Positions 1 through 64,000 of a stretch of DNA of 64,000 bases are shown piece after piece (positions within the stretch are counted from its first letter, which is position 1; each line of letters starts with the position of its first letter). Source of the DNA: Anaerolineae bacterium (GTDB lineage Bacteria; Chloroflexota; Anaerolineae; Aggregatilineales; Ch27); assembly GCA_013178165.1 (NCBI GenBank), contig JABLXG010000001.1, forward strand, positions 17,605 to 81,604. Direction: 5' to 3'. The notes under the pieces are model-generated. The model saw nothing but the letters and a program-made list of their open reading frames with translations. It was not told the origin of the DNA and did no database searches. Both the position numbers and the translations under genes were made by a program.

Positions 1-92
1 GCCCGGTGGCTGATGCTCTTATCGCCGGGGATGGTGGTCTGGCCCCGCAATGCACCGGCGGGGCGGATGGTCAGGGTGACAGGGTCGGTCAT
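1..92 (-). CDS. aroA: EPSP synthase, N-terminal fragment running off the window edge (not in ORF track)
   Basis: Manual translation from ATG at 92 gives [30 protein letters not shown], containing the AroA N-terminal motif PGDKSISHR. It overlaps the tyrA stop (ATGA). Confidence 0.93.
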   Translation of the reverse strand, partial: MTDPVTLTIRPAGALRGQTTIPGDKSISHR

Positions 93-1000
93 GGGTGCTT
101 TTCTCTGGTCGGCAGGTGCTGCTCCAAACCGAATTCACTGGCCCAGCGCACGCGCGCATCATGAGCGCTCTGCAGCAGGGCGGCAAGTTCCTGGCTATCG
201 TGGGAAATCAGGGCAACCTCCAGTATGGCCAGCTGGACACGGAACAGCGCCAGCAGGCGGGCGATGGCGGTCGTATTGGTGCTGATGATGTCGCTCATCA
301 TACGGATATCGCTGGCAGCCAGCCGGGAGGTGTCACGGAAGCCACTGGCGGCCAGTTGCCAGATCATCGGATCGGCCTGGGCTTCTCCGTCAACAGTGCG
401 CACCAGCGCCGTGCTCAGCAGGTAGGGCAGATGGCTGATCCCGGCGACCAGATGATCATGGCGGTCAGGGTCCATCTCAACCGGCACTGCCGCCAGCGCA
501 TCGACCAGCTCCAGGGCGCGCAGGCGTGCAGCGGGGGTGACACGCCGCGGCGCGCACAGGACGAATGGGCGCCCCCGGTAGAGCGTTGCGTCGGCTTCCT
601 GGATGCCGCTGCGCTCTTTGCCGCACATTGGATGACCGCCCATCGCCAGGACACTTATCGGCAGGTTGCTCATCGCCTCACAGATGCGGGCTTTGGTGCT
701 GCCCAGATCGATCAACAGCGTGTTGGCTCGCAGGTAGCTGCCAATGCGGTTTTGCAACAGATCCAGGATAACCTGCACCGGGGCAGCCAGAATGACGGTC
801 TGCGCCTCGCTGACGCCTTCCCGTAGATCCGGCGTTGCGGTGTCAATGATGCGGTGTTGAAGGGCGTAGTCCAGCGTTGCCGCATCCGGATCGACGCCCA
901 CCAACCGCTGGACCTTGTCCCTCAGCGCCAGTGCTGCCGACCCGCCCATCAGCCCCAGCCCGACAACAGCCACAGTCTGGTCTTGCAGAGTCATGCTCAT
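89..1000 (-). CDS. tyrA: Prephenate dehydrogenase
   Basis: Rossmann motif [34 protein letters not shown] and [11 protein letters not shown]; aro operon context. Confidence 0.93.
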
Positions 1001-2016
1001 AGTGTCCGATCTACCGCTTCAGCCACCCGGCGCAATTCCTGCATCATCTTAGCGAAGCGTTCCGGAGTCAGCGACTGCATACCATCGGAGACAGCTTCTT
1101 CCGGCCTGGGATGTACCTCGACAATGATGCCATCCGCACCAGCGGCGATGGCCGCGCGGGCTGCGGGGGCCACGTACTGCCAGTAACCGGTGGCGTGGCT
1201 GGGATCGGCGATCACGGGCAGGTGGGTGCGTTCCTTAAGGACGGGGATGGCGTTGAGATCGAAGGTATTGCGGGTGTAACGCTCAAAGGTACGGATGCCG
1301 CGCTCGCACAACATCAGGCGGGTGTTACCGTGGCTGAGGATGTATTCAGCGGACATCAGCAACTCCTCGATCGTGTTGCTCATGCCGCGCTTGAGCAATA
1401 CCGTATGTTGCGCCTTGCCAACAGCGTGCAATAGCGAGTAGTTCTGCATGTTACGCGCGCCGATCTGGAGGACGTCGGCGTAGTCGCAGACCAGCGGGAC
1501 GCTTTCCGGGTCCATGACTTCCGTCACGACCGGCAGGCCGGTTTCCTCCCGCGCCTCAGCCAGGTACTTCAGCCCCTCTTCGCCCAGACCCTGGAAGGCG
1601 TAGGGCGACGTGCGCGGTTTGAACGCGCCGCCGCGCAGGGCAGTCGCGCCAGCTTCTTTGACGGCGTGGGCGGTTTCCAGAATCTGCGCGCGGCTCTCCA
1701 CTGAACAGGGGCCGGCGATCACCACGATTCGCGTGTCGCCCACCTGGTGATCGTTGAGGGCGACCAGGGTGTTATCCGGATGGAACTCCCGGCTGGCCAG
1801 CTTGTACGGATGGCTGACCGGCATTGTGCGCTCCACGCCATCCATCAGTTCGAATTGTTCGCGGTACTGCCGGACGCTACCATCCCCGACAATGCCGATG
1901 ATGGTACGCTCCTGACCGCTGCTGAGGTGAGCTTCGTAGCCAAGTTTCTTGATCTTGGCGATTACCGCAGAAATCTCTTTGGTTGAGGCGCCAGCCTTCA
2001 TCACAACAATCATCAT
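997..2016 (-). CDS. aroF: DAHP synthase, class I-beta, with N-terminal regulatory domain
   Basis: [50 protein letters not shown] and DGMQSL motifs. Confidence 0.96.
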
Positions 2017-2451
2017 TCATTTCTCCTTGGCCCCGGTAGGGCTATCACTATTGTCAGGCGCGGGCGTAAGGTTCAGAGCGCGGTCTGGTCGCAGGATTTC
2101 TGCACCGCGCAGGTAGATATGCCGGATTTCGTGCTGGGGGAGGTGGGTGTTCCAGTGGATAAGGATGCGGATACAGCGGGGTAGGCTGCCCGGTGGCGCG
2201 ATCTCGACGGCGCTGAGCAGGGCAGTGTCCTGCCAGCCGATCTGGCGCGCCGCCGTGGCCGGGTAGGCGCTGGTCAGGTCCGGTGTGGCGGTGAAGATCG
2301 CGCTGGCGACATCGGCCTCTTCAATGGCATTGGCGGCGATCAGCGCCCTGAGTAATTCCCGTGTGACGCGGTGGATGTCCTCCGGGGTATCGGCGTCGGC
2401 CACGGTAGCGCCGCGAACGCCCCGGCATACTCTGGGGGGAAGATCGACCAT
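2017..2451 (-). CDS. aroH: Chorismate mutase, AroH class
   Basis: RGVRGATV, SAIFTATPDL..AYPA, LPRCIRILIH and HIYLRGAEILRPD. Its stop abuts the aroF start. Confidence 0.93.
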   Translation of the reverse strand: MVDLPPRVCRGVRGATVADADTPEDIHRVTRELLRALIAANAIEEADVASAIFTATPDLTSAYPATAARQIGWQDTALLSAVEIAPPGSLPRCIRILIHWNTHLPQHEIRHIYLRGAEILRPDRALNLTPAPDNSDSPTGAKEK

Positions 2452-2480
2452 GATGCCTCTCCTTCCAGCAGCTCCCTGAT

Positions 2481-2514
2481 AACAAAAAAGCGCAGGGGCG
2501 TTAGCCCTGCGCTT
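2481..2514 (-). terminator. Intrinsic terminator of the aro attenuator
   Basis: mRNA sense AAGCGCAGGGC-TAAC-GCCCCTGCGCTT followed by a T run (TTTTGTT), about 30 nt upstream of the aroH start. Confidence 0.88.
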
Positions 2515-2545
2515 CCCTCAACCCGATGTGATGCGTCGTCAGCCG

Positions 2546-2653
2546 CTAACGCCTGCGTCCGTTATGTCGCTTCGCGTAAAAGTAGAAGCCAAAATAGCCG
2601 CCGGAGCGGTAGGAGAAGTGGTTTTCAACGGCGAAGCGAACGGACTCAGGCAC
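2546..2653 (-). CDS. Phe/Tyr-rich attenuation leader peptide, 35 aa (below the ORF-track cutoff)
   Basis: AGGAG followed by a GTG start; translates to MPESVRFAVENHFSYRSGGYFGFYFYAKRHNGRRR* with 5 Phe and 4 Tyr. The stop lies within the antiterminator strand. Confidence 0.85.
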   Translation of the reverse strand: MPESVRFAVENHFSYRSGGYFGFYFYAKRHNGRRR

Positions 2654-2686
2654 GCTGACAACTCCTGTGCAACCTGATTTGGCTAG

Positions 2687-2715
2687 AGCATAGCCGGATT
2701 ACCCGGTGCTGTCAA
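2687..2715 (-). promoter_or_regulatory. Sigma70-type promoter of the aro leader and operon
   Basis: TTGACA (2715-2710), a 17 nt spacer and TATGCT (2692-2687), directly upstream of the leader RBS. Confidence 0.8.
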
Positions 2716-2758
2716 CAAATTCGCGGGCAGCTTTGTGCAGGTTAACCCGGAGTCTGCA

Positions 2759-3745
2759 CTACCAGCGGTGATGGACGTGCTGGCGGATATAGCGATTGTA
2801 GACCTCGGCGACTTTCTCCATGTAGGGTTTCGACAGGGGAGCCAGGTCTGCCGCAGCAATGTTCTGGCGGGCCTGGTCGGGCCGCTTGATGCCAGGGATA
2901 GCGCAGGTCACCGCATCGAACATCGTGATCCAGCGCAGCGCAGCCTGAATCATGGTATAACCCGGCGGCAGAGCGGCTTTCAACTCCTCAACCGCCTGCA
3001 GGCCGACTTCGTAGGGCACGCCGGAGAAGGTCTCGCCTACATCAAAGGCTTCTCCATAGCGGTTGTAGTGGCGATGATCATCCGCGCTGAACTGCGTTTG
3101 AGGCGTCATCTTGCCGGTCAGCAGGCCGCTGGCCAGCGGGACGCGAGCCAGGATGCCCACCTGTTTCTGCCTGGCCACGGGGAAGAACTCCTCAGCTGGT
3201 TTGAGGCGGAACATATTGAAGATAATCTGGACACTCTGGATGTTCGGGTAGCGTTCGATGGCGGTGAGCGCCTCGCTCACCTTTTCCACACTGATGCCGT
3301 AGTAGCGGATCTTGCCCTCCTGCACCAGACGTTCCAGGGCCTCAAAGGTGGAATCCTGGGTGTACACCGGCGTTGGCGGACAATGGAGTTGAACCAGATC
3401 GAGCGTTTCGGTGTCAAGATTCTTGAGGCTGCGCTCCACAAACGCCGACAGATTGGCGTAATTGTAGCCTTCCGGGATATGGGGGTTGAGACGGCGGCCG
3501 GCTTTGGTAGCGACAAAGACGCGCTCCCGACGGCCCTTCAGCACCTGGGCGATCAGGCGCTCGCTGCGTCCATCACCATAGACATCAGCGGTGTCGATGA
3601 AGTTGACTCCCAGGTCAATCGCGGTGTTCAGCGCACCCAGGGCATCCTCTTCACTGACGCGGCCCCAGTCGGCGCCAATCGCCCAGGCGCCGAAACTGAT
3701 GACCGATACACGCATGTCGGTGCGACCTAACTGCCGGTATTCCAT
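2759..3745 (-). CDS. Aldo/keto reductase
   Basis: MEYRQLGRTDMRVSVISFGAW, GVNFIDTADVYGDGRSE and DLVQLH. Start moved to ATG 3745, which has a GGAGGAG RBS. Confidence 0.92.
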   Translation of the reverse strand: MEYRQLGRTDMRVSVISFGAWAIGADWGRVSEEDALGALNTAIDLGVNFIDTADVYGDGRSERLIAQVLKGRRERVFVATKAGRRLNPHIPEGYNYANLSAFVERSLKNLDTETLDLVQLHCPPTPVYTQDSTFEALERLVQEGKIRYYGISVEKVSEALTAIERYPNIQSVQIIFNMFRLKPAEEFFPVARQKQVGILARVPLASGLLTGKMTPQTQFSADDHRHYNRYGEAFDVGETFSGVPYEVGLQAVEELKAALPPGYTMIQAALRWITMFDAVTCAIPGIKRPDQARQNIAAADLAPLSKPYMEKVAEVYNRYIRQHVHHRW

Positions 3746-3853
3746 GAATTGCTCCTCCCTAAATGTGGTTGGCACCGCGATCAGGTGCGAGCGCAATGGC
3801 CTACAGGCCAACGACAAACGCGGCTGTTGAACGGCTACCCTCCGCGGTGTACT

Positions 3854-4579
3854 TCATGAGCGACGACGTGGTGCGCGCTGGAAAGCAAGCGGCAACAGTG
3901 CCAGAATCAGCACAACAACCACCCACGGCCAAGCCCCACTGATCGTCGCCAGGATGGCCGGGGGGATGATGTCGTAAGTGATCAGCAATCCGATCAGGCC
4001 GGCGAGCAACAAGATAATGCCGGGCGTCGCCAGGCGGGATTCGCGTTGCCGATCCCCAACGTAGGTGAGCAAGATAGCCAGGCCGAGGACGGCAACATAC
4101 AGCGGCCACAGGCGGCTATCCAGCGCGCCCTGAGCGTAGGCTATGGCGGTTGTCCCTACCCAGAACAGTAACATCAGCGCCAGAAACAGTGCTCCACGCG
4201 CTTGGCGGCCGGTATGGTGCCAGTATGCCAGCAGGCTGAGCGCCCAGCCAGTGATTGCAATCACCGCGATCACGTTAGGTACGAGGATGTAACCCCCGGT
4301 GAGAACCGGCCATACCAGAATCACCCCAAGCGCGATGAGCAGAATCCCGGCCAGGGTGGTGTGCAACCCGCGTGGCGGGCGCTCCGCTGGCCTGTGAGCT
4401 GGCCGGCGCACCAGTTCAGGAATTTCGCGCCCGGCAAGCTGGCTCTCGTCGGCTGTCGTCGTCACCAGTTCGGATGTTGAGCTATCGACTGGTGGCTGGT
4501 CTGCTGGTGATTCCGGCAGGGACGGGATTACCGCAGCGTCCTCCGGGGGGATGGCCTCGTGATCATGCAGGTCGGACAT
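3854..4579 (-). CDS. Membrane protein with LiaF/DUF5668-like transmembrane repeats
   Basis: Disordered acidic N-terminus, then about six hydrophobic helices with two G..L...G...WP-type repeats. Confidence 0.6.
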   Translation of the reverse strand: MSDLHDHEAIPPEDAAVIPSLPESPADQPPVDSSTSELVTTTADESQLAGREIPELVRRPAHRPAERPPRGLHTTLAGILLIALGVILVWPVLTGGYILVPNVIAVIAITGWALSLLAYWHHTGRQARGALFLALMLLFWVGTTAIAYAQGALDSRLWPLYVAVLGLAILLTYVGDRQRESRLATPGIILLLAGLIGLLITYDIIPPAILATISGAWPWVVVVLILALLPLAFQRAPRRRS

Positions 4580-4742
4580 GCTCTGCTCTCTCCCGCTACA
4601 GGAGCGTTGCCGCCTATTCTAGCAGACCTTGCGGCTCTGCGCCCAGCAGCTTGGTCGATGCGCGGAGATATACCACATCCGGGGAGGTTTGAGTACACTC
4701 ATGCCGTGCACGGCCACAGTGTTCCCGGAGGCGAGCCAGCTT

Positions 4743-5588
4743 ATGCGGGGCGACTATACCGATCTCATTATCTCCACTGCTCTGCGCGAGTCGATGACGA
4801 CCATCGCGGGGGCCATTTGCACTGTCTGGGAGACAGAATTCGATACCCCGGCTGTCTATGCAGAGCATTGCCGGGTGAATGCCGCTGACCTTGCCCATTC
4901 GCTGATGGCCTACCTGCCTGATGGGCAGTTTGTCGGAATCGGGGTACTGTGCCGCCGGGGGAAGCGGGGCTTTGTGCTCGATTTTGGCGTGGCGCCGCGT
5001 TTTCGTCGCCAGGGATACGGGCACAGGCTGTTTGCCGCGCTGGTTGAACAGGCGTATCTGGCGGGATTGCAGGAGGTGTCGCTGCTGGTGAACGTCACCA
5101 ACGAAGCGGCGATGCGGATTTACCGGCAGGCCGGCTTCCAGCATGTGCGCGAGGTGGCGACACTACGCGGGCATGTGGAGACTGGCGGAACCGACGAGGC
5201 GCAGGAACGGCTGGGCGATATTGAGGCGGCAGTGGTGAACTGGTTTGGCGGCGGTAAGTCTACGCGACCGACCTGGGAGCGCGATCTACCTTCCTTGCTG
5301 GTGATGGCGGATGCCCGCGCTTTTGAGAATCGGCAAGGGTTGCTGCTGGCCCGCCGTTCGGTTTACTTCCGGCAAACTGAGATCGTGCATCTCGGCTTGC
5401 GGCCGGATGCTGAGCCTGAGGATGTGCATGCACTGTTAAAGGCGGCCTGCGCTGCGTTCGACCCTCATCTGCCCCTGGCGCTGTTGGAAGAGCCGCTGCA
5501 CAGCCGGACCTACGAGCGGTTGAGCGCGCTGGGTTTCCGGCCGGTAGAGCAAGCCTACGAAATGCGCCTGGATTTGACAAACCTGTAA
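4743..5588 (+). CDS. GNAT-family N-acetyltransferase, probably tandem GNAT
   Basis: FGVAPRFRRQGYG acetyl-CoA motif and N..AMRIYRQAGF. Start placed at ATG 4743 after GGAGG. Confidence 0.85.
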   Translation: MRGDYTDLIISTALRESMTTIAGAICTVWETEFDTPAVYAEHCRVNAADLAHSLMAYLPDGQFVGIGVLCRRGKRGFVLDFGVAPRFRRQGYGHRLFAALVEQAYLAGLQEVSLLVNVTNEAAMRIYRQAGFQHVREVATLRGHVETGGTDEAQERLGDIEAAVVNWFGGGKSTRPTWERDLPSLLVMADARAFENRQGLLLARRSVYFRQTEIVHLGLRPDAEPEDVHALLKAACAAFDPHLPLALLEEPLHSRTYERLSALGFRPVEQAYEMRLDLTNL

Positions 5589-5602
5589 GACCGGGAGGGC
5601 TG

Positions 5603-6337
5603 TTATTCAGGCGGCCAGACACGCTGCGGGGTCATGTTCACGTAGTCCGCGGCCACCAGGTGATAACGGGTGCCCTCCCGTTCGCCGATGACGGCTGTTG
5701 CCCATTCGCCGGGGAGATGCAGGTGACCGTAAACACAGGCATCAGGCTGAAAGTGGCGGATCACCTCTGTAAAGCCGCTAGCCTGACCGCTGGAAGTATA
5801 TGGCGGGTAGTGCAACATCAGGATAATCGGCTCGCCATTCGTTCGTAGCTCCTGCGCCGTCTGCAATGCCTGACGCAGCCAGTGCAGCTCCCGGCGATAG
5901 CTTTTGAGCTTGTGTGGCTGATAGTAGGGATCATTGGGCGCGATGTGGCCCATCGTGCCGCAAACGATCACGCCGTCCAGAAGCACACAGGAACCCTGGA
6001 CGGCCAGCATATCCGCTGGCAAGACTTGGCGGCGAACCTGTTCCAGCTTCTTCCACCAGAAGTCATGATTACCGCGCACAAGGACTTTACGTCCTGGCAG
6101 GGAAGCAAGCCACTGGACATCCGGGAGCACCTGTAGCGGCGAATGCGCCCAGCTCAGGTCGCCGGGGATCAGTACCACATCGCCCGGAGCGACGCATTCC
6201 TTCCAGGCGGTGCGGAGTCGCGCCACGTGATCCTTCCAGACAGGCCCATAGCGAGTCTGGTCACGCGGCCTGGCCAGACTTAGATGCAGGTCAGAGATGG
6301 CCCAGATGCAGGTTGGGGCGGGAACTTGGACAGCGAT
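5603..6337 (-). CDS. Calcineurin-like metallophosphoesterase with uncertain, apparently non-canonical start
   Basis: PGDLSW, RGNHD, LHYPP and YGHLH motifs. The first motif (IWAISDLHLS) is in frame upstream of the first GTG (6226). Start placed at ATC 6337, 8 nt after GGAG. Confidence 0.75.
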   Translation of the reverse strand: MAVQVPAPTCIWAISDLHLSLARPRDQTRYGPVWKDHVARLRTAWKECVAPGDVVLIPGDLSWAHSPLQVLPDVQWLASLPGRKVLVRGNHDFWWKKLEQVRRQVLPADMLAVQGSCVLLDGVIVCGTMGHIAPNDPYYQPHKLKSYRRELHWLRQALQTAQELRTNGEPIILMLHYPPYTSSGQASGFTEVIRHFQPDACVYGHLHLPGEWATAVIGEREGTRYHLVAADYVNMTPQRVWPPE

Positions 6338-6355
6338 GGGACGTTCTCCAGGTCG

Positions 6356-6685
6356 TCAGATACTGCTGAAGATGTTCTGCAGGAATAGAGCCGCATCCAG
6401 GACATGTCTTTCAAAATCATCCAGGCTGCTGTACTGGCGTCCTACCAGGGCGAGGCTGTGTTTCTGGATGGCGTCAATGATCCGGGAGAGGTCGTATTCC
6501 GCCCAGATATCCAGCACACCATTGGTGTAATGAGCCAGACTGGCAACGGCCTGCCACAGCCGTTGCCAGTGCAGTTCATCAAAGATGCGTCTGGACTCCA
6601 GGCTGTCCAGGAATCCCCCTCGCCCTTCAGCCTCAAAGAAGAGGATATCGGCGGCTTCCTGTTGCTCCAGATCCACCGAGTTCAT
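6356..6685 (-). CDS. Hypothetical protein, 109 aa
   Basis: Fills the gap after tkt on the same strand, with a protein-like acidic helical composition. Confidence 0.65.
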   Translation of the reverse strand: MNSVDLEQQEAADILFFEAEGRGGFLDSLESRRIFDELHWQRLWQAVASLAHYTNGVLDIWAEYDLSRIIDAIQKHSLALVGRQYSSLDDFERHVLDAALFLQNIFSSI

Positions 6686-6700
6686 CAGGTCACCATGGCG

Positions 6701-8707
6701 TTAGCGCTGCAGCAGCCGTTTGGCGGCCTCCACCACAGCCTCAGTGGTCAGGCCGAAGTGCTGATAGATCACCTTCATGGGCGCCGAGGCCCCAAAACGC
6801 TCCACGCTGATAATGACACCTTCGTCGCCAACCCAGCGGTGCCAGCCCATCCCCACGCCTGCTTCGATGCTCACCCGTTTGCGGACATCCGGCGGCAGCA
6901 CGGACTGGCGGTATTCCAGCGGCTGGCGGGCGAACAACTCCTGGCTGGGCATGCTGACCACGCGCACTGCAATCCCCTCCGCGGCCAGCTGTTGGCCCGC
7001 GGCTAGCGCAAACTGCACTTCGCTGCCCGTGCCGATCAGGATGACCTCGGGTCTGGGCGCGCTGTCGAACAGAATATAGGCGCCTTTGCGCACATCACCA
7101 ACCGTCGCTGGATCGAGTACCGGCAGGTCCTGGCGGGTCAGCACCAGGGCAACCGGGCCGCGGCTTTCCATGATGGCGCGGTAGGCGCCAACGGTCTCAT
7201 TGGCGTCTGCCGGGCGGATCACGGTCAGGTTCGGGATGGCCCGCAGTGCAGCCAGATGCTCGACTGGCTGGTGCGTGGGGCCATCTTCGCCGACGCCCAC
7301 GCTGTCGTGGGTGAAAATGTACAGTGTCGGCAGGTCCATCAGCGCGCCCAGACGCACGGCAGGGCGCATATAATCGCTGAAAACCATGAAGGTGGCTGAA
7401 TAAGGTCGGCAGATACCGCCGTGCAGCGCCATACCGTTGACCATCGCGCCCATGGCATGCTCACGGACGCCAAAGCGCACGTTGCGGGCGCTGTAGTCGT
7501 GCCGGCTGAAGTTGCCGGTGCCGCTGATCAGGGTATTGGTGCTGGGCGCCAGGTCGGCATCGCCGCCAATCATGGTCTTCACGCGGCGAGCGATAGCGTT
7601 CAGGACTTTGCCGCCAGCCTTGCGGGTAGCCATGGCCCCGCTTTCCGGGGAGAAGGTGGGCAGGTCGGCGTCCCAGTCTGCCGGTAGCTCGCCGGCCCAG
7701 GCCCGCGCCAGTTCCGCGTAGAGGTCCGGATAGGCGTCTTCGTAGGCTGCCAGCAGTTCGCTCCAAGCCTGCTGACTTTCACGGCCACGATCCTTGGCCT
7801 TACGCATATGGTCGAGGACTTCGGGCGGCACGTAGAAGGTCGGCTCGGCTGGCCAGCCCAGGTTCTCCTTGGTCAGCCGCACCTCGTCTGCCCCCAGGGG
7901 GGAACCATGGGCCTCATGGGAATTGGCCTTGTTGGGGCTGCCATAGCCGATGGTCGTGCGAACATCGATCAGGATTGGCCGATCGGTCACCTGATGGGCT
8001 GCGCGCAGGGCACCCGCCAGCGCATCAACATCATTGCCGTCGTCAACCTGAAGCACATGCCAGCCGTAAGCCCTGAAGCGCGCCGGAATGTCTTCGCTGA
8101 AGGTATCGCTGGTAGGGCCGGCCAGGGTGATATGGTTGTCGTCGTACAGGCAGATGAGCTTGTGGAGGCCAAGATGCCCGGCCAGCGAAGCCGCCTCATG
8201 GCTGATGCCTTCCATGAGGTCGCCATCCGAGGCCAGGACATAGGTGTAGTGATCAATGATGGGATAACCGGGGCGGTTGAAGACGGCGGCAAGATGCGCC
8301 TCCGCTACGGCCATACCCACCGCTGTGGCAAAGCCCTGACCGAGCGGGCCGGTTGTTGTCTCCACGCCAGGCGTTTCACCATATTCTGGATGGCCAGGGG
8401 TGGCGCTGCCCCATTGGCGGAACTGTTTGAGGTCTTCCAGGGAAACGCCGTAGCCAGTCAGATAAAGCAGGCTATAAAGCAACATGCTGCCATGGCCGGC
8501 AGACAGGACAAACCGGTCACGATCAGGCCATTCCGGGTTGGTGGGGTTGTGCTTCAGAAATTGAGTCCACAGCACATAGGCCATTGGCGCCGCACCCATG
8601 GGCAGGCCGGGATGCCCGCTGTTGGCCTTCTGGATAGCGTCAACCGCGAGCATCCGAATGGTATTGATGCTGAGGCTGGCGATATCCGTCTGGGTCATGA
8701 TTGACAC
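6701..8707 (-). CDS. tkt: Transketolase
   Basis: [56 protein letters not shown]; AAGGAG RBS. Confidence 0.98.
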
Positions 8708-8918
8708 GGAAGTTCACTCCTTTGGCGACACGCGAGCCGCACGTAAGTGTCCCCTATTATAGCGGATGGGCGATGGGTAACCATGCCGAATCGAGGAGAT
8801 AGGGCGATCTACGAGAGGAATCTACCGCCATGTTACCTTGCCGACTTGTTCTCCGCTGCACCCTGGGCCATAGATTTCTGGCTTGCTGGCAGTTCCGGCT
8901 GGCCCGGCAAGTCATGCC

Positions 8919-9419
8919 TCAGGGCGTGGCCTCCTGTTGAAGCTGACGGCGCCAGGCACGGATGCTCTCGGCGTGTTCCTGCTCGTGCCAGGTGGCTGTC
9001 TCCTGGATCAGGTAAGCCAGCGGCTCGCCTTCCATCCATTCGAAGCGCAACGGGTCTTCCAGTAACTGTTCATCAAGCCCTTCAATAGCCAGGAGCAGAT
9101 GCTTGTGCACGCCGTGAAAATCTGGCAGCAGGATGTCCAGCGGACGGTTGGCGTGCTGGTGGTATTGCTCCATGTTCCACTCATCGATGTCCTCGATCAG
9201 GACAATGGGCGGCGCATTGCGGTAAGCGGGGGAGAGCTTGCGATTCAGAGCGGTAACCAGTTCGGCTTCCCAGGCGATCAGGTGGGCGATGATATCCTTG
9301 ACCGACCAGATACCTTCCACCCCGGGTCGCAGCATCTCGTCCTCTGATAGCCCTTCAATGGCAGCGAGGAATTCGGCCCGCGCTGCGCGGAGATCGTCAA
9401 GTAGTGCTTTCTTACTCAC
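8919..9419 (-). CDS. DinB-superfamily (ClbS/DfsB-like) four-helix-bundle protein
   Basis: WSVKDIIAHLIAWE and a C-terminal WHEQEH His triad. Confidence 0.75.
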   Translation of the reverse strand: MSKKALLDDLRAARAEFLAAIEGLSEDEMLRPGVEGIWSVKDIIAHLIAWEAELVTALNRKLSPAYRNAPPIVLIEDIDEWNMEQYHQHANRPLDILLPDFHGVHKHLLLAIEGLDEQLLEDPLRFEWMEGEPLAYLIQETATWHEQEHAESIRAWRRQLQQEATP

Positions 9420-9439
9420 CGTATCCTGCTTTCAGGTGC

Positions 9440-10039
9440 TCAGGCGAAAATCCTGGTGATCCATTCGATGGAAAGCGCCCCGGCCCAGGCCAGGACAATC
9501 GACTGGATGGTCTTACCCAGGATGGCAGCCAGCAAGAACTGCCACCAGGGCATATGGGAGGCCCCGGCCAGCAGACCGGCCATATCAAAGACAGGATTGG
9601 GGATGATGGCCAGCACGAAAATCACCAGCGGCCCAAAACGATCCATCCAATGGTCAAAACGCTGGTAGACTCTGGTGTGCTCCAGGGGGGTCACACCGCC
9701 ATAGCCGGCCAGGTAACCTGTCAGCTCACCAAGTGCAGCGCCCGGTCCGGCGGCCAGCCCCAGCAGCCAGGGGTTGAGTGTGCTGCTCATGGCAATGACA
9801 TACACGAGTCCCGGTACGGGCAGGATCACCGTCGCATTGCCGGCCAGCATGATCAAAAACGCGCCCAGATAGCCCAGCGCACGCAATTCCTCGATATGGT
9901 TGGCCAGCAGCGCAATCACAACCGTGATCGCCAGCGCGAGCACGACCGCTCCTACGCGCTTCCAGGGAATTGTGCCGATCGACCTGCTGATCGGCAGTCT
10001 CTGCGCAGGTTCGGGAACGCGGGAGTCTTCCAGCGACAT
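9440..10039 (-). CDS. DedA/VTT-domain membrane protein
   Basis: GAALGELTGYLAG and IFVLAIIPNPVFDMAGLLAG motifs; several TM helices. Confidence 0.85.
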   Translation of the reverse strand: MSLEDSRVPEPAQRLPISRSIGTIPWKRVGAVVLALAITVVIALLANHIEELRALGYLGAFLIMLAGNATVILPVPGLVYVIAMSSTLNPWLLGLAAGPGAALGELTGYLAGYGGVTPLEHTRVYQRFDHWMDRFGPLVIFVLAIIPNPVFDMAGLLAGASHMPWWQFLLAAILGKTIQSIVLAWAGALSIEWITRIFA

Positions 10040-10288
10040 GGTGAAATCCTCAGGATAGGAATCGTCTCTGCCTGTAATAACCCTTCCGCCTGACCGGCGT
10101 GTTGGCCAGCCGCCCGAATATTACGTCTCGTCTGGCTTGCCGTCAACGTACCGGGTGGGCGTCGCCTGTAGTCTGCCTGCAAGAGGTTGATCCCACCGGG
10201 TGACAGTGGATTAGAACACTTGTGTGAGCGGCGATTCTCTATTATTCTTGCGGTAGACAGCGGCATAGGTGTCGGAGGAGAAGGTCTC

Positions 10289-11581
10289 GTGCGGTTTCTC
10301 CATATCGCGGATGTTCACCTGGGCAATCAGCAGTACAACCTCAAGGAACGGTACAACGATTTTGGCCGTGCCTTTGCAGACATGGTGACGCTGGCGCTGG
10401 ATAAAGGCGTGGATGCGCTGGTCATCGCCGGCGACCTGTTCCACAAGTCGGCAGTTGAGCCGCTGACATTGCTGCAGGCTGAGGATGGCCTGCAGCGTTT
10501 GCACGATGCCGGTGTGCCGGTGATTGTGGTGCATGGCAACCACGATAGCGCGCGCTACATGGCCCAGATGTCCTGGCTGGATTATCTTGGCGAGCGCGGC
10601 CTTGTTCATCTGCTGGCTCCGCAGTTCGACCGTTCAGGCGTTGTGCTGCTGCCCTGGGATGGTCAGGAGAAGCAGGGCGCGTATCTGGATATCGGCCATA
10701 TCCGGTTTGTAGGCGTGCCCTGGCTTGGATCGTCAGCAGGACACGTGCTGGGCGAGATCGCTCAGAAGTTGCCTGCTCTGCCAGCGGATGGGATCACGTT
10801 TACCGTGCTGGTGACTCATGCCGGTGTGGAAGGTCAGATGCCGCATATGGCCGGCGGGCTCAAATTCAGCCAGATCAACCCGCTTAAGGATGTGGTGCAG
10901 TACGTGGCGCTCGGTCACCTGCATAAGCCCTATGCCGTGGACGACTGGATATACAACCCCGGTTCGCTGGAAACATGTGGCTTTGACGAAGCGGAGTACA
11001 GGCGCGGTGCTTACCTGGTTGAGGTTTCAGAAGAGGGCAGTCACCGCGCCGAACATCTCGTCAATGTGCGGCGATTGTTCCTGTCAATTACGGTTGATGT
11101 TGATCTCTGTACCACACCGGAAGCGCTGTATAGCCTGGTTCAGGCAGTAGTTCAGGAGGCCAGACGTAAGCATGAAGCCGATCTGCAGGCGATCCCGGAT
11201 CCTGAGCGCCGGAAGCCGGTTGTCCGCCTGATCCTGCGCGGGAACCTGGCCTTTGATCGCTCCCAGCTTGACCTTGAGAAAACCCGGCAAGTGGTGCTGG
11301 ACGAGTTCGAACCCCTGCATGGACGGGTCGATGACCAGACGACACTGCTCGGTTTGGCGGTGGAGACGGACTCTACCCTGACACGGGAGCAATTGGAGCG
11401 CAGGGTGTTTGCTGCGCTGGTTCGGGGAGATCCGCGTTTCAGAGGGCATGAGGATGAGATGACAGCCCTGTTGCAGGAAGTGAAAGAGATGGCTCTACGG
11501 AAAGTGGATCCGGCGGCTATCTACACGCTTCTTGACGCCCAGCTCCACTGGATGGAAGAAGGCAGCGATGTGGATCACTAG
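10289..11581 (+). CDS. mre11: Mre11/SbcD-family DNA repair nuclease
   Basis: FLHIADVHLG, IAGDLFH, GNHD, THAG, ALGHLH and YNPGS. The start is GTG 10289 after GGAGG. Confidence 0.93.
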   Translation: MRFLHIADVHLGNQQYNLKERYNDFGRAFADMVTLALDKGVDALVIAGDLFHKSAVEPLTLLQAEDGLQRLHDAGVPVIVVHGNHDSARYMAQMSWLDYLGERGLVHLLAPQFDRSGVVLLPWDGQEKQGAYLDIGHIRFVGVPWLGSSAGHVLGEIAQKLPALPADGITFTVLVTHAGVEGQMPHMAGGLKFSQINPLKDVVQYVALGHLHKPYAVDDWIYNPGSLETCGFDEAEYRRGAYLVEVSEEGSHRAEHLVNVRRLFLSITVDVDLCTTPEALYSLVQAVVQEARRKHEADLQAIPDPERRKPVVRLILRGNLAFDRSQLDLEKTRQVVLDEFEPLHGRVDDQTTLLGLAVETDSTLTREQLERRVFAALVRGDPRFRGHEDEMTALLQEVKEMALRKVDPAAIYTLLDAQLHWMEEGSDVDH

Positions 11582-14546
11582 TGTGCAACTGACCAACATC
11601 AAGAGCTATGGGCCGGATGGCCAGACCATCCCCTTCAAGGAGGGAGTTAACCTGATTCAGGGGGAAAATGGGGCGGGCAAGTCCACAATCCTGGAAGCGA
11701 TTGGCCTGGCGCTCTTTGATCGCAAGCCCTATAACCTGGGGAGCTTTGTCCGGGAAGGGGCGCGTACCGGACGAATAGAGGTCGGCTTTTTCAGCAGTCT
11801 TGATGAGCGCGAATATGTGGTGGTGCGTGCGGTAGGCGGTAGCAGCCAGACGTATGTTTACGATCCGCAAATCAAGGCGAAAGTCTGCGAAGGCCGGGAT
11901 GATACACTGAAGTTCATCCGCGATCATCTGCAGGCCGAAGATGACGCCGATCTGACCACCTTCTTTGTGGACGCTGTTGGCGTGCCGCAGGGAACCATGA
12001 CGGCCATCTTCCGCGAGACAGCAGCCGCTCGGAAGGAGAAGTTCAACCGGCTGTTGCGGATGGATGCCTATGAGATCGCTTACAAGAACCTGAGCGAGAC
12101 AGGACACTATATTCGCGACCAGATCGCTGGCAATCAGACCCGGCAGGCTCATCTGCAGGGCAAGCTGGCTGACCTGCCGAATGTGACCGCCGCAATCGAC
12201 CGGATTACCCAGGAACTGACGGCTGCTGAAGTACAGCATGCTGATATCCGCCAGCAACTGACAGCCGTCAGTGAGCAGCGACAGGCAGCCGATCGGCAGC
12301 GCGATCGCCTGGATGACCTGACGCGGCGGGTCGAAGCAGCTGCCGCTGAACTGCGGGTTTTGGATGAGAAGTTGACCTCAGCAGGCAATGCCGTGCGAGA
12401 AGCCGAGGCGGCCCAGGATATCGTTGGCAGGACCAAGGCAGCTTATGATGGGTATGAGGCTGCTGAACGGGACCTGGCCGCCCTGCAGGCCAAGCAGCAG
12501 GAGTACCACCGCGTTCAGGAACGCCAGCACGAACTGGACAAACAGCATGGCCTGCTGGCCACCGCACTGGATCGGCTGCGCCGCGATCTGGAAGGGGCTG
12601 TTCGAGCTGAAGAGGAAATGGCCACGCTTGAGCCGCTGGTCCGCGAGCAGGAGGTTTTGGAAGCGGCGCTGACAAAGGCGCGGACTGACCAGGCTACCCT
12701 TCAGCAAAGTAAGGCACAGCTTGACCATCTGCAGGGGGTTCTGGCTGACCTGCGCAGGCGCATGGCCAGCAGTCAGGCGTTTCTGGTGGCCGCTGGCCTG
12801 AACCTGGTGAAGCCGATCACTGAGTCTGTTGAGGCTGAAGCAGAGAACGTGGATCTTGCCGCTGAACAGGCCCGTGCTGCGGTGACCCAGCTGGAGCGCG
12901 CCGCAGATCGCCTCGCCGCGGCGCAGGCTGCCCTGGATCGTGAAATACAGGAGCAGCAGGCCGTGGTCGATCAGGTGGCGCGGAGCCGGGTGGTGCAGGA
13001 ACAACTCGACGCTGCCCGGCGGATGCTGGATGATCTGGCTGACCGGAGGCGGTCGCTGGAGGTCCGGCTGGAACGGCTGCACAGCGATCAGGCTCAGCTG
13101 CAGGAATATGCGGCGCTGCTGGATGAAGCCGGGGCTATTTGCCCGGTTTGCCGGCGACCGATGGATGCGCATGCCCAGGCGCAGGCGGCAGATCACTATC
13201 AGCAGGAACAAGAACGGCTGGTCAGAGAGCTTGCCGCCCTAGAAGCCGAACTTGATCGGGTGAGCGGTCAGCTCGCCGGGATCGAGGTGGAGCGCGCAGG
13301 CTTGCAGGCAGAACTGGATCACCTGCCCAGCGCAGCCAGCCTGACTCTTGTGGAGCAGCGGGTTCAGCAGGCCCAGCGTGACCATGATGATGTCGCTGCG
13401 GAGGCTTCAGACTCCTATGGTCGTTGTCAGGCGGACCTGCACACGTTTGAACGGGCGCTGGAAGTCGAAGCCGCGGTGGTGGCTAACCTGCAGCAGAGCG
13501 TAGCTCGGCTCCCGGAACTGGAGGCTCAGTGGCAGGCGCTCGGCGATCCGCGCCGCCGCTATGAGCGTGTTCAGGACATTGCTGCTACCCGCAAGGAAAT
13601 CGAGGAGGCTCTAAACGCGCAAACAGGGGAACTGGAGCGCCTTGAAACACAGCTGGCGGAAGTTGAGGGGCAACTACGCGAGTTCGCTGATCTTGACGCC
13701 CGGCTGGCGGCAGTGGCTGAGGAGAAGGCGCGTCACGAGGCTGGCTATCGGGAGTACCTGGCGCACGTCGCTGTTGCCGGACAACTGGAGATCCGCCGGG
13801 CGCAGTTGCATAACCTGGAGGGACAACGCGCTGCCTGGCAGGCAGACCATGCGGCAGTAGTGCAGGAGCGCGATGCTGTCGCGGCTGCCTATGACGCTCA
13901 GGCTCATGAAGAGTTGCGCCAGCGGGAGCGGGAGCTGGAGGGCGAACGAGTCGCGGTGGAAACCCGGCTGGAGGAGTGGAAGCGCACCCTGCAGGCTCAT
14001 CAGGAGCGGCTTGGCGTGCTACAGGAGTCTCAGGCGCAGTTACTGGCGCTGGAGGCGGAACTGAAACGACTGAATACTCGGCATGATGTCTTGGAGTTTC
14101 TGCGGGAGAGCATCCGCAAGGCAGGCCCCGAGATCGTCCGGCAGCTGGTGCGCCTAATCAGCGAACAGGCCAACCAGATTTTCGGCGATATCCTGGGCGA
14201 TCACAGCATGGTGTTGAACTGGGATGAGGCATTCGGGATCACGGTCAACCAGAGAGGGCAGCAGCGTGACTTTGAGTTGCTTTCCGGTGGAGAGCAGATG
14301 GTGGCGGCGATGGCCGTACGACTGGCGCTGCTGATGCATCTGGCCAACGTGAAGTTCGCCTTTTTTGATGAACCGACGACCAATCTGGACGATATTCGGC
14401 GCGAACAACTGGCCGAGAACCTGGCCAGCCTGAGGGTGTTACAGCAGCTCTTTGTGATCAGCCATGACGATACGTTTGAACAGGCCGGTTACCACGTGAT
14501 TCAGGTGGCCAAGGAAGATGGCCTTAGCCAGGTGAGGGTGCTATGA
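11568..14546 (+). CDS. rad50: Rad50/SbcC SMC-like ATPase
   Basis: Walker A GENGAGKS, Q-loop VPQG, long coiled coils, central CPVC zinc hook, LSGGE signature, Walker B FFDEPT and H-loop ISHD. Start ATG 11568. Confidence 0.95.
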   Translation: MWITSVQLTNIKSYGPDGQTIPFKEGVNLIQGENGAGKSTILEAIGLALFDRKPYNLGSFVREGARTGRIEVGFFSSLDEREYVVVRAVGGSSQTYVYDPQIKAKVCEGRDDTLKFIRDHLQAEDDADLTTFFVDAVGVPQGTMTAIFRETAAARKEKFNRLLRMDAYEIAYKNLSETGHYIRDQIAGNQTRQAHLQGKLADLPNVTAAIDRITQELTAAEVQHADIRQQLTAVSEQRQAADRQRDRLDDLTRRVEAAAAELRVLDEKLTSAGNAVREAEAAQDIVGRTKAAYDGYEAAERDLAALQAKQQEYHRVQERQHELDKQHGLLATALDRLRRDLEGAVRAEEEMATLEPLVREQEVLEAALTKARTDQATLQQSKAQLDHLQGVLADLRRRMASSQAFLVAAGLNLVKPITESVEAEAENVDLAAEQARAAVTQLERAADRLAAAQAALDREIQEQQAVVDQVARSRVVQEQLDAARRMLDDLADRRRSLEVRLERLHSDQAQLQEYAALLDEAGAICPVCRRPMDAHAQAQAADHYQQEQERLVRELAALEAELDRVSGQLAGIEVERAGLQAELDHLPSAASLTLVEQRVQQAQRDHDDVAAEASDSYGRCQADLHTFERALEVEAAVVANLQQSVARLPELEAQWQALGDPRRRYERVQDIAATRKEIEEALNAQTGELERLETQLAEVEGQLREFADLDARLAAVAEEKARHEAGYREYLAHVAVAGQLEIRRAQLHNLEGQRAAWQADHAAVVQERDAVAAAYDAQAHEELRQRERELEGERVAVETRLEEWKRTLQAHQERLGVLQESQAQLLALEAELKRLNTRHDVLEFLRESIRKAGPEIVRQLVRLISEQANQIFGDILGDHSMVLNWDEAFGITVNQRGQQRDFELLSGGEQMVAAMAVRLALLMHLANVKFAFFDEPTTNLDDIRREQLAENLASLRVLQQLFVISHDDTFEQAGYHVIQVAKEDGLSQVRVL

Positions 14547-15703
14547 CACCATTGTATGCCAGCCGGGTAGCCGAGGCTCTGGCCCGCAAGGGTGGCGCAT
14601 TCGAGGCTTCTGAACGCGACATGCGCGAAGATCTGGCCTTGCTACAGGAGGCTCTGCTGGTGATGGGCCGCCTGTCGCGGCAGGAGGTCGAGGCACGCAT
14701 TGCCGGAATTGACCGGCCCGGTGCGCGTCCGACCGAGGAGCAGGACACCCGGCCGTTGATCATCCCCTTTGAGACCCGCTGGCCGGATCACCGCCAGGCG
14801 CGTGAGTGGGCCCTGAATACGCTGGTCGGGATCACGACATTCGCAGTCGATGGTTCGCAGATCTTCCCGAACCGCGATATGTCTATGCCGGTCGGGCTGG
14901 TTCAGGTGGGTTGGTTCGAAAATCCGCATGATGTCGCTGGCACCTATACCAAGGATGTGCAGGTGGAGGTGCTGACGCCCGCCGAGTTATTGCAGGCGGT
15001 TGAGGCCGGATACGCCGAGCACGAAGTTGAGTGGCGGCGCTTTGTCGGCGAGGTTCGGCGCCTGAAGGAGTTCATGGAAGCCCGAAAGGGCGGTCCGGCG
15101 CTGGCCTTTCTGGATGGCTCGCTGATTCTGTCATTTGTGCATACCATGCGTGAATCGCGGCAGCGCGACTATATCGCGCAGGTAGTCGATCTGCTGCAGT
15201 GTTCTGAGAGGACGGGCGTGCCGGTGATCGGCTACATCGACTCCAGCCTGGCTGCTGACCTGACCACGCTGCTGCACCATGCTGCCGGTTACCGCGGCGG
15301 GCGGGTGGGAGACGCCACCGCGGTCCGGCGGCGGATGCAGTGGGGCGACCGCACGCGGTGGTATGTCTGTAGCCGGGATGATGAGGTGGTTGACAGCGGG
15401 TATTACGAGCGGGTGCTATTCACGTATCTCAAAACCACACGGGATTACCCGCCGGCGCGGGTGGAAATGCCGGCCTGGGTCTTTGAGCAGGGGCGGCACG
15501 AATGGGTACTGGATGTCGTCCGTGCCGAATGTATCGTGGGGGTAGGATATCCTTATCCACTGGAGACGGCAGACGCCGTAGCCGTCCTGAGCATGCAGGA
15601 TCGCGAGCGTTTTTACCGGTTGTTCCAGGCGTTTGCCAGCGAGCGCGGGATCAGCGTGCGCTTTAGCCGCAAACTGGTCAGCAAGCGCGGACGCCGGGTG
15701 TGA
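14543..15703 (+). CDS. nurA: NurA-family 5'-3' nuclease
   Basis: FAVDGSQ, FLDGSL and C-terminal GYPYPL motifs; ATGA overlap with rad50. Confidence 0.88.
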   Translation: MTPLYASRVAEALARKGGAFEASERDMREDLALLQEALLVMGRLSRQEVEARIAGIDRPGARPTEEQDTRPLIIPFETRWPDHRQAREWALNTLVGITTFAVDGSQIFPNRDMSMPVGLVQVGWFENPHDVAGTYTKDVQVEVLTPAELLQAVEAGYAEHEVEWRRFVGEVRRLKEFMEARKGGPALAFLDGSLILSFVHTMRESRQRDYIAQVVDLLQCSERTGVPVIGYIDSSLAADLTTLLHHAAGYRGGRVGDATAVRRRMQWGDRTRWYVCSRDDEVVDSGYYERVLFTYLKTTRDYPPARVEMPAWVFEQGRHEWVLDVVRAECIVGVGYPYPLETADAVAVLSMQDRERFYRLFQAFASERGISVRFSRKLVSKRGRRV

Positions 15704-15715
15704 GGGAGGGTGATA

Positions 15716-16321
15716 GTGAGCGTATCGTTGGGGAAGATTGTCAAGTCGAACTCGCATACCGATTACATCTGTCAGGTCTACGGGCGCAACGAGTTTGACC
15801 CCGCGCCGGGTGTGGAGAACTACGCGCTGGGCACCTTCGTCCGGATTGAACTGGAGGCCGGGAAGGCCGGCGCACTGGTGGGCCTGATTTATGACACCGT
15901 GCTGCTCAACCCTGACTTTGGACGCCTGGGGCCGCGGCTGTCACCGGAAACTGAGCTGGCCATGTTCACGCCGGATTACCTGAATGAGCGGGCAGTGCTG
16001 GTAGGCATCACCGCTATTGGGCGGGTCAAAGCAAATGGGGACGTGTTTCAGGGTGTGCCATTGCTGGCGGCCAACAGCGATGCGCAGGTCATCCAGATGA
16101 CGGACGACGAAATCCGCGCCTTTCATGCCTATGATGGCTCGTTGCATCTGGACTACCTGCCGTTGCTGGCACACATGGATCATCCGCTGGCTCTGCACCT
16201 TGGCCTGATTGTGTTGAGGAAGCTGGGGCGCCTGTTGCCAGAGTGTGCAACCGAACTGGCGGTGTTGAGCGATGACCTGTTGTGGCGGACGCAAATCGGG
16301 CCGCTGGGAGGAATGCAATGA
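15716..16321 (+). CDS. Stand-alone HAS-barrel-like protein
   Basis: LGKIVKSNSHTDY..Q, LGTFVRI and GLIYD pattern, resembling the N-terminal barrel of HerA/ATP synthase. GTG 15716 lies 6 nt after GGAGG, and the stop overlaps the herA start. Confidence 0.65.
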   Translation: MSVSLGKIVKSNSHTDYICQVYGRNEFDPAPGVENYALGTFVRIELEAGKAGALVGLIYDTVLLNPDFGRLGPRLSPETELAMFTPDYLNERAVLVGITAIGRVKANGDVFQGVPLLAANSDAQVIQMTDDEIRAFHAYDGSLHLDYLPLLAHMDHPLALHLGLIVLRKLGRLLPECATELAVLSDDLLWRTQIGPLGGMQ

Positions 16322-17985
16322 ACCAGCCACTGGGTCGGGCCAAAGGGCCGGGGCCGACGCCCCACAGCTTCCTGTTTGTCTCGCCGGATGACGAGCAGAA
16401 ACTCAAAGTTGGCGAGTTCATCACCTACCCCGTGTCCCTGGGTGGCGGCCAGGAAGAACTGGTGCTTTCCCGGATTACAGAGCGCCGACCAGTGCGCCTG
16501 TACCCCAATGCGTTTTCCGGCGATCCGCAGGTGGACCCTAACCGGATTGCCGCGATGGTGGGTTACCAGGGCCGGAGCAGTGAACTCTTTGAGATCACGG
16601 CAGAGGTGATTGGCTATTATGACCGCCAGTTAAAAGATTTCGTCAATCCCCGCGTGCCACCCCGCGTGGGGACGCCGATCGCGCTGGCCGAAAACACTTA
16701 TCTGTCGGATGTGCTCAGCCGCTGCAAACCGGATGAGATCGGCGCGGCGACGATTGGCTGGTTACTCAGCCGCCCGCGGGGCGATGTGCCGGTGGCGATC
16801 GATGTTGGCGCTGTGGTCAGTACACACCTGGCGATCATCGCCAGTACCGGGGCGGGCAAGAGCTACACGGCCAGCGTCCTGATCGAAGAGATGATCCGGG
16901 CCAACAACCGGGCCGCGATCCTGGTTATCGACCCACACGGTGAGTACAACACGCTGGCCGAACTGCCCAACGCCAAACAGCTTTGCCGGGACAGTTACCG
17001 CCCGGAAGCGCGGATCTATGCGCCAGGCGACGTGAAGATCCGGGTGGGGACGCTGGAGCGGGGTGATCTGCGTTATTTGTTGCCCAGTGTCACTGATCGT
17101 ATGGACTACATGCTGGGCCGCGCCTACCGGCAAGCACAGAATTTGAGTCGTCAGCGTTTCAATACGGAAGACCGCTGGACTCGTGCTGAGTTGCTGGGGG
17201 TGCTGGATCGCATCGATGAGGATGCTGAAGATAACTTCGATAAAGGGACTATCCAGGCGCTCCGGTGGCGACTGGAAAGCACGATCAAGACAGGCAAGGG
17301 CCAGATCTTTGACGATCAGGAGCAGACTTCGCTGGAGGAATTGTTCCGACCGGGGCGCTGCTCGGTGATGCAACTCAACCAGATCGACAGCCGGGAACAA
17401 CAGGTGATCGTCGCTGCACTGCTGCGGCGCATCTTCACGGCGCGGATGCGCACCAAGAACAGCGAGGTAGGGCCGGACAGCGACTACTATCTGCCGTATC
17501 CCGTCTTCATCCTGATTGAAGAGGCGCACAATTACGCCCCCGCCGGTGTCGATATTGTCACGACCGGCATCTTGAAGAAGATTCTGGCGGAGGGGCGCAA
17601 GTTCGGCGTCGGCGTGGGGCTGATCAGCCAGCGGCCCGGCAAGCTGGATTCGGACGTCCTTTCCCAATGTAACACGCAAATCCTGCTGCGGATCGTCAAT
17701 CCGATCGACCAGGCCCGTGTACGGGAGAGTGTGGAAAGCGTTGGTCGGGACTTGCTGGCGGAACTGCCGTCGCTGACTAAAGGGCAGGCAATCATCTCCG
17801 GGGCGGCGGTTAATACGCCTGTGTTGTGCCAGATCCGACCACGGTATACCCGTCATGGCGGTGCTGAAGAGGATGCGCCGCGGGCGTGGGTGGCCTACGC
17901 CGATAGCGCACTGGCTCGTCAGCGGGAACAGGATAGTGCGCTGTTACAGCCGACAGGACGGCGCAACCGTCTCTACAAGTCGTAA
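16318..17985 (+). CDS. herA: HerA-family helicase/translocase ATPase
   Basis: N-terminal barrel, HLAIIASTGAGKS, IDPHGEY, ILIEEAHNY, EGRKFGVG, SQRP, SQCNTQI and LTKGQAIISG. Start ATG 16318. Confidence 0.92.
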   Translation: MNQPLGRAKGPGPTPHSFLFVSPDDEQKLKVGEFITYPVSLGGGQEELVLSRITERRPVRLYPNAFSGDPQVDPNRIAAMVGYQGRSSELFEITAEVIGYYDRQLKDFVNPRVPPRVGTPIALAENTYLSDVLSRCKPDEIGAATIGWLLSRPRGDVPVAIDVGAVVSTHLAIIASTGAGKSYTASVLIEEMIRANNRAAILVIDPHGEYNTLAELPNAKQLCRDSYRPEARIYAPGDVKIRVGTLERGDLRYLLPSVTDRMDYMLGRAYRQAQNLSRQRFNTEDRWTRAELLGVLDRIDEDAEDNFDKGTIQALRWRLESTIKTGKGQIFDDQEQTSLEELFRPGRCSVMQLNQIDSREQQVIVAALLRRIFTARMRTKNSEVGPDSDYYLPYPVFILIEEAHNYAPAGVDIVTTGILKKILAEGRKFGVGVGLISQRPGKLDSDVLSQCNTQILLRIVNPIDQARVRESVESVGRDLLAELPSLTKGQAIISGAAVNTPVLCQIRPRYTRHGGAEEDAPRAWVAYADSALARQREQDSALLQPTGRRNRLYKS

Positions 17986-18130
17986 CGCCGCTTTCTGCCG
18001 GCGTGGGCAGGGCCAACAGACGATTCCGCTGGATGTTCCGGCAGGGCTGCTGACCGGTCATCGACGTTACCGGAGGGCGGCCCTGTGTGCTGTTCCTTGC
18101 GTTGCCTGTCGATTTTGTTTGCAGCAGGCG

Positions 18131-18160
18131 TTTACAGATTATGTAGGAACGTGGTACAGT
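18131..18160 (+). promoter_or_regulatory. Candidate sigma70 promoter for the SH3 protein
   Basis: TTTACA, an 18 nt spacer, and TG-G-TACAGT as extended -10. Confidence 0.45.
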
Positions 18161-18226
18161 AAAGATGAAAGCAAGGTTCGTGTTTACTGTCAGACCAATA
18201 GAGAGTTTCTTTGGGGAAGATGAGCG

Positions 18227-19522
18227 ATGCCTTATGCGAAACGTGTATTTCTCCTCCTGATTTGGCTGGTTCCTCTACTGCTACCCGGCCCGGTGTATTC
18301 ACAGTCGCCGGAGTCTTCCTGCCCCCAGATCGTCCAGATCGCGCTTTCCATGGCGGACATGCTGTGCCAGGCGATGGGCACCAACCGCGCCTGCTACGGG
18401 CATATGCTGGTGGACGCCACGCCACGACCGGATGTAACGGCGCTGGACTTCAACCAGGAAGGCGATATCGCCGATGTTCACGCGCTGCAGGCCATCCGGC
18501 TCAGTCCAATGGATCTGGAGATCGGTACGTGGGGAGTTGCCCTGCTCAATCTGCAAGCCTACCTGCAATATACGGCTCCGCAGGAAGTTACCTATGTTCT
18601 GTTTGGCGATGTTGAAGTTACCAACGCGGTCGAGGCCGTGCCGACATTGCTGGCCACGGTCACTACCCGCCAGTATGTCAACGTGCGCCTGGGGCCAACA
18701 ACCAACGCCGGTGTGATTGCCACGCTGGCCCCCGGCGCAGTGATCGAGGCCAAAGGACGGCTGGCCGATAATTCGTGGCTGCGGGTGCTGATCCCGGATA
18801 CGGGGCGGGTTGGCTGGGTCTATGCCCCGGTTCTGTCGCTGGATGGTGACATTGAGACGCTGCAGGTTATGGAAGCCTGGTCGCCATACTACGGGCCGAT
18901 GCAGGCGTTCTACTTCCGCAGCGGGGTCGATGACTCGGTGTGCCAGGAAAGCCCGCAGAGTGGACTGCTGATCCAGACACCGGAAGGTGTGGCCGAAGTC
19001 ACACTGCTAGTCAACGAGGTCAGCATCCAGATGAACGCGACGGCTTACTTCCAGGCCCAGCCAGGTGGCCAGATGACTGTTGGTGTGCTGGACGGCTGGG
19101 CAGTTGTGGAGGCAAACGGGGGACGCCAGCCGGTCTTTGCCGGTACGCAGGTCAGGATTCCGATGGCCAGCAATCTGGCGGCTAGCAGTACCCCAACAGA
19201 GCCGGAGCCGTATGTGCAGGAGAACCTGATGGCGCTGCCGATCAGCCTGTTGCGTCATGAGGTGGAAATCAGCCCGGCGCTGACCGCCGGCGAGATCACC
19301 GCTTTGTTGGCGCGCTGGCGGAGTCTGGTCAGGAATGGGCAGACAGTGACATTCGCCAGTCTGTACACAGAGCAGGGTGTGGAAGAATTAACGACGGTGG
19401 GGGATGCCAGCGGTGATGCGCCAGAAGCGCCCCCTGGTCTGGAGGGTGTACTGCCGCCGGGCTGGGGATCGACGCCGCCGGGTCAGGGGGGTGTGCCGCC
19501 GGGACAGGGCAAGAAGAACTGA
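18227..19522 (+). CDS. Secreted SH3b-domain protein
   Basis: Signal peptide; VNVRLGPTTNAGVIATL...GRLADNSWLRV...GWVYA SH3b pattern; C-terminal PPG repeats. Confidence 0.75.
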   Translation: MPYAKRVFLLLIWLVPLLLPGPVYSQSPESSCPQIVQIALSMADMLCQAMGTNRACYGHMLVDATPRPDVTALDFNQEGDIADVHALQAIRLSPMDLEIGTWGVALLNLQAYLQYTAPQEVTYVLFGDVEVTNAVEAVPTLLATVTTRQYVNVRLGPTTNAGVIATLAPGAVIEAKGRLADNSWLRVLIPDTGRVGWVYAPVLSLDGDIETLQVMEAWSPYYGPMQAFYFRSGVDDSVCQESPQSGLLIQTPEGVAEVTLLVNEVSIQMNATAYFQAQPGGQMTVGVLDGWAVVEANGGRQPVFAGTQVRIPMASNLAASSTPTEPEPYVQENLMALPISLLRHEVEISPALTAGEITALLARWRSLVRNGQTVTFASLYTEQGVEELTTVGDASGDAPEAPPGLEGVLPPGWGSTPPGQGGVPPGQGKKN

Positions 19523-19527
19523 AGCTG

Positions 19528-19565
19528 AAGACCGGCATCCGCGCAGGGTGCCGGTCTTTTGTTTT
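19528..19565 (+). terminator. Intrinsic terminator
   Basis: AAGACCGGCATCC-GCGCA-GGGTGCCGGTCTT followed by TTGTTTT, just after the SH3 gene stop. Confidence 0.85.
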
Positions 19566-19610
19566 ACCCCGCCCGACGGCACTTTCCAGTACAGCGGGTG
19601 AAGTTAGCGT

Positions 19611-19700
19611 TCAGTCATCCGCACTGTCGTTGTCGTTCGTATTGTCATCATCAGTGTCATTGTCGTTGTCAGGGTTGTCCTCGTTATCGTTGCTGTTTGT
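19611..19700. repeat. Imperfect trinucleotide repeat encoding an Asn/Asp tail
   Basis: GTT/GTC/ATC triplet runs on the + strand encode NSNDNEDNPDNDNDTDDDNTNDNDSADD. Confidence 0.7.
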
Positions 19701-20504
19701 TTCTTGTCCCGAACTGTTGCCTGCCGGCGGGCTGGCAGGCCCGATATGCGTCGGGGCAGGGGCGACTCCCGTTAGGGTGGTCTGCACCCGTGCCGGGAGG
19801 GAGATCGTCTGTCCGGTGATGATCAGCCGGGCATCAGACAGGCAGTTGACCTCCATCAGACGCTGCACCGTAGCGCCGCTCCGGGTCGCCAGCCCTGACA
19901 GTGTATCGCCGGGCTGGATCGTATAGCTGATCCAGCCATCGGGCTGCAGTGTTGCGCACACCGCAGTTGTAGCGTGGGCAGCGATGGTTGGGCTGGCTGT
20001 GACTGTGGCGGTCGGTGTTGGAGATGGCGTTGGGCTGGGCGAGGCTGTTACTGTTGGCGAGGGCGGGACCGTGGGCGTGTGGGTTGGATTGGGCGTTACG
20101 GTTGCTGTGGGAATCAGCGGGGTGCTGGATGGTACAGATGTGAGCGTTGTCTCCTGAAAACCTGGCTGGAGTGTGGTGATCCTGCTGGAGAGGATGATTG
20201 CGAAGACCAGCAGCAGGCTGGCAACCATGGCCAGGGCGGGATAGCGCTGCCAGGTCGGACGCTTCCGGTCTACCTGGCGCAGTGCACGCTCGACCCGGGG
20301 ACGTACACGCTCACGTGCGGCCAGAGTCGCCTGTGTGGAAGCCCGGCTTTGCCTGACCAGCAAGCCCGCAGCCAGCAGCGGGCGCAGTTGCTCCGCATGC
20401 TGTGGGTGGCGACGCAGGCATTCCTCCAGCGTATAGCCCGCATTTAGCAGGCTGATGCAGTCATCCAGGGCGTTGAGAAAATCGGCTTCGTTCACGCTAG
20501 TCAT
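19611..20504 (-). CDS. Putative anti-sigma factor: cytoplasmic N-domain, TM helix, Pro/Thr linker, LysM, Asn/Asp-rich tail
   Basis: Overlaps the ECF sigma stop. N-terminus LDDCISLL..G.TLEECLRRHPQHAEQLRPLL; TM ALAMVASLLLVFAIIL; LysM YTIQPGDTLSGLA...NCL..ARLIITGQTISLP. Confidence 0.7.
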   Translation of the reverse strand: MTSVNEADFLNALDDCISLLNAGYTLEECLRRHPQHAEQLRPLLAAGLLVRQSRASTQATLAARERVRPRVERALRQVDRKRPTWQRYPALAMVASLLLVFAIILSSRITTLQPGFQETTLTSVPSSTPLIPTATVTPNPTHTPTVPPSPTVTASPSPTPSPTPTATVTASPTIAAHATTAVCATLQPDGWISYTIQPGDTLSGLATRSGATVQRLMEVNCLSDARLIITGQTISLPARVQTTLTGVAPAPTHIGPASPPAGNSSGQETNSNDNEDNPDNDNDTDDDNTNDNDSADD

Positions 20505-21069
20505 CCCGTTCCTGGGCCATCAGCGCAGCGCGCAGATTGCTGGCGGCGCGGAACTGCAGCGATTTGATGGCGCTGATGCTGCGGCCCATCACAGCAGCAG
20601 TATCCTCAAGACTGAGCATCTGGCCGAAGCGTAAGATCAGGACTTCCTGCTGATCAGTGGGTAGCGCCTGCAGTGCCCGGTGAATTTGCTGGCTGTCAGC
20701 GCTGGCGAAGAAGCGGGCTTCTGGATCGCTGTCTGGCTGGGCCGGGATCCATTCCTCAAGCGCGGTTATCGCCAGCTGCCTCTCACGCCCGTAGTGGTCA
20801 TACAGAACATTGCGGGCAACCCGAAATAGCCACCCGCGCAGACTGTGCCGGGGAGCGTTGCCGCCCTGCAGAGCGGCGATGAGCTTCAGAAACACCTCGG
20901 CAGACAAATCCTCTGCCAGCGTGTCATCCTCAACGCGCATTCTGATGAACTGGAAGATCGCTTCGAAGTAGCGATCGTAGATTTCGGTGATGGCATCTCT
21001 GTCACCATGGCATGCTAGCGCCAGGAGCCTGTCTTCAGTTGGAAGGTCGGGTAGCACGAGCATGATCAT
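20497..21069 (-). CDS. ECF sigma factor, BldN-like; start uncertain (21063, 21069 or 21171)
   Basis: Region 2 GDRDAITEIYDRY...AEDLSAEVF...GWLFRVARN; region 4 QQEVLILRF..S.EDTAAVMGRSISAIKSLQFRA. Confidence 0.9.
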   Translation of the reverse strand: MIMLVLPDLPTEDRLLALACHGDRDAITEIYDRYFEAIFQFIRMRVEDDTLAEDLSAEVFLKLIAALQGGNAPRHSLRGWLFRVARNVLYDHYGRERQLAITALEEWIPAQPDSDPEARFFASADSQQIHRALQALPTDQQEVLILRFGQMLSLEDTAAVMGRSISAIKSLQFRAASNLRAALMAQERDD

Positions 21070-21181
21070 GGCGTTCTGATCCGGGGCGGTTGTCGCCGCG
21101 AATGACTCGGCGTTTCCCCAGTGTAATCTGCCTTGGGGGTGGGCGCTACCGGGATTCACTACTGACAGCATGGCCCGATGC

Positions 21182-22702
21182 TCATGGTTGCATGCTACCG
21201 ACAATGCCTGCCGGAAGTACTTCCCAGACATAGCTGTAGGCATCTCGGTAGACCAGCCTCAGGCCCGGATCCGTTTCGGCTCGAGCCGCAAAATCATGGT
21301 GGTCGGTGTCACTGACGACATAAGCTGCGCCGAATTCCAGGTGGATCGCGGTAGATGGCTGCTCAACCTGGCCACGGGTGATTGCCACCCAGGAGTCCCA
21401 GAGCTGTCGATTGGCACGCTCAAGGTAGGTTGGATCCAGACCGACCAAGTAGGTGTTGTGGGTATTGTGGTAGAAAAGGTGGGTGAAATCATCCCAGTCG
21501 GTCTGGAAGATCAGCGCTCCGGGTGAAGAGTGCTCGGCCAGCCACGCCGCCGCGCCCGCATGGGTCGCCGGGTCGCGGACATCCTCCAGTGACCGGTGCA
21601 CAGCAGCCACAGTCATGCTGATCGCCAGCGCTGCGCCAGCCAGTGCTATGCCGCCTGCTAAGCGGAGAACCACCGTCAGGTCAGGCAGCCAGTCGCGCAG
21701 AGCGACGCTGCCCCTTCCCCAGCTGGCTGCTGCAAACAACAGGGCAAATGCCGGATAGTACTCGATGAACCGCCGCGAACGGAAGAGCATCGCCAGGGCT
21801 AACAGGGCCACGAACAACAGGGTTGTTTCCACACGGTCGCGCCGCCCGCCGAAGCTTGGCCGCAACAGCCCCAGAACCAGCGCCAGCAAGGCCCCCGCCG
21901 AGTTCTCCAGTAACGTGGCGGTCTGGTAGGGATACCACTCGTTGCCCACACGGATGCCCGTTTCAAAGGCTACTTTGGCGCCAAGATGTTCTGCAATGAA
22001 GACGATGTTACGCGGGAAATAGGGGTTAATCACAAGTCCCAGCCCGATGCCGGCTACGGTATAGACCACCGGGCGGGCATCCCAGTGGCGGTCGGCAACC
22101 CAATCGGCCAGGACGGCTAACGCGGCAAATGCCATGAGCAGGATGAAGCCGTCGTACAGCCAGGTGTAGGCAAAGGCGATAACCAGCAGCCATTGGTAAC
22201 GCCGCCGGAAAATCACGTGCAGCCCCAGGATCAGCAGCAACAGAGATGCGCCCTGCGTGCGGATCATCAACAGCCGGTGCAGGAAAGGGACCGACAACCC
22301 GAACAACGCAAAGGCCCATAGCGCCGCGTGGCGTGTCCCGATGTCACGCAACAGCGCCCAGCCGGCTGTGAACGTTCCCGCCACGATCAGGGCTTGAGCT
22401 ACTTTGGCGCCGGTCATGCCGCCCAGCGCGACCCAGGGCGCCAGAAACAGATGATAGAGCAGGTGGTGATCCACGAATCGGTCGGGACTGAGGATAGTCT
22501 GTGGCAGCCAGACGAAATCCAGAGCCAGACGGCGTTGGGTGATGATCTCCCCTGAAATCCGGGCGTGGTAGTAATCATCCGTGCCAGGGAAGCCCAGTGT
22601 AGCCAGCAGCAGGGCGGCAGACAGAGCAAAGCAGAGCAGGAAGAACAGGGTACCCTGCATGGTCACGGCTAAGCGTTGAGGGAGCGATCGAGCCTGCAGC
22701 AT
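21182..22702 (-). CDS. Polytopic membrane glycosyltransferase (GT-C-like)
   Basis: About 11-12 TM helices; first-loop acidic motif GTDDYYH; C-terminal soluble domain with YVVSD. Confidence 0.65.
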   Translation of the reverse strand: MLQARSLPQRLAVTMQGTLFFLLCFALSAALLLATLGFPGTDDYYHARISGEIITQRRLALDFVWLPQTILSPDRFVDHHLLYHLFLAPWVALGGMTGAKVAQALIVAGTFTAGWALLRDIGTRHAALWAFALFGLSVPFLHRLLMIRTQGASLLLLILGLHVIFRRRYQWLLVIAFAYTWLYDGFILLMAFAALAVLADWVADRHWDARPVVYTVAGIGLGLVINPYFPRNIVFIAEHLGAKVAFETGIRVGNEWYPYQTATLLENSAGALLALVLGLLRPSFGGRRDRVETTLLFVALLALAMLFRSRRFIEYYPAFALLFAAASWGRGSVALRDWLPDLTVVLRLAGGIALAGAALAISMTVAAVHRSLEDVRDPATHAGAAAWLAEHSSPGALIFQTDWDDFTHLFYHNTHNTYLVGLDPTYLERANRQLWDSWVAITRGQVEQPSTAIHLEFGAAYVVSDTDHHDFAARAETDPGLRLVYRDAYSYVWEVLPAGIVGSMQP

Positions 22703-22738
22703 GGGTGCGTGGTCCAAATCTCCGGCGGAACAGGACAG

Positions 22739-22773
22739 GGTGGGTGGAAGGGAACTATTCCCCTCCACCCACC
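22739..22773. other. Strong intergenic stem-loop without a U tract
   Basis: GGTGGGTGGAAGGGA-ACTAT-TCCCCTCCACCCACC, one mismatch, between the DUF5666-LysM and GT-C genes. Confidence 0.55.
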
Positions 22774-22790
22774 AGTGACATTAACTGTGC

Positions 22791-22955
22791 TTAGTCGTCA
22801 TCGGCGTTGTCGGAGTGGTCGTCATTGTCGTTCTCATTGCGATTGTTGTTGTGATCGTCGCCCTGGTTGTCGTTCGAACTCGTGTTGTCATCATTGTTGT
22901 TGTCATCATTGTTATCGTTCCAGTTGTCGTTATCCCGGTTGTCATTGTTGTCATT
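22791..22955. repeat. Imperfect trinucleotide repeat encoding an Asn/Asp tail (a second tract lies near 23161-23245)
   Basis: Encodes NDNNDNRDNDNWNDNNDDNNNDDN...DNADDD. Confidence 0.75.
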
Positions 22956-24005
22956 CGTGAGGTTCCCGGTTGGCTGGCGGGGGACAAAGAGCTGCTGACC
23001 GACCCGGATGAGACGCGTATTGGTGATGCAGTTGGCGGCAACCAACTCACTTATTGTGCTACCAGCACCTCTGGCAATTGCGGAGAGCGTATCGCCACGG
23101 CGGATGGTGTAGGTTGTCCAGCCGGCGGGCTGAGTCACGACGCAACTACCTGACGCGCTGGTGTTTGAGTTCGTGTTGCGATTGCTGCTGTTGTCATTGT
23201 TATTGTCATTGCTGTTGTCCGGGCTGCTACCCTCGTTGTCGTTAAAGAGGCTGCGCGCCCGCTCGATTTCACGGGCTATCAGCTGGCCATCGCGAAGGGT
23301 CAACTCAAGTTTGACGAGCGTCCCGATCATGAGGATATCGTCCACTTCAGCAGTACGAATGTCGATCGTCTGACCGCCGACAACCACAAAACCATCACCG
23401 ATGTCTTCAAGGGTGCCAACGATCTTGAACTGCCTGCCCTGCAGAAGCTCAGGACTGTCTTCCTGTGACTGTGAGCCGCTGCTACCGGAGGTCGGACTGT
23501 CTTCACTCGCAGGGAGATAAGGCTCAATTTCACGGGCGACCCAGCCCTGGCCTGCCTGTATAAAAGCGTGCAACCTGACCAGTCTGCCGACGGTAATACC
23601 ATTCTTGATCTCAGCGCCAGCCAGGCTTACCGCCAAGCCATTGATCACGGCTTGACTCTGTGCCAGCGATTCGAGGGTTCCAACTAGCTCAAGTTCGCCT
23701 GGCTGCAGAAGCCCTGCTGGTGCGGCATGTACCTGACGGGCCTGAATGATGCTATCAGGCAGGAGAATGCCCTCGACATGGACTGCCTGATTGAGCGCCA
23801 GAGGGGTTGAAATCTCGGCTATACTGGTGTCGACAATCAAACCGTTGACGGTAATCGTGTACAGGGTCATTGCCTCTACTGTGCCCAGAATCTCGATGCT
23901 GTTGGCACGCTCGTCATTCTGAGCATAAGCCCCCTGTACGCCGAGGAATGCGATCAGCAGCACTCCCAGAACAGGTACCAGACGGCGGAAGAAAGTGGAA
24001 ACCAT
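22791..24005 (-). CDS. Secreted protein with three DUF5666-like repeats, LysM and Asn/Asp-rich tracts
   Basis: AGGAGG RBS and signal peptide. Repeats IEILGTVE..., LELVGTLE... and FKIVGTLE... each end in A(R)(Q/E)(V/I). LysM YTIRRGDTLSAIA. Confidence 0.75.
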   Translation of the reverse strand: MVSTFFRRLVPVLGVLLIAFLGVQGAYAQNDERANSIEILGTVEAMTLYTITVNGLIVDTSIAEISTPLALNQAVHVEGILLPDSIIQARQVHAAPAGLLQPGELELVGTLESLAQSQAVINGLAVSLAGAEIKNGITVGRLVRLHAFIQAGQGWVAREIEPYLPASEDSPTSGSSGSQSQEDSPELLQGRQFKIVGTLEDIGDGFVVVGGQTIDIRTAEVDDILMIGTLVKLELTLRDGQLIAREIERARSLFNDNEGSSPDNSNDNNNDNSSNRNTNSNTSASGSCVVTQPAGWTTYTIRRGDTLSAIARGAGSTISELVAANCITNTRLIRVGQQLFVPRQPTGNLTNDNNDNRDNDNWNDNNDDNNNDDNTSSNDNQGDDHNNNRNENDNDDHSDNADDD

Positions 24006-24171
24006 GTGGACCTCCTGTAAGGTTCTCCAAGACAAGTGTGATGGCATAGTCACTATTTCCGATAATACCGACTTAAAAAATAGGAAAAGGTTGCGCAGAA
24101 AAACGGTGGGACTTTAGTCCTGCTGGCAGGCAGGGGAACAAACCCGTTTGTTGGAATGCAGGGGGAATCAC

Positions 24172-24203
24172 GAGGGCCGGCTGCTGCGGTAGCACCGGCC
24201 CTC
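24172..24203 (-). terminator. Hairpin immediately 3' of tRNA-Phe (terminator or processing signal)
   Basis: GAGGGCCGG...CCGGCCCTC 9-bp stem with an inner TGCT/AGCA pair; no clear U tract. Confidence 0.5.
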
Positions 24204-24205
24204 TG

Positions 24206-24278
24206 TGCCGAGGCCCAGACTTGAACTGGGGACCCCTTGATTTTCAGTCAAGTGCTCTACCAACTGAGCTACCTCGGC
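24206..24278 (-). tRNA. trnF: tRNA-Phe (GAA), CCA not encoded
   Basis: GCCGAGGTAGCTCAGTTGGTAGAGCACTTGACTGAAAATCAAGGGGTCCCCAGTTCAAGTCTGGGCCTCGGCA: 7-bp acceptor stem, CTTGA/TCAAG anticodon stem around GAA, TTCAA T-loop. Confidence 0.96.
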
Positions 24279-24291
24279 TTGAGATGCCTGT

Positions 24292-24319
24292 ATTTTAGCG
24301 ATTCCCTTCAGGATGTCAA
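24292..24319 (-). promoter_or_regulatory. tRNA promoter
   Basis: TTGACA (24319-24314), a 16 nt spacer and TAAAAT (24297-24292). Confidence 0.75.
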
Positions 24320-24377
24320 TCGTGAATTAGCCTGTTTTCCGGTGTGTACCAGGTCAGGCAGGAAGCCTTGGCCGGTA

Positions 24378-24386
24378 TGCTATAAT
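24378..24386 (+). promoter_or_regulatory. Extended -10 promoter for the receiver/TPR cluster
   Basis: TG-C-TATAAT, divergent from the tRNA. Confidence 0.6.
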
Positions 24387-24446
24387 GAGGCCGTGCTGGC
24401 TGCCATTGTCATCCTGTTCTATTCTGCCCCGGCCAGTGCGTAAGCT

Positions 24447-25121
24447 GTGAGGCAAGCGGTGATAGTCTGGTCTGGCTGGGGAAGCGATGGTACGCCCCGT
24501 TGCGTGCAGGGAGAGTCCGCTGCTGGTTCCGCAAAGGCCAGCACCTTCGCCGCCGAGTCAGGTGATTGGAGCGCGCCGGAGGAAAGCCCGCAGCCACTGC
24601 CAGACGCCGAATCTCTGGAACTGGATCGGCAGCCCCGAATGGCGCTTGCCGTTGTTGCTCAACTCGACCTGGCGAAGATGATCGCCGAGGCACTGGACCG
24701 GCTCCACCTGCAGGTGTTGCAGGAACCGCAGGCCGATCGGGCGTTGCAGGCGGTCAGCACGCGGTGCTTTGACCTTGTTCTCGTGGATGTCGATCTCCAG
24801 CCAGATGGCTGGAAGATGGTGCAGGCGATTCGCTCGCGCTTGTCTGCACCGCGCTGGCCGCTGATCCTGCTCGCTGCACCCGATACCGTGGTTGACAGCC
24901 AGCACAGAATCCCTACCGAACAGTCTGCCTGTTTGCGCAAACCGGTGACCGTTGATGAGCTGGAGCGCACCGCTGCCGGCATGCTGGGCAACCGGCGATC
25001 GCGCCGGCAACCCGGCAGGGCAGGGAACCGCGTGGAGGGATGCTCAGAAGCCAGGAACAGCCATGCCTGGATCGAGCCGGAAGGGGCCGAGAGCATGACC
25101 AACAGCCTGAAGACCGGGTGA
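24447..25121 (+). CDS. Atypical single receiver-domain protein; start uncertain
   Basis: FDLVLVDVDL, WPLILLA and CLRKPVTVDEL receiver pattern between disordered termini. Confidence 0.6.
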   Translation: MRQAVIVWSGWGSDGTPRCVQGESAAGSAKASTFAAESGDWSAPEESPQPLPDAESLELDRQPRMALAVVAQLDLAKMIAEALDRLHLQVLQEPQADRALQAVSTRCFDLVLVDVDLQPDGWKMVQAIRSRLSAPRWPLILLAAPDTVVDSQHRIPTEQSACLRKPVTVDELERTAAGMLGNRRSRRQPGRAGNRVEGCSEARNSHAWIEPEGAESMTNSLKTG

Positions 25122-25130
25122 TAGCGCGAC

Positions 25131-26426
25131 ATGTCAGGGAAGTTCAGGCAGAGAATCCGCCCAATGCTGTTGACGCTGGTAATGGTGCTTGCGGTGACCG
25201 GGCTGACTGGCAGTGTGCTGATGCCTCAACCGATGCAGCCTGCCCCCCGTGACGGCAGCCCGGCTACCTTCATCTTTGACCTGACGGTCAGCAGGTCTGA
25301 CGGTTGGGACGCCCGGCAGCACGGGGCACTGGCCGGGGCGTACGCTGCTGCCAGCAACGACGCTGCAGCAGTAGCCCATCTGTACGTAGCGGCGGCGGAA
25401 AGCGATGATCCTGCCCTGTGGCGTCAGGTTGCCGATCGTGCGTGGCGGAGTCAGCGCTGGATGCTGGCACGCCAGGCGCTGGAAGCCGTGATTCGTTGGG
25501 CGCCGGAAGACGCCTCCGCCCGTTACCGTCTGGCGGTCTTGCTCCTGCCCTATGATGCGCGGCAGGCCTATGAGCATTTGCGTTACACCCTCGGTGATTC
25601 CGCGCTGGGCGCGCGCGCTGCTTTTCTGCAGGCGGCTGTTACAGAGGCTGCTTCAGATACACCCGCTGATCAGGTGGCCCGGATCGGTATGGCGCTGGCA
25701 GCGCAGGGGCACTGGCCTCAGGCGGAACAGGCTTTCGTCACGGCTATCGCCATGACGCCGGATTACGCCGTTGGTTGGGCATACCTGGGGCTGGCGCGCG
25801 CCCAGCAGGGGAAGAACGCCACGGATGCTTTTGCCAGGGCGCTTGCCTACGCACCCGGTGATGCGGTGGTCTTGCTGTTGCAGGGGCTGGCCTGGCGAGC
25901 GCAGGGCGATCATGAGCGATCGCTTGAAGCGCTGGCCGCGGCGCAGGGGACGGCGCCTGATGACCCGGCCATTGCCGCCGAACTCGGGACGGCCTATCGC
26001 CTGCTGGGGGACCTGGCTTCAGCGGAATACTGGCTGGCGCGGGCCGCGCAACTGGGGGCCGGGCAGCCACAATTCCTCACCAACCTGGCATTCTTTTACG
26101 CTGAGGAGGCATACAATCTGACCGGCAACGGGCTGACAGTGCTGGCGGAAGCTGTAGCCCGTCAGCCAGAGAATGCCGATCTTCAGGCGGCCTACGGCTG
26201 GGCGCTGGTTCAGGCGGGCCAGGTGACCACAGGAGAGGCGGCTTTGCAGACAGCGATGAGCTTGCAGCCGGACTGCCCGCGGGCGCTGTACTATCAGGGC
26301 CTGCTCTACCAGCTGCAAGGGCAGGACGCTCTGGCGGTAGAGACGCTTGCACGCCTGATCGGGCATCCTGAGCCGCAGGGTTGGGATCGTCTGGCCCGGC
26401 GTGTTCTGGCAACGATAGGTTCTTGA
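25131..26426 (+). CDS. Exported TPR-repeat protein
   Basis: N-terminal hydrophobic helix; repeated A...LG.A...G....A..A units. Confidence 0.8.
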   Translation: MSGKFRQRIRPMLLTLVMVLAVTGLTGSVLMPQPMQPAPRDGSPATFIFDLTVSRSDGWDARQHGALAGAYAAASNDAAAVAHLYVAAAESDDPALWRQVADRAWRSQRWMLARQALEAVIRWAPEDASARYRLAVLLLPYDARQAYEHLRYTLGDSALGARAAFLQAAVTEAASDTPADQVARIGMALAAQGHWPQAEQAFVTAIAMTPDYAVGWAYLGLARAQQGKNATDAFARALAYAPGDAVVLLLQGLAWRAQGDHERSLEALAAAQGTAPDDPAIAAELGTAYRLLGDLASAEYWLARAAQLGAGQPQFLTNLAFFYAEEAYNLTGNGLTVLAEAVARQPENADLQAAYGWALVQAGQVTTGEAALQTAMSLQPDCPRALYYQGLLYQLQGQDALAVETLARLIGHPEPQGWDRLARRVLATIGS

Positions 26427-26431
26427 GTCTC

Positions 26432-26875
26432 ATGACACGACAACAGCTGTGGATTCGTGGCGGGATTGGGTGTGTAGCTGTGGTGATCCTGGGTATAGCG
26501 GTGATGCTGCTGCTGGCAGCACCGCCAGACGCACCCGCTGCAACGCGTTTGCAGGCCACGATGGCCCGCGCTCTGGATGCGCGCTATAACCCCGTGGAGC
26601 CAACAGGTATGTTCCCACCCGGAGAACCATTTTACCTATCGGTACGCATTGAGGATGCACCGCCCAACAGTGTAGTTGCAGCGAAGTGGTCGTATAAGGG
26701 GGCGGCGATCACGCAGCAGGAGCAAGCGCTGGGCGGGGAAGAAACGGTCTACGTGATAGGCTTCGAACTGCGCCGTGCTGACGCTGGGTGGCCGGTGGGC
26801 GAATACAGCGTGGAACTGCTGTTAAACGGTCAGCACGCCGGTGACATCCGGTTTTCAGTGGTGCAAACGCCGTGA
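26432..26875 (+). CDS. Membrane-anchored hypothetical beta-sandwich protein
   Basis: N-terminal TM helix; FPPGEPFYLSV...AKWSY...GEYSVELLLNG. Confidence 0.7.
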   Translation: MTRQQLWIRGGIGCVAVVILGIAVMLLLAAPPDAPAATRLQATMARALDARYNPVEPTGMFPPGEPFYLSVRIEDAPPNSVVAAKWSYKGAAITQQEQALGGEETVYVIGFELRRADAGWPVGEYSVELLLNGQHAGDIRFSVVQTP

Positions 26876-26992
26876 TGCGGGGTGGGGCGATGCCCGGCAA
26901 CGTGCTAGAATCCCCGGCGTTGGGCAGCTCCGGCGATCTGGTGTTGGTGCAGCCGGAGGGCGAAGATGCCGACGCGGTAAAGGAGTTGGCTG

Positions 26993-27784
26993 GTGCGCAA
27001 GGGTCTGATACTGGCGCTGGGCGTTATTCTGACTGCCTGCACGGGGGCGATCCCGGTGCCACGGGCGGGCCAATTGCTATACGTGACAACTTTCGATGCC
27101 TACAATGAGGATTGGCAGCTCTATGAGGGCGAACTGGCGGCGCAGGTAGTGAGCCAGGAGGGTAACGCCACGCTCCAGATTGCGGTGGACGCTGCTCAGG
27201 CAGGTGCGTTCACGGTGCTGGACGAGATGTTCGGCGATTTCGATTTGACGGTGCAGGCCAGGCAGGTAGCCGGGCCGGAGGATATTGAAGCCCCCGGCTT
27301 TGGGGTTCTGTTCCGCCATCAGGACAACAACAACTTCTATGCCTTCATGATCAGTGGCGATGGCTATTATCAGGTGATTCGCCGCCGGGATGGCGTGGAC
27401 GAGGAGCTGAGCGATTGGGCGCCTTCCGACGCTATCCGGCAGGGGCAGGCTATCAACCACATCCGGGTGATCGGCCAGGGCGATACCTTCACGTTCTTTA
27501 TCAACGATGTGCAGGTGCCGCTGTGTCTAACTATCTGGAACCCGCTGGCACCCGGTGAGTGCCAGGTGCCCGCTGCTGAAGAAGGCGGTCAGGTTTCCTG
27601 GTCTGCTGATGCGGTCGTGAGTCAGCTGGTGGATGGTTCTTTTGCCCAGGGGCGGATCGGTCTGGGCGCACGGAGTTTTGGGGAACCGGGAATCCGCATT
27701 CACTTTGACAACCTGCTGGTGTGCGGTCCGTATGAAACGCCCGCTGTGCCATTTCGCTGTGAGGAGCTGCCGGCTGGTGCATGA
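26993..27784 (+). CDS. Lipoprotein with DUF1080/concanavalin-like domain
   Basis: Lipobox ILTAC; DFDLTV, GFGVLFR, FYAFMISGDGYY, GRIGLG and FDNL. Confidence 0.7.
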   Translation: MRKGLILALGVILTACTGAIPVPRAGQLLYVTTFDAYNEDWQLYEGELAAQVVSQEGNATLQIAVDAAQAGAFTVLDEMFGDFDLTVQARQVAGPEDIEAPGFGVLFRHQDNNNFYAFMISGDGYYQVIRRRDGVDEELSDWAPSDAIRQGQAINHIRVIGQGDTFTFFINDVQVPLCLTIWNPLAPGECQVPAAEEGGQVSWSADAVVSQLVDGSFAQGRIGLGARSFGEPGIRIHFDNLLVCGPYETPAVPFRCEELPAGA

Positions 27785-28152
27785 CCATCATGGAGTCAAC
27801 ATTAGTGCATCACGAATGTCCCTTCTGCCAGATTGCTGATGGCAGGCTTCCGGCTACCCGCCTCTTCGAGAGCGAGACTGTCCTGGCTTTTGAGGATATC
27901 CATCCTGTAGCGCCGGTGCACGTCTTGGTCATTCCACGGGCGCATATCAGCGATCCCTCTGCTCTGGATGAGACAACAGCGCCGCTGATCGGTGAGTTGT
28001 TCCTGGTGGCCCGGCTGGTGGCTGAGCGGAAGGGTATTGCTGGATCGGGGTACCGGCTGGTGATGAACACAGGCCGGGATGGCGGGCAGTCAGTTTTTCA
28101 CATGCATCTGCATGTGCTGGGTGGTCGGAGGATGTCCTGGCCGCCCGGATAG
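27781..28152 (+). CDS. hit: HIT-family nucleotide hydrolase (HinT-like)
   Basis: CPFC, AFEDIHPVAPVHVLVIP and GGQSVFHMHLHVLGG. Confidence 0.95.
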   Translation: MTIMESTLVHHECPFCQIADGRLPATRLFESETVLAFEDIHPVAPVHVLVIPRAHISDPSALDETTAPLIGELFLVARLVAERKGIAGSGYRLVMNTGRDGGQSVFHMHLHVLGGRRMSWPPG

Positions 28153-28213
28153 GGCTGGCGCAGACACCGGCTATGAATTATCTGATGATGACCCACTAAG
28201 GGGGCAAGAGAGT

Positions 28214-28666
28214 ATGGACGATCCACGTGTTTCGTTACAGGCTGATTTGAAGGAAGCCATGCGCGCCCAGGATCGGCGGCGACTGAGTGTGATCCGCATG
28301 GCGCTGAACGCCATCAAGCAGGAGGAGATCGATCGCCAGGTGAAATTGAGCGCGGAAGAAGCGGCAGCAGTTCTGATGCGCGAGGCCAAGAAGCGACGCG
28401 AATCGATCACCGAAGCGGAACAGGCCGGCCGGCTCGATGTTGCGAGCGAAGAACAGGCAGAGCTGGCCATCCTCGAATCGTACCTGCCGCGGCAGCTTTC
28501 GACGGAAGAGATCGCCGACCTGGCCAGAGCAGCGATCCGCGAGGTCGGGGCCAGTTCGCCCAAGGATATAGGCAACGTCATGCGGGTGCTCATGCCGCGC
28601 CTCAAAGGGCAGGCCGAGGGCAGTCTGGTCAATCAGATCGTGCGCGACCTGCTGGTAGGCTCCTGA
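28214..28666 (+). CDS. yqeY: GatB/YqeY-domain protein
   Basis: DLKEAMRA, KKRRESI, YLPRQLS and KDIGNVM. Start ATG 28214. Confidence 0.92.
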   Translation: MDDPRVSLQADLKEAMRAQDRRRLSVIRMALNAIKQEEIDRQVKLSAEEAAAVLMREAKKRRESITEAEQAGRLDVASEEQAELAILESYLPRQLSTEEIADLARAAIREVGASSPKDIGNVMRVLMPRLKGQAEGSLVNQIVRDLLVGS

Positions 28667-28681
28667 GATCGTCAGGGGACT

Positions 28682-30958
28682 ATGAGAACCATCTGGGGAC
28701 GCTTTTATCCATACTCGGATGACGCCGGGCATGGTCAGGGCGTTTCAAAACCCGGGGTGGTATTCCGGGCGCTGCTGGCAATTGTAACGGTCGGGCTGGC
28801 CACGGTGATCGTGGGCTATGATGCGCTATTTGCCGGGCAGCAAGCCCTTGCCCTGCAGGTAGGGCAGGTTGCCCCGCAGGATATCCTGGCCCCATTCAGC
28901 ATCAGCTACGAAAGTGCTGTGCTCACCCAGCAACGCATCCAGGTGGCTATGAATAGCGTCCGCGATGTCTACGATCCCCCTGATCCAAGTGTTGCCCGGC
29001 AGCAGGTGCAACTGGCCCGGCAGGTGCTTGACTACATCGCTGATATCCGCGCTGATGAATTTGCCACGCCGGAGATGCTGCGGGCGGACCTGCGGGCTAT
29101 CGAGACATTGGCGCTCACGGATGAGATGGCAGCGGCTATTCTGGCCTTTGACCCGGCGCGCTGGAATGCGATCGATGAACAGATCATCACCGTGCTGGAA
29201 CGGGTGATGCGTACCGAAATCCGGGATGATACCCTGCGTAGCACCAAACAGAACATCCCGAATCTGGTGAGTGTACGCTTTCGGGAAGATGAAGCCGCGC
29301 TGATCTCGGCGATTGTCGAGGGATTGATCCGGCCCAACACATTCTTCAATGAGGAGCGCACGCGGCAGGCCAAGCAGGTAGCTGCGGATGCGGTAACGCC
29401 GGAGGTGCGTAGCTTTGAGCGCGGTCAGATCGTGGTGCGGGGCGGTTCTCTGGTCACGGAGGCGGACCTGGAGGCGCTAGCCCAGCTGGGCCTGCTACAG
29501 CGTTCTCCAGACCGCCGCCTGCAGGATTTGCTGGGAGTCCTGTTGACCAGCCTGATGGTGCTGCTGGTATTCGGCCTGTATCTCAGCCGTTTCCATGACC
29601 CGCTGATGACGGACAGCACCATGCTGAGTCTGGTGGCCGGCCTGTTGCTGGTGACACTGCTGGGGATGCGGCTGGCAGGCCCGGATCGGGTTGTGCAGCC
29701 CTATCTGGTTCCCACGGCGGCGATGGGCTTGATGCTCACGGCGTTGGCTGGCCCATCGGTCGCTGTCGCCGGGACAGTAAGCCTGGCGGTGTTGATCGGG
29801 TTCATGGTCAATAGCCCATTTGCGCTGGCGACGATGACTCTTCTCGGTGGGCTGGTCGGCGTTCTGACTCTAGCGAACACCGAGCGGTTCAACAGCTATT
29901 TTGTCTCTGGCCTGTTGATCGGACTGACGAATGCAGCTGTTGTGTTAATGTTCTTCTTTGATGGCTATCCGAGCGACTCGCTGGGCGCTTTGACGCTGGT
30001 GACGGCTGGTCTGGCTAACGGCCTGCTCTCCGGGGTGCTGGCGCTGATGGGATTGTATGTGATCAGCAGTGTCTTCAACATTCCGACCAGTTTGCGCCTG
30101 CTTGAACTGACCCAGCCCAGTCAGAAGTTGTTGCAGCGCCTGTTGCGGGAAGCGCCGGGTACCTACCAGCACAGTCTGCAGGTGGCCAACCTGGCGGAAC
30201 TGGCCGCTGAGCGGATCGGGGCCAACGCGATGCTGACGCGGGTTGGGGCACTTTACCACGATGTGGGCAAAATGAAAGCACCACATTTCTTTATTGAGAA
30301 TCAGGTCGATGGGATCAATCCGCATGAAGGGCTGAACGATCCGTACCGCAGCGCGCGGATCATCATTGACCATGTGACCGAAGGGGATGCCCTGGCCCGC
30401 GAATATGACCTTCCAGCGCGGGTGCGCGATTTTATCCGGGAGCATCACGGCACCACACGGCCTATGTACTTTTACCAGTTGGCTGTGGAACAGGCGGGCG
30501 GCAATGAAAACGCCATTGACCGTTCCCGCTTTACCTATCCAGGGCCGCGCCCACGCTCCAGAGAAACGGCGATCCTGATGCTGGCCGATAGCTGTGAGAG
30601 CGCGATCCGCGCCCGGCGGCCCAAGAACAAGCAGGAGATCGCTGATATCATACGCTACATGTTTGATCTCCGGGTGGCCGAAGGGCAGCTGGATGACAGC
30701 GATCTGAGCCTGTCCGAATTGAGCGAGATACAGCGCGTATTTGTGGAATCGCTGCAAGGTGTATTCCATCCGCGGATTGCCTATGCTGGCGGGCCGCTGG
30801 CGCCAGCGGCGGCCAGTAGCCAGAACGCACTGGATGGTGCCGGTGAGCGCGAGTGGGAAGCTGCCCCAGGGCAAAGCGTTGTCGAGGGGCAGGATGCCGA
30901 CCATTCCGGCCCACAGCGAGCCGATAACCGGCAAGATAACGGAACAGTGAAACCATGA
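28682..30958 (+). CDS. 7TM-HD phosphohydrolase (PgpH-like c-di-AMP phosphodiesterase family)
   Basis: Large extracellular domain, 7 TM helices, APGTYQHS, YHDVGK, FFIENQ, EHHGT and YPGPRPRSRETAILMLAD. Confidence 0.88.
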   Translation: MRTIWGRFYPYSDDAGHGQGVSKPGVVFRALLAIVTVGLATVIVGYDALFAGQQALALQVGQVAPQDILAPFSISYESAVLTQQRIQVAMNSVRDVYDPPDPSVARQQVQLARQVLDYIADIRADEFATPEMLRADLRAIETLALTDEMAAAILAFDPARWNAIDEQIITVLERVMRTEIRDDTLRSTKQNIPNLVSVRFREDEAALISAIVEGLIRPNTFFNEERTRQAKQVAADAVTPEVRSFERGQIVVRGGSLVTEADLEALAQLGLLQRSPDRRLQDLLGVLLTSLMVLLVFGLYLSRFHDPLMTDSTMLSLVAGLLLVTLLGMRLAGPDRVVQPYLVPTAAMGLMLTALAGPSVAVAGTVSLAVLIGFMVNSPFALATMTLLGGLVGVLTLANTERFNSYFVSGLLIGLTNAAVVLMFFFDGYPSDSLGALTLVTAGLANGLLSGVLALMGLYVISSVFNIPTSLRLLELTQPSQKLLQRLLREAPGTYQHSLQVANLAELAAERIGANAMLTRVGALYHDVGKMKAPHFFIENQVDGINPHEGLNDPYRSARIIIDHVTEGDALAREYDLPARVRDFIREHHGTTRPMYFYQLAVEQAGGNENAIDRSRFTYPGPRPRSRETAILMLADSCESAIRARRPKNKQEIADIIRYMFDLRVAEGQLDDSDLSLSELSEIQRVFVESLQGVFHPRIAYAGGPLAPAAASSQNALDGAGEREWEAAPGQSVVEGQDADHSGPQRADNRQDNGTVKP

Positions 30959-31485
30959 TCGAGCATCAGTACGATATCTGTGTCAGGGTGGATGCACTGT
31001 ATGCAGAAGCAACACCAACCTGCAGGTTGCGGGAGGCCATCGCCCTGACCCTGCAACACTATCAGGTTCCCCCGCAGACAGGGGTCACGCTCCTGGTCAC
31101 CGATGATGAGAGCGTGCGCAAGCTGAACAGGCGTTTTCGTGGGGTAGACGCACCAACCGATGTGCTGTCTTTCCCCGCTGTTGAGGACCTTACCGAGTTG
31201 CAGCAGCCGGGCGAGGAGGGGCCTTACCTGGGCGATATAGTGGTGGCTTTTCCCTATACCGCTGCTCAGGCCCGGGAAGACGGCCACGACATCGCTGATG
31301 TGCTGGTCCTGCTGGCGGTGCATGGGATGCTGCACCTGCTCGGCTATGATCATGACACGCCGCAGAATCAGGCTGACATGTGGGCCAGGCAGGAGGCGTT
31401 CCTGCGTATGCTGGGCGTACCGGCGAGCGTTATGCCCCCCCTGTACGATTTCCCGGCGGAGGATGAGGATAATGGAACAGCCTGA
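30955..31485 (+). CDS. ybeY: rRNA maturation endoribonuclease YbeY
   Basis: LNRRFRGVDAPTDVLSF, LGDIVV and HGMLHLLGYDH. Confidence 0.96.
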   Translation: MIEHQYDICVRVDALYAEATPTCRLREAIALTLQHYQVPPQTGVTLLVTDDESVRKLNRRFRGVDAPTDVLSFPAVEDLTELQQPGEEGPYLGDIVVAFPYTAAQAREDGHDIADVLVLLAVHGMLHLLGYDHDTPQNQADMWARQEAFLRMLGVPASVMPPLYDFPAEDEDNGTA

Positions 31486-31981
31486 GCGCGGCGCTCCGCC
31501 GGTCCACAGCCCTGGTAGATCTGCCGGTCTGCTGGCAGCCAGCCACGAGCCGCCCAGCATGGCTGACGTCACAGCGGGCCTGCGGATTAACCCGCAGGAC
31601 TACAGCTACATGGTCAGTCCCAGCCGCTGGGCCAGCTTCAAGTTTGCTCTGTCTGGCTGGTTGCATATGTTGCGCTACCAGCGGAACACCCGGATTCAGG
31701 CTGCGGCGAGCGTGCTGGTGGTCCTGGCGGGCCTGTGGCTGGGCCTGACGCCGCTGGAATGGGCGATCCTGGTATTGACCATCACGCTGGAATGGATGGC
31801 GGAGTTCATCAATGCGGCAATTGAGGCGGCGGTGAATCTGGCCAGCGCCGAGATGCATCCGATGGCCAAGGTCAGCAAGGATGTCGCCGCGGCGGCTGTC
31901 CTGATGGGGGCAGTCTCGGCGGCAATTATCGGCGTGTTGATCCTGGGGCCGCGTCTGCTGGCGCGTCTGACAGGCGGGTAA
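31472..31981 (+). CDS. dgkA: Diacylglycerol/undecaprenol kinase (DgkA family)
   Basis: FKFALSG, QRNTRIQ, EFINAAIEAAVN and AKVSKDVAAAAV. Start ATG 31472 overlaps the ybeY end. Confidence 0.9.
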   Translation: MEQPERGAPPVHSPGRSAGLLAASHEPPSMADVTAGLRINPQDYSYMVSPSRWASFKFALSGWLHMLRYQRNTRIQAAASVLVVLAGLWLGLTPLEWAILVLTITLEWMAEFINAAIEAAVNLASAEMHPMAKVSKDVAAAAVLMGAVSAAIIGVLILGPRLLARLTGG

Positions 31982-31986
31982 CGGCC

Positions 31987-33069
31987 ATGCCTGAGCCTTC
32001 CCGGCACATCACCGGTCGTTACCGGCAGGGCATGCCGCCTCCGGCGGAACGTCCTCCCGCTGGGGAGCGCGTGCAGCGTCCTGGTTGCCTGCTGGCGGCT
32101 GGCCTGCTGCTGGCTATCGGGAGCGCCGCAGTGGCGGCGCTGTTCTTCCTGCTGGTGCTGCGGCCAGCGGCTCCAGCAGGAAGTAATGCGATCTGGCTGG
32201 GCATCGACTGGGGACGGGCTGCTCAGAAAGATGAAGATGTTCGGCAACTGGCTGGGTTGTTGCGCGCTGAGGGGATTGGCACTGTCTACGTGTGGACAAC
32301 CTGGCTGCAGGCCGATGGGACATGGAGCGCGACAACCTTTCCGACTATCAGGGCGTTTGTTGACCAGTTCAGGCGCTTTTATCCGGAGGCGCGGTTGGAC
32401 GCCTGGATCGGGATACCGGCGGAAGTGCCCGAATACCGGCTTGATGACACGGACCTGCAGGACACCGTGGCAGCGTTTGCCGCGCAGGCGCTGAGCGAAT
32501 ACGCCTTCGATGCGGTGCACCTGAATGTTGAGCCGGTCTGGAATGGGGATGAGAACTTCCTGGACCTGTTGCGTGCGGTTCGCCAGGCCATCGGCGATGA
32601 AGCGGTTTTATCGATTGCCGTGCCGCCCGACTGGAACACCGGCGCTCCTGGCATCCCCGTTGGCCCATATACCACCACTGATGCGCACTGGAGCCAGGAG
32701 TACAAGCAGCGCGTTGCTTTTCTGGTGGATGAACTGGTTGTGATGGCCTATAACAGCGGGTTGAGCACGCCAGAGGACTATCAGACCTGGATGGCCTTTC
32801 AGGTGACTCAGTACCTTTCTGCCCTGGAATCGCTGGGAATCGAGACACAATTGTTGTTCGGCATACCCACATATGACGCTGAACTACCGGGTCACGATCC
32901 GGCTGCGGAAAGTATCCCGGCGGCAATTGAGGGAATCCGGCAAGGACTGGTGCAGAGCGGTGAAGCAGCGCGTCGCTTCCGCGGGCTTGCACTCTATGCC
33001 TACTGGTCTACCGACGCGCTGGAATGGGAGACTTACCGCCGGCTATGGCTGGCCCCGGACAGGGGATGA
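31987..33069 (+). CDS. Membrane-anchored GH18-like TIM-barrel protein
   Basis: TM helix near the N-terminus; FDAVHLNVEP, VDELVVMAY, LLFGIPTY and GLALYAYW strand pattern. Confidence 0.65.
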   Translation: MPEPSRHITGRYRQGMPPPAERPPAGERVQRPGCLLAAGLLLAIGSAAVAALFFLLVLRPAAPAGSNAIWLGIDWGRAAQKDEDVRQLAGLLRAEGIGTVYVWTTWLQADGTWSATTFPTIRAFVDQFRRFYPEARLDAWIGIPAEVPEYRLDDTDLQDTVAAFAAQALSEYAFDAVHLNVEPVWNGDENFLDLLRAVRQAIGDEAVLSIAVPPDWNTGAPGIPVGPYTTTDAHWSQEYKQRVAFLVDELVVMAYNSGLSTPEDYQTWMAFQVTQYLSALESLGIETQLLFGIPTYDAELPGHDPAAESIPAAIEGIRQGLVQSGEAARRFRGLALYAYWSTDALEWETYRRLWLAPDRG

Positions 33070-33184
33070 ACAACCGGCGATTCCTGACCCTAGAGATGCC
33101 TTTGTTGCTATGATTGATCCGCCGTTCTGCAACGGCGGTTCTGTGTTATCATCCAGGCGGTGCGACCCGGTGAAGGACGGCATC

Positions 33185-33829
33185 ATGACGACAATCCTGC
33201 TGATTCGCCACGCGGTGAATGACTGGGTAAAAACGGGCAAGCTGGCTGCCTGGACACCCGGCGTTCACCTGAATGCTGAAGGCCAGGCCCAGGCCAGGGC
33301 GCTGGGCGAGCGGTTGAAAGACAGGCCGCTGCAGGCTATTTACGCCAGCCCGCTGGAGCGTACCCTGGAAACGGCTGAGGCTATTGCCGCTCACCATCCC
33401 CATCTGGTAGTTCAGATTGTGGAAGCGGTGGGCGAGCTGGATTGCGGGCGCTGGCAGAACGCGCAGATTGCCGATCTGGAATCGCGTAAGATGTGGCAAC
33501 TCATCCAGCACGTACCTTCCCGCGCGCAATTTCCAGGCGGGGAAACGATGCGCCGGGCACAGGCGCGCGCTGTGGACGCGGTAGAGGCGCTGGCGGAGCA
33601 TCACCCCAGGGGCTTGATTGCGGTAGTTTCACACTGTGACATCATCAGACTGATCCTGGCACACTACCTGGGTATGCACCTGGATATGTTCCAGCGGATT
33701 GTGGTAGCTCCTGCTTCGATCTCGGTGGTACAGCTTGGCTTTGGTCGGCCAATGGTCGCTGGTATCAATGACATCAGCCATGTTCCCCCGGCGTCACAGC
33801 CGGGCAATGATTCCGGGCAACCGGCATGA
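33185..33829 (+). CDS. Histidine phosphatase, MSMEG_4193-family putative phosphomutase
   Basis: LLIRHA, LAAWTPGVHL, SPLERTLETA, FPGGE and VSHCDII. Start ATG 33185. Confidence 0.88.
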   Translation: MTTILLIRHAVNDWVKTGKLAAWTPGVHLNAEGQAQARALGERLKDRPLQAIYASPLERTLETAEAIAAHHPHLVVQIVEAVGELDCGRWQNAQIADLESRKMWQLIQHVPSRAQFPGGETMRRAQARAVDAVEALAEHHPRGLIAVVSHCDIIRLILAHYLGMHLDMFQRIVVAPASISVVQLGFGRPMVAGINDISHVPPASQPGNDSGQPA

Positions 33830-33892
33830 TCCTGTGGTGAGATAGCCGGACTTTCCTGTAAGGATGGCGCCTGCATTCTTGAAAGGACACGC

Positions 33893-34396
33893 TTGATGGC
33901 GGGCTTTGAACTGGAATTGCGACCGGTCGATTTCCTGACTGTGGGGACAGTGGGCCCACGCGGTAAGCGGGTGTTCTACCTGCAGGGGGCCAAAGGAGAT
34001 CGACTGGTTTCTTTGATCGTGGAAAAGTTGCAGGTCAGCGCCCTGGCTGAAGCGATCAAGGAATTGCTCCGCGAACTGGATGAACGCTTCCCACAACCGG
34101 GCGCGACCGAGATTGATCTGGCGGACTTTGACCTGGAACTTCGCGATCCCATTCAACCGGAATTCCGGGTGGCGGAGATCGGACTGGGTTATGATGAGGT
34201 TAGCGATCTGATTGTCCTGGTGACCCAGGAGCTGATCTCCACTGAAGAGGAAGAGGCCGGGCGCAGCCCTGGCGTGGTGCGCTTTTGGGTTGGGCGTTCC
34301 TTGATGCGTGCCCTGGCAATGTATGCCGAGACCGTGGTAGAACGTGGGCGCCCGGACCCTTCCAAGAATGGCCGCATTCATTATTACTGGATGTGA
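33893..34396 (+). CDS. DUF3090-family protein
   Basis: TVGTVGPRGKRVFYLQ, VEKLQVSAL and PEFRVAEIGLGYD; trio context. Confidence 0.85.
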   Translation: MMAGFELELRPVDFLTVGTVGPRGKRVFYLQGAKGDRLVSLIVEKLQVSALAEAIKELLRELDERFPQPGATEIDLADFDLELRDPIQPEFRVAEIGLGYDEVSDLIVLVTQELISTEEEEAGRSPGVVRFWVGRSLMRALAMYAETVVERGRPDPSKNGRIHYYWM

Positions 34397-34423
34397 TCGA
34401 TAGTTCGCTGCCTGTGGCCAGCC

Positions 34424-35197
34424 ATGAGTGATAGACCTGAGCCAGAGCCTGTCCCTGAGATTCCCTCCCAGCCGCTTTCAATGACGGATGCGCTGGCTAC
34501 GCTGAGTCAGGGTGTCATTCAGGATGATCACGGGGTGTTGCCGTGGGGATCGAACTACGCCTATCTGGTCACGGTTGCTGATGAGCGTCGCGCTTTGCTG
34601 GCAGTATACAAACCCCAGCGCGGTGAAAGGTCGCTGTGGGATTTTCCAGATGGCACGTTGTGCTACCGCGAGGTGGCGGCCTATGTCGTTTCGGAAGCGC
34701 TGGACTGGGCCATTGTGCCGCCTACAGTGTTGCGCGGCGGGCCTTACGGCCTGGGATCGCTCCAGTTCTTTGTTGATCACGATCCGGAGATCAACTACTT
34801 TACGCCCCTGCCGCCGGAATGCGGGGAACAACTGCAACGCATGGCCGTTTTTGACTACCTGATCAACAACGCGGATCGCAAGGGCGGGCATTGCCTGCTG
34901 GATTCACAGGGGCATCTGTGGGGAATCGATCACGGCGTGTCATTTCACTATCAGCTCAAGTTGCGAACCGTGATCTGGGATTATGCCGGGCAACCGCTGC
35001 CTGAGCCGATTGTGGACAGTCTGAAGGCGCTGGACACCGTGCTAAGCGACCCGGCGACATTGCTTCGCCAGACGCTGGGGGGCTTGCTGTCTGCCCGTGA
35101 GGTTGATGCATTGCTGGCGCGGTTGCACCATCTGTTGCAGACACGGCGGTTTGTCCTGCCGGGCAGGGGGCCAAATTATCCCTGGCCGCCAGTCTAG
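34424..35197 (+). CDS. SCO1664-family PI3/4-kinase-like protein
   Basis: GSNYAYL, AVYKPQRGERSLWDF, REVAAY, NNADRKGGH and WGIDHGVSF. Confidence 0.9.
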   Translation: MSDRPEPEPVPEIPSQPLSMTDALATLSQGVIQDDHGVLPWGSNYAYLVTVADERRALLAVYKPQRGERSLWDFPDGTLCYREVAAYVVSEALDWAIVPPTVLRGGPYGLGSLQFFVDHDPEINYFTPLPPECGEQLQRMAVFDYLINNADRKGGHCLLDSQGHLWGIDHGVSFHYQLKLRTVIWDYAGQPLPEPIVDSLKALDTVLSDPATLLRQTLGGLLSAREVDALLARLHHLLQTRRFVLPGRGPNYPWPPV

Positions 35198-35232
35198 GGG
35201 CGGCAGGACTCCCAACAAGGAGGGAAAGAGCC

Positions 35233-35904
35233 ATGATGAGGCGGAAAGATGCTTGCTGGCGCACGCCCCTGGCGCTGCTGAATGGCTTTGCGCTGGGGAC
35301 GTTTTACCTGTTGTTCTTGCGTCCTCAGATGATTCGCTGGGGCACCCGACTGGGCGAGTCGCAGCGGCGGCTGCCGGGTGATGATCGCATTGCGTCGCCT
35401 GGCCTGATCGTCACGCGGGCGATCAACATCGATGCCCCGCCAGAGGCAGTGTGGCCGTGGTTGGCCCAGATGGGGCGGGAACGGACGGGCTGGTACAGCT
35501 TTGACCTGCTGGGGAACAATGGCATCCCCAGCGCTACGTATCTGCGCCGGGACCTGCAGCCTCCCCGGCCTGGCCTTGCGCTGGACATGGGTTTGCAGGT
35601 GCTGGAAGTTGAGGTCAACCGCGAGCTGTTGGTTGGCGGTTTTGACCTGCCTGGCCCGCTGGGTGCGCCACTAGACGTGACCATGCTGTATCTACTTGAG
35701 CGGATGTCTGATGGCAGCACCCGGCTGCTCTTCCGCTTGCGGATCGGGACGCACGACGCGGTTGGTCAGTTGCTCTGCTGGTTGCTGGAACCGCTTGAAT
35801 TCGTGATGTCGGTCCAGCAACTCAAAGGGATTAGGGCGCGGGCGGAAACGATGGCTTATGTACGCCAGCCAGCGCCGCGCGAACTGGAAATCCCGCTGGA
35901 TTAA
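35233..35904 (+). CDS. Conserved SRPBCC-like protein
   Basis: RRLPGDD, TRAINIDAPPEAVWPWLAQMG and GWYSFD. Confidence 0.75.
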   Translation: MMRRKDACWRTPLALLNGFALGTFYLLFLRPQMIRWGTRLGESQRRLPGDDRIASPGLIVTRAINIDAPPEAVWPWLAQMGRERTGWYSFDLLGNNGIPSATYLRRDLQPPRPGLALDMGLQVLEVEVNRELLVGGFDLPGPLGAPLDVTMLYLLERMSDGSTRLLFRLRIGTHDAVGQLLCWLLEPLEFVMSVQQLKGIRARAETMAYVRQPAPRELEIPLD

Positions 35905-36044
35905 GTGGCGTATGTGTCTGCGATCGCGCCAGGCTGTGATATTCCTGAACCGGCAGGCGCTCGATCGCACAGGACAGGCTGGTGTAGTGTTCGCTGCTGC
36001 TGGCGGCGATCGGCGCAGACTCGTGATAAGGACGGAGTGCAATC

Positions 36045-37412
36045 ATGGCATTTCCAGAGGGTTTTGTCTGGGGAGCGGCGGCAGCCTCCTACCAGATTGA
36101 AGGGGCGGCTTTTGAAGACGGCAAAGGGCCGTCGGTATGGGACAGGTTCTCCCACCGCCGGGGAAAGGTGTTCGGCGGGCATACCGGCGATGTGGCCTGC
36201 GATCACTATCATCGCTACCGCGAAGATGTCGCGCTGATGAAAGCGATTGGCTTGCAGGCCTATCGGCTCTCGATCTCCTGGCCGCGCGTGCTGCCGGATG
36301 GGGTGGGTCGCATTAATGCGCCGGGGCTGGATTTCTACGATCGCCTGATCGATGAGCTTCTAGGTGCCGGGATCGCCCCATATGTGACGCTCTTTCACTG
36401 GGACTATCCGGATGCGTTGTATTGCCGTGGCGGCTGGCTCAACAGTGAATCGCCTGACTGGTTCGCTGAGTACGCTTCTGTGGTAACCAGGCGGTTGGGC
36501 AACCGGGTCCGCTACTGGATGACGCTCAACGAGCCAGCAGTGTTTGTTGTGATCGGGCACATGGATGGCCGTCATGCGCCGGGCGACACCCTGGCGTTTG
36601 ACCAGATCTTGCGGATGTCGCATCACGTGCTGCTGGCGCACGGTAAAGCGGCGCAGGTCATCCGGGCCACCGTGCCGGGCGCACAGGTGGGGGCGGCGAT
36701 CGTCGGCAAGGTTGGCATCCCGGCCAGCGCCGCAGAAGCCGATGTTGAGGCGGCGCGGCAGTACACTTTCGATTTTCGCCGTCACGATCTGTGGCATCAC
36801 AACTGGTGGTCAGACCCGATGCTGCGCGGGGAGTATCCGGTTGACGCTCTGACACTCTTCGGGGATGCCATGCCCAGCATCGGCCCGCACGATATGCAGA
36901 TCATTCATCAGCCGCTGGACTTCTACGGGATGAATGTCTACAACGGTGAATACGTGAGACAGGGTGCGGACGGTGCGCCTGAGGTCCTGCCGCTGCCTAT
37001 GGGGTTCCCTATCACGGCCTTTTACTGGCCCGTGACGCCGGAGGCTCTTTACTGGGGACCGCGCTTTATGTGGGAACGCTACAGGCTGCCAATCGTGATC
37101 ACCGAAAACGGGTTGGCCAACACTGACTGGATCAGTCTGGACGGTAAGGTGCACGATCCCCAGCGTATCGACTTCACCCGCCGTTATCTGCTTCAGCTGC
37201 GCCAGGCAGCAGCGGATGGGGTGGCCCTGCACGGATACTTCCACTGGTCGATCATGGACAACTTTGAGTGGGCTGAGGGGATGAAACAGCGCTTTGGCCT
37301 GGTCTATGTGGACTACCAGACTCAGCAGCGGACGCTCAAGGATTCGGCTTACTGGTACCGGGACGTGATCGCCAGCAATGGTGCAACGCTTGACCAGCCT
37401 CCTGCGCTGTAG
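36045..37412 (+). CDS. Glycoside hydrolase family 1 beta-glucosidase
   Basis: FVWGAAAASYQIEG, TLNEP (acid/base), ITENG (nucleophile) and DNFEWAEG. Confidence 0.96.
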   Translation: MAFPEGFVWGAAAASYQIEGAAFEDGKGPSVWDRFSHRRGKVFGGHTGDVACDHYHRYREDVALMKAIGLQAYRLSISWPRVLPDGVGRINAPGLDFYDRLIDELLGAGIAPYVTLFHWDYPDALYCRGGWLNSESPDWFAEYASVVTRRLGNRVRYWMTLNEPAVFVVIGHMDGRHAPGDTLAFDQILRMSHHVLLAHGKAAQVIRATVPGAQVGAAIVGKVGIPASAAEADVEAARQYTFDFRRHDLWHHNWWSDPMLRGEYPVDALTLFGDAMPSIGPHDMQIIHQPLDFYGMNVYNGEYVRQGADGAPEVLPLPMGFPITAFYWPVTPEALYWGPRFMWERYRLPIVITENGLANTDWISLDGKVHDPQRIDFTRRYLLQLRQAAADGVALHGYFHWSIMDNFEWAEGMKQRFGLVYVDYQTQQRTLKDSAYWYRDVIASNGATLDQPPAL

Positions 37413-37573
37413 GTGGTCTGGCTTTCTGTTCTGGAGCGAGTGGAGGCCTAAGGGGCAGTGAGGGCCAGGGCAGTTGACTGGCCCTGCCGCCTCGCGAAGT
37501 GCCGGAAGACGTTCTTCAGGTATCGTGGTGGGACGTGCAGGAATCGCGGGGCAGTTCAGGCCGGGAGTCTGGG

Positions 37574-39115
37574 ATGCTGGCGAAAGTCATCTCGTGTGGG
37601 GTGGTTGGTCTGGATGGCATTCCGGTGACGGTAGAGGTTGATTTCTCTCCGAATGCCGGTACTCCGCAGTTCAATATCGTTGGTCTGCCCGGCTCAGCCG
37701 TCAAAGAGAGCCGGGAGCGGGTGCGATCGGCCATCAAGAACAGTGGGCTGCGCTTTCCACTTAAGCGCTACACCGTCAATCTGGCGCCGGCGAATATCCC
37801 CAAGGATGGCCCGGCCTACGATCTGCCGATCGCCGTTGGCGCGCTGGCGGCAACCGACCAGGCTCCGCTTGACGTCCTGGAGATGGCGATGTTCATCGGG
37901 GAGCTGTCGCTGGATGGCGAGGTGCGGCATGTCAAAGGCGTGATCTCCTGCACCTACGCGGCGCGGCAACAGGGACTGCGCACGATTTTTGTCCCGGAAG
38001 CAGACGCTGCAGAGGCCGCCCTGATCCCGGATATTGAGGTCATCCCGGTGCGGACGCTGGGACAACTGCTGGAGCATCTGTACGGTCTGCAGGTGATCCC
38101 CGCCTTTCGCCGCGAGGATATCCCGGCGGTGGATGAAGCAGCGTTGTTGCGGGGTCTGGTGGACTTCGCCGAGATCAGGGGGCAGGAACATGTCAAGCGG
38201 GCGCTGGAAGTAGCGGCGGCGGGCAGCCATAATGTGCTGATGTCCGGCCCACCCGGCTCAGGCAAAACTCTCATGGCCCGCGCTCTGCCCGGTATCCTGC
38301 CGGCGATGACGCTGGATGAGGCGCTGGAAGTTACGCGCATCTACTCGGTCGCCGATCTGCTGCCGAGCGATTCGCCGCTGTTGCGGGCGCGCCCGTACCG
38401 CGCCCCACACCACACCATCAGCCAGGCCGGGCTGGTAGGCGGCGGACGCTTGCCACGCCCCGGCGAGGTGACGCTGGCCAATCAGGGCGTGCTTTTTCTG
38501 GATGAGTTCGGCGAGTTTGGCCGGTCGGCGCTGGAGGTCATGCGCCAGCCAATGGAGGATCGCAAGGTCACGATCAGTCGGGCTAATGGTACGCTGACCT
38601 TCCCGGCCAACTTCATGCTGGTGGCGGCGATGAATCCCTGCCCGTGCGGCTACTACGGCGATCCGTCGCACCAGTGCACCTGCTCGCCGGGGCAGATTCG
38701 CCGTTACCAGCAGACGATCTCCGGCCCCCTGCTGGATCGCATCGACATCCATGTTGATGTACCCCGGGTGGATTACGACAAGTTGACCAGCCGGGCGCAG
38801 GCGGAGACGTCGAGTAGCATCCGGGCGCGGGTAGAAGCGGCCCGGGAGCGTCAGCGCCGACGGTTTGCCGGAAGTCCTCACCTGCGGGCCAACGCCGACA
38901 TGGGGCCAGGAGACATCCGCAGGTTCTGCCGCCTGACTCCGGAGGCGGAAGGGCTGATTAAAGTGACACTGCGCCAGATGCAACTCAGCGCGCGGGCCTA
39001 TCACCGTGTGCTTAAGCTGGGGCAGACAATCGCCGATCTGGCCGGTAGCGATGTGATCGATGTGCCGCACCTGGCTGAGGCGATCCAGTACCGGCCCCGG
39101 CGTGCGACCATATAA
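37574..39115 (+). CDS. comM: YifB/ComM-family Mg-chelatase-like AAA+ ATPase
   Basis: VGLPGSAVKESRERV, NLAPA, GPPGSGKT, LFLDEF, AAMNPCPCG, ISGPLLDRID and LSARAYHRVLK. Confidence 0.93.
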   Translation: MLAKVISCGVVGLDGIPVTVEVDFSPNAGTPQFNIVGLPGSAVKESRERVRSAIKNSGLRFPLKRYTVNLAPANIPKDGPAYDLPIAVGALAATDQAPLDVLEMAMFIGELSLDGEVRHVKGVISCTYAARQQGLRTIFVPEADAAEAALIPDIEVIPVRTLGQLLEHLYGLQVIPAFRREDIPAVDEAALLRGLVDFAEIRGQEHVKRALEVAAAGSHNVLMSGPPGSGKTLMARALPGILPAMTLDEALEVTRIYSVADLLPSDSPLLRARPYRAPHHTISQAGLVGGGRLPRPGEVTLANQGVLFLDEFGEFGRSALEVMRQPMEDRKVTISRANGTLTFPANFMLVAAMNPCPCGYYGDPSHQCTCSPGQIRRYQQTISGPLLDRIDIHVDVPRVDYDKLTSRAQAETSSSIRARVEAARERQRRRFAGSPHLRANADMGPGDIRRFCRLTPEAEGLIKVTLRQMQLSARAYHRVLKLGQTIADLAGSDVIDVPHLAEAIQYRPRRATI

Positions 39116-39152
39116 TCGCCTGGTCAGGATGTGACGAAGGAAACGACTTTCC

Positions 39153-40139
39153 GTGAGCGAGCGTATTGTGATCCCGGGCCTGGGGGAGTTTTCGCCAGAT
39201 GATGGCCTGGAGCCGCTGCAAGCGTGTAGCGATGGCTTTTTCCGGGTAGGGAAGGATGGTGTTGAGGCTATTATGCGGACGGGCGACGGCAAGGTGGAGT
39301 TCATCGCCTTCGCCGACAGGACACAGGCTTATGTGCGTTCGGCGCTGGGCTACCCGGCCTACTACCCTGTTCATCCGGTGTCGATCGAACGACCATTGCG
39401 GGCGGTGCTGATGGACCTGGACGGCACCAGTGTGCGTAGTGAAGGCTTCTGGATCTGGATCATCCAGATGACTCTTGCCAGTTTGCTCGGCAACCCGCGC
39501 TTTGAACTGGAGGACGCCGATCTGCCTTATGTCTCTGGCCATAGTGTATCTGAGCATCTGCAGTACGGGATTGACAAGTACTGCCCTGGCCGGACGGTGG
39601 AAGAGGCCCGCCAACTCTACTTTGAGCACACGCACCGCGAACTGCAGGCGATCCTAGCCGGTGGAGGGCGCGCCGATGCCTTTGTCCCCACGCCGGGGCT
39701 GAAAGACTTTTTGCTGACGTTGAAGAGCAGGGGGGTCAAGATCGGACTGGTGACGTCCGGTCTCTATGAGAAGGCCTACCCGGAGATTCTCTCTGCGTTT
39801 CGCACGTTGGGCCTGGGCGATCCGCGGGAGTTTTACGACGCGATCATCACCGCCGGCTTTCCGCTGCGGCAGGGGGAGACGGGCACCCTGGGCGAGCTTT
39901 CGCCTAAGCCGCATCCCTGGCTGTATGCGGAGACCAGCCGGGTAGGGCTGGGTATTCCGTTTGAAGCGCGTAGCCGGGTGGTGGGAATTGAGGACAGCGG
40001 AGCAGGTATCTGCGCGATCCGCCTGGCGGGCTTTGCGCCGATCGGACTGAGCGGCGGCAATATTATTAAGAGCGGAACACGGGCGCTGTGCAGCCACTAT
40101 TGCGATTCGCTGGCTGAGGCGCTCTACTTTATCCTGTGA
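39153..40139 (+). CDS. HAD-superfamily phosphatase with N-terminal extension
   Basis: MDLDGT, LVTSG, KPHP and GIEDSGAG. Confidence 0.85.
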   Translation: MSERIVIPGLGEFSPDDGLEPLQACSDGFFRVGKDGVEAIMRTGDGKVEFIAFADRTQAYVRSALGYPAYYPVHPVSIERPLRAVLMDLDGTSVRSEGFWIWIIQMTLASLLGNPRFELEDADLPYVSGHSVSEHLQYGIDKYCPGRTVEEARQLYFEHTHRELQAILAGGGRADAFVPTPGLKDFLLTLKSRGVKIGLVTSGLYEKAYPEILSAFRTLGLGDPREFYDAIITAGFPLRQGETGTLGELSPKPHPWLYAETSRVGLGIPFEARSRVVGIEDSGAGICAIRLAGFAPIGLSGGNIIKSGTRALCSHYCDSLAEALYFIL

Positions 40140-40828
40140 GCAGAGGATCAGGGTCAGTTGCGATTATGGGAGGCAAGGCGTTGCAGTACATCCCCTGGGA
40201 CGAATGGCAGTACCGGCACGAAATCTGCGCTGTTGGCCGGCGCATGTACGATCTGTTTTTTGCCGTGGGCAACGATGGCAATATCAGCGTGCGGTTGTCA
40301 GACGACCGTATCCTGATCACCCCCTCTGGTGTGAGTAAGGGGCTGATGGCTCCGGAAGCTCTGATGATTGTCTCGCCGACAGGCGAAGTCCTGCAGGCGC
40401 TGGAAGGCTGCAAACCTTCCTCGGAGAACCGGATGCACCTGGCGATTTACCGCCACCGTCCGGATGTGCGGGCTGTGGTCCATGCCCATCCGCCGACGGC
40501 GACCGGTCTGGCTGTTGCAGGCGTAGGGCTGGATCAGCCGTTTCTGGCGGAGGCAGTGGTGCGCACCGGCCCGACTCCGCTGGTGCCTTATGTCATTCCC
40601 GGCGGGGATGAGTTGCCGGAGGCGTTGATACCCTATCTGGCGGACCATAACACACTGCTGCTGGGTAATCACGGCGTGGTAGCTTATGCCCGGACGCTGC
40701 AGGATGCTGCCGTGTACCTGGAGACAGTGGAATTCCTGGCGCGGGTCTACCTTGCCGCCAGACAGGCCGGACAGGTCAAGACTTTCACGCCGGAGCAGGT
40801 CGCGGCGCTACGCCAGCGCTACGGCTAG
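40136..40828 (+). CDS. Class II aldolase/adducin-family protein
   Basis: GNDGNISVR, ITPSG, PSSENRMH, VVHAHP and LLGNHGV. Confidence 0.92.
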   Translation: MSRGSGSVAIMGGKALQYIPWDEWQYRHEICAVGRRMYDLFFAVGNDGNISVRLSDDRILITPSGVSKGLMAPEALMIVSPTGEVLQALEGCKPSSENRMHLAIYRHRPDVRAVVHAHPPTATGLAVAGVGLDQPFLAEAVVRTGPTPLVPYVIPGGDELPEALIPYLADHNTLLLGNHGVVAYARTLQDAAVYLETVEFLARVYLAARQAGQVKTFTPEQVAALRQRYG

Positions 40829-40860
40829 CGACGGATGACAGGCCGTGATGCTGAATAAGT

Positions 40861-40905
40861 AAGGCCTGCGTTCCCAGAAGCACACCGGGAACGCAGGCCT
40901 TTTTC
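40861..40905. terminator. Intrinsic terminator between convergent genes
   Basis: Perfect 15-bp stem AAGGCCTGCGTTCCC / GGGAACGCAGGCCTT followed by a T run. Confidence 0.88.
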
Positions 40906-40914
40906 GCGCGGTTC

Positions 40915-43581
40915 TCAGGGGCCGGCGTGGGTTAAGGATACCAGATCCAGGTATCGGGCGGTGAACTTCCAGCGCGGATGACGCTGGCCACCCCGTAGGC
41001 GCGCCATTTCGCGTTCGGGAATGATGGCCTTGAAGCGGGGTATCTCGCCGCTATCGCCATGGAAGCGATTCGCATAGGCGAGCGAAAACCCATAGCACAT
41101 GCCTTCTACGCCATGGTTGTTCCACAGGATGAATCGATCGGCGCAGTCAGCGCCGCTGATATGGTGCACGCCCGTCCCCAGGGTCACTTCCAGCAGGGCG
41201 CGGACCTGTGAGTCGCTCATACGAGCGGCGTAATCGGCCAGCAGGTGCGGCGTCGCAGGTAAATCGGCCAGACGGCGGGCCAGAGACTGCTTGACCGCCG
41301 AATGCAGCCGGAATGCCCGCAACATCGCCTGACCCTTTTCCAGCGTTCTGTCGCGGTGGGAGAGCAGGCTACCGTGCTCCGCGGAGACCTCCAGGCGCAG
41401 GGTTGCGGTGCGGGAAAGGCTCAGGCCGGTTATGGTCAGGCGCTCCGCCTGGGCATTGTATTGCGTCGTCAGTGGAATCTCCTGCCCGTTGACCAGTGCC
41501 CGGCAGCGAGCAGGTTCGACGATGCCGTGGATGTGTAGCCGGTACTCCCGTTCCTGCGGGATCAGGGTGGCATCGCCGCGGGGAGCCTGCACGGTGATGG
41601 TCAGGCCGTCAGAATGCCATGCCTGAGCGATGTCGGTCAGGCAAGCCTGGCCATCCAGGTATGCCGGGCTGTTCCCGTCGTCCTCGTAGAGGGTGAAGTA
41701 GCCGTCTGCGCCAGCGAACAGGTGCACGTCCAGCACAGAGGGATTGTCTGTTCCGCCCCAGCCGGTCAGCGGCCCCAGTGGGACGATCGCACCAGCACGA
41801 GCAAAGACAGGGATATCTCCCATCGCACCGTACACAGCATACCAGGCATCGCCACGGTAATACTCTCCGCTGAAGAAGTCGTACCAGTCACCGGCAGGTA
41901 GCCAGACGACCTGGCGGCTCAACTGCGTGTCCGGGTCAGCAGGCGCAACATAGGGCGCTGCGATCAGTTCTGTGCCGAAGGTGTACTGTTGCGGACAGTG
42001 ATATGCCTCCTCCTGGTCGGGGTGGTGATGGTACATGGGCTGGATGAGGGGGCGGTGGCTGGTGTGGCTAAGCCAGGCCATCGTGTAGATGTACGGGATC
42101 AGCGCGTGGCGCAGTTGCAGGGCCGTTTGCAGGTGGCGGAACGTCTCAGCGTCATAGGCCCAGGGGCGGCGATCATGGAACGGGTTGTTGGTGCAGTGGA
42201 TGCGCAGGATGGGGCTGAAAACGCCATATTGCACCCAGCGCAGATATAGCTCCGGAGTCTCCACACCCAGATGATGCCCACCGATGTCATGGCTCCACCA
42301 GCCGTAGGCAACATTGGCAGCTGTTGACGTGAAATATGGCTGGAAGGCCAGCGTCTCCCAGCTGATCAGTGCATCGCCGGAGAAGCCGATGGGATAGCGG
42401 TGGTTACCCAGGCCGCCCCAGCGCGAAAAGACAAAGGAGCGTTTGTTGGCTCGTCCCAGGTCCAGAAAGTGCAGGTGGTTCAGCCACCACAGCGGATCGA
42501 GGTTGGGCAAGCTGGTGAGGGTACCCTGCTGCCAGTCCAGCCACCAGAAATCGACGCCGCGAGCTTCTTCTGGGTGGTGCAGTACCTCAAAGTAGGCGCG
42601 GGCGAAGCGTGGGTCAGCGATGTCAAAGGGAATGGGTTGCTCGCTGGCGGGGTCGACGCCCATACGCCGGGCCATTTCGGCGTAACGTTCCTCATGAGGG
42701 TGGATGCCTTCGGCCGGGTGCAGATTCAGGGCCGTACAGAGGCCTTTGCTGTGCAGGAAGCGCAGGAACCGATCCGGGTCGGGGAAGAGCGCCCGGTTCC
42801 AGGTGTAACCGGTCCAGCCGCTGCACTGGTTGCCGGTGTCGGTAATGTGCCAGTCCATGTCAACGATACAGACGGACAGGGGGACCTGATGGCGCTGGAA
42901 GTCCTCGATCAGAGCAGTGAGTTCATCTTCCGTGTAAGCCCAGTAGCGGCTCCACCAGTTGCCCAGCGCCCAGCGCGGGATCAGCGGTGTCGGGCCGGTA
43001 AGCAGGCTGTAGTCCCGCAGGCAGGCCATGTAATCGTGCCCATAACCGAAGAAATAGAGGTCTCGCGCTTCAGGAGCGGCTTGACGGACTTCCAGCCAGC
43101 CTGCTTCGTTGAAAACCAGCGATTTCGAATCATCGATAACCGCCCAGCCGGAGCGTGAGATCAGGCCGGGATCGAGGCGCGTTGGGCCGTTGATGTCATC
43201 AAGCGTGCGGATGGTGCCGCCCAGATTCTGCCGGTCGGTGTCCTCGTAGTGCCAGATTGCTCCTGTCGATTTGAGCGTGATGCGCAAGGTATCCGGAGCA
43301 AACCCCTGTGGTGTGATAGCGTACTGCAGCTGCAGATGAGCGGTCTCTAGGGTGATGTGATCAGCCGCAACAGTGGCTGTAAAAGCAGGAACCGGCTGTT
43401 GGCGGTACCAGAAGACCTGGCTGGGCCGATCCTCGAAGCGCTCAGCCGGGTCATATTCCAGGCGGAGGACTCGTTCAGTCAGTACTGTAAAACGGACGCC
43501 TGGACCCAGCACGATGGCCGCAGGATCCGCCGCTGAGCGGGCGTCAATCCGAAAGTGTTCAGGAATTACGCTTTCAGTCAT
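40915..43581 (-). CDS. Glycoside hydrolase family 31 (alpha-glucosidase/xylosidase-like)
   Basis: WWSRYW, IVDMDWH, LNLHP, FWWLDWQ, GFSGD, WSHDIGGH and LYEDDG. Confidence 0.93.
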   Translation of the reverse strand: MTESVIPEHFRIDARSAADPAAIVLGPGVRFTVLTERVLRLEYDPAERFEDRPSQVFWYRQQPVPAFTATVAADHITLETAHLQLQYAITPQGFAPDTLRITLKSTGAIWHYEDTDRQNLGGTIRTLDDINGPTRLDPGLISRSGWAVIDDSKSLVFNEAGWLEVRQAAPEARDLYFFGYGHDYMACLRDYSLLTGPTPLIPRWALGNWWSRYWAYTEDELTALIEDFQRHQVPLSVCIVDMDWHITDTGNQCSGWTGYTWNRALFPDPDRFLRFLHSKGLCTALNLHPAEGIHPHEERYAEMARRMGVDPASEQPIPFDIADPRFARAYFEVLHHPEEARGVDFWWLDWQQGTLTSLPNLDPLWWLNHLHFLDLGRANKRSFVFSRWGGLGNHRYPIGFSGDALISWETLAFQPYFTSTAANVAYGWWSHDIGGHHLGVETPELYLRWVQYGVFSPILRIHCTNNPFHDRRPWAYDAETFRHLQTALQLRHALIPYIYTMAWLSHTSHRPLIQPMYHHHPDQEEAYHCPQQYTFGTELIAAPYVAPADPDTQLSRQVVWLPAGDWYDFFSGEYYRGDAWYAVYGAMGDIPVFARAGAIVPLGPLTGWGGTDNPSVLDVHLFAGADGYFTLYEDDGNSPAYLDGQACLTDIAQAWHSDGLTITVQAPRGDATLIPQEREYRLHIHGIVEPARCRALVNGQEIPLTTQYNAQAERLTITGLSLSRTATLRLEVSAEHGSLLSHRDRTLEKGQAMLRAFRLHSAVKQSLARRLADLPATPHLLADYAARMSDSQVRALLEVTLGTGVHHISGADCADRFILWNNHGVEGMCYGFSLAYANRFHGDSGEIPRFKAIIPEREMARLRGGQRHPRWKFTARYLDLVSLTHAGP

Positions 43582-43636
43582 CGGGTGTTTATTCCTTGAG
43601 TGGGTGAAGAGAAAAACAATGCGGGTTACACAAGAG

Positions 43637-43684
43637 CAGCGGCAGGGCGGACGAGTCCATTTGTGGACACGGCCCCTGCCGCTG
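43637..43684. other. Stem-loop 3' of the GT2 gene
   Basis: CAGCGGCAGGG/CCCTGCCGCTG 11-bp stem with an inner GTCCA/TGGAC hairpin; no adjacent U tract. Confidence 0.5.
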
Positions 43685-43698
43685 GCACAGTAGCTGGT

Positions 43699-44904
43699 TC
43701 AACTGTCCGCAGTGCGCTTTTGCCAGGTAACGTGCTGGGTGCCGCGCGCCCAGCGCCACAGCCCGACCAGGGCGGCCAGATTGGAGCTGACGAAGAAGTA
43801 GATGACATTGAGCAGGCGATAATGCCTGCCGCGCCGTTCCGCCAGCCAGCCAGCCAGCGCCAGGCCATAAAAGGCCAGCTGGCCCAGCAGGATCAGCCCT
43901 CCCCACCAGCCGCGCAACAACAACGCATCTTCCAGAAAGTGGCCTGTCATTGGCTGGCTCAGCAGGACAGCAAGCAGATTGGCCAGGAGGATGAGCAGCA
44001 TCAATACCGGCGTGAGCGGGCGCAATAGCTTATGGGAGAACAATCGGAAGGCAAGTCCTGGAGTGGGGGCTTTGAGGTATCCGGCAGAGAACAGCGCCTG
44101 ATAGCGCCCGGCATTGATACGCACCCGACGATTGAACTCGTCGCTCATCGTTGCGCTGGCGTCGTCGTAGCTGATGGCGTCCGGCTCATAGACGACGCGA
44201 TAGCCCTGTCGCAGGACTTCCATCGCGATGCTGAATTCGTCGTTGATGATTCCGGTGCGCAATGGCCGGAACAAAGCCCGCCGGATGGCGAACATGTTGC
44301 CGTGAACAGCAACAGTGCTGCCAGTCTTGCTTTCCCAACGGCGCAGGGCGGCCTCATAGCGCCAGTACAGGCCGGCAGGCTTGGCGACAGCGGTGGCGGC
44401 ATCCCAGACAGCTAGTGTTCCCACCACAACGCCAACGGTGGGATCAGCGAAGCGTCGGGCCAGGATGCGCAGGCTCTCGGATTCGTAGCTCGGTGAGGCG
44501 TCACTCAAGACCACGATCTCACCAGTCGCGTGGGCAAAGCCAGTATTGACGGCAGCCATCTTTCCCCCGCGAAAGGGTTGCTCAATCAGTGTGACGCCGC
44601 GCACGGCGAATTCCCGCACGATGTCCGGCGTGCCATCGGAGCTGCCATCGTCGACCACCAGAATTTGCAGCCTGTCTCGCGGATAATTCAGCGTGAGGCT
44701 GTTGTTCAACTTGCGGCGGATGACATCAGCCTCGTTGTGAGCCGGGATCAGCAGGGTGAGGGTTGGCAGGCTGTCCGGGGCGGTGACTGGCGGAGTGCGT
44801 TTACCCCGCGCCAGGAGATACATAAATAGTGGGTAGCCGAAGTAGGTCCACAGGAAGGCAGCTACACAGATCCAGAAGATAAATACGAGAATGGGCAGGA
44901 TCAC
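43699..44904 (-). CDS. Glycosyltransferase family 2, membrane-bound
   Basis: LIPAHNE, VVDDGSSD, VLSDAS, INDEF and RRVRINAG; TM helices at both ends. Confidence 0.9.
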   Translation of the reverse strand: MILPILVFIFWICVAAFLWTYFGYPLFMYLLARGKRTPPVTAPDSLPTLTLLIPAHNEADVIRRKLNNSLTLNYPRDRLQILVVDDGSSDGTPDIVREFAVRGVTLIEQPFRGGKMAAVNTGFAHATGEIVVLSDASPSYESESLRILARRFADPTVGVVVGTLAVWDAATAVAKPAGLYWRYEAALRRWESKTGSTVAVHGNMFAIRRALFRPLRTGIINDEFSIAMEVLRQGYRVVYEPDAISYDDASATMSDEFNRRVRINAGRYQALFSAGYLKAPTPGLAFRLFSHKLLRPLTPVLMLLILLANLLAVLLSQPMTGHFLEDALLLRGWWGGLILLGQLAFYGLALAGWLAERRGRHYRLLNVIYFFVSSNLAALVGLWRWARGTQHVTWQKRTADS

Positions 44905-44927
44905 AGTCTCTCACCGGAATTGAGTTG

Positions 44928-46625
44928 TCAGCGCGCACCTTGCCGCTTGAGCACTTGCCCAATTGTACGCAGCATAATCTGAATGTCCAATGCGAAGCTG
45001 ATTTTGTCGATATAGAGCATGTCCCAGCGTAGCCAGTCGTCAAAGTCAGTGCTGCCCCGCGCCCCGATCTGCCACAGGCCGGTGATCCCAGGGCGGACCG
45101 TCAGGCGTTCGGTATGCAACAGGGTATAACTATCCAGCCCCCAGCTGGTGGGTCTGGGTCCAACGATACTCATATCGCCGCGCAGCACGTTGAAAATCTG
45201 CGGCAGTTCATCCAGGCTCGTCTTGCGGAGGATGCGGCCTACCCGCGTCACACGCGGATCACGGGCGAGTTTAAGCGGCTCGGCTAATTTGCCATCCGGG
45301 CCAAGTTTGGCCAGCCCCTGAGCGGCCAACTCCTTGAGTTTGGCCTCGGCATCAGGAACCATGGTACGGAACTTGTACATTTTAAAACGCCGGCCACCCA
45401 GCCCGGTGCGCTGCTGCACAAAGAAGATCGGGCGGCCTCCGTCGAGGTAGACCAGCAGCATCAGGACGAGCATCAGCGGCACGGTAACCGGCATGCTGAT
45501 TACCACCAGGGTGATGTCGATCAGGCGCTTGAGCACCATGTATACCAGACGGGCGCTGGCACTCTGGTATGGCAGCTCGTTAACCCAGAAATCGGGGTCA
45601 TTAGGGTGTTGGCTGCCTGAAGAGGAGGGACGCGGCTGGTCAGCGTAGTCTGTGGGCAGAGGCTGAAAGAGTTGCCTGATCCAGGAGACGGGCTGTATGG
45701 CGCTGGCGGAACGTTTTGTGGCAGTCTCTGCGGTTGCCTGCCTGGATGAGGGTGGGACAACCGCGGAGACCAGTTGATCGCTACGCGCGCCACCCTGCGG
45801 TGGACGCTGCTGATCCTCAGGCTGCAAGGGGATGGGATGCAGCAGGGCAGCATCCAGTAGATCGCGGTAGATGAGACCGTCCTCCGGGAAGGCGGCGACG
45901 CCCACGGCTACTTCCAGGCCCAGGCGCATCTTGATCAGGGTATGAATCTGTCGTGCCAGGCGGATCGCCTGCTCGCGGTCGGTCTCTGGCAGGCAAATCA
46001 CCAGGTTGTCGCCGCTCCAGGCGATGGTATCGCTGCGGTAGATGGCCGACATGGCGATCTGAGCGATGCGCACCTTGAGGTAGCGCTTCTGGAAAGCCGC
46101 CTCCAGGTTGAAACGATCGGTGATGTGTTCCTGCATCTCTTCAAGCCATTCCACCCGCAGGGCGACAAACCCCACCGGGCGGTCGAAGCGTCGGGCGCGG
46201 AACAGCTCATTGTTGATCTTCTCCTCACCTTCGGCCTCGGAGAGCACGCTTGACTTCTCTGGGGTAAGCAGCACGTTCTCAATGGCCTTCTCAATGTTGG
46301 CTGTGGCCAGTGAGATAACACGGGCTACGGAAACGGTCAGGATCAGGACGACTACCTCGGTAATGATCAACGGCAGGGGGGTGTCCGGGTGACCGATCGT
46401 CACTTTGGCAAGGCCGTACAGGATCAGCGTAGGTATCAATACGTACTCTGAACGCTTGCCCAGGTCTGGCAGGGCCAGGATGGTGACAGCGACCATGGCG
46501 GCGATGACATAGACAAAGGAGTCCAGGTCGATGTTGCCGAAATCCTGAATGTCTGGCCGTTCCAGATTGAACAGAATTACCAGCCAGATTGTCAGACCGA
46601 TGAGCAGGAGTCGGAACCTAGCCAT
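44928..46625 (-). CDS. Priming sugar transferase (WcaJ/CpsE-like) fused to an N-terminal TM bundle and a degenerate GGDEF-like domain
   Basis: C-terminal [52 protein letters not shown] and RPGITGLWQ. Middle domain [11 protein letters not shown]...[18 protein letters not shown]...[10 protein letters not shown]. Confidence 0.88.
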
Positions 46626-46835
46626 GTGTTTGAATCCTTCTAACGTTACATCTAATCCGGTGTTGATCCTGCGCGAGTGCAGGACGTGTTTGCCTGAAGG
46701 TTGGAGTAGGCGTGTATGCTGGCAGGAATGACGGTGGCAGGAGATGCCTTTAATTTATCTTAACAATTTTCCGCTTACGGCGCTGTGAATTTTTCCTAAA
46801 ATCACCGGTTATATCGAGTCATGCTGGTACCAGGA

Positions 46836-46844
46836 TGCTATAAT
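46836..46844 (+). promoter_or_regulatory. Extended -10 promoter-like site pointing antisense into the kinase gene
   Basis: TG-C-TATAAT, within an 11-mer (ATGCTATAATG) identical to the one at 24377-24387. Confidence 0.4.
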
Positions 46845-46858
46845 GCGGCAGGACATTC

Positions 46859-47971
46859 TTAATGTAGAGTCTGATTGATCTTTACCATCCAGGATGCCAT
46901 GATGCGGTAGAACGTCGGGTTGACAATCCAGCGTTGGACCGGTATCCGCCACACTGCATGCCGACCGTTGAATGTTCTTCGCAGGGCTTCCAGGCTTTCC
47001 AGCCATTTCTGCAGCAGGAAACGGCCTTCGTAAAGCGCCAGGAGCAACGGTTCGGGCTGACTGCCGGCGAAGTAGCCTGCCAGGAAGGCTTGACTGAGTG
47101 CGTCGATCATCGCTGGCGTGGGGAAGGTGGCCAGCGAAAGAAGACGCGCCCGGCGGCTCTTAAGATCGGCTACCAGCTTGCCCAGATCGTAGTAGGGACT
47201 GTCCAGTCGATCAAGCGCTGTATCCATGCTTACAACGCTCTGGTCAGGGAGCAGGAAGAAATTACGCGCATGTAAGTCTCCATGCACCCAGACCTGGCGG
47301 TCATCGCTTACCTGCTGCAGGGCGGTGAGGGTCGGCTGCCAGAGCGGCCAGCTTTCTAAGTCCACGCCGCAGGCGCGGAGTTGCTGGACATGTTCCAGCA
47401 GGATAGCCAGGCTATCCGCCGGACCAAAACACCGATCGGCTGGCGCGTTGTCAACGGGCAGCTCATGTAACCAATGCAGCCACTTTCCGCAGCGCTGTAG
47501 CATGTGCATCGCTTGCTTCATCCCCTGGCGGCTGAGCAAATGGCGTGGTGACAGGTTGTTGTCATATAATGGCTGGCCAGGGACAAAGTCCATGATCAGA
47601 GCGTTGATGTCCGGGAGATAGGCTTCCGGGTGGACTGCGCGCAGGTGTGGATCATCCTGTCGGAGGAAATGCCGGTAAACCCGCAGCAGGCTTTCGTACT
47701 CGTGTTGGCCGCGAAGCAGCAACTCTTCGGACTGATACGACACCGCTGCAGTGGCCTGGTCAGGGAAGCGCATGATCTTGACGACCAGCTGGCGTTGTTG
47801 CTGTTTCGTTCCGATGGTCAGGAAGTACAACGTGCTCCAGGGTTTTGTGATGACGGTCGGAGGACGCTGTAACTGCCAGGGGGATGGAAGCGGGTGTTTC
47901 CCATTGAAGTAAGCAAGGACAGCACTGATGGTAGCTTCGGGGGGAAGAAATGTTTCAGGTTTGAATTTCAT
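46859..47971 (-). CDS. Aminoglycoside-phosphotransferase/Kdo-kinase-like kinase
   Basis: LVVKIMRF, LIMDFVPG, WVHGDLHARNF, SMDT and DLGKLVADL. Confidence 0.78.
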   Translation of the reverse strand: MKFKPETFLPPEATISAVLAYFNGKHPLPSPWQLQRPPTVITKPWSTLYFLTIGTKQQQRQLVVKIMRFPDQATAAVSYQSEELLLRGQHEYESLLRVYRHFLRQDDPHLRAVHPEAYLPDINALIMDFVPGQPLYDNNLSPRHLLSRQGMKQAMHMLQRCGKWLHWLHELPVDNAPADRCFGPADSLAILLEHVQQLRACGVDLESWPLWQPTLTALQQVSDDRQVWVHGDLHARNFFLLPDQSVVSMDTALDRLDSPYYDLGKLVADLKSRRARLLSLATFPTPAMIDALSQAFLAGYFAGSQPEPLLLALYEGRFLLQKWLESLEALRRTFNGRHAVWRIPVQRWIVNPTFYRIMASWMVKINQTLH

Positions 47972-48002
47972 CTTTATAACCGTTTAAATGCGATATTTAA
48001 TG

Positions 48003-48008
48003 TATAAT
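48003..48008 (+). promoter_or_regulatory. -10 element of the right-arm EPS promoter
   Basis: TATAAT in an AT-rich divergent intergenic region; no clear -35. Confidence 0.45.
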
Positions 48009-48078
48009 ATCGCCCGTTTTTCCGGATGAATGAGTTCTTTCGATTTTTGACTGGCCAAGCAAACAGAAGAGAGTTCCC

Positions 48079-49350
48079 ATGGAACTGCGTCAATATCTGC
48101 GTATTATACTGAGAAGCTGGTGGTTCATCATCCCAGTGACGCTGATCGCCCTGACGGCGTCCCTGGTATTCAGCTATGCAACCACCCCGATCTACCGCGC
48201 CGCATCGTCGTACGTGGCGGGCCTGGCCCCGGATGTTGGGGCTTCCTCTGATGCGATTATCTACGGCCTGGATACCCTGGCCGGTCGAGAACGCATCTTC
48301 TCGACCTATTGCGGCGTGCTTAACAGCCACAATGTGCGGCAGGACGCCTATCGCCTCATGGGGGTGAGCGATCCGGCAGGGCTGGGCCTGGACGACTATG
48401 TTGTCCAGTGCAATGTTCTGCCCGATTCCAACATCCTGTTGCTTATTGTGGAAGGCCCGGCGCCCACGCTGGTTACAAGGCTAAATGAAGCTGTTGGGTT
48501 GGCCGGGATGGCCCAGACCAACCGGCTATACCGACCGTTCCCGCTAGAACGGCTCGATCCGGTTGTCTTGGAGCCAGAGCCGGTGTCACCGAACTACACA
48601 CAAAATGCGGTGCTGGGCGCGGTACTGGGTCTGGTGCTGGGGATCACGCTGGCATTTGTGGTGGAGTATCTGCGCAGCCCACTCGAACGTATCGAGGGAC
48701 TGACCATCCGGGACCCGAAGCTCGGCGTGTACAACGAGCGCTACTTCCTCAGGCGGTTTGAGGAAGAGATCAAGCGGGCGCGGGTACGCAACCGTCCGAT
48801 CAGTCTGGCCTTCACCCAGCTGGTGCCGGATGAGGACTTCAACCTTCTGGAAGAGCGTGTGCAGGACGCGCTGCTACGTCAGGCGGCTCTGTTTATGCAG
48901 GATTCGCTGCGAGAGGGTGACATTGTGGCCTATTTTGGCCAGCATGTCTTTGGCTTGCTGTTCGCCGAGACGCCGGGGGATGAGGCCAGATCGATGCTGG
49001 TGAACATGCACTATGATATCCGGTCACGCACCTTCCGGTTTGAGGATTTCAGCGCCAGCTTTGAGGCTAAGTCCGGTGTGGTGGAGAGCAGCGGTGGGCT
49101 GCTGGGTACGCAGGCGATGATGGACAAGGCGGCTGAGGCGCTGAGAGATGCGGAACTGGCCGGGGAGAATGCCATCCAACTCATCCGTACGTCGCCGGCG
49201 CCGTTTATCCAGGGCGATACTACCGGTGCTGCGACACCTACGCTGGCGTTTGACGCTTCTCCGCTGGATGACACACTGGGAACGACCTGGAGCACGGGGA
49301 ATCAGCCCCCTGTCTTTGATTCGGAACCTGAGCTACGGGAAGATCAGTAA
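48079..49350 (+). CDS. Wzz/CpsC-like polysaccharide co-polymerase fused to a degenerate GGDEF domain with an RxxD site
   Basis: N-terminal MELRQYLRII.RSWW...TPIYRA, and PVSPNY..NAVLGAVLGL..G before TM2. C-terminal DPKLGVYNERYF, EIKRAR.RNRP.SL, LREGDIVAYFGQHVFGLLFAET and AGEN. Confidence 0.85.
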   Translation: MELRQYLRIILRSWWFIIPVTLIALTASLVFSYATTPIYRAASSYVAGLAPDVGASSDAIIYGLDTLAGRERIFSTYCGVLNSHNVRQDAYRLMGVSDPAGLGLDDYVVQCNVLPDSNILLLIVEGPAPTLVTRLNEAVGLAGMAQTNRLYRPFPLERLDPVVLEPEPVSPNYTQNAVLGAVLGLVLGITLAFVVEYLRSPLERIEGLTIRDPKLGVYNERYFLRRFEEEIKRARVRNRPISLAFTQLVPDEDFNLLEERVQDALLRQAALFMQDSLREGDIVAYFGQHVFGLLFAETPGDEARSMLVNMHYDIRSRTFRFEDFSASFEAKSGVVESSGGLLGTQAMMDKAAEALRDAELAGENAIQLIRTSPAPFIQGDTTGAATPTLAFDASPLDDTLGTTWSTGNQPPVFDSEPELREDQ

Positions 49351-50909
49351 TGGCTGATCGCGTGTTAGTCAGTCCTGGAAAAGATATCTGGCAGTATCTG
49401 GATGACCGCCGGGTGCGCTACCGGTTGCTGGTGACCGGATTTGCGCTGCTGATGATCATCGTGGCACTCATCGGCGGCTATTTGATTGGCACAACTGACT
49501 ATGACTACGCGGTTCTCTTCGGGGTCATCGGGGTAGTTGTGGCGATGCTCGTTGCCGTACGGCCAGTGCTGGGTGTGTACATCCTGACCATCACCGTGTA
49601 TCTCAACCTGTCTGATCTTCTGGAGATCAACCTGGGTATTCCCAGCGCCAACAAGTGGCTGGTTGCCCTGATCTTCGTTGGTGTGGTTGCCAACCATATC
49701 GTGCTGTATCGGCGTCCGCTGGCCCTGGGCAGAACGCAATGGCTTATCATCATGTACGGGGTCCTGCTGTTGATAGGGGCGTTGCAGGCTGAGGAACAGT
49801 CTGTGGCAGTTTCCCAGTTCACTGATTGGGTGAAGGATTTCGTCATCCTGTTTATCGTCGTGCAGGTGACCATCAACGCTCGAGTCTGGATGCGCATGCA
49901 ATGGTTGTTGATCCTTTCTGCGGGGTTAGTGGCGGCGCTGAGCGTCTACCAGATCGTGACCAACGATGTGGGCAATACGTTCTGGGGACTGGCCAAAGCG
50001 CCAGTGCATCAGATTACTAGCGGGTTTGATAGCACCCGTGTGACAGGTCCGCTGGATGATCCCAATTTCTACGCCCAGATTTTGCTGATGGTCTTTCCGC
50101 TAGCAGTGTACCGATTTCTTGAGGAACGTTTCCTTGTCCTTCGCGTAATGGGTGGCGTGGCGGCGGCATTGATCGCGGCTGCGGCGATCTTTACCTATTC
50201 GCGCGGTGCGCTGATTTCGCTGGCGGTGATTGGGATACTGGTCACCCGTGAGCGACAGTGGAGTCCTTATAAGGCTGCGGTGATTGCGGTTGCTGTGGCG
50301 GTCGTACTGGTGGCTATCTTTCCAGTGGGCTACTGGGAACGTTTTGTGCAGTTGCGCGACCTTTTTGTGTCGGACACAGAGTTGCAGACAGAACGCTCCC
50401 TGCGCGGACGCACGAGTGAGATGATCATCGCCTGGCAGATGTTCCTGGATCACCCGCTGCTGGGGGTCGGGCCGGGGAACTACGACAAGAACTACCTTGA
50501 CTACTCATTTCTGCTGGGCATTGACAGCCGACTGCAGGAACGGCAGGCGCATAGTCTGTACCTTGAGACCGCGGCGGAGCTAGGGGCGGTCGGTCTCGCT
50601 GTGTTGTTCGGCATAATCCTCAGTACGTTTGCCAGCCTGCGCAGCGCAAAGCGTATGTTGAAGGCCAGCCATCGATCAGACCTGATACCCTGGGTGACTG
50701 GTCTGCAGTACGGTTTTACGTCGTATCTCATCACCAGCATATTTCTGCATGGTGACTACATTCGATACTTCTGGCTTCTGCTGGCTTTTGCTCTTTCCAG
50801 CGAAGGGATAGCGCGGTCGTTGCTGCAACAACACCGGGCACGGAGGGAACGCGAGGCGGCGGGGAACCAGAATCTGTTTGTCTTGCGGGAAACAGTACGG
50901 ATTTCGTAA
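49350..50909 (+). CDS. O-antigen ligase/Wzy polymerase-family membrane protein
   Basis: About 12 TM helices; R..G...DPNFYA, TYSRGA, HPLLGVGPGNY and AHSLYLETAAELG. Confidence 0.85.
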   Translation: MADRVLVSPGKDIWQYLDDRRVRYRLLVTGFALLMIIVALIGGYLIGTTDYDYAVLFGVIGVVVAMLVAVRPVLGVYILTITVYLNLSDLLEINLGIPSANKWLVALIFVGVVANHIVLYRRPLALGRTQWLIIMYGVLLLIGALQAEEQSVAVSQFTDWVKDFVILFIVVQVTINARVWMRMQWLLILSAGLVAALSVYQIVTNDVGNTFWGLAKAPVHQITSGFDSTRVTGPLDDPNFYAQILLMVFPLAVYRFLEERFLVLRVMGGVAAALIAAAAIFTYSRGALISLAVIGILVTRERQWSPYKAAVIAVAVAVVLVAIFPVGYWERFVQLRDLFVSDTELQTERSLRGRTSEMIIAWQMFLDHPLLGVGPGNYDKNYLDYSFLLGIDSRLQERQAHSLYLETAAELGAVGLAVLFGIILSTFASLRSAKRMLKASHRSDLIPWVTGLQYGFTSYLITSIFLHGDYIRYFWLLLAFALSSEGIARSLLQQHRARREREAAGNQNLFVLRETVRIS

Positions 50910-50983
50910 GCGTTCGTTGTTGTGTCGGCCAGGGCGGTCAGTCAGTAAGCTGCTGCCCCCAACTATAGATAGAGAAGAATTCG

Positions 50984-53900
50984 ATGAGACTCCAGGTGCG
51001 TTTAGCTTCCCTTGCATTGTTAAGCGGTCTTGTAGTGCTCATACTGGCGGTCATCCCCGGCGTTACTGCCCAGAATCCGACCCCTACTTTGACACCTACC
51101 CCGGTTCCTTTGCCGGCCTGCCAGCTCTACTACGTGACTGTGGACGAAGGTGTGGTGCGCTCCTGCGCAGGAACGGGTTGCAGCAGAGTGGGTGGTGTGC
51201 GCAACCAGGAGGTTGTGTGCGTTCTGGGCGTTTCAGAGACGCCGGGCTGGCTTCTGATCGATCCAGAACCACAGAATGCTGATTCCCCGATTCGCTATAT
51301 CAGCGCTGACATTGTAGCTCCTGGTCTGCCTGGCTATACCGGGGATGTTGACTGCGAAGCCTGGGAGATCACTGTGCCGGAAGCTGTTGTCCGGCGCTGC
51401 GCGGCGGAAACCTGCGCTGTGGTGGGTGGGTTGCCACAGGGCACCCAGATGTGTGTGAAGGAGTACGGTGGCCAGTACGAAGACTGGCTGTATGTCGATT
51501 ATTCCAGCTATAGCCCGATGAATGGCTGGGTTTTCGTTGATGTTGCCCAGCGCATCCCTGCCGGGACTCCGGTCGCTATTCCTACGCCCAATCGGCCGCT
51601 GGTCATCCCGGCGTCGATCCTCAGCGGTGCACAGACTCAGCCGGTCGCTCTGCAGGTAACACCCTCCCCGACCACTGCTGTGGAACTTGCGCCGCCGACC
51701 CTCACGCCAACGGCCACACTTCCGGTTTGTCCGCCAGGAGTGGTGACAGTAGGTGGAGCGGGCGAGCTCCCCGCCTATGCAGCGGAGTATCCATTCCAGT
51801 TCACCTACGTTGTACGTGCTGGAGACACGCTTCAGGGGGTAGCCGGTCGATTCTCTACAACCGTAGACGTGATTCGTCAGGCCAATGCCCTGCAACCAGC
51901 CGCGGTTATCCTGGTAGGGCAGCGGCTTATCATTCCGGTGCAGACAGCAGATGTCCCCGGACAGATCGTGGAGCCTGTGTCAGCCAGCGCTGGTGCGCCG
52001 GCCTGCGTGACCGCAACGCCCACTCCCATTCTGGCGGCGCCTCAGCAGGTGGTGGCCAGTGGCCCCCTGATTGCGCAGGACGTCGCTCTGGCCAGCTTCC
52101 AGGTGAGCAATGTTGATCTGGTTTCGCCACGGAGTGCTGCACAGTTCCGGCTGGACTTGCCTACCGATTGGCAGCTGGATGGTAACAACGTTCTGTACCT
52201 CAACCTGGAGTACACGCAGAATCTCTCGCCGCTTGCTGATCCCATGCGCCCGCTGGTGAGCATCCTCAATGTCAGGCTGGATGACACGCTGATTTCCTCC
52301 ACGACACTGACGGCTGCCAACGTGGGGTTACAGACGCTGGTGATCCCGTTGCCCTCGTCGCTGTTAGTCACGCCTGAACGGACTAACAGCCACCGGATCG
52401 ATGTCACCTTTATGGCGGATGATTTCTGCGACAGTAACTCGCTTGCCAGGGCGTTCATTCGTTCGGACCTGTCATACTTCCACTTCGAATACCACCGGCT
52501 ATCTCCCAGCCTGGATCTGGCACGGTACCCGGAGCCGTTCTATCACGGGACGGTTATCGGCACCGAGCCGGAGACGGTATGGCTGGTTCTGCCAGATGAG
52601 CCTTCGCTGGCCGACCTGGAATCCGCAGCGGGTATTGCGGCGGCGCTGGGCCAGCTCACTTTTGGCGAATTGCGTATCCGTGCTGCACTGGCTGGCGGGT
52701 TGACCGATCAGATTCGCCGTGAGAACAACCTGCTGCTTGTCGGTGAGATCGGCAAGCATGCCCTGATCGATCAGTTGTATGCTGACAACGCTCTGCCAAC
52801 ACAGCTCAGCGGCAATGTGGTCAGGCTGAGCGGCCAGGAGGTAGCAGAATCGATCGGGCTTGTTCAACTCATTGCCAACCCGGATAACCCCATGCGCGCC
52901 ATCGGGGTAGTCACCGGTCTGAACGAAGCGGCGCTGCGCAAAGCAGCCCAGGCACTTTCTGGCCCGCCATCGGTGTTGAGCCTGGGCGGACCACTGGCGC
53001 TGGTCAGCGATGTGCGACCCAAGGCGGCAGTCCCGGTTGGCATGCGCACCGAAACCACGCTAACTTTTGCGGAACTTGGCGTGACGCAGATGCTGCTGGC
53101 CGGGATCGGCACACAGACAGCCAGTGTCAGGTTTACAGCGCCTGCCACGGCAACAATCGCCCCGGATGCCTCGGTTGATCTCATCTTCACCTATTCCGGG
53201 GCACTTGGCCGGGGTTCGACGGTGACCGTGTTGGTGAATAACACGCCCATCGCCAGTACGCTGCTGGCCCTGGAATCGGTTACCGGCGGCGTAGTGCACG
53301 AGACCGATGAGTTGGGCCGCAATCACCTGCGGGGGCGCATCCCGCCGGAAAGTATCCAGCCTGGCGCTGAGAATACGTTGACCATCCTGGTTAATGGCAT
53401 TGACAGTAACCCTGATGATTGCGTATTCCCCGACCCACTGGTTGCCTGGTTCAATGTCAGCCCGGAGAGTTCGATCTTCCTGCCTACCCAGACAGCTGAC
53501 CCGGCAGCCGTGACGCCGCTGTTAAGCTGGTTCCCGGTACCGTTTACCTCGCTGCCTGATCTCAGTGATGTGTTGATATCTTTGCCACGGGCGGCAGGCG
53601 CTACTGAGATCGAACAGGGTCTGCGGATGGTTGCGCGTCTTGGTGCGGAGACCGTTGGTGGGGAGGCGTTCCGCCCGCGGTTCAGCGTCGGAGACCTGCC
53701 GGAGGGGATCGACCTGGCCCAGTACCATCTGATCGTCATCGGGCGGCCGTCAACCAATCCGCTGCTGGCAGCTCTCAACGCTGATCTACCGCAGCCTTTC
53801 GTCCCGGGCACGGATACACTCGAGCAAAAGCTGGATGACGTAGTCTACCAGTTGCCACCCGGCTACGACGTTGGGTTGCTGGAGATAGTCAAGTCGCCCT

Positions 53901-54424
53901 GGTCACCGGAGCGAGCCATTCTGGTCATTGCCGGGTTGGGTGATCGCGGTCAGGCGGATGCCGTACGCGCCCTGGCGGATAACATCTACTGGCGTGGCGA
54001 TTTAGAAGGCGATGTAGTATTTGTCTCGCCGAACTCGATCGCTGTGATTGACACGCGTACGGTGTATGCGCAGGAAGATCTGGTGACGGCGTTGCCGGAA
54101 CTGGCCACCCAGTCGGCTATCGCGGCTCAGGCGACGAGCACCCCCATCCCGGTCTATACAGTAACACCCGGCCCAACGCCTACAGCAACTGCGACCAATA
54201 CACCGACACCGGTCGTTACCGCAACACCGATTGTTCCCTTGCCATCGCCGACGGCGCCGACACCGATCCCGACCTTCCCGCCGCTTGATCCGGAGCAACT
54301 GCAGCCCGCCCGGATCGGCCAGCCGGAGTGGGTCAATATCCTGCTGGTTATCACAGCGGTTGTACTGGTCACCACGATACTTTTCGGTATCCTGGTTGCC
54401 GCACGTTCCCGGAGGCGCCCTTGA
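50984..54424 (+). CDS. Cell-surface protein: two Cys-rich SH3b-like domains, LysM, BcsB-like repeats and a C-terminal TM anchor
   Basis: Signal peptide; LysM YVVRAGDTL...N.L...ILVGQRLIIP. Two jelly-roll plus alpha/beta repeats (QFRLDLP.DW...LNVRLDD...DLARYPEPF; LLSWFPVPF) as in BcsB, each followed by a ...LVIAG/VVTG strand. Ends with a TM helix and RSRRRP. Confidence 0.72.
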   Translation: MRLQVRLASLALLSGLVVLILAVIPGVTAQNPTPTLTPTPVPLPACQLYYVTVDEGVVRSCAGTGCSRVGGVRNQEVVCVLGVSETPGWLLIDPEPQNADSPIRYISADIVAPGLPGYTGDVDCEAWEITVPEAVVRRCAAETCAVVGGLPQGTQMCVKEYGGQYEDWLYVDYSSYSPMNGWVFVDVAQRIPAGTPVAIPTPNRPLVIPASILSGAQTQPVALQVTPSPTTAVELAPPTLTPTATLPVCPPGVVTVGGAGELPAYAAEYPFQFTYVVRAGDTLQGVAGRFSTTVDVIRQANALQPAAVILVGQRLIIPVQTADVPGQIVEPVSASAGAPACVTATPTPILAAPQQVVASGPLIAQDVALASFQVSNVDLVSPRSAAQFRLDLPTDWQLDGNNVLYLNLEYTQNLSPLADPMRPLVSILNVRLDDTLISSTTLTAANVGLQTLVIPLPSSLLVTPERTNSHRIDVTFMADDFCDSNSLARAFIRSDLSYFHFEYHRLSPSLDLARYPEPFYHGTVIGTEPETVWLVLPDEPSLADLESAAGIAAALGQLTFGELRIRAALAGGLTDQIRRENNLLLVGEIGKHALIDQLYADNALPTQLSGNVVRLSGQEVAESIGLVQLIANPDNPMRAIGVVTGLNEAALRKAAQALSGPPSVLSLGGPLALVSDVRPKAAVPVGMRTETTLTFAELGVTQMLLAGIGTQTASVRFTAPATATIAPDASVDLIFTYSGALGRGSTVTVLVNNTPIASTLLALESVTGGVVHETDELGRNHLRGRIPPESIQPGAENTLTILVNGIDSNPDDCVFPDPLVAWFNVSPESSIFLPTQTADPAAVTPLLSWFPVPFTSLPDLSDVLISLPRAAGATEIEQGLRMVARLGAETVGGEAFRPRFSVGDLPEGIDLAQYHLIVIGRPSTNPLLAALNADLPQPFVPGTDTLEQKLDDVVYQLPPGYDVGLLEIVKSPWSPERAILVIAGLGDRGQADAVRALADNIYWRGDLEGDVVFVSPNSIAVIDTRTVYAQEDLVTALPELATQSAIAAQATSTPIPVYTVTPGPTPTATATNTPTPVVTATPIVPLPSPTAPTPIPTFPPLDPEQLQPARIGQPEWVNILLVITAVVLVTTILFGILVAARSRRRP

Positions 54425-56619
54425 TGCCCTGCAGGATCTTCAGAGCAATCCTGATCATTCTGCTGGGGGTGGTAATTGGCTGTGAAGCAACCAGTGCGCA
54501 GAACGCACCGCTGACATGGTGGGTGGTGGGCAGTACAGTTAAGGTGCTGCCCACCGCCGTTCCTCCTGCACAGCCAGAAACACCTATCCTCCTGTATGCG
54601 GCGCGGCGGGAGTACGTCCCCTTCCAGATTGTGCTGCGTGCCAACCAGATCGCGCTCAAGTTTGATGCGCTTTCCGTGTCCTATCCTGAGGAGTACTTCG
54701 GCCTACAGCTCTATCGTGAGCAGTATGTGCCCATGTTGCATGTTCCGGATCCGGAGATAGTCTCGCTGGCCCGCCTGACGGACGCGGGCGCTATCCCTGA
54801 TGGATTGCGCCCATTTGATAGCCCCTTTGAGGTGCGGACTGAGCAACCCACCGTCATCTGGGCTGATCTCTATGTGCAACCGGAGACACCGCCGGGGGAC
54901 TACACGTTAACGCTGACCATCAAAGGCATGGGCGAACGCCGCGTTACGGTTCGTGTATACCCGGTTGATCTGGAACCGCAACCGGCGGTGACCGTGATCA
55001 TCCCTGAAGACGCTGACTGGACGATCCCCTTCTTTGGTGGCGATGATCCGACAGCTTTCCACCGGGCGATGAATACCTTGCTGCTGGCGCATGGTGTGGT
55101 ACCGGGGACTTTTGTGGCCCAGCCCGTAATGATAGCGGATGGCTGGGATTTCTCGCCGCTGGATGCGGAACTGGATGCGCTTCCGACAGGGGCCTTCTTC
55201 TATGCGCCCCTGCCGTACGACGATCGCTCCGGGCAGTATCTGTTGCGGGATGAACATGGCCGGCCTTATCAACAGGCCATGTTCGACGACCCACAGTTTG
55301 TTCGCCAGGCGGAAGCTTTCTTCCGCGCGCTGGCGGACTATCTGCGTAGCAAAGACCGCCTGGAAGGGGCGCTGGTATACCCGGATGATGAGACGCGCTG
55401 GGTTGGCGATGAACCATGGCATGCCGGGCCGCGTGGATATGCCCGGCTGTCCCGGTGGACGGCAATAGTGCGGGTGGCAGGGTTGCGCGTGACGGCTTCC
55501 GGCGTAGATCCGGTGCCGCCTGGCCCGGCTGAGCTTGGCTGGCTGGACCCCGATCTGGTGACTGATGATACCCACGTGCATGTGGATGTGCTGGATGCGG
55601 CACCGGAGGTTTTTGCGGCCTGGATGTCCAGGCCGGGCAAGAGCAGCAGCGTATACCTGAATGAATATGGCGATCTGATTGACCTGACAGCAGCGATCCA
55701 GCGTGGCCTGATCTGGCATGTCTACGCCAGGGATGTGCGGATGATTGCCGGATACTCGGCGCTGGAATGGGTAGGCAGCGAAGACTACGATCTGGTGGAC
55801 CCGTGGCAGGACGTGACGGCGCTGTACCCGGTATCCGGTTACGGCGGTGGTGCGCTGGTCTGGCCTGGGCCGCAGCCCTCAATCCGCCTGAAACTGTTGC
55901 GGGAGGGCCTGGAAGACACTCGCCTGCTGGACCTGTATGCGCAGGCCACTTCGCCTGAGGAAGCCCGCGACCTGGCCAGGCAGCTCACTCCCGGCCCGCT
56001 GGCCCACCAGAACCCGCCCGCTGATCTCTGGGATCAGGCACATGAGGCCTTGCTGGTGGCGTTGACTGAGGGTGAACGGGCAGACTTCAGTAACTTCCGC
56101 CCGCTGCCAGCGGCAATCACGCAAGACTACTTGCTGATCGATTTTGATCGGCTTGGCCAGCCAGAGGAATGGGGGTTCACCGGTGTGACGGCTGAAGTCG
56201 TTGAGTCGCCATGGGCGGAAAGCGGCCAAGCTCTTCGTCTTACATTTGATTCCGAAGCCAACGAGGCCGGGTTGTGGTTTGAAACGTCAGACTGGGAGGG
56301 GTGGCGGGCGCTGCAATTTGAGGTCAGGAGTCTCAGCCCTTACTTCACCACACTTGATGTTGGTCTCACAGATGCAGACGGACATTACCTGTTGTTGCCG
56401 GACAAAGGGCTGCTGCTAGGGCCGAACGCAGACATGACGGTCACCCTGCCGTTGCTGATTCCAATGGACGAGACGGAGCCTTTTGACTGGTCACAGATCA
56501 GGTATTTCAGCCTGCAGGTGGCAACTTCATATGAAGCGCGGGATGGATTCGGTCAGTGGGGTGTCTATCCGCTGGGGAGCCGTACCCTGATTCTTGATAA
56601 TTTCAGGCTGGTGAAATGA
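54424..56619 (+). CDS. Secreted DUF4091/GH123-like putative glycoside hydrolase with a C-terminal CBM-like domain
   Basis: Signal peptide; LYAARREYVPFQIVL, YPDDET, and G.LVWPG..PSIRLKLLREGLED. Start ATG 54424 overlaps the upstream stop. Confidence 0.7.
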   Translation: MPCRIFRAILIILLGVVIGCEATSAQNAPLTWWVVGSTVKVLPTAVPPAQPETPILLYAARREYVPFQIVLRANQIALKFDALSVSYPEEYFGLQLYREQYVPMLHVPDPEIVSLARLTDAGAIPDGLRPFDSPFEVRTEQPTVIWADLYVQPETPPGDYTLTLTIKGMGERRVTVRVYPVDLEPQPAVTVIIPEDADWTIPFFGGDDPTAFHRAMNTLLLAHGVVPGTFVAQPVMIADGWDFSPLDAELDALPTGAFFYAPLPYDDRSGQYLLRDEHGRPYQQAMFDDPQFVRQAEAFFRALADYLRSKDRLEGALVYPDDETRWVGDEPWHAGPRGYARLSRWTAIVRVAGLRVTASGVDPVPPGPAELGWLDPDLVTDDTHVHVDVLDAAPEVFAAWMSRPGKSSSVYLNEYGDLIDLTAAIQRGLIWHVYARDVRMIAGYSALEWVGSEDYDLVDPWQDVTALYPVSGYGGGALVWPGPQPSIRLKLLREGLEDTRLLDLYAQATSPEEARDLARQLTPGPLAHQNPPADLWDQAHEALLVALTEGERADFSNFRPLPAAITQDYLLIDFDRLGQPEEWGFTGVTAEVVESPWAESGQALRLTFDSEANEAGLWFETSDWEGWRALQFEVRSLSPYFTTLDVGLTDADGHYLLLPDKGLLLGPNADMTVTLPLLIPMDETEPFDWSQIRYFSLQVATSYEARDGFGQWGVYPLGSRTLILDNFRLVK

Positions 56620-57734
56620 CAGGCAGGCGAGACTACAGGGTGCTGCTGGTAGATCTGGCGCGGGCCTATGGGGGCGCAGAAGTCCGCGTGCTCACCCAGG
56701 CCAGGGCCTTGCAGGATGGCGTGGCACGGTGCGCTGTGGCAACGCTGGCAGGTAGCCCGCTACACCAACGGCTGATAGCAGAAGGCTTGCCGGCTGAAGC
56801 GATTGCCATCCAGCGTGGCAATCCGATCATGGCCGGTGTGCTGCGCCGAACCATCCGCGCTGGTCGCTACGAGGTTGTTGACGCCCACAATGTGCAGTCC
56901 ATCCTGTGGGGGCATCTGGCGGCGTTGCTGGCTGGGGCGCGGGGACGGGTGGCCACGATTCACAGCGACTATGGCCGGGAATATCCCGGCGTGAAGGGGA
57001 TACTCTATCGCAGCGTGCTCTGGTTCGACCGGCTCCTGGCCCGGCAGTATATCACCGTGACCGATGTGCTGCAGGCCAGTCTTACGGCCCGTGGCGATGG
57101 TTCCCGTAGTACCCTGATTTACAATGCAGTGCCAGTGCCGGAAGCGCCGTTGTTGTCAGTGGATCCGGCTGTGCGCCCGGCATGGGGAGTTGGCGCGGAT
57201 GATTTTGTGGTGGCGATCATTGCCCGCCTGAAACCAGTCAAGGGCCACTGGTATCTGCTGAAGGCCCTGGCGCTCCTGGCTGACCTGCCGCAGGTGAAGC
57301 TGCTGGTGGTGGGCGATGGCCCGCTGCGTCCGGCGCTGGAAGCGCAGGCGAATATGCTGGGGATTGCTGAGCGCGTGCACTTCTGCGGATTTGTGGAAGA
57401 TGTCCCGGCGGTTTTGCGGGCGGTCGATGCCGTCTGCCTGCCGTCGCTGTCAGAGGCGCTACCGTATGTAGTACTGGAAGCAGCCGCTTTTGCGCGGCCA
57501 TTGGTGGTCACGCAGGTGGGTGGGATGGCAACGCTCCTACGGGATGGCGAGACTGCCCGTGTGGTGCCGCCACAGGATGCGCCAGCTCTGGCGGAAGCCC
57601 TGCGCTGGGTAGCCACGCATCCCGTCGAGCGGCAGGCGATGGGTTTGGCTGCTTACGCGCTGGTCAAGGGTGCGTTCAGTGTGGAGACGATGGTGGCGAA
57701 GACGCTGCAAGTCTACGATCGAGCGCTGGCATGA
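56616..57734 (+). CDS. Glycosyltransferase family 4
   Basis: GGAEVRV, IARLKPVKGH, VVGDGPLR and PSLSEALPYVVLEA. Confidence 0.93.
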   Translation: MTGRRDYRVLLVDLARAYGGAEVRVLTQARALQDGVARCAVATLAGSPLHQRLIAEGLPAEAIAIQRGNPIMAGVLRRTIRAGRYEVVDAHNVQSILWGHLAALLAGARGRVATIHSDYGREYPGVKGILYRSVLWFDRLLARQYITVTDVLQASLTARGDGSRSTLIYNAVPVPEAPLLSVDPAVRPAWGVGADDFVVAIIARLKPVKGHWYLLKALALLADLPQVKLLVVGDGPLRPALEAQANMLGIAERVHFCGFVEDVPAVLRAVDAVCLPSLSEALPYVVLEAAAFARPLVVTQVGGMATLLRDGETARVVPPQDAPALAEALRWVATHPVERQAMGLAAYALVKGAFSVETMVAKTLQVYDRALA

Positions 57735-58774
57735 GCAAAGCACAGATTGCCTTTAAGGTACTTATAGCGCTCAGGGCTCCTGTTTTGCTGAATGCCTACT
57801 GGGGAGCCGACCGGTTGACCGTTCTGGCTTACCACCGGATCGCGGATCCGGCTGCGCCGGGGTTTCAGTACTATCCGCCGAATGTGAGCGCGACGCCGGA
57901 GAAGTTCGCCCAGCAGATGGCGTATATCCGGGAGCACTTCAATGTGGTCGACCTGGAAGCGGTGAACGCCTTCCTGCATCATGGCCGGAGCCTACCACCA
58001 CGCCCGCTGCTCATCACGTTCGATGACGGCTATCTGGATAACTACTCCCACGCCTATCCAGTATTGAAACACTACGGTTTCCCGGCGGTGATCTTCCTCC
58101 TAACCAGCCGCATGGATAACCCGCTGCCGGCATGGTGGGACGAGTGCGCCTATTACTTCCATCACACGCAGCGGCAGGCCGCCACCCTGCCTTTGATCGG
58201 TGAGCGCGACCTGTCGTCGCCGGCGTTACGCCGGGCAGCGTGTGAGGCGCTGGTAGGGCAGTTAAAGCGCATCCCTGAAGCGGAGAAACTGGTTGCGCTC
58301 CGGCAGGCGGGCGAAGCGTTGCAGGTTGATCCACCGGGGCCTGATCCCGATCTATTCATGGCCTGGGATCACGTCCGCGAACTGGTGAACGCAGGAATTG
58401 CCTGCCAGCCACACACAGTCACGCATCCCATCCTGGCGCGGGTTGATGAGGAAGTGCAGCGACGCGAGATTGTTGGCTCGTGCGAACGGATTCGAGAGGA
58501 GACCGGCCAGACGATCAGCGCATTTGCTTACCCAAACGGCGGCGTGGGCGATTACACAGCGACTACCATGCAGTTGCTGCGGCAAGCTGGCATCAGGACG
58601 GCGTTCACGCTGCTAACGGGCCCGCTGCGCTCACAGGTGGCGCGGCAGCATCCGCTGGAAATCCCGCGGGTGTACCTTGGCGGACGCGACACCATGGAGC
58701 GGTTTGTGTTCAAAGTGATGGGTCTGCCCGCGCTGATGGAGCACCCGCCTTTCATCGGCCAGGCCGCAGTATAG
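57731..58774 (+). CDS. Polysaccharide deacetylase (CE4/NodB)
   Basis: VLAYHRI, ITFDDGYLDN, HTVTHPIL and FAYPNG. Confidence 0.92.
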   Translation: MSKAQIAFKVLIALRAPVLLNAYWGADRLTVLAYHRIADPAAPGFQYYPPNVSATPEKFAQQMAYIREHFNVVDLEAVNAFLHHGRSLPPRPLLITFDDGYLDNYSHAYPVLKHYGFPAVIFLLTSRMDNPLPAWWDECAYYFHHTQRQAATLPLIGERDLSSPALRRAACEALVGQLKRIPEAEKLVALRQAGEALQVDPPGPDPDLFMAWDHVRELVNAGIACQPHTVTHPILARVDEEVQRREIVGSCERIREETGQTISAFAYPNGGVGDYTATTMQLLRQAGIRTAFTLLTGPLRSQVARQHPLEIPRVYLGGRDTMERFVFKVMGLPALMEHPPFIGQAAV

Positions 58775-58819
58775 GGCAGGCGGATTCGGGCGTATTCACC
58801 TGCAGCTAACCCATGTGAC

Positions 58820-60685
58820 TCAGCGATCGGCTTTATCTTCCGCCAACAGTTTCTCCCGTCGCTTGAGCTGCTTCATGCGTTGCTCCGGATCGAGGATGCG
58901 CTTGCGCAGCCGCAGGCTCTGTGGTGTCACTTCCAGCAGTTCATCTTCAGCCATGAATTCGATGAAGTCGTCGAGGCTCATTTCGCGCACCGGCTTGAGT
59001 CGCAATTCCTCTGCATAGCTGCGGGTATGCACGGCGGTCAGATTCTTGGTCTTGTTCACGTTGATGTCCAAATCTTCGGCGCGGATGTGTTCGCCAACGA
59101 CCTGGCCGCGATAGACCTCGGTGCCGGGTGTGATGAAGAAGGTACCCCGCTGCTGCAGGTGGGTCATTGCATAGTTGACCGCAGTGCCGGTTTCCACGGC
59201 GACCAGGCTCCCGAACTGGCGGCGGGGTGGATCGCCGGACAAGACGGGCGCGTAACCGTGGAACAGCGTGTTGAACTGGCCCAGGCCGCCGGTAGCCCGC
59301 ACGAACTGTGACTGGAAACCCAGCAGGAAGCGGGTAGGTACCAGGTAGCGCAGGTAGGTCGTGCCGTTCTCGCTCTGCATGTCAAGGAGTTGCCCGCGCC
59401 GCGCCCCGATCAATTCGAAGATCGTACCGGTCAGATCATCGGCGATCTCAATATGGACTTCCTCGATTGGCTCCAGTAACTCGCCAGTGTCCGGATCGGT
59501 GTGGAAGATCACTTCTGGCTTGCTGACTTCAAACTCGTACCCCTCGCGGCGCATGGTTTCGATCAGGATTGCCAGGTGTAGTTCCCCCCGGCCACTAACG
59601 ATGAAGCGGTCAGGCGTCTGGCCGTCTTCTACCCGCAGTGCCACATTGCTGCGCATCTCGTTATACAGGCGCTCCCGCAGGCGGCGGGAAGTGCCCCAGC
59701 CCGGCTTGCCTTCTCGCCCGGCAAAGGGCGACGTATTGACGCCAAAGGTCATCCGTACAGTTGGCTGCTCAACGCTGATCAGCGGCAGTGGCGTGGTGAT
59801 TGATGGATCGGCAATGGTGTCGCTGATATTGATGGCTTCCAGTCCGGCAACGGCCACGATATCCCCGGCCTGAGCCGTTTCGACCTCAAGGCGCTCCAGG
59901 TTGTGGTACGTGAACAGGTACTCCAACCGCCCCATGGTACGCTGGCCATCTGGCGCAATGCGTACGATGGGCATTCCTCGTTTCAGCATTCCCGCCCGCA
60001 GCCGACCAACGCCGATCTGACCCTTATAGTTGTCGTATTCCAGGGTGGTCACCTGTAACAAGGCGGGCGCTTCCGGTTCGCAGACAGGGCCGGGAATCTC
60101 GCGGAGGATGGTTTCGAAGAGGGGGGTCAGATCGTTCGCGATCGCGTCCGGGCTGTAGCCGGCGCGGCCTTCCAGGCCGATGGCGTAGACAACCGGAAAG
60201 TCAGCCTGTTCATCGCTGGCGCCCAGTTCTAAGAACAAGTCAAAGGTTCTGTTGAGGGCTTCGTTGGAGCGGGCAAAAGGACGATCGATCTTATTGATCA
60301 CGACAATGACCCGCAAGCCGAGCGCCAGCGCCTTGCGCAGGACAAAACGAGTCTGGGGCATCGGCCCTTCCACGGCATCGACGAGCAGTAGAGCACCATC
60401 GACCATATTAAGGACGCGCTCCACTTCCCCGCCGAAATCGGCATGACCGGGTGTATCGACAATGTTGATCTTGACCCCCTGCCAGGTGATAGCCGTGTTT
60501 TTGGCCAGGATCGTGATCCCGCGTTCACGCTCCAGAGCATTAGAGTCCAGGATGCGTTCCCCGGTAAGGGCACCTTCCCGGAAGACTTTGGCCTGCTTGA
60601 GCATGCCGTCGACCAGGGTGGTCTTGCCGTGGTCAACATGGGCGATGATGGCAATGTTGCGGAGGTCGGTGCGTACCTGAGTCAT
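58820..60685 (-). CDS. typA: Translational GTPase TypA/BipA
   Basis: [46 protein letters not shown] and [11 protein letters not shown]. Start ATG 60685. Confidence 0.97.
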
Positions 60686-60874
60686 AGGGGTTTGTTCAGT
60701 CTCAATCCAGAGGATTGCTGCGCCCGTGCCAGAGGGCACGTCGTTCGAGCGGCGATGGATTATGCCGGTCGCCCGGCGGCATGTCAATGACGGATTTGCG
60801 GGATTGTGCCCACAAGGGGTAAAGATAGCGCAGGGCCGCCGGTGACGGCTGGGCGGACGGCCCTGCTGATCGGT

Positions 60875-61849
60875 CTAGTGGCTGGGGAGGGAGGCATACA
60901 GGCGGTCGATGACGACCATATTGCGGACGGCATCCAGCGGTTCGAACCGGGGCGGGCGGCTGTTCAGCAGGGCGTCGGCAAAGTCTTCCACCATGAGCTG
61001 GTATTGATCGGTTGGCGGAATCACGATCTCATCGCAAACATTATCGTGGTAGTACCGGATCACGGTCTCCCTGTTCGAAGCCGGTATGAAAGCCGGGTCA
61101 ACGACGATACGTCCCCGGCGTCCCCGGATTTCGTAGGTATTGGTGGTTATGGCGCGGAATCCGCAGTCCAGATGTCCGAGCGCCCCGGAAGGAAAGCTCA
61201 GCATGCCGGTGAGCGTTTCATCCACTTCGCGGCCTGTTCTGGCGAAGGCGCGCACGTCGTCTGGCTCCTCGCCGGTCATCAGGCGCATCACGTTCACGCA
61301 ATAGCAGCCCACATCCATCAGCGCGCCACCAGCCAGATTCCGTTTGAGGCGGATGTCATCTTCGCGACCAGTGATGTCAAAGGTGAAGGATGCCTGAATC
61401 AGGTTGATCTCGCCTACTGCACCATCGGCGATCATGGCCTTCACGCGTTGAGTCTGGGGATGGAAGCGGTACATAAAGGCTTCTGCCAGCAGGACATGAC
61501 GCCTGGCGAAGGCATCGACCATCACCTGTGCTTCCGCGGCGTTGCTGGCCAGGGGTTTCTCGCATAGCGTCGCTTTGCTGACCTCGGCGCACTTGATGCT
61601 CCACAGGGCATGCTCGCTGTTGGGCAGGGGATTGTAGATCGCGTCGATGTTGGGATCGGCGAGCAGTTCCTCGTAGGAGCCGTAGGCGGTGGGGATGTTC
61701 AGTTCACGGGCAAAGGTTCTGGCGCGCTCCAGGTCGCGGCTGGCTACCGCCGCGACAACGCTGTTGCGGGCCTTCTGGATGGCGGGGATGACCCGTACCC
61801 GTCCGATATGCGCGGTGCTGAGGATGCCCCAGCGGATCTTGTCTGCCAT
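60875..61849 (-). CDS. Gfo/Idh/MocA-family oxidoreductase
   Basis: IRWGILSTAHI, IYNPLPNSEH, LCEKP and GGALMDVGCY. Start ATG 61849. Confidence 0.93.
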   Translation of the reverse strand: MADKIRWGILSTAHIGRVRVIPAIQKARNSVVAAVASRDLERARTFARELNIPTAYGSYEELLADPNIDAIYNPLPNSEHALWSIKCAEVSKATLCEKPLASNAAEAQVMVDAFARRHVLLAEAFMYRFHPQTQRVKAMIADGAVGEINLIQASFTFDITGREDDIRLKRNLAGGALMDVGCYCVNVMRLMTGEEPDDVRAFARTGREVDETLTGMLSFPSGALGHLDCGFRAITTNTYEIRGRRGRIVVDPAFIPASNRETVIRYYHDNVCDEIVIPPTDQYQLMVEDFADALLNSRPPRFEPLDAVRNMVVIDRLYASLPSH

Positions 61850-61933
61850 GGTTGATTTTCCTTTCTGCTGGCCAGCCTCTGATCTGGCGCTGATGGTCTC
61901 CGCCTGCACCCATGAACCGGGAGGCGGCAACGG

Positions 61934-63727
61934 TCAATCCGCTGCTGCGAGCAAACGCTCGCCGGTTTGCACCCGCCACAGGGCGGCGTAGATGCCATCC
62001 CGGCGGATCAGGTCTTCATGACGGCCCTGTTCCTTCAAAGCGCCATTGTCCAGCACGAAGATGCGATCGGCGTTGCGGATGGTCGAAAGGCGGTGGGCAA
62101 TCACGATCGTCGTGCGATTGATGATGATGCGCTCCAGCGAACGCTGAATAGCGGCCTCGGTCTCATTGTCTACGCTGGAGGTGGCTTCGTCCAGGACCAG
62201 TACAGGCGGATTCTTGAGCACGGCCCGCGCGATGGAGATTCGCTGTCGTTGACCGCCGGAGAGCTTCTGACCGCGTTCGCCAACGAGGGTATCATAACCC
62301 TGCGGCAGGGCCATGATGAAGTCGTGGGCCTCGGCGATACGGGCTGCGGCTACAATATCCTCCAGGCTGGCGTCAAAGGTGCCATAGGCGATATTCTCCC
62401 GGACGGTGCCATCAAACAGGTAGACATCCTGGCTAACCAGGCCAATGGCGTTGCGCAGGTTGGTAACCTGTAGCTCACGCAGGTCATGCCTGTCTAGCAG
62501 GATACACCCGTCAGTGACATCGTAGAAGCGGAGTAGCAGCTTAATGATGGTGCTCTTACCGGCTCCGGTGGCCCCGACAATAGCGACGGTTTCGCCGGGA
62601 GGAATATGCAGGGAGAGATCGCGCAGCACTTCCTGGCCGTTCTTGTAGCGGAAAGAGACACGCTCAAAGCTGATCTCCCCGCGAACGCTTTCCAGCGGCA
62701 GGGGCTGCGGGCCGTCGTCGATCAGCGCAGGTGTGTCCAGCAGGTCCAGGATGCGGGTTGTCGAGGCCATGGCCCGCTGGTACTGGTCGAGTACCTCGCC
62801 CAGGCTGGTCAGCGGCCACAGCAGGCGCTGAGTCATGAACACCATGACACTGTAGAGACTGACTTCCAGCGCTCCGCTTAGGGCCAGCCGCCCACCGAAG
62901 ATCAGGATCGCAATGAAGCCACTCATGATCAGCATCCGGATGAGCGGGACAAACGCCGAACTGAGCGAGATCGCGCGGCGGTTGTGTTCCCGGTAGGTTT
63001 CGCTGCTGATGCGGATGCGCTGCACTTCGTGAGCTTCAGAGGTGAAGCTCTTGATCGTAGCGATGCCACTCAGGTTGTTGGCCAGCTGGCTGTTGAGAAT
63101 ACCGACCTGTTCACGGACGGCTGCATAGCGCGGCGCCAGAATCTTCTGGAAGCGGATCGATCCCCAGATGATCAGCGGCATGGGCAGCAAGGCCAGCCAG
63201 GCGACCGATGGCGCGACCAGGAAGAACATGCCGCCAATGACCAGGACGGTGGTGAGCACCTGAATGATGTTGTTTGCGCCGTTGTCCAGGAAGCGCTCCA
63301 GCTGGTTGATGTCGTCGTTGAGGATCGACATCAGCCCGCCGGTGTTCTGGTCTTCAAAATACGCCATGTCCAGATTCTGGACGTGGGCATAGGCGTCGAT
63401 GCGCAGATCGTGTTCAACCGCCTGAGCCAGATTGCGCCAGATGATCTTGTGAAAGTACTCAAACACGGATTCCAGCACCCAGATGACTACCGTCAGCCCG
63501 GTTAGGGCGAACAGCTGATGATCTACGTCAATGATCCCGAAACGGGCGATGAACGACTGTTCCTGCTGGACGACAATGTCCACCGCTGCCCCGATCAGGG
63601 CCGGCGGCGCGAGGTCAACCGTTTTGTTGAGGATGGAAAACAGGCTGGCCAGCACCATGCGGGTGCGGTAAGTGCGAGCGTAGCCAAACAGGCGCAGGAG
63701 AGGATGGCGGTTGTGGTGATCTGGCAT
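61934..63727 (-). CDS. ABC exporter, fused permease/ATPase (MsbA/MdlB-like)
   Basis: TM domain; [16 protein letters not shown] and VLDEATS. Confidence 0.95.
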
Positions 63728-63855
63728 GAGGATTCTGTCCTGGGGCGTTGCAGGTATTAGGGTGGGCGGGATCAGGGGCTATTCTAGCGCATCCGCGCGG
63801 CCTGGACTAGACTCAGGCCGGTCTTGCGCTGGCAGCATGGCGGAGATAGATGGCA

Positions 63856-64000
63856 ATGACTTATCTGGTTGGTATTGATGGTGGCGGTAGCTATGTACGG
63901 GTGGCGATTACAAGCCTGGCGCTGGAAGTGCTGGCTCAGGCAGAGGGTGGCACGGTTAACCCAAGCGTCGTAGGCCGCGAAGCAGCAGCGGCGCTGATCC
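63856..64000 (+). CDS. BadF/BadG/BcrA/BcrD-family kinase (GlcNAc-kinase-like), N-terminal fragment (not in ORF track)
   Basis: Manual translation MTYLVGIDGGGSYVRVAITSLALEVLAQAEGGTVNPSVVGREAAAALI; GGAG RBS; open to the window end. Confidence 0.8.
   Translation, partial: MTYLVGIDGGGSYVRVAITSLALEVLAQAEGGTVNPSVVGREAAAALI

Follow-up and report, generated by a model that had tools for sequence, protein, structure and literature searches.

A probable leader-peptide attenuator with clustered Phe and Tyr codons ahead of an aroH-aroF-tyrA-aroA operon in Chloroflexota

The 64-kb stretch of DNA analysed here (the window) opens within a minus-strand operon of aromatic amino acid genes, the features of which are collected in Table 1. 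Its first regulated gene encodes a chorismate mutase (PF07736, E = 3e-42; TIGR01796 above its cutoff), and the two genes that follow are assigned to DAHP synthase and TyrA by Pfam and NCBIfam models. The window contains only the beginning of aroA, and the corresponding locus L001, which is 92–99% identical, continues into a full EPSP synthase with a full PF00275 match. The gene order aroH-aroF-tyrA-aroA put forward in the initial annotation is thus supported by domain models for three genes, and for aroA by 30 codons and the L001 ortholog. An aldo-keto reductase gene (3817-2759) lies upstream in the same orientation and ends 247 nt ahead of the terminator described below.

Table 1. Coordinates of the operon and of the predicted regulatory features of its leader region
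Feature	Position	Strand	Details
Sigma-70-type promoter	2687..2715	-	TTGACA 2715-2710, 17-nt spacer, TATGCT 2692-2687
Inverted repeat within promoter spacer	2694..2706	.	CCGGGTAATCCGG; alignment columns 39-43 and 47-51 pair
Leader Shine-Dalgarno sequence	2662..2666	-	AGGAG, 8 nt ahead of GTG 2653
Leader reading frame	2546..2653	-	GTG start, 35 codons, UAG stop 2548-2546; peptide MPESVRFAVENHFSYRSGGYFGFYFYAKRHNGRRR
Control codons	2576..2596	-	UAU UUU GGC UUC UAC UUU UAC (YFGFYFY, codons 20-26)
P1 5' strand (anti-antiterminator/protector)	2631..2662	-	start codon and codons 1-8; from minimum-free-energy folds
P1 3' strand	2535..2575	-	overlaps antiterminator strand and leader stop codon; from folds
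Antiterminator upstream strand	2525..2557	-	CGCAGGCGUUAGC (2557-2545, contains UAG) plus GCUGACGACGC
Intrinsic terminator	2484..2514	-	stem GCGCAGGGC (2512-2504) / GCCCCUGCGC (2499-2490), loop UAAC, U6 2489-2484
aroH with ribosome-binding site	2017..2466	-	RBS GGAAGGAGAGG (2466-2456); monofunctional chorismate mutase type I, 144 aa; first regulated gene
aroF-type DAHP synthase	997..2016	-	class I-beta, N-terminal ferredoxin-like domain, 339 aa
tyrA, prephenate/arogenate dehydrogenase	89..1000	-	303 aa
aroA (EPSP synthase)	1..90	-	first 30 codons; runs past window edge

Between positions 2000 and 3200 there is a single promoter-like site, TTGACA-17-TATGCT, against a mean of 0.4 in shuffled sequences, and transcription is predicted to start near 2680 on the minus strand. 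Across nine aligned relatives the -35 hexamer does not vary and the -10 hexamer hardly does, and similar promoters precede the leaders of more distant relatives. The Shine-Dalgarno sequence reads AGGAG, TGGAG or AGGAA in eight of the nine and TTGAG in the other (L128). Both the promoter and the leader ribosome-binding site sit on the minus strand where the initial annotation had put them. The promoter spacer also contains an inverted repeat with compensatory changes in two loci (L137, L138), which may be a protein operator; its position ahead of the predicted start of transcription would confine any role to the DNA level.

The leader frame had been described as 35 codons with nine Phe/Tyr codons, and this count is correct, six of the nine falling within YFGFYFY. 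Conservation is narrower than the count, being limited to the six codons of YFGFYFY; F7, F13 and Y15 are altered in L001, itself 92% identical. Apart from this cluster, no stop-free stretch of eight codons in the six frames of the window has at least five Phe/Tyr. The GTG start is kept in all nine close relatives, in which synonymous exchanges (TAT/TAC, TTT/TTC) leave the aromatic identity of the cluster intact as the peptide around it diverges. No gene call in public collections (a 15-billion-protein collection) matches the leader peptides exactly, and a scan of the whole window found no other leader-like reading frame with a terminator. An alternative Leu-rich frame, KPLLLPLRRLFWLLLLREAT (2621-2562), was considered as a leader and rejected, having no start codon.

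A terminator had been proposed after the leader, and folding yields a clear one: the hairpin 2512-2490 is worth -15.6 kcal/mol and runs into U6, with A2514-A2513 able to pair with the first U residues. A simple pattern scan gave no terminator, although a perfect stem of 8 bp, a loop of 7 nt and U6 satisfy its stated rules. The terminator sequence is invariant in eight of nine close relatives, and every leader-bearing relative has one, with energies from -12 to -26 kcal/mol.

Folding also recovers the antiterminator that had been claimed, in which a strand including the leader stop codon is base-paired to the loop and 3' arm of the terminator. Its main helix (2557-2545 with 2505-2491) has 13 bp and a 2-nt bulge, and it extends inward through pairing of 2542-2525 with 2519-2507. 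When the RNA behind a stalled ribosome is excluded, the antiterminator fold reaches -27.7 kcal/mol against -25.7 kcal/mol with the terminator enforced, a gap between the two states of only about 2 kcal/mol. Covariation in this helix and in the long-range hairpin P1 was tested with the named structures on the nine-relative alignment. In the antiterminator main helix 94% of alignment cells pair, and there is one compensatory pair (G:C to U:A, in L128, corresponding to G2546U together with C2504A in the window), a change confined to a single sequence and reached by 72 of 500 shuffles. Taken alone, the duplex energy in the window is not significant against shuffles of this GC-rich sequence (p = 0.16-0.18). 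In 18 loci among the relatives, a strand GCUUC(A/G)CG found 19-26 nt past the final Phe/Tyr codon pairs with CGUGGAGC, the 5' arm of the terminator; of 35 loci, 13 have an antiterminator duplex stronger than shuffles at p <= 0.05, against an expectation of about two.

P1 was likewise recovered by folding, its core (2645-2631 with 2575-2557) corresponding to the long-range duplex first noted and forming part of a larger hairpin (2662-2631 with 2575-2535). On the nine-sequence alignment 77% of its cells pair, compared with 26-47% in slid controls, and nine pairs have changed on both sides, a number reached by three of 500 shuffles. RNAalifold on the nine relatives recovered the terminator and small helices, and neither P1 nor the antiterminator. 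The leader RNA as a whole folds with z = -3.2 against shuffles.

At least 45 related aroH loci, from Chloroflexota/Anaerolineae where named, carry a Phe/Tyr-rich leader and a terminator upstream; among them are 14 genome loci, at least 22 metagenome loci, the nine close relatives and the cultured Kallotenue papyrolyticum (strain JKG1; locus L129, JAGA01000003.1, about 887-890 kb), which has a version of both. Leaders in the genome and metagenome loci are rich in Phe/Tyr(/Trp) and followed by strong terminators, the promoter having been read in the genome loci. At least five Phe/Tyr in eight codons occur within 260 nt upstream in 10 of the 14 related Chloroflexota-type genome loci, and only two such stretches occur elsewhere in those 14 loci. 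None of the aroH loci retrieved from other phyla has such a stretch upstream, and most of them are without the promoter-leader-terminator arrangement. Some leaders are dominated by Tyr (YTYIYF, FTYIYIY), others by Phe (FFFSFYFYF). Leader content tracks operon content: pheA is inserted in several relatives, giving aroH-pheA-aroF-tyrA, and the leaders of a separate lineage with aroH-tyrA are Tyr-only. Many relatives have a Pro-Pro motif directly after the Phe/Tyr run. Alignment of aroH upstream regions had been suggested as a check on the initial annotation, and in close relatives the F/Y codons of the cluster proved to be conserved and the helices to covary in part.

Found together in silico are a leader frame with its own ribosome-binding site, a cluster of control codons, an intrinsic terminator and an antiterminator, which are among the components by which an attenuator is recognised. 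We consider it very likely that the element is a ribosome-mediated leader-peptide transcription attenuator of the aroH-aroF-tyrA-aroA operon, which would very probably be switched on when Phe/Tyr run short. Transcription would begin near 2680 and a ribosome would start on the 35-codon leader. With ample Phe-tRNA and Tyr-tRNA, it would reach the UAG at 2548-2546, where its footprint (about 2563-2531) would mask the antiterminator strand; the terminator 2512-2490 and U6 would then form, and RNA polymerase would halt before aroH. When Phe-tRNA or Tyr-tRNA is scarce, the ribosome would stall in YFGFYFY (2596-2576) with its footprint ending at about 2563, leaving 2557-2525 available as a pairing partner for the 5' arm, loop and 3' arm of the terminator (2519-2491), so that no terminator forms and the operon is transcribed. 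Were the leader untranslated, P1 (2662-2631 with 2575-2535) would lock away the antiterminator strand, making termination the default. This scheme supposes that ribosomes do stall, that transcription is coupled to translation and that the system responds to both amino acids; dual sensing of Phe and Tyr is plausible.

Folding with and without a ribosome footprint, another check proposed initially, places a dip in the terminator at the Phe/Tyr codons when upstream RNA is excluded. With the RNA upstream of the ribosome left out of pairing, only an A site on F21-K28 lowers the modelled terminator probability, from about 0.8 to 0-0.3; it stands at about 0.8 with the A site from R29 through the stop. 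A switch of this size (0.80) was equalled by one of 300 dinucleotide shuffles of the spacer, and a step directly after the Phe/Tyr codons is also modelled in eight of nine close relatives. The control codons come after the 5' strand of P1, and a stalled ribosome would melt just the inner 9-13 bp of the hairpin. When the footprint was merely set unpaired and pairing across the ribosome was allowed, the terminator probability was about 0.8 at every position, because the P1 5' strand re-pairs and recaptures the antiterminator strand. The switch thus rests on assumed steric exclusion or on trailing ribosomes covering 2662-2631; we infer that such hindrance or queued ribosomes would prevent the 5' strand from re-pairing during a stall. 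Roughly half of the distant relatives have a terminator too stable to switch at equilibrium, and for distant relatives a truncated-transcript proxy was used in place of equilibrium folding; by this proxy the terminator 5' arm is sequestered only with the ribosome at or before the Phe/Tyr codons.

Of the alternatives, the one that survives best retains an attenuator of the same kind and supposes that it effectively senses one amino acid, likely Phe, the Tyr codons being tolerated or serving to shape the RNA. We think this rather unlikely. Its precedent is the aroR leader of C. glutamicum, which contains Phe-Tyr-Phe and in which only Phe limitation, and not Tyr limitation, had an effect (Neshat et al. 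2014, as reviewed in PMC11802643), and the Phe/Tyr balance does vary among the relatives described above. Yet Phe and Tyr are each retained at every cluster position in the nine relatives despite synonymous drift, the operon includes the Tyr-branch TyrA with Phe-branch PheA added in relatives, and the aroH-tyrA-only lineage has leaders with Tyr only.

A role in trans, exerted by the terminated leader RNA (about 195 nt) or by the 35-aa peptide in addition to the role in cis, seems improbable. It has a parallel in rnTrpL and peTrpL of Sinorhizobium (PMC6614838 and PMC7298713), and the peptide's 3' portion (AKRHNGRRR) and parts of the RNA are well conserved among close relatives. This tail, however, is encoded where the antiterminator and P1 strands lie, so constraints on the RNA explain its conservation, and the wider relatives keep the composition of the peptide and not its sequence.

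It is still less probable, to the point of being very unlikely, that the switch is operated by a T-box/tRNA, a small-molecule riboswitch or an RNA-binding protein and that the small reading frame is incidental. In other lineages of Gram-positive type, aromatic genes are under the control of T-boxes and of protein-mediated attenuators, and the palindrome in the promoter spacer could bind a protein. Against this, no Rfam family, T-box and leader families included, reached its gathering score in the window; relaxing the search to E <= 10 over 2400-2780 gave four weak matches, none to a T-box or leader family, and 20 related loci also gave no match to either. The spacer between leader and terminator is the most variable part of the nine-relative alignment and contains no conserved core resembling a ligand pocket. 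Conservation extends to the reading frame with its start and ribosome-binding site and to the Phe/Tyr codons, and not to the rest of the peptide. Finally, a chance pairing of a fortuitous reading frame with the ordinary terminator of the reductase gene, to which the orientation and nearness of that gene and the many spurious helices of GC-rich sequence might lend some colour, is extremely remote and is already contradicted by the comparative data, given the strong promoter between reductase gene and leader, the uniqueness of the Phe/Tyr cluster in the window, the rarity of the switch among shuffles and the persistence of leader and terminator with aroH beside differing upstream neighbours (a tRNA in L002, an epimerase-family gene in Kallotenue).

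Leader-peptide attenuation is textbook knowledge in Proteobacteria and is documented in Actinobacteria and a few Firmicutes. The preferred reading, a ribosome-mediated attenuator, invokes a familiar mechanism in a little-studied host phylum, Chloroflexota. It recalls pheL-pheA of E. coli, where a short Phe-rich leader and an intrinsic terminator likewise precede a gene of the aromatic branch, antiterminator, terminator and protector helices are mutually exclusive, as is predicted here, and completion of the leader favours termination. The pheL leader has 15 codons, senses Phe only and governs the single gene pheA, whereas the leader described here runs to 35 codons, alternates Phe with Tyr and would control the common-pathway enzymes DAHP synthase and EPSP synthase as well as chorismate mutase and TyrA. 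The two share no sequence similarity (no Rfam leader family at E <= 10), and here the 5' strand of the protector is upstream of the control codons.

With trpL of E. coli the element would also share a scheme in which strands 1:2 form the protector, 2:3 the antiterminator and 3:4 the terminator, termination by default when translation is absent, and a leader stop codon in or adjoining strand 2. In trpL the control codons and the stop lie within strand 1, while here the control codons are in the P1 loop; furthermore, the loop and 3' arm of the terminator take part in the antiterminator helix alongside the 5' arm. The pheL/trpL-type geometry claimed initially does not strictly apply, as the 5' strand of the protector is not over the control codons and the antiterminator makes use of the loop and 3' arm. 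T-box riboswitches of Firmicutes resemble the element in sensing tRNA charging and in setting a terminator against an antiterminator ahead of aro, phe and tyr genes, but they work without translation of a leader, through a specifier loop and the conserved T-box sequence; no T-box was detected here. The element appears to work like the curated leader families, without being their sequence homologue.

A closer functional resemblance is to aroR-aroF of C. glutamicum, which pairs a mixed Phe/Tyr leader with an operon containing DAHP synthase. That leader belongs to Actinomycetota, in contrast to the Chloroflexota leader, has three control codons and is reported to respond to Phe and not to Tyr (PMC11802643). 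Our literature search turned up no other mixed Phe/Tyr attenuator with experimental support, and the Actinomycetota aroH loci that we retrieved are without a leader of the kind described here. No description of attenuation or of a leader peptide in Chloroflexi/Anaerolineae was found in the searchable literature, a body that excluded the survey of Lopatovskaya et al. 2010. That work (Mol Biol 44:128) is reportedly a multi-phylum survey of attenuators.

A bolder reading, which we advance only tentatively and regard as doubtful, is that Chloroflexota, a deep-branching phylum, possess a phylum-wide, unannotated family of mixed Phe/Tyr(/Trp) attenuators to which this element would belong, with tight transcription-translation coupling unlike that of Bacillus, in which a single leader acts as a two-amino-acid (logical OR) sensor of the common aromatic pathway and the Pro-Pro motif could be a brake holding the unstalled ribosome on the antiterminator strand. 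Kallotenue papyrolyticum is cultured and carries a version of the element, making the prediction testable. A conserved Chloroflexota family would supply a direct annotation for an 'intergenic' region that recurs across many metagenome-assembled genomes, would be indirect evidence for transcription-translation coupling, and would exemplify how one leader integrates two amino acids over DAHP synthase, the entry to the shared pathway, and the branch enzymes.

Read as the minus strand of 2715-2449, the region ahead of aroH contains the promoter, ribosome-binding site, 35-codon leader and terminator in the order claimed by the initial annotation, whose naming of the downstream genes also matches ours throughout.

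Elements of the leader region, in order of transcription, and genes of the operon (window coordinates)
Feature	Position	Strand	Remarks
Sigma-70-type promoter	TTGACA 2715-2710; TATGCT 2692-2687	minus	17-nt spacing; sole such site in 2000-3200
Shine-Dalgarno AGGAG	2666-2662	minus	8 nt upstream of GTG at 2653
Leader reading frame	GTG 2653 to UAG 2548-2546	minus	35 codons; peptide MPESVRFAVENHFSYRSGGYFGFYFYAKRHNGRRR
Spacer between leader frame and terminator hairpin		minus	33 nt
Terminator hairpin	2512-2490	minus	GCGCAGGGC-UAAC-GCCCCUGCGC; GC-rich; -15.6 kcal/mol; then U6 2489-2484
aroH ribosome-binding site		minus	then ATG at 2451
AroH-type monofunctional chorismate mutase	2451-2017	minus	
Class I-beta DAHP synthase	2016-997	minus	N-terminal ferredoxin-like domain
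Prephenate dehydrogenase TyrA	1000-89	minus	
EPSP synthase		minus	first 30 codons; identity confirmed on near-identical locus L001

A simple terminator scan did not list the terminator hairpin, though folding shows it beyond doubt. Between the promoter hexamers lies an inverted repeat, CCGG-N5-CCGG (2694-2706), and palindromes of other sequence occupy the promoter spacers of two relatives (CGGGT..ACCCG in L137, AGCG..CGCT in L138); such a repeat may be a repressor operator, forming a second layer of control.

With a G+C content of 60.6%, the composition of the window disfavours Phe (UUY) and Tyr (UAY) codons. The six frames of the 64 kb hold exactly one stop-free stretch of eight codons with at least five Phe/Tyr, and it is the leader cluster; a scan of the window for other small reading frames combining an amino-acid run with a terminator returned none besides this locus. 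Compared with dinucleotide shuffles, folding of the leader RNA is more stable by 3.2 standard deviations. A Leu-rich frame shifted by one over the same bases (2562-2621, minus strand; KPLLLPLRRLFWLLLLREAT) is unlikely to be translated because it has no ATG, GTG or TTG start.

The minimum-free-energy fold of the whole leader is a long hairpin, P1 (the putative protector), in which 2662-2631 pairs with 2575-2535, followed by the terminator. Its 5' strand begins shortly before the leader and runs through the start codon to codon 8; the control codons (YFGFYFY, leader codons 20-26, 2596-2576) sit in its loop, and its core is the long-range duplex 2645-2631 / 2575-2557 that had been proposed to enclose them. 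With a ribosome stalled on Tyr-26 and folding limited to the RNA ahead of it, the best structure is instead the antiterminator recognised in the initial annotation, 2557-2545 with 2505-2491, comprising 13 bp with a 2-nt bulge and carrying the leader stop codon within its strand. It extends inward through pairing of 2542-2525 with 2519-2507, tying up the entire terminator, 5' arm, loop and 3' arm included, and it is favoured at -27.7 kcal/mol against -25.7 kcal/mol with the terminator enforced.

Ribosome position was then modelled with a footprint of the A-site codon plus 12 nt downstream, ignoring RNA behind the ribosome. The equilibrium probability of the terminator stem was 0.6-0.8 with the A site over codons 2-20, dropped to 0.0-0.3 from F21 to K28 and returned to 0.7-0.8 from R29 to the stop codon. 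The difference between stop and stall was 0.80, which only one in 300 dinucleotide-shuffled versions of the 63-nt spacer matched; the modelled switch is the behaviour that attenuation requires. The switch is seen with upstream RNA ignored, but not when pairing across the ribosome is allowed: the P1 5' strand then recaptures the antiterminator strand and the terminator stands at about 0.8 at every position. Hence, the model needs either steric exclusion of a helix closed around the ribosome or further ribosomes trailing it; we infer that the 19 codons preceding the cluster would accommodate a queue of one or two covering 2662-2631.

Alignment of the upstream regions of close relatives showed conservation of the Phe/Tyr codons and of pairing in the antiterminator and P1. 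In the nine window-type leader sequences (alignment A1), the -35 and -10 hexamers, ribosome-binding site, GTG, Phe/Tyr codons and terminator are conserved, together with GCGACATAACG and the antiterminator strand GGCGTTAGCG, while variation is unrestricted in the spacer and the N-terminal half of the peptide. Eight of the nine share a cluster of the form Y-F-(G/W)-F-Y-F-Y(-Y), L128 having C for the first Y, and TAT/TAC and TTT/TTC interchange within it; such a pattern of synonymous change is the hallmark of selection for what the codons encode. Of the alignment cells, 94% are paired in the main antiterminator helix and 89% over the whole named structure, for which slid controls gave 23-51%. Its single compensatory change (G2546:C2504 to U:A in L128) falls at a position merely closing the terminator loop, and its covariation was matched by 72 of 500 shuffles; with both strands almost invariant, the covariation here is weak but the conservation strong. 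For P1, 77% of cells are paired (26-47% in slid controls), with nine pairs changed on both sides, a figure matched by 3 of 500 shuffles. The ribosome-position switch recurs in 8/9 window-type relatives.

A search with the AroH protein against one genome per species placed the window in Chloroflexota, the best match being L001, a Chloroflexota metagenome-assembled genome (92% identical), followed by Anaerolineae and Ardenticatenales. In all 14 Chloroflexota-type genome loci, the roughly 250 nt ahead of aroH include a small frame with a dense run of Phe/Tyr(/Trp) codons (for example MKHINFFFSFYFYFWSHRRRSAAL; MRFQLHTTGFYFYYSSPP...; MTTQRPGSGFFFGYYYFGPDN...; MEQRNLNPAKTYTYYYFYFSGPS...; MSLTLDNRFATIYIYFTSPPAAASRRVDA) and a strong terminator with U-run after it; most have a recognisable promoter. 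At least five Phe/Tyr in eight codons occur upstream of aroH in 10 of the 14, against two stretches elsewhere in those loci, and in none of the Gemmatimonadota, Actinomycetota, Cyanobacteria or other loci retrieved. A metagenome scan added at least 22 further leaders, and look-ups of closer AroH homologues seven further distinct window-type relatives plus near-identical duplicate contigs, together with the cultured Kallotenue papyrolyticum. Three bins of PRJNA950955 (L005, L012, L020; 65-69% G+C) carry aroH-X-aroF-tyrA like the Chloroflexota loci, without a Phe/Tyr leader; their labels, Chitinophagales, Bacteroidota and Patescibacteria, look doubtful.

Spacing stays constant among relatives: the last control codon lies 63-106 nt, and the stop codon 25-44 nt, before the terminator 5' arm. 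In 18 distant loci the terminator 5' arm CGUGGAGC forms 8-12 contiguous bp with a strand GCUUC(A/G)CG located 19-26 nt past the last Phe/Tyr codon and 15-24 nt short of the leader end; this antiterminator is of the classical 2:3 kind, and its duplex beats shuffles at p <= 0.05 in 13/35 loci. In transcripts ending short of the terminator 3' arm, a ribosome at or before the Phe/Tyr codons leaves the 5' arm sequestered (0.7-0.9), and release follows 2-6 codons later; the equilibrium terminator dip also appears in about half of these loci. Most distant relatives (L004, L008, L009, L011, L013, L014, L056-L058, L065, L075, L079 and others) have Pro within 2-5 codons after the run, often Pro-Pro or Pro-Pro-Pro (for example YFIPPPAAAS, YFVPPCRG), a motif absent from window-type leaders; it could act as a translational brake that keeps the ribosome at the antiterminator strand, or be no more than a C-rich helix strand.

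Classical ribosome-mediated transcription attenuation is the reading with the best support. By default, or with fully charged tRNA, transcription would terminate at 2484-2489; a stall at the Phe/Tyr codons would bring about antitermination, and chorismate mutase, DAHP synthase, TyrA and EPSP synthase would be expressed. The element is not a T-box. Neither the T-box nor any leader family of Rfam matched the window, even at E <= 10, or 20 relatives, and a tRNA gene (24206-24278, minus strand) is the window's sole Rfam match at gathering score. In function the attenuator belongs to the pheL/trpL class, but in sequence it is unrelated to the curated leader families. The pheL/trpL-type geometry originally ascribed to it stands as to functional class and not in detail: the control codons come after the protector strand (a ribosome stalled in trpL occupies strand 1, whereas strand 1 here precedes the control codons by 35-85 nt), and the antiterminator pairs with the loop and 3' arm of the terminator as well. 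A further difference is that the control codons are mixed Phe/Tyr.

Sensing of both amino acids is suggested, not proven, by the strict Phe/Tyr alternation, the operon content and the Tyr-only leaders before aroH-tyrA elsewhere. The operon core among relatives is aroH-aroF-tyrA; several insert pheA (prephenate dehydratase) between aroH and aroF (L004 3412-4242, with an ACT domain detected; L014 3420-4280), so that the attenuated operon there serves both branches, fitting the mixed leader, while the window's operon has no pheA at that position. In the closest tested case, C. glutamicum aroR, the effect came from Phe limitation only (PMC11802643). The Tyr-only type, found in a high-GC lineage, consists of small frames such as MNSRSLVRRSYYAAYPPPGWDTA (L046 2805-2876, labelled Candidatus Eisenbacteria; L097/L116, L098 and L104, about 100-200 nt upstream of aroH; possibly L047, L108 and L126), followed by a terminator CCCACUUCCG..CGGAGGUGGG-U5, aroH and, where the locus reaches (L046), tyrA.

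Seliverstov et al. (2005) reported no RNA elements for Phe or Tyr genes in Actinobacteria (PMC1262725), and Naville and Gautheret (2010) stated that, to their knowledge, leader peptides were unshown outside Proteobacteria and Actinobacteria, to which they added Firmicutes (PMC2965389). Our full-text search found no leader-peptide attenuation in Chloroflexi/Anaerolineae; it did not cover the multi-phylum survey of Lopatovskaya et al. (2010), so priority is not fully settled. The observation itself is confirmed and its interpretation as an attenuator supported, and the locus is evidently one of a sizeable unannotated Chloroflexota family. One carrier is cultured: Kallotenue papyrolyticum (class Chloroflexia; L129 1226-1420, JAGA01000003.1) has a TTGACA-17-TATAGT promoter, the leader MKRIISSNWFYFYFFTGARQAADR and a hairpin GGGAGCGUG..CACGCUCCC with a weak U-tract, then aroH-aroF-tyrA, and offers a usable experimental system. 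The mechanism is familiar; the interest lies in the lineage, the size of the family, the transcription-translation coupling it implies and the existence of this cultured carrier.

Follow-up and report, generated by a model that had tools for sequence, protein, structure and literature searches.

The nine-gene locus at positions 43699 to 58774 is a real surface-polysaccharide cluster of the Chloroflexota, conserved across the phylum. It was analysed within a 64-kb stretch of DNA, hereafter the window. The preferred reading, given a probability of about 0.5, is a Wzx/Wzy-type pathway making a partly de-N-acetylated HexNAc polymer, in which a degenerate GGDEF domain on the polysaccharide co-polymerase (PCP) replaces the tyrosine kinase and is probably a c-di-GMP sensor. 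Both the PCP and the priming polyprenyl-phosphate glycosylphosphotransferase (PGT) carry a dead GGDEF domain, so that c-di-GMP may act in the usual place of a tyrosine kinase. If true, c-di-GMP and not tyrosine phosphorylation would control a Wzy-type pathway, via a dead GGDEF domain fused to the PCP.

Organization of the locus

Nine open reading frames were delimited by their coordinates and annotated with Pfam and NCBIfam. They form two divergent arms, three on the minus and six on the plus strand, and their positions and domains were confirmed as given in the original prediction. The features are:

43699..44904, minus strand: polytopic membrane GT2, 401 aa (Pfam Glycos_transf_2 / Glyco_tranf_2_3 / Glyco_trans_2_3)
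44928..46625, minus strand: PGT of the WbaP type, 565 aa (Bac_transf, WbaP 8t53)
45831..46253, minus strand: predicted GGDEF-fold domain of the PGT, approximately aa 125-265 (AF2 model and Foldseek)
46859..47971, minus strand: APH-family (aminoglycoside/choline-kinase-like) phosphotransferase, 370 aa (Pfam APH, E 1.1e-8)
47972..48078: divergent intergenic region of 107 nt, presumed promoters of both arms (ORF coordinates)
48079..49350, plus strand: PCP, Wzz/PCP-2b-like with a cytoplasmic degenerate GGDEF domain, 423 aa (Pfam GGDEF, Wzz)
48910..48951, plus strand: I-site R278-E-G-D281 of the PCP, five residues, then signature G287-Q-H-V-F291 (alignment to DgcR 6zxm)
49350..50909, plus strand: Wzy_C / O-antigen-ligase-family protein, 519 aa, at least 10 TM helices (Pfam Wzy_C, E 1.5e-21; hydropathy)
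50984..54424, plus strand: BcsB-like extracytoplasmic protein, 1146 aa (Pfam BcsB, LysM, SH3_3; NCBIfam)
54424..56619, plus strand: predicted GH123-like beta-N-acetylhexosaminidase, secreted or anchored, 731 aa (AF2, Foldseek, profile search against the PDB)
56616..57734, plus strand: GT4 glycosyltransferase, 372 aa (Pfam Glycos_transf_1 / Glyco_transf_4)
57731..58774, plus strand: CE4 polysaccharide deacetylase, 347 aa (Pfam Polysacc_deac_1, E 5e-23)

The genes mostly overlap or abut, as had been noted, with 1-nt overlaps at 49350 and 54424, 4-nt overlaps at 56616-56619 and 57731-57734, and short gaps of 23 and 75 nt at other junctions. A consensus promoter scan of the intergenic region was uninformative, and the searches of the window found no c-di-GMP riboswitch. 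For the hydrolase gene, a GTG start at 54328 from a mechanical listing was rejected; independent gene calls agree on the ATG at 54424.

A flippase, a BY-kinase, a PilZ protein and an active cyclase had been described as missing from the locus, and none was found in the searches of the window either. No Wzx homologue was detected in it by tblastn and the Pfam survey, and no PilZ domain was present in the nine locus proteins or the other surveyed ORFs (Pfam). The window also yielded no ParA, BY-kinase-like or CpsD-like match, no ORF bearing GG[DE]EF, and neither a cyclase nor a phosphodiesterase.

GGDEF domains of the co-polymerase and the priming enzyme

The PCP consists of TM1, an external domain of approximately 150 aa, TM2 and the cytoplasmic degenerate GGDEF domain, with a Pro/Gly-rich motif before TM2. 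The TM helices were placed at aa 7-25 and 177-195 by hydropathy. The Pfam GGDEF match scored 41.6 bits. The Pfam Wzz match, at 24.3 bits, falls just under the cut-off of 25.5, which weighs against the preferred reading; the Herpetosiphon orthologue scores 35.2 bits, above this cut-off, and most homologues carry a precomputed PF02706 match. Weak GNVR and Wzc TM2-region matches were also obtained in the window PCP. The cytoplasmic C-terminus of a PCP usually docks or carries a BY-tyrosine kinase. No P-loop/BY-tyrosine kinase domain was found in the window PCP with Pfam or NCBIfam.

The PCP was aligned residue by residue to DgcR (6zxm), which reads RKSD...GGEEF. The metal-binding Asp position is substituted, and the domain is, judged from these residues, catalytically dead with an RxxD at canonical spacing. 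An active GG[DE]EF occurs in 0 of 173 family members. RxxD is intact in 132 of these highly diverged sequences despite an adjacent signature motif that drifts freely, and in group C it is invariant together with nearby Arg residues (8-sequence alignment). Within the window's own subgroup, RxxD was kept in 29 of 40 members and lost in 11, and the equivalent of PleD R390, variable in group A, is N309 in the window PCP; both observations weigh against the preferred reading.

The PGT is made up of three TM helices, a degenerate GGDEF-fold domain, a disordered linker and a WbaP-type catalytic domain (Bac_transf, aa 366-560, E 3.5e-63), and its match to WbaP 8t53 (E 4.7e-41) is confined to aa 357-564. 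Its Pfam GGDEF match is sub-threshold (E 0.0055). The AF2 model has a pLDDT of approximately 90 over aa 1-270, and Foldseek matched its N-terminus to nothing but GGDEF domains among the top 50 PDB entries (E 3.7e-8, TM(target) 0.7); by this model, the weak match is a true GGDEF fold. Both GGDEF domains stand as originally called, real and, to judge by their residues, catalytically dead. The N-terminal extension is common to more than 100 homologues, nearly all in Chloroflexota-labelled records. In Anaerolineae this GGDEF-like module forms part of the PGT itself, whereas Herpetosiphon encodes it in a separate adjoining gene.

The signature of the PGT domain is SGDNL. Its I-site position reads YRSD (YxxD), without RxxD; the family consensus (21 residues, not shown) has LYxxD at the I-site. 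An invariant Arg, R143, corresponding to PleD R313, is retained. The proposed control at initiation is weakened by this lack of RxxD, and the domain more likely docks with the PCP domain than senses c-di-GMP on its own.

In one alternative, the pathway is the same but no nucleotide is bound by either GGDEF domain: the two would form a structural platform for oligomerization or docking that replaces the BY-kinase, for example as a PCP-PGT heterodimer, and c-di-GMP would have no role. It fits the dead A-site of every member, the loss of RxxD in roughly one family member in four and in 11/40 of the window's subgroup, the conservation of the PGT domain and its invariant residues without RxxD, and the rare linkage of cyclase genes. 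It is considered unlikely: a canonically spaced RxxD outlasts the drift of the neighbouring signature in most of the family and is fixed with nearby Arg residues in group C, and this pattern matches that of proven I-site receptors (PssE).

Distribution and synteny

The PCP-GGDEF family comprises approximately 381 clusters at 50% identity. All sampled loci are from Chloroflexota, including the cultured Herpetosiphon, Longilinea and Pelolinea. The cluster occurs in Anaerolineae, Caldilineae and Herpetosiphonales, in many cases as several paralogues. In 90 independent loci, the PCP-GGDEF gene was found with those for Wzy, Wzx, GGDEF-like PGT, membrane GT2 and BcsB-like proteins. This association is far beyond chance, and the genes do form one conserved polysaccharide system, as had been supposed.

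The joint occurrence of PCP-GGDEF, GGDEF-like PGT and BcsB-like genes, which the original prediction had proposed to check, was observed. Among the full-flank loci of group A (n = 9), BcsB was present in all nine and Wzy, GT4 and CE4 in eight each. Among those of group C (n = 34), Wzx was present in 34, PGT in 32 (with a GGDEF-like part in 25), Wzy in 31, BcsB in 24 and GT2 in 20. The gene immediately after that for PCP-GGDEF encodes Wzy_C in 8/9 and 31/34 of these loci, respectively. Wzx is also encoded in the cluster at L004 and, in the window's own subgroup, at L005, L019 and L020; with the group C loci, the latter uphold the proposed Wzy-type pathway.

Wzx was located in the clusters of relatives and canonical GGDEF cyclases in genomes carrying the cluster (e.g. 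Pelolinea L107); a cyclase lies within 10 kb of only 3/90 loci. This scarcity, and the absence of Wzx, cyclase and phosphodiesterase from the window, count against the preferred reading.

Candidate polymer-modifying and accessory enzymes

The hydrolase gave no direct Pfam or NCBIfam match; its homologues carry PF13320 (DUF4091/GH123_cat). The AF2 model (pLDDT 93, pTM 0.91) has a C-terminal CBM11-like beta-sandwich and matched the beta-N-acetylgalactosaminidases 8k2j, 8k2g, 8p4l and BvGH123 in Foldseek (E down to 7e-27, TM(target) 0.7). A profile search against the PDB (E 3.5e-45) aligned D329-E330-P331 with ADEP/WDEP. D329-E330, in this DEP motif, is the candidate catalytic pair, and E330 and P331 are invariant. 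The protein called a DUF4091 hydrolase is accordingly named here by its predicted identity, a GH123-like beta-N-acetylhexosaminidase.

Among named models, the CE4 protein comes closest to the N-deacetylases PgaB (E 1.2e-24) and IcaB (E 4e-12), neither match reaching its NCBIfam equivalog cut-off. The GT4 enzyme shares 58-62% identity with its counterparts in distant group-A loci and scored only 45 bits with the PelF model (cut-off 100). The APH gene, first on the minus arm, is accessory: it adjoins the cluster only in the close relatives L001, L009 and L011, and occupies another position in 6/64 group-C loci.

The BcsB-like protein and the nature of the polymer

The BcsB-like protein is composed of a signal peptide, two SH3b-like repeats, a LysM domain (Pfam, E 2e-10), a BcsB region, a Pro/Thr linker and a C-terminal TM anchor (aa 1122-1140) with a short basic tail. 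PF03170 matched aa 368-940 (E 1.6e-44, 152.7 bits for a cut-off of 21) and the NCBIfam BcsB models aa 626-1028. This layout agrees with the wall-anchored BcsB-like protein that had been proposed.

The product might be a housekeeping envelope polymer of filamentous Chloroflexota (sheath or wall-linked heteropolysaccharide) instead of a conditional biofilm EPS, with the GGDEF modules tuning synthesis to growth. This concerns the role of the polymer and not the mechanism, and is therefore compatible with the preferred reading. A heteropolysaccharide is covalently bound in the walls of Herpetosiphon and Chloroflexus; the broad, often paralogous distribution of the cluster and the peptidoglycan-binding LysM and SH3b modules point in the same direction. 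Such a role is doubtful, as no LCP-family ligase or wall-linkage enzyme was seen in the locus with Pfam and NCBIfam, and the pairing of a hydrolase with a deacetylase is typical of adhesive EPS (PNAG, Pel, Pss).

Polymerase candidates

The Wzy_C protein is presumed to be the repeat-unit polymerase. No solved relative was found by sequence. Wzy_C proteins may be ligases and not polymerases, and a ligase role would speak against the preferred reading.

By hydropathy, the GT2 has a single TM helix at its N-terminus and three to four at its C-terminus; its motifs are DGSxDxT, SDA and INDE (TED-like), with RRxRIxAGRYQ replacing QxxRW. With 62-77% identity in distant group-A loci, it is the product of the best-conserved gene of the locus. 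NCBIfam gave weak matches to PgaC_IcaA and CelA. The best PDB match is 6yv7 (E 1.5e-34), an enzyme with a 'minimal cellulose-synthase-like fold', reportedly non-processive and acting on a lipid-linked acceptor. In many relatives, such as group-C loci, the gene just upstream of that for the BcsB-like protein encodes the GT2. The claim that BcsA is missing from the locus has to be qualified: the GT2 is a possible BcsA-like partner and had been overlooked in this role. The GT2-BcsB pair resembles a BcsA/BcsB synthase module and is superfluous to a pure Wzx/Wzy model, a further point against the preferred reading.

Carried further, this resemblance would make GT2 and BcsB a processive polymerase and translocon of the Pss/Yda/Bcs type, the TM-anchored degenerate GGDEF protein a PssE/YdaK-like c-di-GMP activator of that synthase, and PGT, GT4 and Wzy_C the makers or ligases of a lipid-linked primer or anchor only. 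Besides the polytopic GT2 with its QxxRW-like and TED-like motifs and its cellulose-synthase-like solved relative, BcsB directly following the PCP-GGDEF gene without Wzy at L110, L115-L118 and in group B, and the parallel of GT2, BcsB, degenerate GGDEF, CE4 and hydrolase with Listeria pss, favour it. It is nonetheless improbable, because almost every full-flank locus of group C combines Wzx, Wzy, PCP and PGT, which are superfluous to a synthase, Ile takes the place of the Trp of QxxRW in 31/31 GT2 orthologues (RRVRI in the window), PilZ is absent, the solved relative is said not to be processive, and 6/9 group-A loci retain Wzy and BcsB with no GT2 within 10 kb.

Proposed pathway

According to the preferred Wzx/Wzy-type reading, the locus encodes a machinery specific to the Chloroflexota, for a HexNAc-containing polysaccharide of the cell surface or the extracellular space. 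Homology and synteny indicate that the PGT would prime polyprenyl phosphate and that GT4 enzymes and the membrane GT2 would extend the lipid-linked unit. The unit would be exported by a Wzx encoded in the cluster in most relatives and, here, outside the window, and presumably polymerized by the Wzy_C protein adjoining the PCP. Outside the membrane, the membrane-anchored BcsB-like protein, here with LysM and SH3b wall-binding modules, would probably act with the membrane GT2 to guide or hold the nascent chain across the wall. The CE4 and GH123-like enzymes are positioned for de-N-acetylation and trimming of the polymer. The dead GGDEF domain with RxxD occupies the PCP C-terminus in the stead of a BY-tyrosine kinase and is, by analogy with PelD, PssE and YdaK, a candidate c-di-GMP binder. 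Binding may alter PCP oligomerization or Wzy coupling and switch polymerization on, c-di-GMP substituting for tyrosine phosphorylation.

Comparison with known systems

The closest analogues had not been cited as such in the original prediction: Listeria PssC/D/E (PMC4125290), B. subtilis YdaK-N, PelD and Caulobacter HfsJ. The Listeria monocytogenes system for a c-di-GMP-inducible ManNAc-Gal EPS (pssA-E / PssZ) includes PssC-PssD(BcsB)-PssE, of which PssE, a degenerate GGDEF receptor, is essential and binds c-di-GMP with a Kd of 0.8 uM (PMC4125290). Monoderm EPS operons with BcsB are thus known to encode TM-anchored receptors of the degenerate GGDEF type (PMC4125290). Like the locus, Listeria pss (equivalent to B. 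subtilis ydaJKLMN) is a monoderm EPS operon in which a membrane GT2 and a BcsB-like protein are accompanied by a CE4 deacetylase and a dedicated glycoside hydrolase, there of GH8 and not GH123-like. PssE resembles the PCP in its TM-anchored GGDEF domain with a dead signature and RxxD five residues upstream, but its membrane part is not a Wzz/PCP domain. A priming phosphotransferase, Wzx, Wzy and a PCP are all missing from Listeria pss, as is the second GGDEF-fold domain found here on the priming enzyme.

The Wzx/Wzy capsule and EPS pathways with PCP-2 (E. coli Wzc; Firmicute CpsC/CpsD, CapA/CapB) share with the locus a WbaP-type PGT, a Wzy_C protein adjoining a PCP that has two TM helices and a Pro/Gly-rich motif ahead of the second and, in the relatives, Wzx. 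The short external domain of the window PCP is like that of the Firmicute PCP-2b class. The locus differs in having no BY-kinase domain or partner, the cytoplasmic end of the PCP being a degenerate GGDEF domain; in a PGT N-terminus of three TM helices and a GGDEF fold, where WbaP has four TM helices and a regulatory domain; and in the addition of BcsB-like proteins and a CesA-like membrane GT2.

In Pel, an inner-membrane degenerate GGDEF I-site receptor (PelD) gates the polymer, as the candidate receptor might here, and GT4 (PelF), a MOP-family transporter (the Wzx-like PelG) and CE4 deacetylation with a hydrolase (PelA) have counterparts in the locus or its relatives. A GalNAc-rich, cationic, Pel-like product is plausible because of the GH123-like GalNAc-ase fold. 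PelD consists of GAF and GGDEF domains without a PCP domain, and Pel has no PGT, Wzy or BcsB.

Post-translational c-di-GMP control had been described as established for synthase systems, in contrast to Wzy-dependent ones, which overlooks the Caulobacter crescentus holdfast, a Wzx/Wzy-type HexNAc adhesin under post-translational control by direct c-di-GMP binding (HfsJ, HfsK; PMC11481889, PMC5362036). The holdfast pathway shares a deacetylase step with the locus, but there c-di-GMP is bound by a soluble glycosyltransferase and by an acetyltransferase and not by a PCP or PGT, and it has no GGDEF-fold receptor and no BcsB.

The locus resembles cellulose synthase BcsA-BcsB in its extracytoplasmic protein of the BcsB family, anchored by a C-terminal TM helix, whose gene neighbours that of a polytopic GT2 in many relatives. 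This GT2 is half as large as BcsA, has no PilZ domain and carries RRxRI in the place of QxxRW; the BcsB-like protein, unlike BcsB, bears LysM and SH3b modules. As HexNAc is predicted in the product, it would not be cellulose.

Locus layout and gene content

All nine reading frames that had been predicted at 43699-58774 were present, with the claimed domains in Pfam and NCBIfam scans:

46859-47971, minus: APH-family phosphotransferase, first gene of the minus arm (5' to 3')
44928-46625, minus: priming polyprenyl-phosphate glycosylphosphotransferase (PGT), 565 aa; Bac_transf at aa 366-560 (E 3.5e-63), sub-threshold GGDEF match at aa 186-257 (E 0.0055)
43699-44904, minus: GT2, 401 aa
48079-49350, plus: Wzz-type co-polymerase with a GGDEF domain (PCP-GGDEF), 423 aa
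49350-50909, plus: Wzy_C protein
50984-54424, plus: SH3_3-LysM-BcsB protein (BcsB-like), 1146 aa
54424-56619, plus: GH123-like protein, 731 aa
56616-57734, plus: GT4
57731-58774, plus: CE4 deacetylase

The two arms lie 107 nt apart; within them, the genes overlap by 1 or 4 nt or are at most 75 nt apart, which fits two divergent operons. Independent gene calls in two further assemblies of this organism gave the identical gene set, and they start the 731-aa gene at ATG 54424, not at the upstream GTG 54328. The source genome of the window is of Chloroflexota (Anaerolineae-like) type. The MAG contig JAIOAT010000001.1 matches the window at 97% protein identity.

A GH31 glycosidase gene (888 aa, 40915-43581, minus) is located 117 nt downstream of the GT2 gene on the same strand. 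It was dropped as a member of the system because it is not kept beside the cluster in two relatives' loci (L004 and L005). It probably lies outside the system and may be co-transcribed with the minus arm in this organism.

Analysis of PCP-GGDEF

PCP-GGDEF has the topology of a PCP, with transmembrane helices at aa 7-25 and 177-195 and about 150 external residues in between. The GGDEF domain (41.6 bits) follows the second helix and is cytoplasmic. It was read residue by residue against the solved cyclase DgcR (6zxm). The GGEEF of DgcR is GQHVF in the window protein and the first metal-binding Asp is gone; the protein does not qualify as an active cyclase. The inhibitory site (I-site, RxxD) is whole and canonically spaced (R278-E-G-D281, five residues, G287), and the position equivalent to PleD R390 is occupied by Asn. 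None of the 173 aligned family members carried the active signature GG[DE]EF and 132 had an intact RxxD, which was kept in 29/40 close homologues (the window's subgroup) versus 103/133 representatives from the profile search. RxxD was invariant (ELRGxDxxGRW) in an 8-sequence alignment of subgroup C; the Herpetosiphon and Longilinea orthologues read ELRGND...GRW. The possibility that the A-site senses GTP, as degenerate GGDEF domains of the PdeA type do, was dropped, since the metal-binding Asp and the entire signature are lost. The cytoplasmic end of the protein appears to be a dead cyclase, the I-site of which was kept while the active site drifted. In PCP-2 proteins (Wzc/CapAB), a BY-kinase is either part of this end or recruited by it, and oligomerisation is controlled by the phosphorylation cycle of that kinase. 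PCP-GGDEF has no kinase and is not a PCP-2.

Analysis of the PGT

The structure of the PGT N-terminus was predicted from a 42-sequence alignment. The model of aa 1-270 (pLDDT ~90) shows three transmembrane helices followed by an alpha/beta domain. The top PDB matches of this domain were all GGDEF domains (Foldseek E 3.7e-8, probability 1.00, TM on target 0.7), so the original prediction was right to call the protein a GGDEF-priming transferase. The domain is more degenerate than that of PCP-GGDEF, with the signature SGDNL and a one-residue deletion, and its I-site position reads Y-R-S-D (family consensus LYxxD). According to the alignment, its invariant R143 lies at the position of R313 in PleD, where that residue is a secondary c-di-GMP contact. 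Likeness to WbaP is confined to the catalytic half (8t53, E 4.7e-41, aa 357-564).

The GGDEF-like module is part of the PGT in Anaerolineae and a separate neighbouring gene in Herpetosiphon, which is a Rosetta-stone-type link. In H. aurantiacus DSM 785 (locus L097, CP000875 4488670-4509752), module and PGT occupy locus coordinates 5988-7566. There the GGDEF-like transmembrane module is a stand-alone 291-aa gene, and the PGT frame downstream of it seems broken by a frame shift near 7000-7060. The PGT aligns without a break in other Herpetosiphon species (L100-L102, L120 and L123), so the break reflects either a pseudogene in this strain or an error in sequencing.

Distribution and co-occurrence

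A word-indexed search gave 43 close homologues of PCP-GGDEF; every one with a named source was labelled Anaerolineae or Chloroflexota. When 1.84 billion representatives were searched exhaustively with a profile, 381 clusters scored E <= 1e-30, almost all of them full-length. About 90 loci were recovered by genome scans with three subgroups, with smaller alignments in place of two that were too diverse for locus searches. All were from Chloroflexota save a few evidently mis-binned MAGs. Typical Chloroflexota PCP-GGDEF/Wzy/Wzx loci were found in MAGs labelled Syntrophothermus, Bacteroidota, Nitrosomonas and Micrarchaeota (L076, L079, L103 and L116), labels that most likely reflect binning contamination. 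Cultured carriers included H. aurantiacus DSM 785, H. geysericola, H. giganteus, H. llansteffanensis, Longilinea arvoryzae and Pelolinea submarina; MAG carriers included those labelled Anaerolinea thermophila and Caldilinea aerophila. Co-occurrence was counted by tblastn with the window proteins, in loci flanked on both sides by 9 kb or more.

Table. Genes found in loci around PCP-GGDEF homologues (subgroup A, the window's own; subgroup C)
Wzy: A 8/9; C 31/34
Wzx: A 2/9; C 34/34
BcsB-like: A 9/9; C 24/34
Membrane GT2: A 3/9; C 20/34
GT4: A 8/9; C 31/34
CE4: A 8/9; C 6/34
PGT, catalytic part: A 2/9; C 32/34
PGT, N-terminal GGDEF-like part: A 2/9; C 25/34

The usual order in subgroup C was PGT - GT4 - PCP-GGDEF - Wzy - Wzx - GT4s - GT2 - BcsB. 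In L005, L019 and L020, from the window's subgroup, PGT-GT2-Wzx lies directly upstream of the PCP gene. The gene set recurs across the relatives' loci, so the concern raised with the original prediction, that the genes might not co-occur in other genomes, is clearly unfounded.

In L002, the group-A cluster is preceded (5160-9664) by genes for an ATPase of the ParA/CbiA type (252 aa), a Ser/Thr protein kinase and a 651-aa protein that matches APH and TCAD9 weakly. These are possible alternative regulators; no homologue of any of them was found in the window.

Membrane GT2, BcsB-like protein and Wzy_C

The GT2 is a polytopic membrane protein. Its best solved relative was 6yv7 (E 1.5e-34), an enzyme that has a minimal cellulose-synthase-like fold and acts on a lipid-linked acceptor. 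6yv7 is a mannosyltransferase of crenarchaeal origin whose transmembrane region consists of three helices (PMC10569066). The motifs DGSxDxT, SDA, INDE and RRxRIxAGRYQ were kept across 31 GT2 orthologues. The last resembles QxxRW, with Trp replaced by Ile in 31/31. The locus does not appear to encode a canonical BcsA synthase.

The BcsB-like protein comprises a signal peptide, wall-binding modules, a BcsB region (152.7 bits), a Pro/Thr linker and a C-terminal transmembrane anchor; judged from sequence, it has the topology of BcsB and belongs with the BcsB proteins. In the relatives' loci, its gene often adjoins the membrane GT2 gene and is sometimes directly 3' of the PCP gene. Some relatives have two BcsB paralogues where the window has one BcsB and the GH123-like gene. 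A tandem BcsB-like pair without the GH123-like gene was seen in L002, L005, L013-L016 and L018, and a single BcsB-like gene with the GH123-like gene after it in the window, L001, L004 and L009; the two layouts appear to be alternatives. Wzy_C had no match in the PDB by sequence and is therefore described as a putative polymerase or ligase.

Hydrolase, deacetylase and predicted polymer

The 731-aa protein, predicted as a DUF4091 hydrolase, had no match in direct Pfam or NCBIfam scans; PF13320 (DUF4091/GH123 catalytic domain) was found on its homologues. Its AF2 model (pLDDT 93, pTM 0.91) has a predicted GH123 fold, bearing out that name, with a C-terminal CBM11-like sandwich. It matches the beta-N-acetylgalactosaminidases/hexosaminidases 8k2j, 8k2g, 8p4l, BvGH123 and CpNga123 (best E 7e-27). 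The family profile reaches these enzymes by sequence (E 3.5e-45), and the invariant D329-E330-P331 lines up with their ADEP/WDEP. The best named NCBIfam matches of the CE4 enzyme were PgaB/IcaB. Together the two enzymes argue for a polymer that would contain beta-linked HexNAc and be partly de-N-acetylated.

Regulators and other genes of the window

The flippase, BY-kinase, PilZ protein and active cyclase that the original prediction had noted as absent from the locus were not found across the entire 64-kb window either: there is no Wzx, BY-kinase/ParA-like ATPase or PilZ, and no active GG[DE]EF, EAL or HD-GYP protein. No c-di-GMP riboswitch was found in the window, the sole RNA family match being one tRNA (24206-24278), and a promoter/terminator consensus scan was not above shuffled expectation. 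Pelolinea is among the 3/90 loci that have a canonical RxxD-GGDEF cyclase no more than 10 kb away; c-di-GMP signalling is present in Chloroflexota.

The HD protein at 28682-30958 (plus; 7TMR-HDED, 7TM-HD and HD) was rejected as an HD-GYP protein. It is of the PgpH/YqfF type (c-di-AMP phosphodiesterase family) and unrelated to c-di-GMP, and no other gene of the window relates to cyclic dinucleotides; a diacylglycerol kinase gene (31298-31981, plus) follows. A 257-aa protein at 34424-35197 (plus) has a PI3/PI4-kinase-family match (E 2e-9), unusual in a bacterium. The genes at 10187-17985 (plus) encode an Mre11-like phosphoesterase, a Rad50-like SMC with zinc hook (1004 aa), a NurA nuclease, a 203-aa ORF and a HerA helicase; this is a HerA-NurA-Mre11-Rad50 module for end resection, of archaeal style although the genome is from Chloroflexota. 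Secreted SH3b and LysM proteins are encoded at 18227-19522, 19611-20504 and 22791-24053, a sigma-70-family factor at 20497-21243, and a 528-aa ORF with no family match at 21182-22768.

Proposed mechanism and alternatives

The genes make up a single, conserved system for polysaccharide assembly in which all parts of a Wzx/Wzy pathway are represented, Wzx presumably from outside the window. We assign the pathway to the Wzx/Wzy type with a probability of about 0.7. The product may be a housekeeping sheath or wall polymer, not a conditional EPS, which is compatible with either mechanism.

An I-site kept while the active site is lost is the pattern of proven receptors, hence our proposal that c-di-GMP acts on PCP-GGDEF: its binding to the domain would switch or tune polymerisation. 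The RxxD-less PGT domain would be a docking partner, not a sensor. That the window PCP domain senses c-di-GMP is close to an even bet, if slightly short of it; RxxD is lost in a quarter of its own subgroup and Asn stands at the PleD R390 position. The GGDEF domains might instead be a nucleotide-independent scaffold. The BcsB-like protein would probably be an extracytoplasmic guide, and in the window's organism LysM/SH3b would tether it to peptidoglycan.

A Pss/Bcs-like synthase, in which GT2 and BcsB polymerise and the GGDEF protein acts as PssE does, would suit the GT2-BcsB adjacency and the loci without Wzy, but the Wzx/Wzy/PGT set is near-universal and the QxxRW-like motif has no Trp.

Unlikely, finally, is a third, hybrid type of assembly line with c-di-GMP as molecular staple. 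Initiation, flipping and Wzy polymerisation would be physically joined as one complex, and a BcsB-like crown docked on a half-channel GT2 would stand in for the Wza/PCP periplasmic conduit and lead the chain across the monoderm wall. Chloroflexota would then have swapped tyrosine-phosphorylation cycling for second-messenger-driven assembly.

Significance and comparison with known systems

Wzx/Wzy pathways produce most bacterial capsules, O-antigens and many EPS. To our knowledge, the tyrosine autokinase cycle of the co-polymerase is their only well-established post-translational switch. There appears to have been a phylum-wide swap of the PCP kinase for an I-site-bearing dead cyclase, with a second such fold on the PGT. 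If real, this would show that an alternative control logic is possible for Wzx/Wzy systems, and would offer a practical way to study how the PCP signals from its cytoplasmic end to the polymerase. Chloroflexota are abundant filamentous bacteria of activated sludge, sediments and hot springs, where sheaths and flocs matter; the locus marks a conserved envelope or EPS locus in this phylum. The cultured carriers (Herpetosiphon, Longilinea and Pelolinea) make the idea testable.

In the literature, the coverage of which was incomplete so that this is absence of evidence only, no description was found of a PCP-GGDEF or PGT-GGDEF fusion or of BcsB within a Wzx/Wzy cluster. With this locus, BcsB-like proteins, known from synthase systems, extend to a Wzy setting. 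There are precedents for each element. PelD, PssE and YdaK are degenerate GGDEF I-site receptors gating EPS machines, as proposed for PCP-GGDEF. PssE, with the signature DKDDA and RxxD five residues upstream, binds two c-di-GMP per protein (Kd 0.8 uM) and is required for EPS (PMC4125290). PssD and YdaN are BcsB-like proteins for non-cellulose polymers in monoderms, as is envisaged for the BcsB-like protein. In Caulobacter, c-di-GMP acts post-translationally on a Wzy-type pathway via HfsJ and HfsK, and from the residues retained we infer that the present locus may likewise be regulated by c-di-GMP. The locus is real and strongly conserved, and varies on kinds of system already known without forming a category of its own.

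Follow-up and report, generated by a model that had tools for sequence, protein, structure and literature searches.

A Wzz/CpsC-like polysaccharide co-polymerase of Chloroflexota carrying a degenerate GGDEF domain: a candidate c-di-GMP sensor

Direct control by c-di-GMP, a second messenger, is well documented for polysaccharides made by synthase-dependent machines (cellulose, Pel, alginate and PNAG). A gene found in DNA of an Anaerolineae bacterium of the phylum Chloroflexota (positions 17,605 to 81,604 of contig JABLXG010000001.1; this stretch of 64,000 nt is referred to as the window) raises the question of whether a polysaccharide co-polymerase (PCP) of a Wzy-dependent pathway can be addressed by the same messenger. 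The gene (48079..49350, forward strand) joins a Wzz/CpsC-like PCP module to a degenerate GGDEF domain in which an RxxD motif, the core of the c-di-GMP-binding I-site, is retained. Here, the architecture of the protein, the conservation of the motif, the genomic setting and the possible modes of action are considered in turn.

A co-polymerase module joined to a decayed GGDEF domain

The open reading frame starts with ATG, encodes 423 amino acids and was assigned from the ORF listing and its Pfam and NCBIfam matches. The first transmembrane helix (TM1, aa ~13-35; 48115..48183, +) is indicated by hydropathy, agrees with an AF2 helix at 14-34 and lies inside the Wzz N-terminal signature at aa 2-42. 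It is followed by an extracytoplasmic alpha/beta domain (aa 36-172; 48184..48594, +), delimited by AF2 secondary structure with a pLDDT above 90 over most of its length; in the model this domain is short (about 135 aa), lacks the long coiled-coil hairpin and is PCP-2b-like. Next, a Pro-rich segment leads into a Gly-rich TM2 ('EPEPVSPNYTQNAVLGAVLGLVLG'), a combination characteristic of PCPs, and this motif, TM2 and a stalk helix together span aa 173-208 (48595..48702, +). While hydropathy places TM2 at aa ~175-199, the AF2 model extends it as one unbroken helix (173-208) that runs into the GGDEF domain, and sub-threshold matches to the GNVR, EpsF, Wzc and CpsC models of Pfam and NCBIfam cover aa 159-208. 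Both hydropathy and AF2 therefore give the PCP topology, in which two TM helices lie on either side of the extracytoplasmic domain and both ends of the chain face the cytoplasm. The model describes a monomer without ligand and has a pLDDT of 85.9.

Profile searches assign the N-terminal module to the same group of proteins. The Pfam Wzz model scores 24.3 bits against the full-length protein, just under its cut-off of 25.5, and 26.0 bits against the isolated module (aa 1-205); it matches all 15 relatives tested, with a best E value of 2.4e-11. A profile of the N-terminal module searched against PDB sequences matched only Wzc, at its TM1 region (residues 27-75) and its TM2 region (residues 409-456, E=0.0017), and aa 7-196 of a clade-1 relative could be aligned with the CpsC-family model TIGR01006, under the cut-off of that model. 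The Pfam/NCBIfam matches, the Wzc profile matches and the CpsC-model alignment bear out an earlier reading of this DNA from sequence alone (the sequence-only reading), which had called the product a Wzz/CpsC co-polymerase. Judged by these signatures, the protein is a PCP of the CpsC/Wzz type, with a predicted role in a Wzx/Wzy-type exopolysaccharide (EPS) pathway of Chloroflexota. Neither a P-loop nor a BY-kinase domain was detected in it with Pfam or NCBIfam. Its C-terminal tail (aa 371-423; 49189..49347, +) begins with a conserved R-T-S-P-x-P-F motif, continues as an acidic, disordered segment (pLDDT below 50 for 378-421) and is devoid of tyrosine, so that a C-terminal tyrosine cluster is absent; R370 and F376 are invariant in alignment A2.

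The GGDEF domain (aa 211-370; 48709..49188, +) is recognised by two models: Pfam GGDEF aligns aa 211-364 with profile positions 3-160 of 161 (E=1.5e-10, 41.6 bits, cut-off 23.8) and TIGR00254 scores 49.9 bits (cut-off 37.4). A full GGDEF fold spans residues 211-370 of the AF2 model. In Foldseek searches with the whole model the best 50 matches listed were all GGDEF proteins, and comparison with isolated GGDEF domains (4zmm, 3ign) gave target TM scores of 0.85-0.87 and an rmsd of 2.2-2.4 Å over 165 columns. The proposal that the sequence follows this fold throughout after TM2 is thus confirmed by Pfam, TIGR00254, AF2 and Foldseek.

The catalytic residues, in contrast to the fold, have decayed. 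At the GG[DE]EF position the protein carries G287-Q-H-V-F291 (48937..48951, +), HMMER aligning FGQHVF with FGGEEF of DgcR (6zxm); this stretch contains no acidic residue (H289, V290), and GG[DE]EF occurs in none of 172 relatives, in which conservation of the motif is limited to the last Phe. In place of the phosphate-binding Lys and Arg (PleD K442 and R446) stand E359 and E363 ('ALRDAELAGEN' versus the canonical 'ALYxAKxxGRN'), and the column matching the guanine-binding Asn varies. A further claim, that the beta1 DxD motif is lost and replaced by TQL (246-248), stands in part: in an ungapped HMMER alignment to DgcR the metal-binding Asp does fall on Q247, but D-I-D is matched by Q-L-V, one residue further on, and the loss itself depends on the alignment, because DxDxF could survive in shifted form as the nearly invariant E252-D253-F254 found three residues later. 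The absence of catalysis does not hinge on this point, since it follows from the missing acidic residues of GQHVF, the two glutamates and the lack of GG[DE]EF among the relatives. To the extent that activity can be read from these motifs, the domain is catalytically dead and cannot make c-di-GMP.

The RxxD motif across the family

Homologues of the same architecture number 43, and the family comprises at least 387 clusters at 50% identity (E<=1e-30). Every named source belongs to the Chloroflexota, and the family appears to be confined to this phylum. In public databases its members are named 'diguanylate cyclase', an annotation that is, on the motif evidence, wrong for the whole family and would inflate the number of c-di-GMP synthases counted in Chloroflexota genomes. 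Literature searches found no published description of a Wzz-GGDEF fusion or of this family.

The sole canonical ligand site that remains in the domain is R278-E-G-D281 (48910..48921, +). Five residues (IVAYF) separate D281 from G287, which is the canonical RxxD spacing, and HMMER aligns REGD with the I-site RKSD of DgcR (6zxm); the position given in the sequence-only reading, with codons from 48910 and exactly five residues before GQHVF, is correct on both counts. Among the 172 divergent relatives, D281 ranks second and R278 15th of 164 domain columns by conservation, and the complete motif is present in 134. The window's own clade retains it in 38 of 57 members (67%), and R278 ranks 81st of the 164 columns among 36 close homologues. 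Loss of the two residues is coupled (Fisher p=3e-9, phylogeny ignored): in the window clade, D is missing from none of the 38 sequences that keep R versus 10 of the 19 that have lost it, and this joint disappearance suggests a functional two-residue unit. Columns that co-vary with the presence of RxxD resemble subclade markers. Losses of RxxD are spread over about ten separate lineages, and at least one homologue, P0022 with 'PELG' at this site, keeps the same full operon, which implies that the core job of the protein does not need the motif.

A complete I-site also includes a third arginine (PleD R390, PelD R402). According to the ungapped DgcR alignment and the spacing from GGEEF, this position is occupied by N309 (49003..49005, +) in the window protein; in its clade the column holds Arg in 8 and Lys in 11 of 57 sequences and ranks 156th of 164, while the third arginine is kept in 31 of the 40 members of clade 1. 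R315, which is 96% conserved, was considered as a stand-in for PleD R390 and rejected, as it lies six residues farther along helix alpha3 and its spacing is not equivalent. The best-conserved residues of the window clade are located elsewhere (Y218, N219, F223, R226, E230, R233, the R235/R237/R239 cluster, E252-D253-F254, R267 and R315). The family as a whole includes clades with a full, a partial or no I-site, all in comparable operons. The sequence comparisons support the reading of these proteins as c-di-GMP receptors only partly; because the dead domain of the window protein retains the core c-di-GMP-binding motif, it may serve as a sensor.

An EPS operon and a priming transferase with a second GGDEF fold

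The PCP gene heads an operon for a polymerase, two BcsB-like proteins, a GT4 glycosyltransferase and a deacetylase. Directly downstream lies the gene for a Wzy_C-family polymerase/ligase (49350..50909, +; Pfam Wzy_C 77.2 bits), the ATG of which shares one base with the PCP stop codon (TGATG), suggesting translational coupling. The following gene, conserved in position, encodes a BcsB-like extracytoplasmic protein (50984..54424, +; Pfam BcsB 152.7 bits, with LysM and SH3_3 matches) that carries SH3 and LysM domains at its N-terminus and is anchored by a C-terminal TM segment. The second large protein (54328..56619, +) has no Pfam or family match and is defined by homologues in L001, L004, L005, L007 and L017 and by its slot, which a second BcsB-domain gene takes in L002 and L003; its true start is probably downstream of 54328. 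The GT4 glycosyltransferase (56616..57734, +) and the polysaccharide deacetylase (57731..58774, +) are conserved operon members. A search with a 12-sequence alignment as query yielded related loci, and wherever the flanking DNA suffices, each of the 17 Chloroflexota loci has this operon conserved. A Wzy gene directly follows the PCP gene in L001-L007 and L009-L017, whereas L008 ends too soon, and it does so in L029 as well. The clade-1 locus L029, which comprises a priming phosphoglycosyl transferase (PGT), the PCP-GGDEF protein P0204 with its full I-site, Wzy, Wzx, GT2 and GT4s and is devoid of BcsB, is a textbook cluster. Wzx is present in L002 and L029 and was not found in the window.

On the other side of the PCP gene, the window encodes a PGT (44928..46625, -) with a Bac_transf match of 212.8 bits and a weak GGDEF match. 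Its layout, seen with AF2 and Foldseek, begins with an N-terminal TM bundle and a dead GGDEF fold, from which a disordered linker leads to a catalytic domain of the PglC/WbaP type, with Foldseek target TM scores of 0.79 to PglC (8e37) and 0.69-0.72 to a T. maritima GGDEF domain (4urg). The GGDEF fold of the PGT (aa ~125-265; 45831..46253, -), supported by Pfam, AF2 and Foldseek, reads 'YRSD...GDNLV' and thus contains neither RxxD nor GGDEF. At least 115 full-length homologues of the PGT exist, the PCP and PGT families share contigs or MAGs even without being adjacent, and in clade 1 the PCP-GGDEF and the PGT-linked GGDEF families are adjacent, as fused or split genes. With a PCP beside Wzy and an adjacent PGT, the window has the composition of a repeat-unit locus. 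A membrane GT2 glycosyltransferase (43699..44904, -; Pfam/NCBIfam) is paired with the PGT in five other loci, GT2 being adjacent in only 6 of 18, and a glycoside hydrolase is also encoded near the operon. An APH-fold kinase-like protein (46859..47971, -; Pfam APH 35.6 bits) is encoded divergently from the PCP gene, and a similar gene occupies the same position in L001, L004, L005 and L008.

Neither the scanned ORFs of the window nor those related loci that were examined encode a BY-kinase; a ParA-like gene near the L003 homologue was considered as a candidate and rejected, being of the MinD type and without a Tyr cluster. Likewise, the 64-kb window and the DNA within 10 kb of 19 related loci contain no cyclase, phosphodiesterase or PilZ gene and no c-di-GMP riboswitch. 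An HMM of the domain, run against all ORFs of the window and the 19 loci, retrieved nothing except the PCP genes and the weak GGDEF folds linked to PGTs. In the Rfam scan of the window a single tRNA was the only hit, without any c-di-GMP riboswitch or other RNA element, and scanning 46.5-51.1 kb for promoters and terminators produced no usable result.

Possible modes of action and their meaning

Several known systems share parts of this arrangement. Like the PCP-2b proteins (CpsC, CapA, YwqC/EpsA) and the PCP-2a protein Wzc, the window protein has two TM helices flanking an extracytoplasmic domain, the Wzz N-terminal signature, the Pro/Gly-rich TM2 motif, a gene beside Wzy and a regulatory cytoplasmic module after TM2. 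In Wzc this place is held by a fused BY-kinase, as the sequence-only reading had pointed out and as the restriction of the N-terminal profile's PDB matches to Wzc TM1 and TM2 agrees with, and CpsD/CapB supply the kinase separately; the window protein instead has a dead GGDEF domain, neither Walker motif nor tyrosine cluster, a short extracytoplasmic domain and an operon that adds BcsB-like proteins. The notion that degenerate GGDEF domains with RxxD act as c-di-GMP receptors holds for PelD (PMC2170427) and YdaK (PMC5422440), both parts of EPS systems. PelD of the Pseudomonas aeruginosa Pel system is, like the window protein, an inner-membrane component of an EPS machine with a cytoplasmic degenerate GGDEF domain and RxxD; it binds c-di-GMP and switches the polymer on, and both binding and pellicle formation are lost in each of the mutants R367A, D370A and R402A (PMC2170427, Lee et al. 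2007). R402, the third arginine, is essential there although reportedly less conserved among PleD-like proteins (PMC2170427), and its equivalent in the window protein is N309. Unlike the window protein, PelD has four TM helices and a GAF domain, no PCP module and a synthase-dependent pathway. YdaK of Bacillus subtilis (ydaJKLMN) and PssE of Listeria (pssA-E) are TM-anchored degenerate GGDEF proteins with RxxD encoded in EPS operons, and R202A and D205A of YdaK abolish EPS production (PMC5422440). In both operons a GT2 is joined by a BcsB-like protein and a glycoside hydrolase, and the hosts lack an outer membrane. In contrast to the window protein, the membrane part of YdaK and PssE is a plain TM bundle rather than a Wzz/CpsC module, and they act on a GT2 synthase in systems with no Wzy, PGT or Wzx. 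As expected of an I-site-type receptor, a class that includes PelD, PopA, YdaK and PssE, the window PCP is encoded within an EPS operon that it would control.

Alg44 is a membrane protein of the alginate system in which polymerisation requires dimeric c-di-GMP on the cytoplasmic domain. Binding of dimeric c-di-GMP by this 'co-polymerase' is credited to Whitney et al. (2015) in PMC12802240. Its sensor is a PilZ domain, its periplasmic part is MFP-like rather than Wzz-like and its pathway is synthase-dependent, which sets it apart from the window protein. The neighbouring PGT resembles the large monotopic PGTs such as WbaP in its succession of TM helices, cytoplasmic domain and catalytic domain, and differs from them in that a dead GGDEF fold replaces the cytoplasmic domain. 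A single-domain response regulator activates the EPS PGT of M. xanthus, making initiation a post-translational control point of Wzx/Wzy pathways (2025 study, PMC12802240); a response regulator is absent from the arrangement in the window.

The best explanation, to which a probability of roughly 45% is given, is that the protein is a PCP of a Wzx/Wzy EPS pathway whose dead GGDEF domain binds c-di-GMP at RxxD and thereby gates polymerisation. PCP protomers work together in rings, and GGDEF domains are known to become cross-linked by intercalated c-di-GMP dimers. It is on this basis that c-di-GMP, supplied by separate cyclases and bound by R278 and D281 on the side of the domain facing away from the dead active site, would alter the packing of the cytoplasmic domains; the rigid TM2-stalk helix would transmit this change to those membrane and outer parts that engage Wzy, where polymerisation would be turned on or chain length changed. 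Such a switch would be a second-messenger counterpart of the Wzc/CpsCD phosphorylation cycle, and the phrase that c-di-GMP replaces tyrosine phosphorylation is to be understood as an analogy drawn from domain position. Because the site in the window lineage is reduced to RxxD alone, its affinity for c-di-GMP may be weak or dependent on a neighbouring protomer or partner. A broader version, regarded as doubtful, would have the messenger gate the pathway at two membrane steps, through the dead GGDEF domains on the PCP and on or next to the PGT, cross-linking domains inside the ring of PCPs or from PCP to PGT and so coupling initiation to polymerisation in place of a BY-kinase cycle.

A nucleotide-independent role of the dead domain, as a packing or docking module in which RxxD is a decaying inherited relic, is a serious possibility, albeit one to be held tentatively. 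The domain could build the PCP oligomer's cytoplasmic ring or serve as a docking site for pathway proteins such as the dead GGDEF fold of the PGT, the APH-like kinase or an active cyclase. The incomplete retention of RxxD in the window clade (67%), its roughly ten independent losses, the intact operon of P0022, the missing third arginine (N309) and the location of the clade's best-conserved residues outside the motif all fit a scaffold, as do the RxxD-less second GGDEF fold on the adjacent PGT and the co-occurrence of the two families, adjacent in clade 1 too. A relic is harder to reconcile with the family-wide ranks of D281 and R278 among the most conserved columns although the catalytic site is gone, with the joint rather than independent disappearance of the two residues and with an exposed loop arginine that about 70-80% of sequences retain at 30-50% identity, above what a neutral surface site would show (position 309 reaches 28%). 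A receptor of the YdaK/PssE type, in which the Wzz-like part is a mere membrane anchor and the target is a synthase machine of membrane GT2 and BcsB-like protein rather than Wzy, is improbable. The two BcsB-like proteins, the deacetylase and the nearby membrane GT2 and glycoside hydrolase do recall ydaJKLMN (PMC5422440) and the pssA-E set (PMC4125290), in which a GT2/BcsB-like synthase is activated by a TM protein whose degenerate GGDEF domain keeps RxxD. However, the partner conserved across clades is Wzy_C and not BcsB or GT2, L029 lacks BcsB altogether and GT2 is adjacent in only a third of the loci. In addition, the PCP signatures of the N-terminal module are under selection, with Wzz matching each relative tested, and the PGT, together with the Wzx flippase of L002 and L029, indicates a lipid-linked repeat-unit pathway.

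Some degenerate GGDEF domains bind GTP at a remnant of the active site. PleD structures with (p)ppGpp exist (9g85, 9g86), and the conserved acidic E252-D253 lies near the former metal site, all of which could favour GTP, (p)ppGpp or another cyclic dinucleotide as ligand in place of c-di-GMP; yet with acidic residues at the phosphate-binding positions (E359, E363), none in the GG[DE]EF loop, a variable guanine-binding column and RxxD as the only conserved canonical ligand motif, this is very unlikely. The database names would suit a diguanylate cyclase that is active despite its unusual motif, and activity is possible for rare motifs that deviate from the canonical one, AGDEF among them (PMC3974145). 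Activity is effectively ruled out by the loss of both acidic residues from GQHVF and the absence of a canonical motif from the relatives, in which only the last Phe persists; Glu in place of the phosphate-binding Lys and Arg and Gln at the aligned beta1 Asp position point the same way.

Degenerate GGDEF domains as c-di-GMP receptors are known from EPS systems; what is new is such a domain, with putative ligand binding, on a Wzz/CpsC co-polymerase. The Chloroflexota that carry the family are abundant filamentous bacteria that form flocs and mats, and the system may therefore bear on matrix formation. With full, partial and absent I-sites across comparable operons, the family constitutes a natural experiment. 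If the c-di-GMP-binding reading is true, a co-polymerase with a built-in sensor would link the messenger directly to Wzy-dependent polymerisation and would represent a natural alternative to control by BY-kinases.

Architecture of the co-polymerase

The open reading frame at 48079-49350 (+) begins with ATG and encodes 423 aa, and the positions given for it by the sequence-only reading are exact. REGD (residues 278-281, first codon 48910), GQHVF (287-291) and TQL (246-248) can be read directly on the same strand. Hydropathy places two membrane helices at approximately residues 13-35 and 175-199. In an AF2 model built from 36 homologues (mean pLDDT 85.9), TM1 is a helix at 14-34, residues 38-164 form a compact alpha/beta domain, TM2 and the stalk are one single helix (173-208), the GGDEF fold is complete and ends at residue 370, and the tail (378-421) is disordered. 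Between the last GGDEF strand and this acidic tail, whose sequence contains no tyrosine, lies a conserved R-T-S-P-x-P-F that may serve in docking (motif and tail: window 49189-49347).

The N-terminal half is a polysaccharide co-polymerase (PCP), as had been read from the sequence (Wzz/CpsC type). A scan of the full-length protein matches Wzz at residues 2-41 and, weakly, GNVR, EpsF, Wzc and CpsC-family models in the TM2 region (159-208). Scanned alone, residues 1-205 exceed the Pfam Wzz threshold (26.0 versus 25.5 bits), and Wzz is matched in 15 out of 15 relatives tested. Searched against PDB sequences, a profile of this half picks up Wzc alone (TM2 region 409-456, E=0.0017; TM1 region 27-75, E=0.012). 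The TM2 motif of PCPs is present as the Pro-rich/Gly-rich stretch 'EPEPVSPNYTQNAVLGAVLGLVLG'. The relative in L029, a locus of the distant clade 1, aligns over residues 7-196 with CpsC-family TIGR01006 at 56 bits, far under the cut-off of 296. The comparison with Wzc also holds: the GGDEF domain occupies the exact position of the Wzc BY-kinase. Domain scans detect no P-loop domain in the protein.

The claim of a GGDEF fold with an RxxD motif is confirmed by domain matches, structure and alignment. Pfam GGDEF matches residues 211-364 (profile positions 3-160 of 161, E=1.5e-10, 41.6 bits, cut-off 23.8) and TIGR00254 reaches 49.9 bits (cut-off 37.4); Foldseek matches the AF2 model to the isolated GGDEF domains 4zmm and 3ign (target TM-scores 0.85-0.87, rmsd 2.2-2.4 A). 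In a HMMER alignment with DgcR (6zxm), the I-site RKSD corresponds to REGD and FGGEEF to FGQHVF. The proposed loss of the beta1 DxD depends on the alignment: in this one the metal-binding Asp falls on Q247, and the nearly invariant E252-D253-F254 shortly after it could be a shifted leftover of DxDxF. Acidic residues are absent from GQHVF (H289, V290), and the canonical 'ALYxAKxxGRN' is replaced by 'ALRDAELAGEN', which puts E359 and E363 in the places of the phosphate-binding Lys and Arg. GG[DE]EF occurs in none of 172 relatives, in which the final Phe is the only conserved motif residue. The domain is thus predicted to be catalytically dead here, as previously proposed, and throughout the family. 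Since public records name P0007, P0015, P0029, P0202, P0206 and other homologues 'diguanylate cyclase', these names amount to a systematic mis-annotation.

A word-indexed search returned 43 homologues of the same architecture, all Chloroflexota where an organism is named. An exhaustive profile search yielded 387 representative clusters at E<=1e-30; of the best 150, almost every one is full-length, and the recovered names are all Chloroflexota (Anaerolineae, Ardenticatenaceae, Promineifilaceae). PCPs and dead GGDEF domains are each known kinds; no description of a Wzz-GGDEF fusion was found in the literature.

Operon context and a second degenerate GGDEF fold

The PCP gene is followed by a Wzy_C-family gene (49350-50909, +), whose ATG shares one base with the PCP stop codon. 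Next come a BcsB-like extracytoplasmic protein that combines SH3 and LysM domains with a C-terminal TM anchor (50984-54424, +), a second large extracytoplasmic protein (approximately 54400-56619, +) that lacks a Pfam match and is BcsB-like by its slot, which in the related loci L002 and L003 is occupied by a second BcsB-domain gene, and then a GT4 glycosyltransferase and a polysaccharide deacetylase. Two large BcsB-like proteins within a Wzy-type operon represent an unusual mix of synthase-type and Wzy-type elements. Across 17 related loci, titled Chloroflexota, Anaerolineae, Aggregatilineales or 'uncultured Chloroflexia' wherever titled, this order is kept, as judged only where the flank is long enough. 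In L004 (Chloroflexota MAG S1bins113) the PCP is 97% identical and the gene order identical, so the two probably belong to one species or to very closely related ones. The L017 homologue (9962-11369, 'uncultured Chloroflexia' MAG) lies in two overlapping ORFs, a frameshift that marks a pseudogene or else a fault in the assembly.

On the other strand, the upstream genes encode an APH-fold kinase-like protein (46859-47971, -) divergent from the PCP gene, a priming phosphoglycosyl transferase (PGT; 44928-46625, -), a membrane GT2 and a GH31 hydrolase. The APH-fold gene, whose product could act on a sugar or a protein, is at the same position in L001, L004, L005 and L008, and is replaced in L003 by a Pkinase gene and an APH-like gene; the PGT-GT2 pair is adjacent in six loci, including the window. 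Weak GGDEF matches, AF2 and Foldseek place a second dead GGDEF fold in the PGT (approximately 45831-46253, residues ~125-265), between a TM bundle and a disordered linker leading to the PglC/WbaP-type catalytic domain (target TM 0.79 to 8e37), at the place that a domain of unknown function takes in WbaP-type enzymes. This fold matches T. maritima GGDEF 4urg (target TM 0.69-0.72) and reads 'YRSD...GDNLV', lacking both RxxD and GGDEF. At least 115 full-length PGT homologues exist, all Chloroflexota where named, and both families occur on the same contigs or MAGs, adjacent or not.

The L029 cluster is a textbook Wzx/Wzy set (small PGT, PCP-GGDEF, Wzy, Wzx, GT2, four GT4s). As it keeps Wzy without BcsB, Wzy is the partner conserved across clades. 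Here the TM and dead-GGDEF module is a separate 287-aa gene (512-1375; 30% identity, E=4e-22) adjoining the PGT catalytic domain (1449-2090), and it reads 'RRTD', an RxxD. With one such domain in the PCP and another in the PGT or its split module, dead GGDEF domains mark the initiating and polymerising membrane steps of these pathways, and the window's lineage carries the more eroded form of both.

Scans of the window's ORFs and of the related loci turned up no BY-kinase, cyclase, phosphodiesterase or PilZ gene, and no riboswitch. Elsewhere in the window, a 7TMR-HDED/7TM/HD protein (28682-30958, +) shares its domain layout with PgpH-type cyclic-dinucleotide phosphodiesterases. Clustered genes for a Mre11-like phosphoesterase, a Rad50/SMC-like ATPase, NurA nuclease and HerA helicase (10187-17985, +) make up a DNA end-resection set of the archaeal style. 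A sigma-70-family factor is grouped with several SH3- or LysM-domain proteins (18227-24053), and a tRNA lies at 24206-24278 (-).

Conservation and decay of the I-site

When the 164 domain columns are ranked by conservation across 172 sequences (identity down to ~30%), D281 comes 2nd and R278 15th, and RxxD is retained in 134 (R only in 4, D only in 19, neither in 15), which suggests selection on the I-site family-wide. The two residues are coupled (Fisher p=3e-9, uncorrected for phylogeny); within the window's clade D is lost in 0 of 38 R-keepers versus 10 of 19 R-losers, and they appear to behave as a unit. RxxD is kept in 35 of 40 members of clade 1, 60 of 72 of clade 3 and 38 of 57 of the window's clade, with Arg at position 309 in 31, 12 and 8, respectively. 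This position corresponds to PleD R390 and PelD R402; in PelD, R367A, D370A and R402A each abolish binding, and the same study remarks that counterparts of R402 are less well conserved in PleD-like proteins (PMC2170427). The window protein has the core of the I-site without the full triad, and its clade is under relaxed constraint at this site: position 309 is N, position 309 and R278 rank only 156th and 81st of 164 among 36 close homologues, RxxD has been lost in roughly ten lineages and P0022 ('PELG'), an RxxD-less member, still has a complete operon.

A possible c-di-GMP switch and its alternatives

TM2 is rigidly continuous with the dead GGDEF domain, the gene overlaps Wzy by one base, a BY-kinase is lacking and RxxD is the sole canonical ligand motif. 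A tentative reading, held at slightly below even odds (roughly 0.45), is that c-di-GMP from separate cyclases would bind the PCP at RxxD and change the packing of the cytoplasmic domains in the oligomer, a change that would be relayed via the TM2-stalk helix to the Wzy-engaging parts. Such a switch would parallel the phosphorylation cycle of Wzc and would work like PelD, YdaK, PssE and Alg44, but in a Wzx/Wzy pathway.

The main rival, possible at about one chance in three, is nucleotide-independent packing or docking, perhaps with the GGDEF fold of the PGT, while RxxD decays in the window's clade; the relaxed constraint there is consistent with it and the family-wide retention of the motif speaks against it. 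The window's own clade offers the weakest support for c-di-GMP binding. That the protein is a YdaK-like receptor acting on GT2/BcsB proteins would suit the neighbouring genes and is unlikely given a BcsB-free L029, and the retained RxxD makes binding of another ligand at the GGDEF domain more improbable still. Activity as a cyclase, as implied by the database names, is close to negligible with the motif lost in every relative. If the c-di-GMP reading is true, direct control of a Wzx/Wzy pathway by the messenger via its co-polymerase would address a gap named as late as 2025 (PMC12802240).
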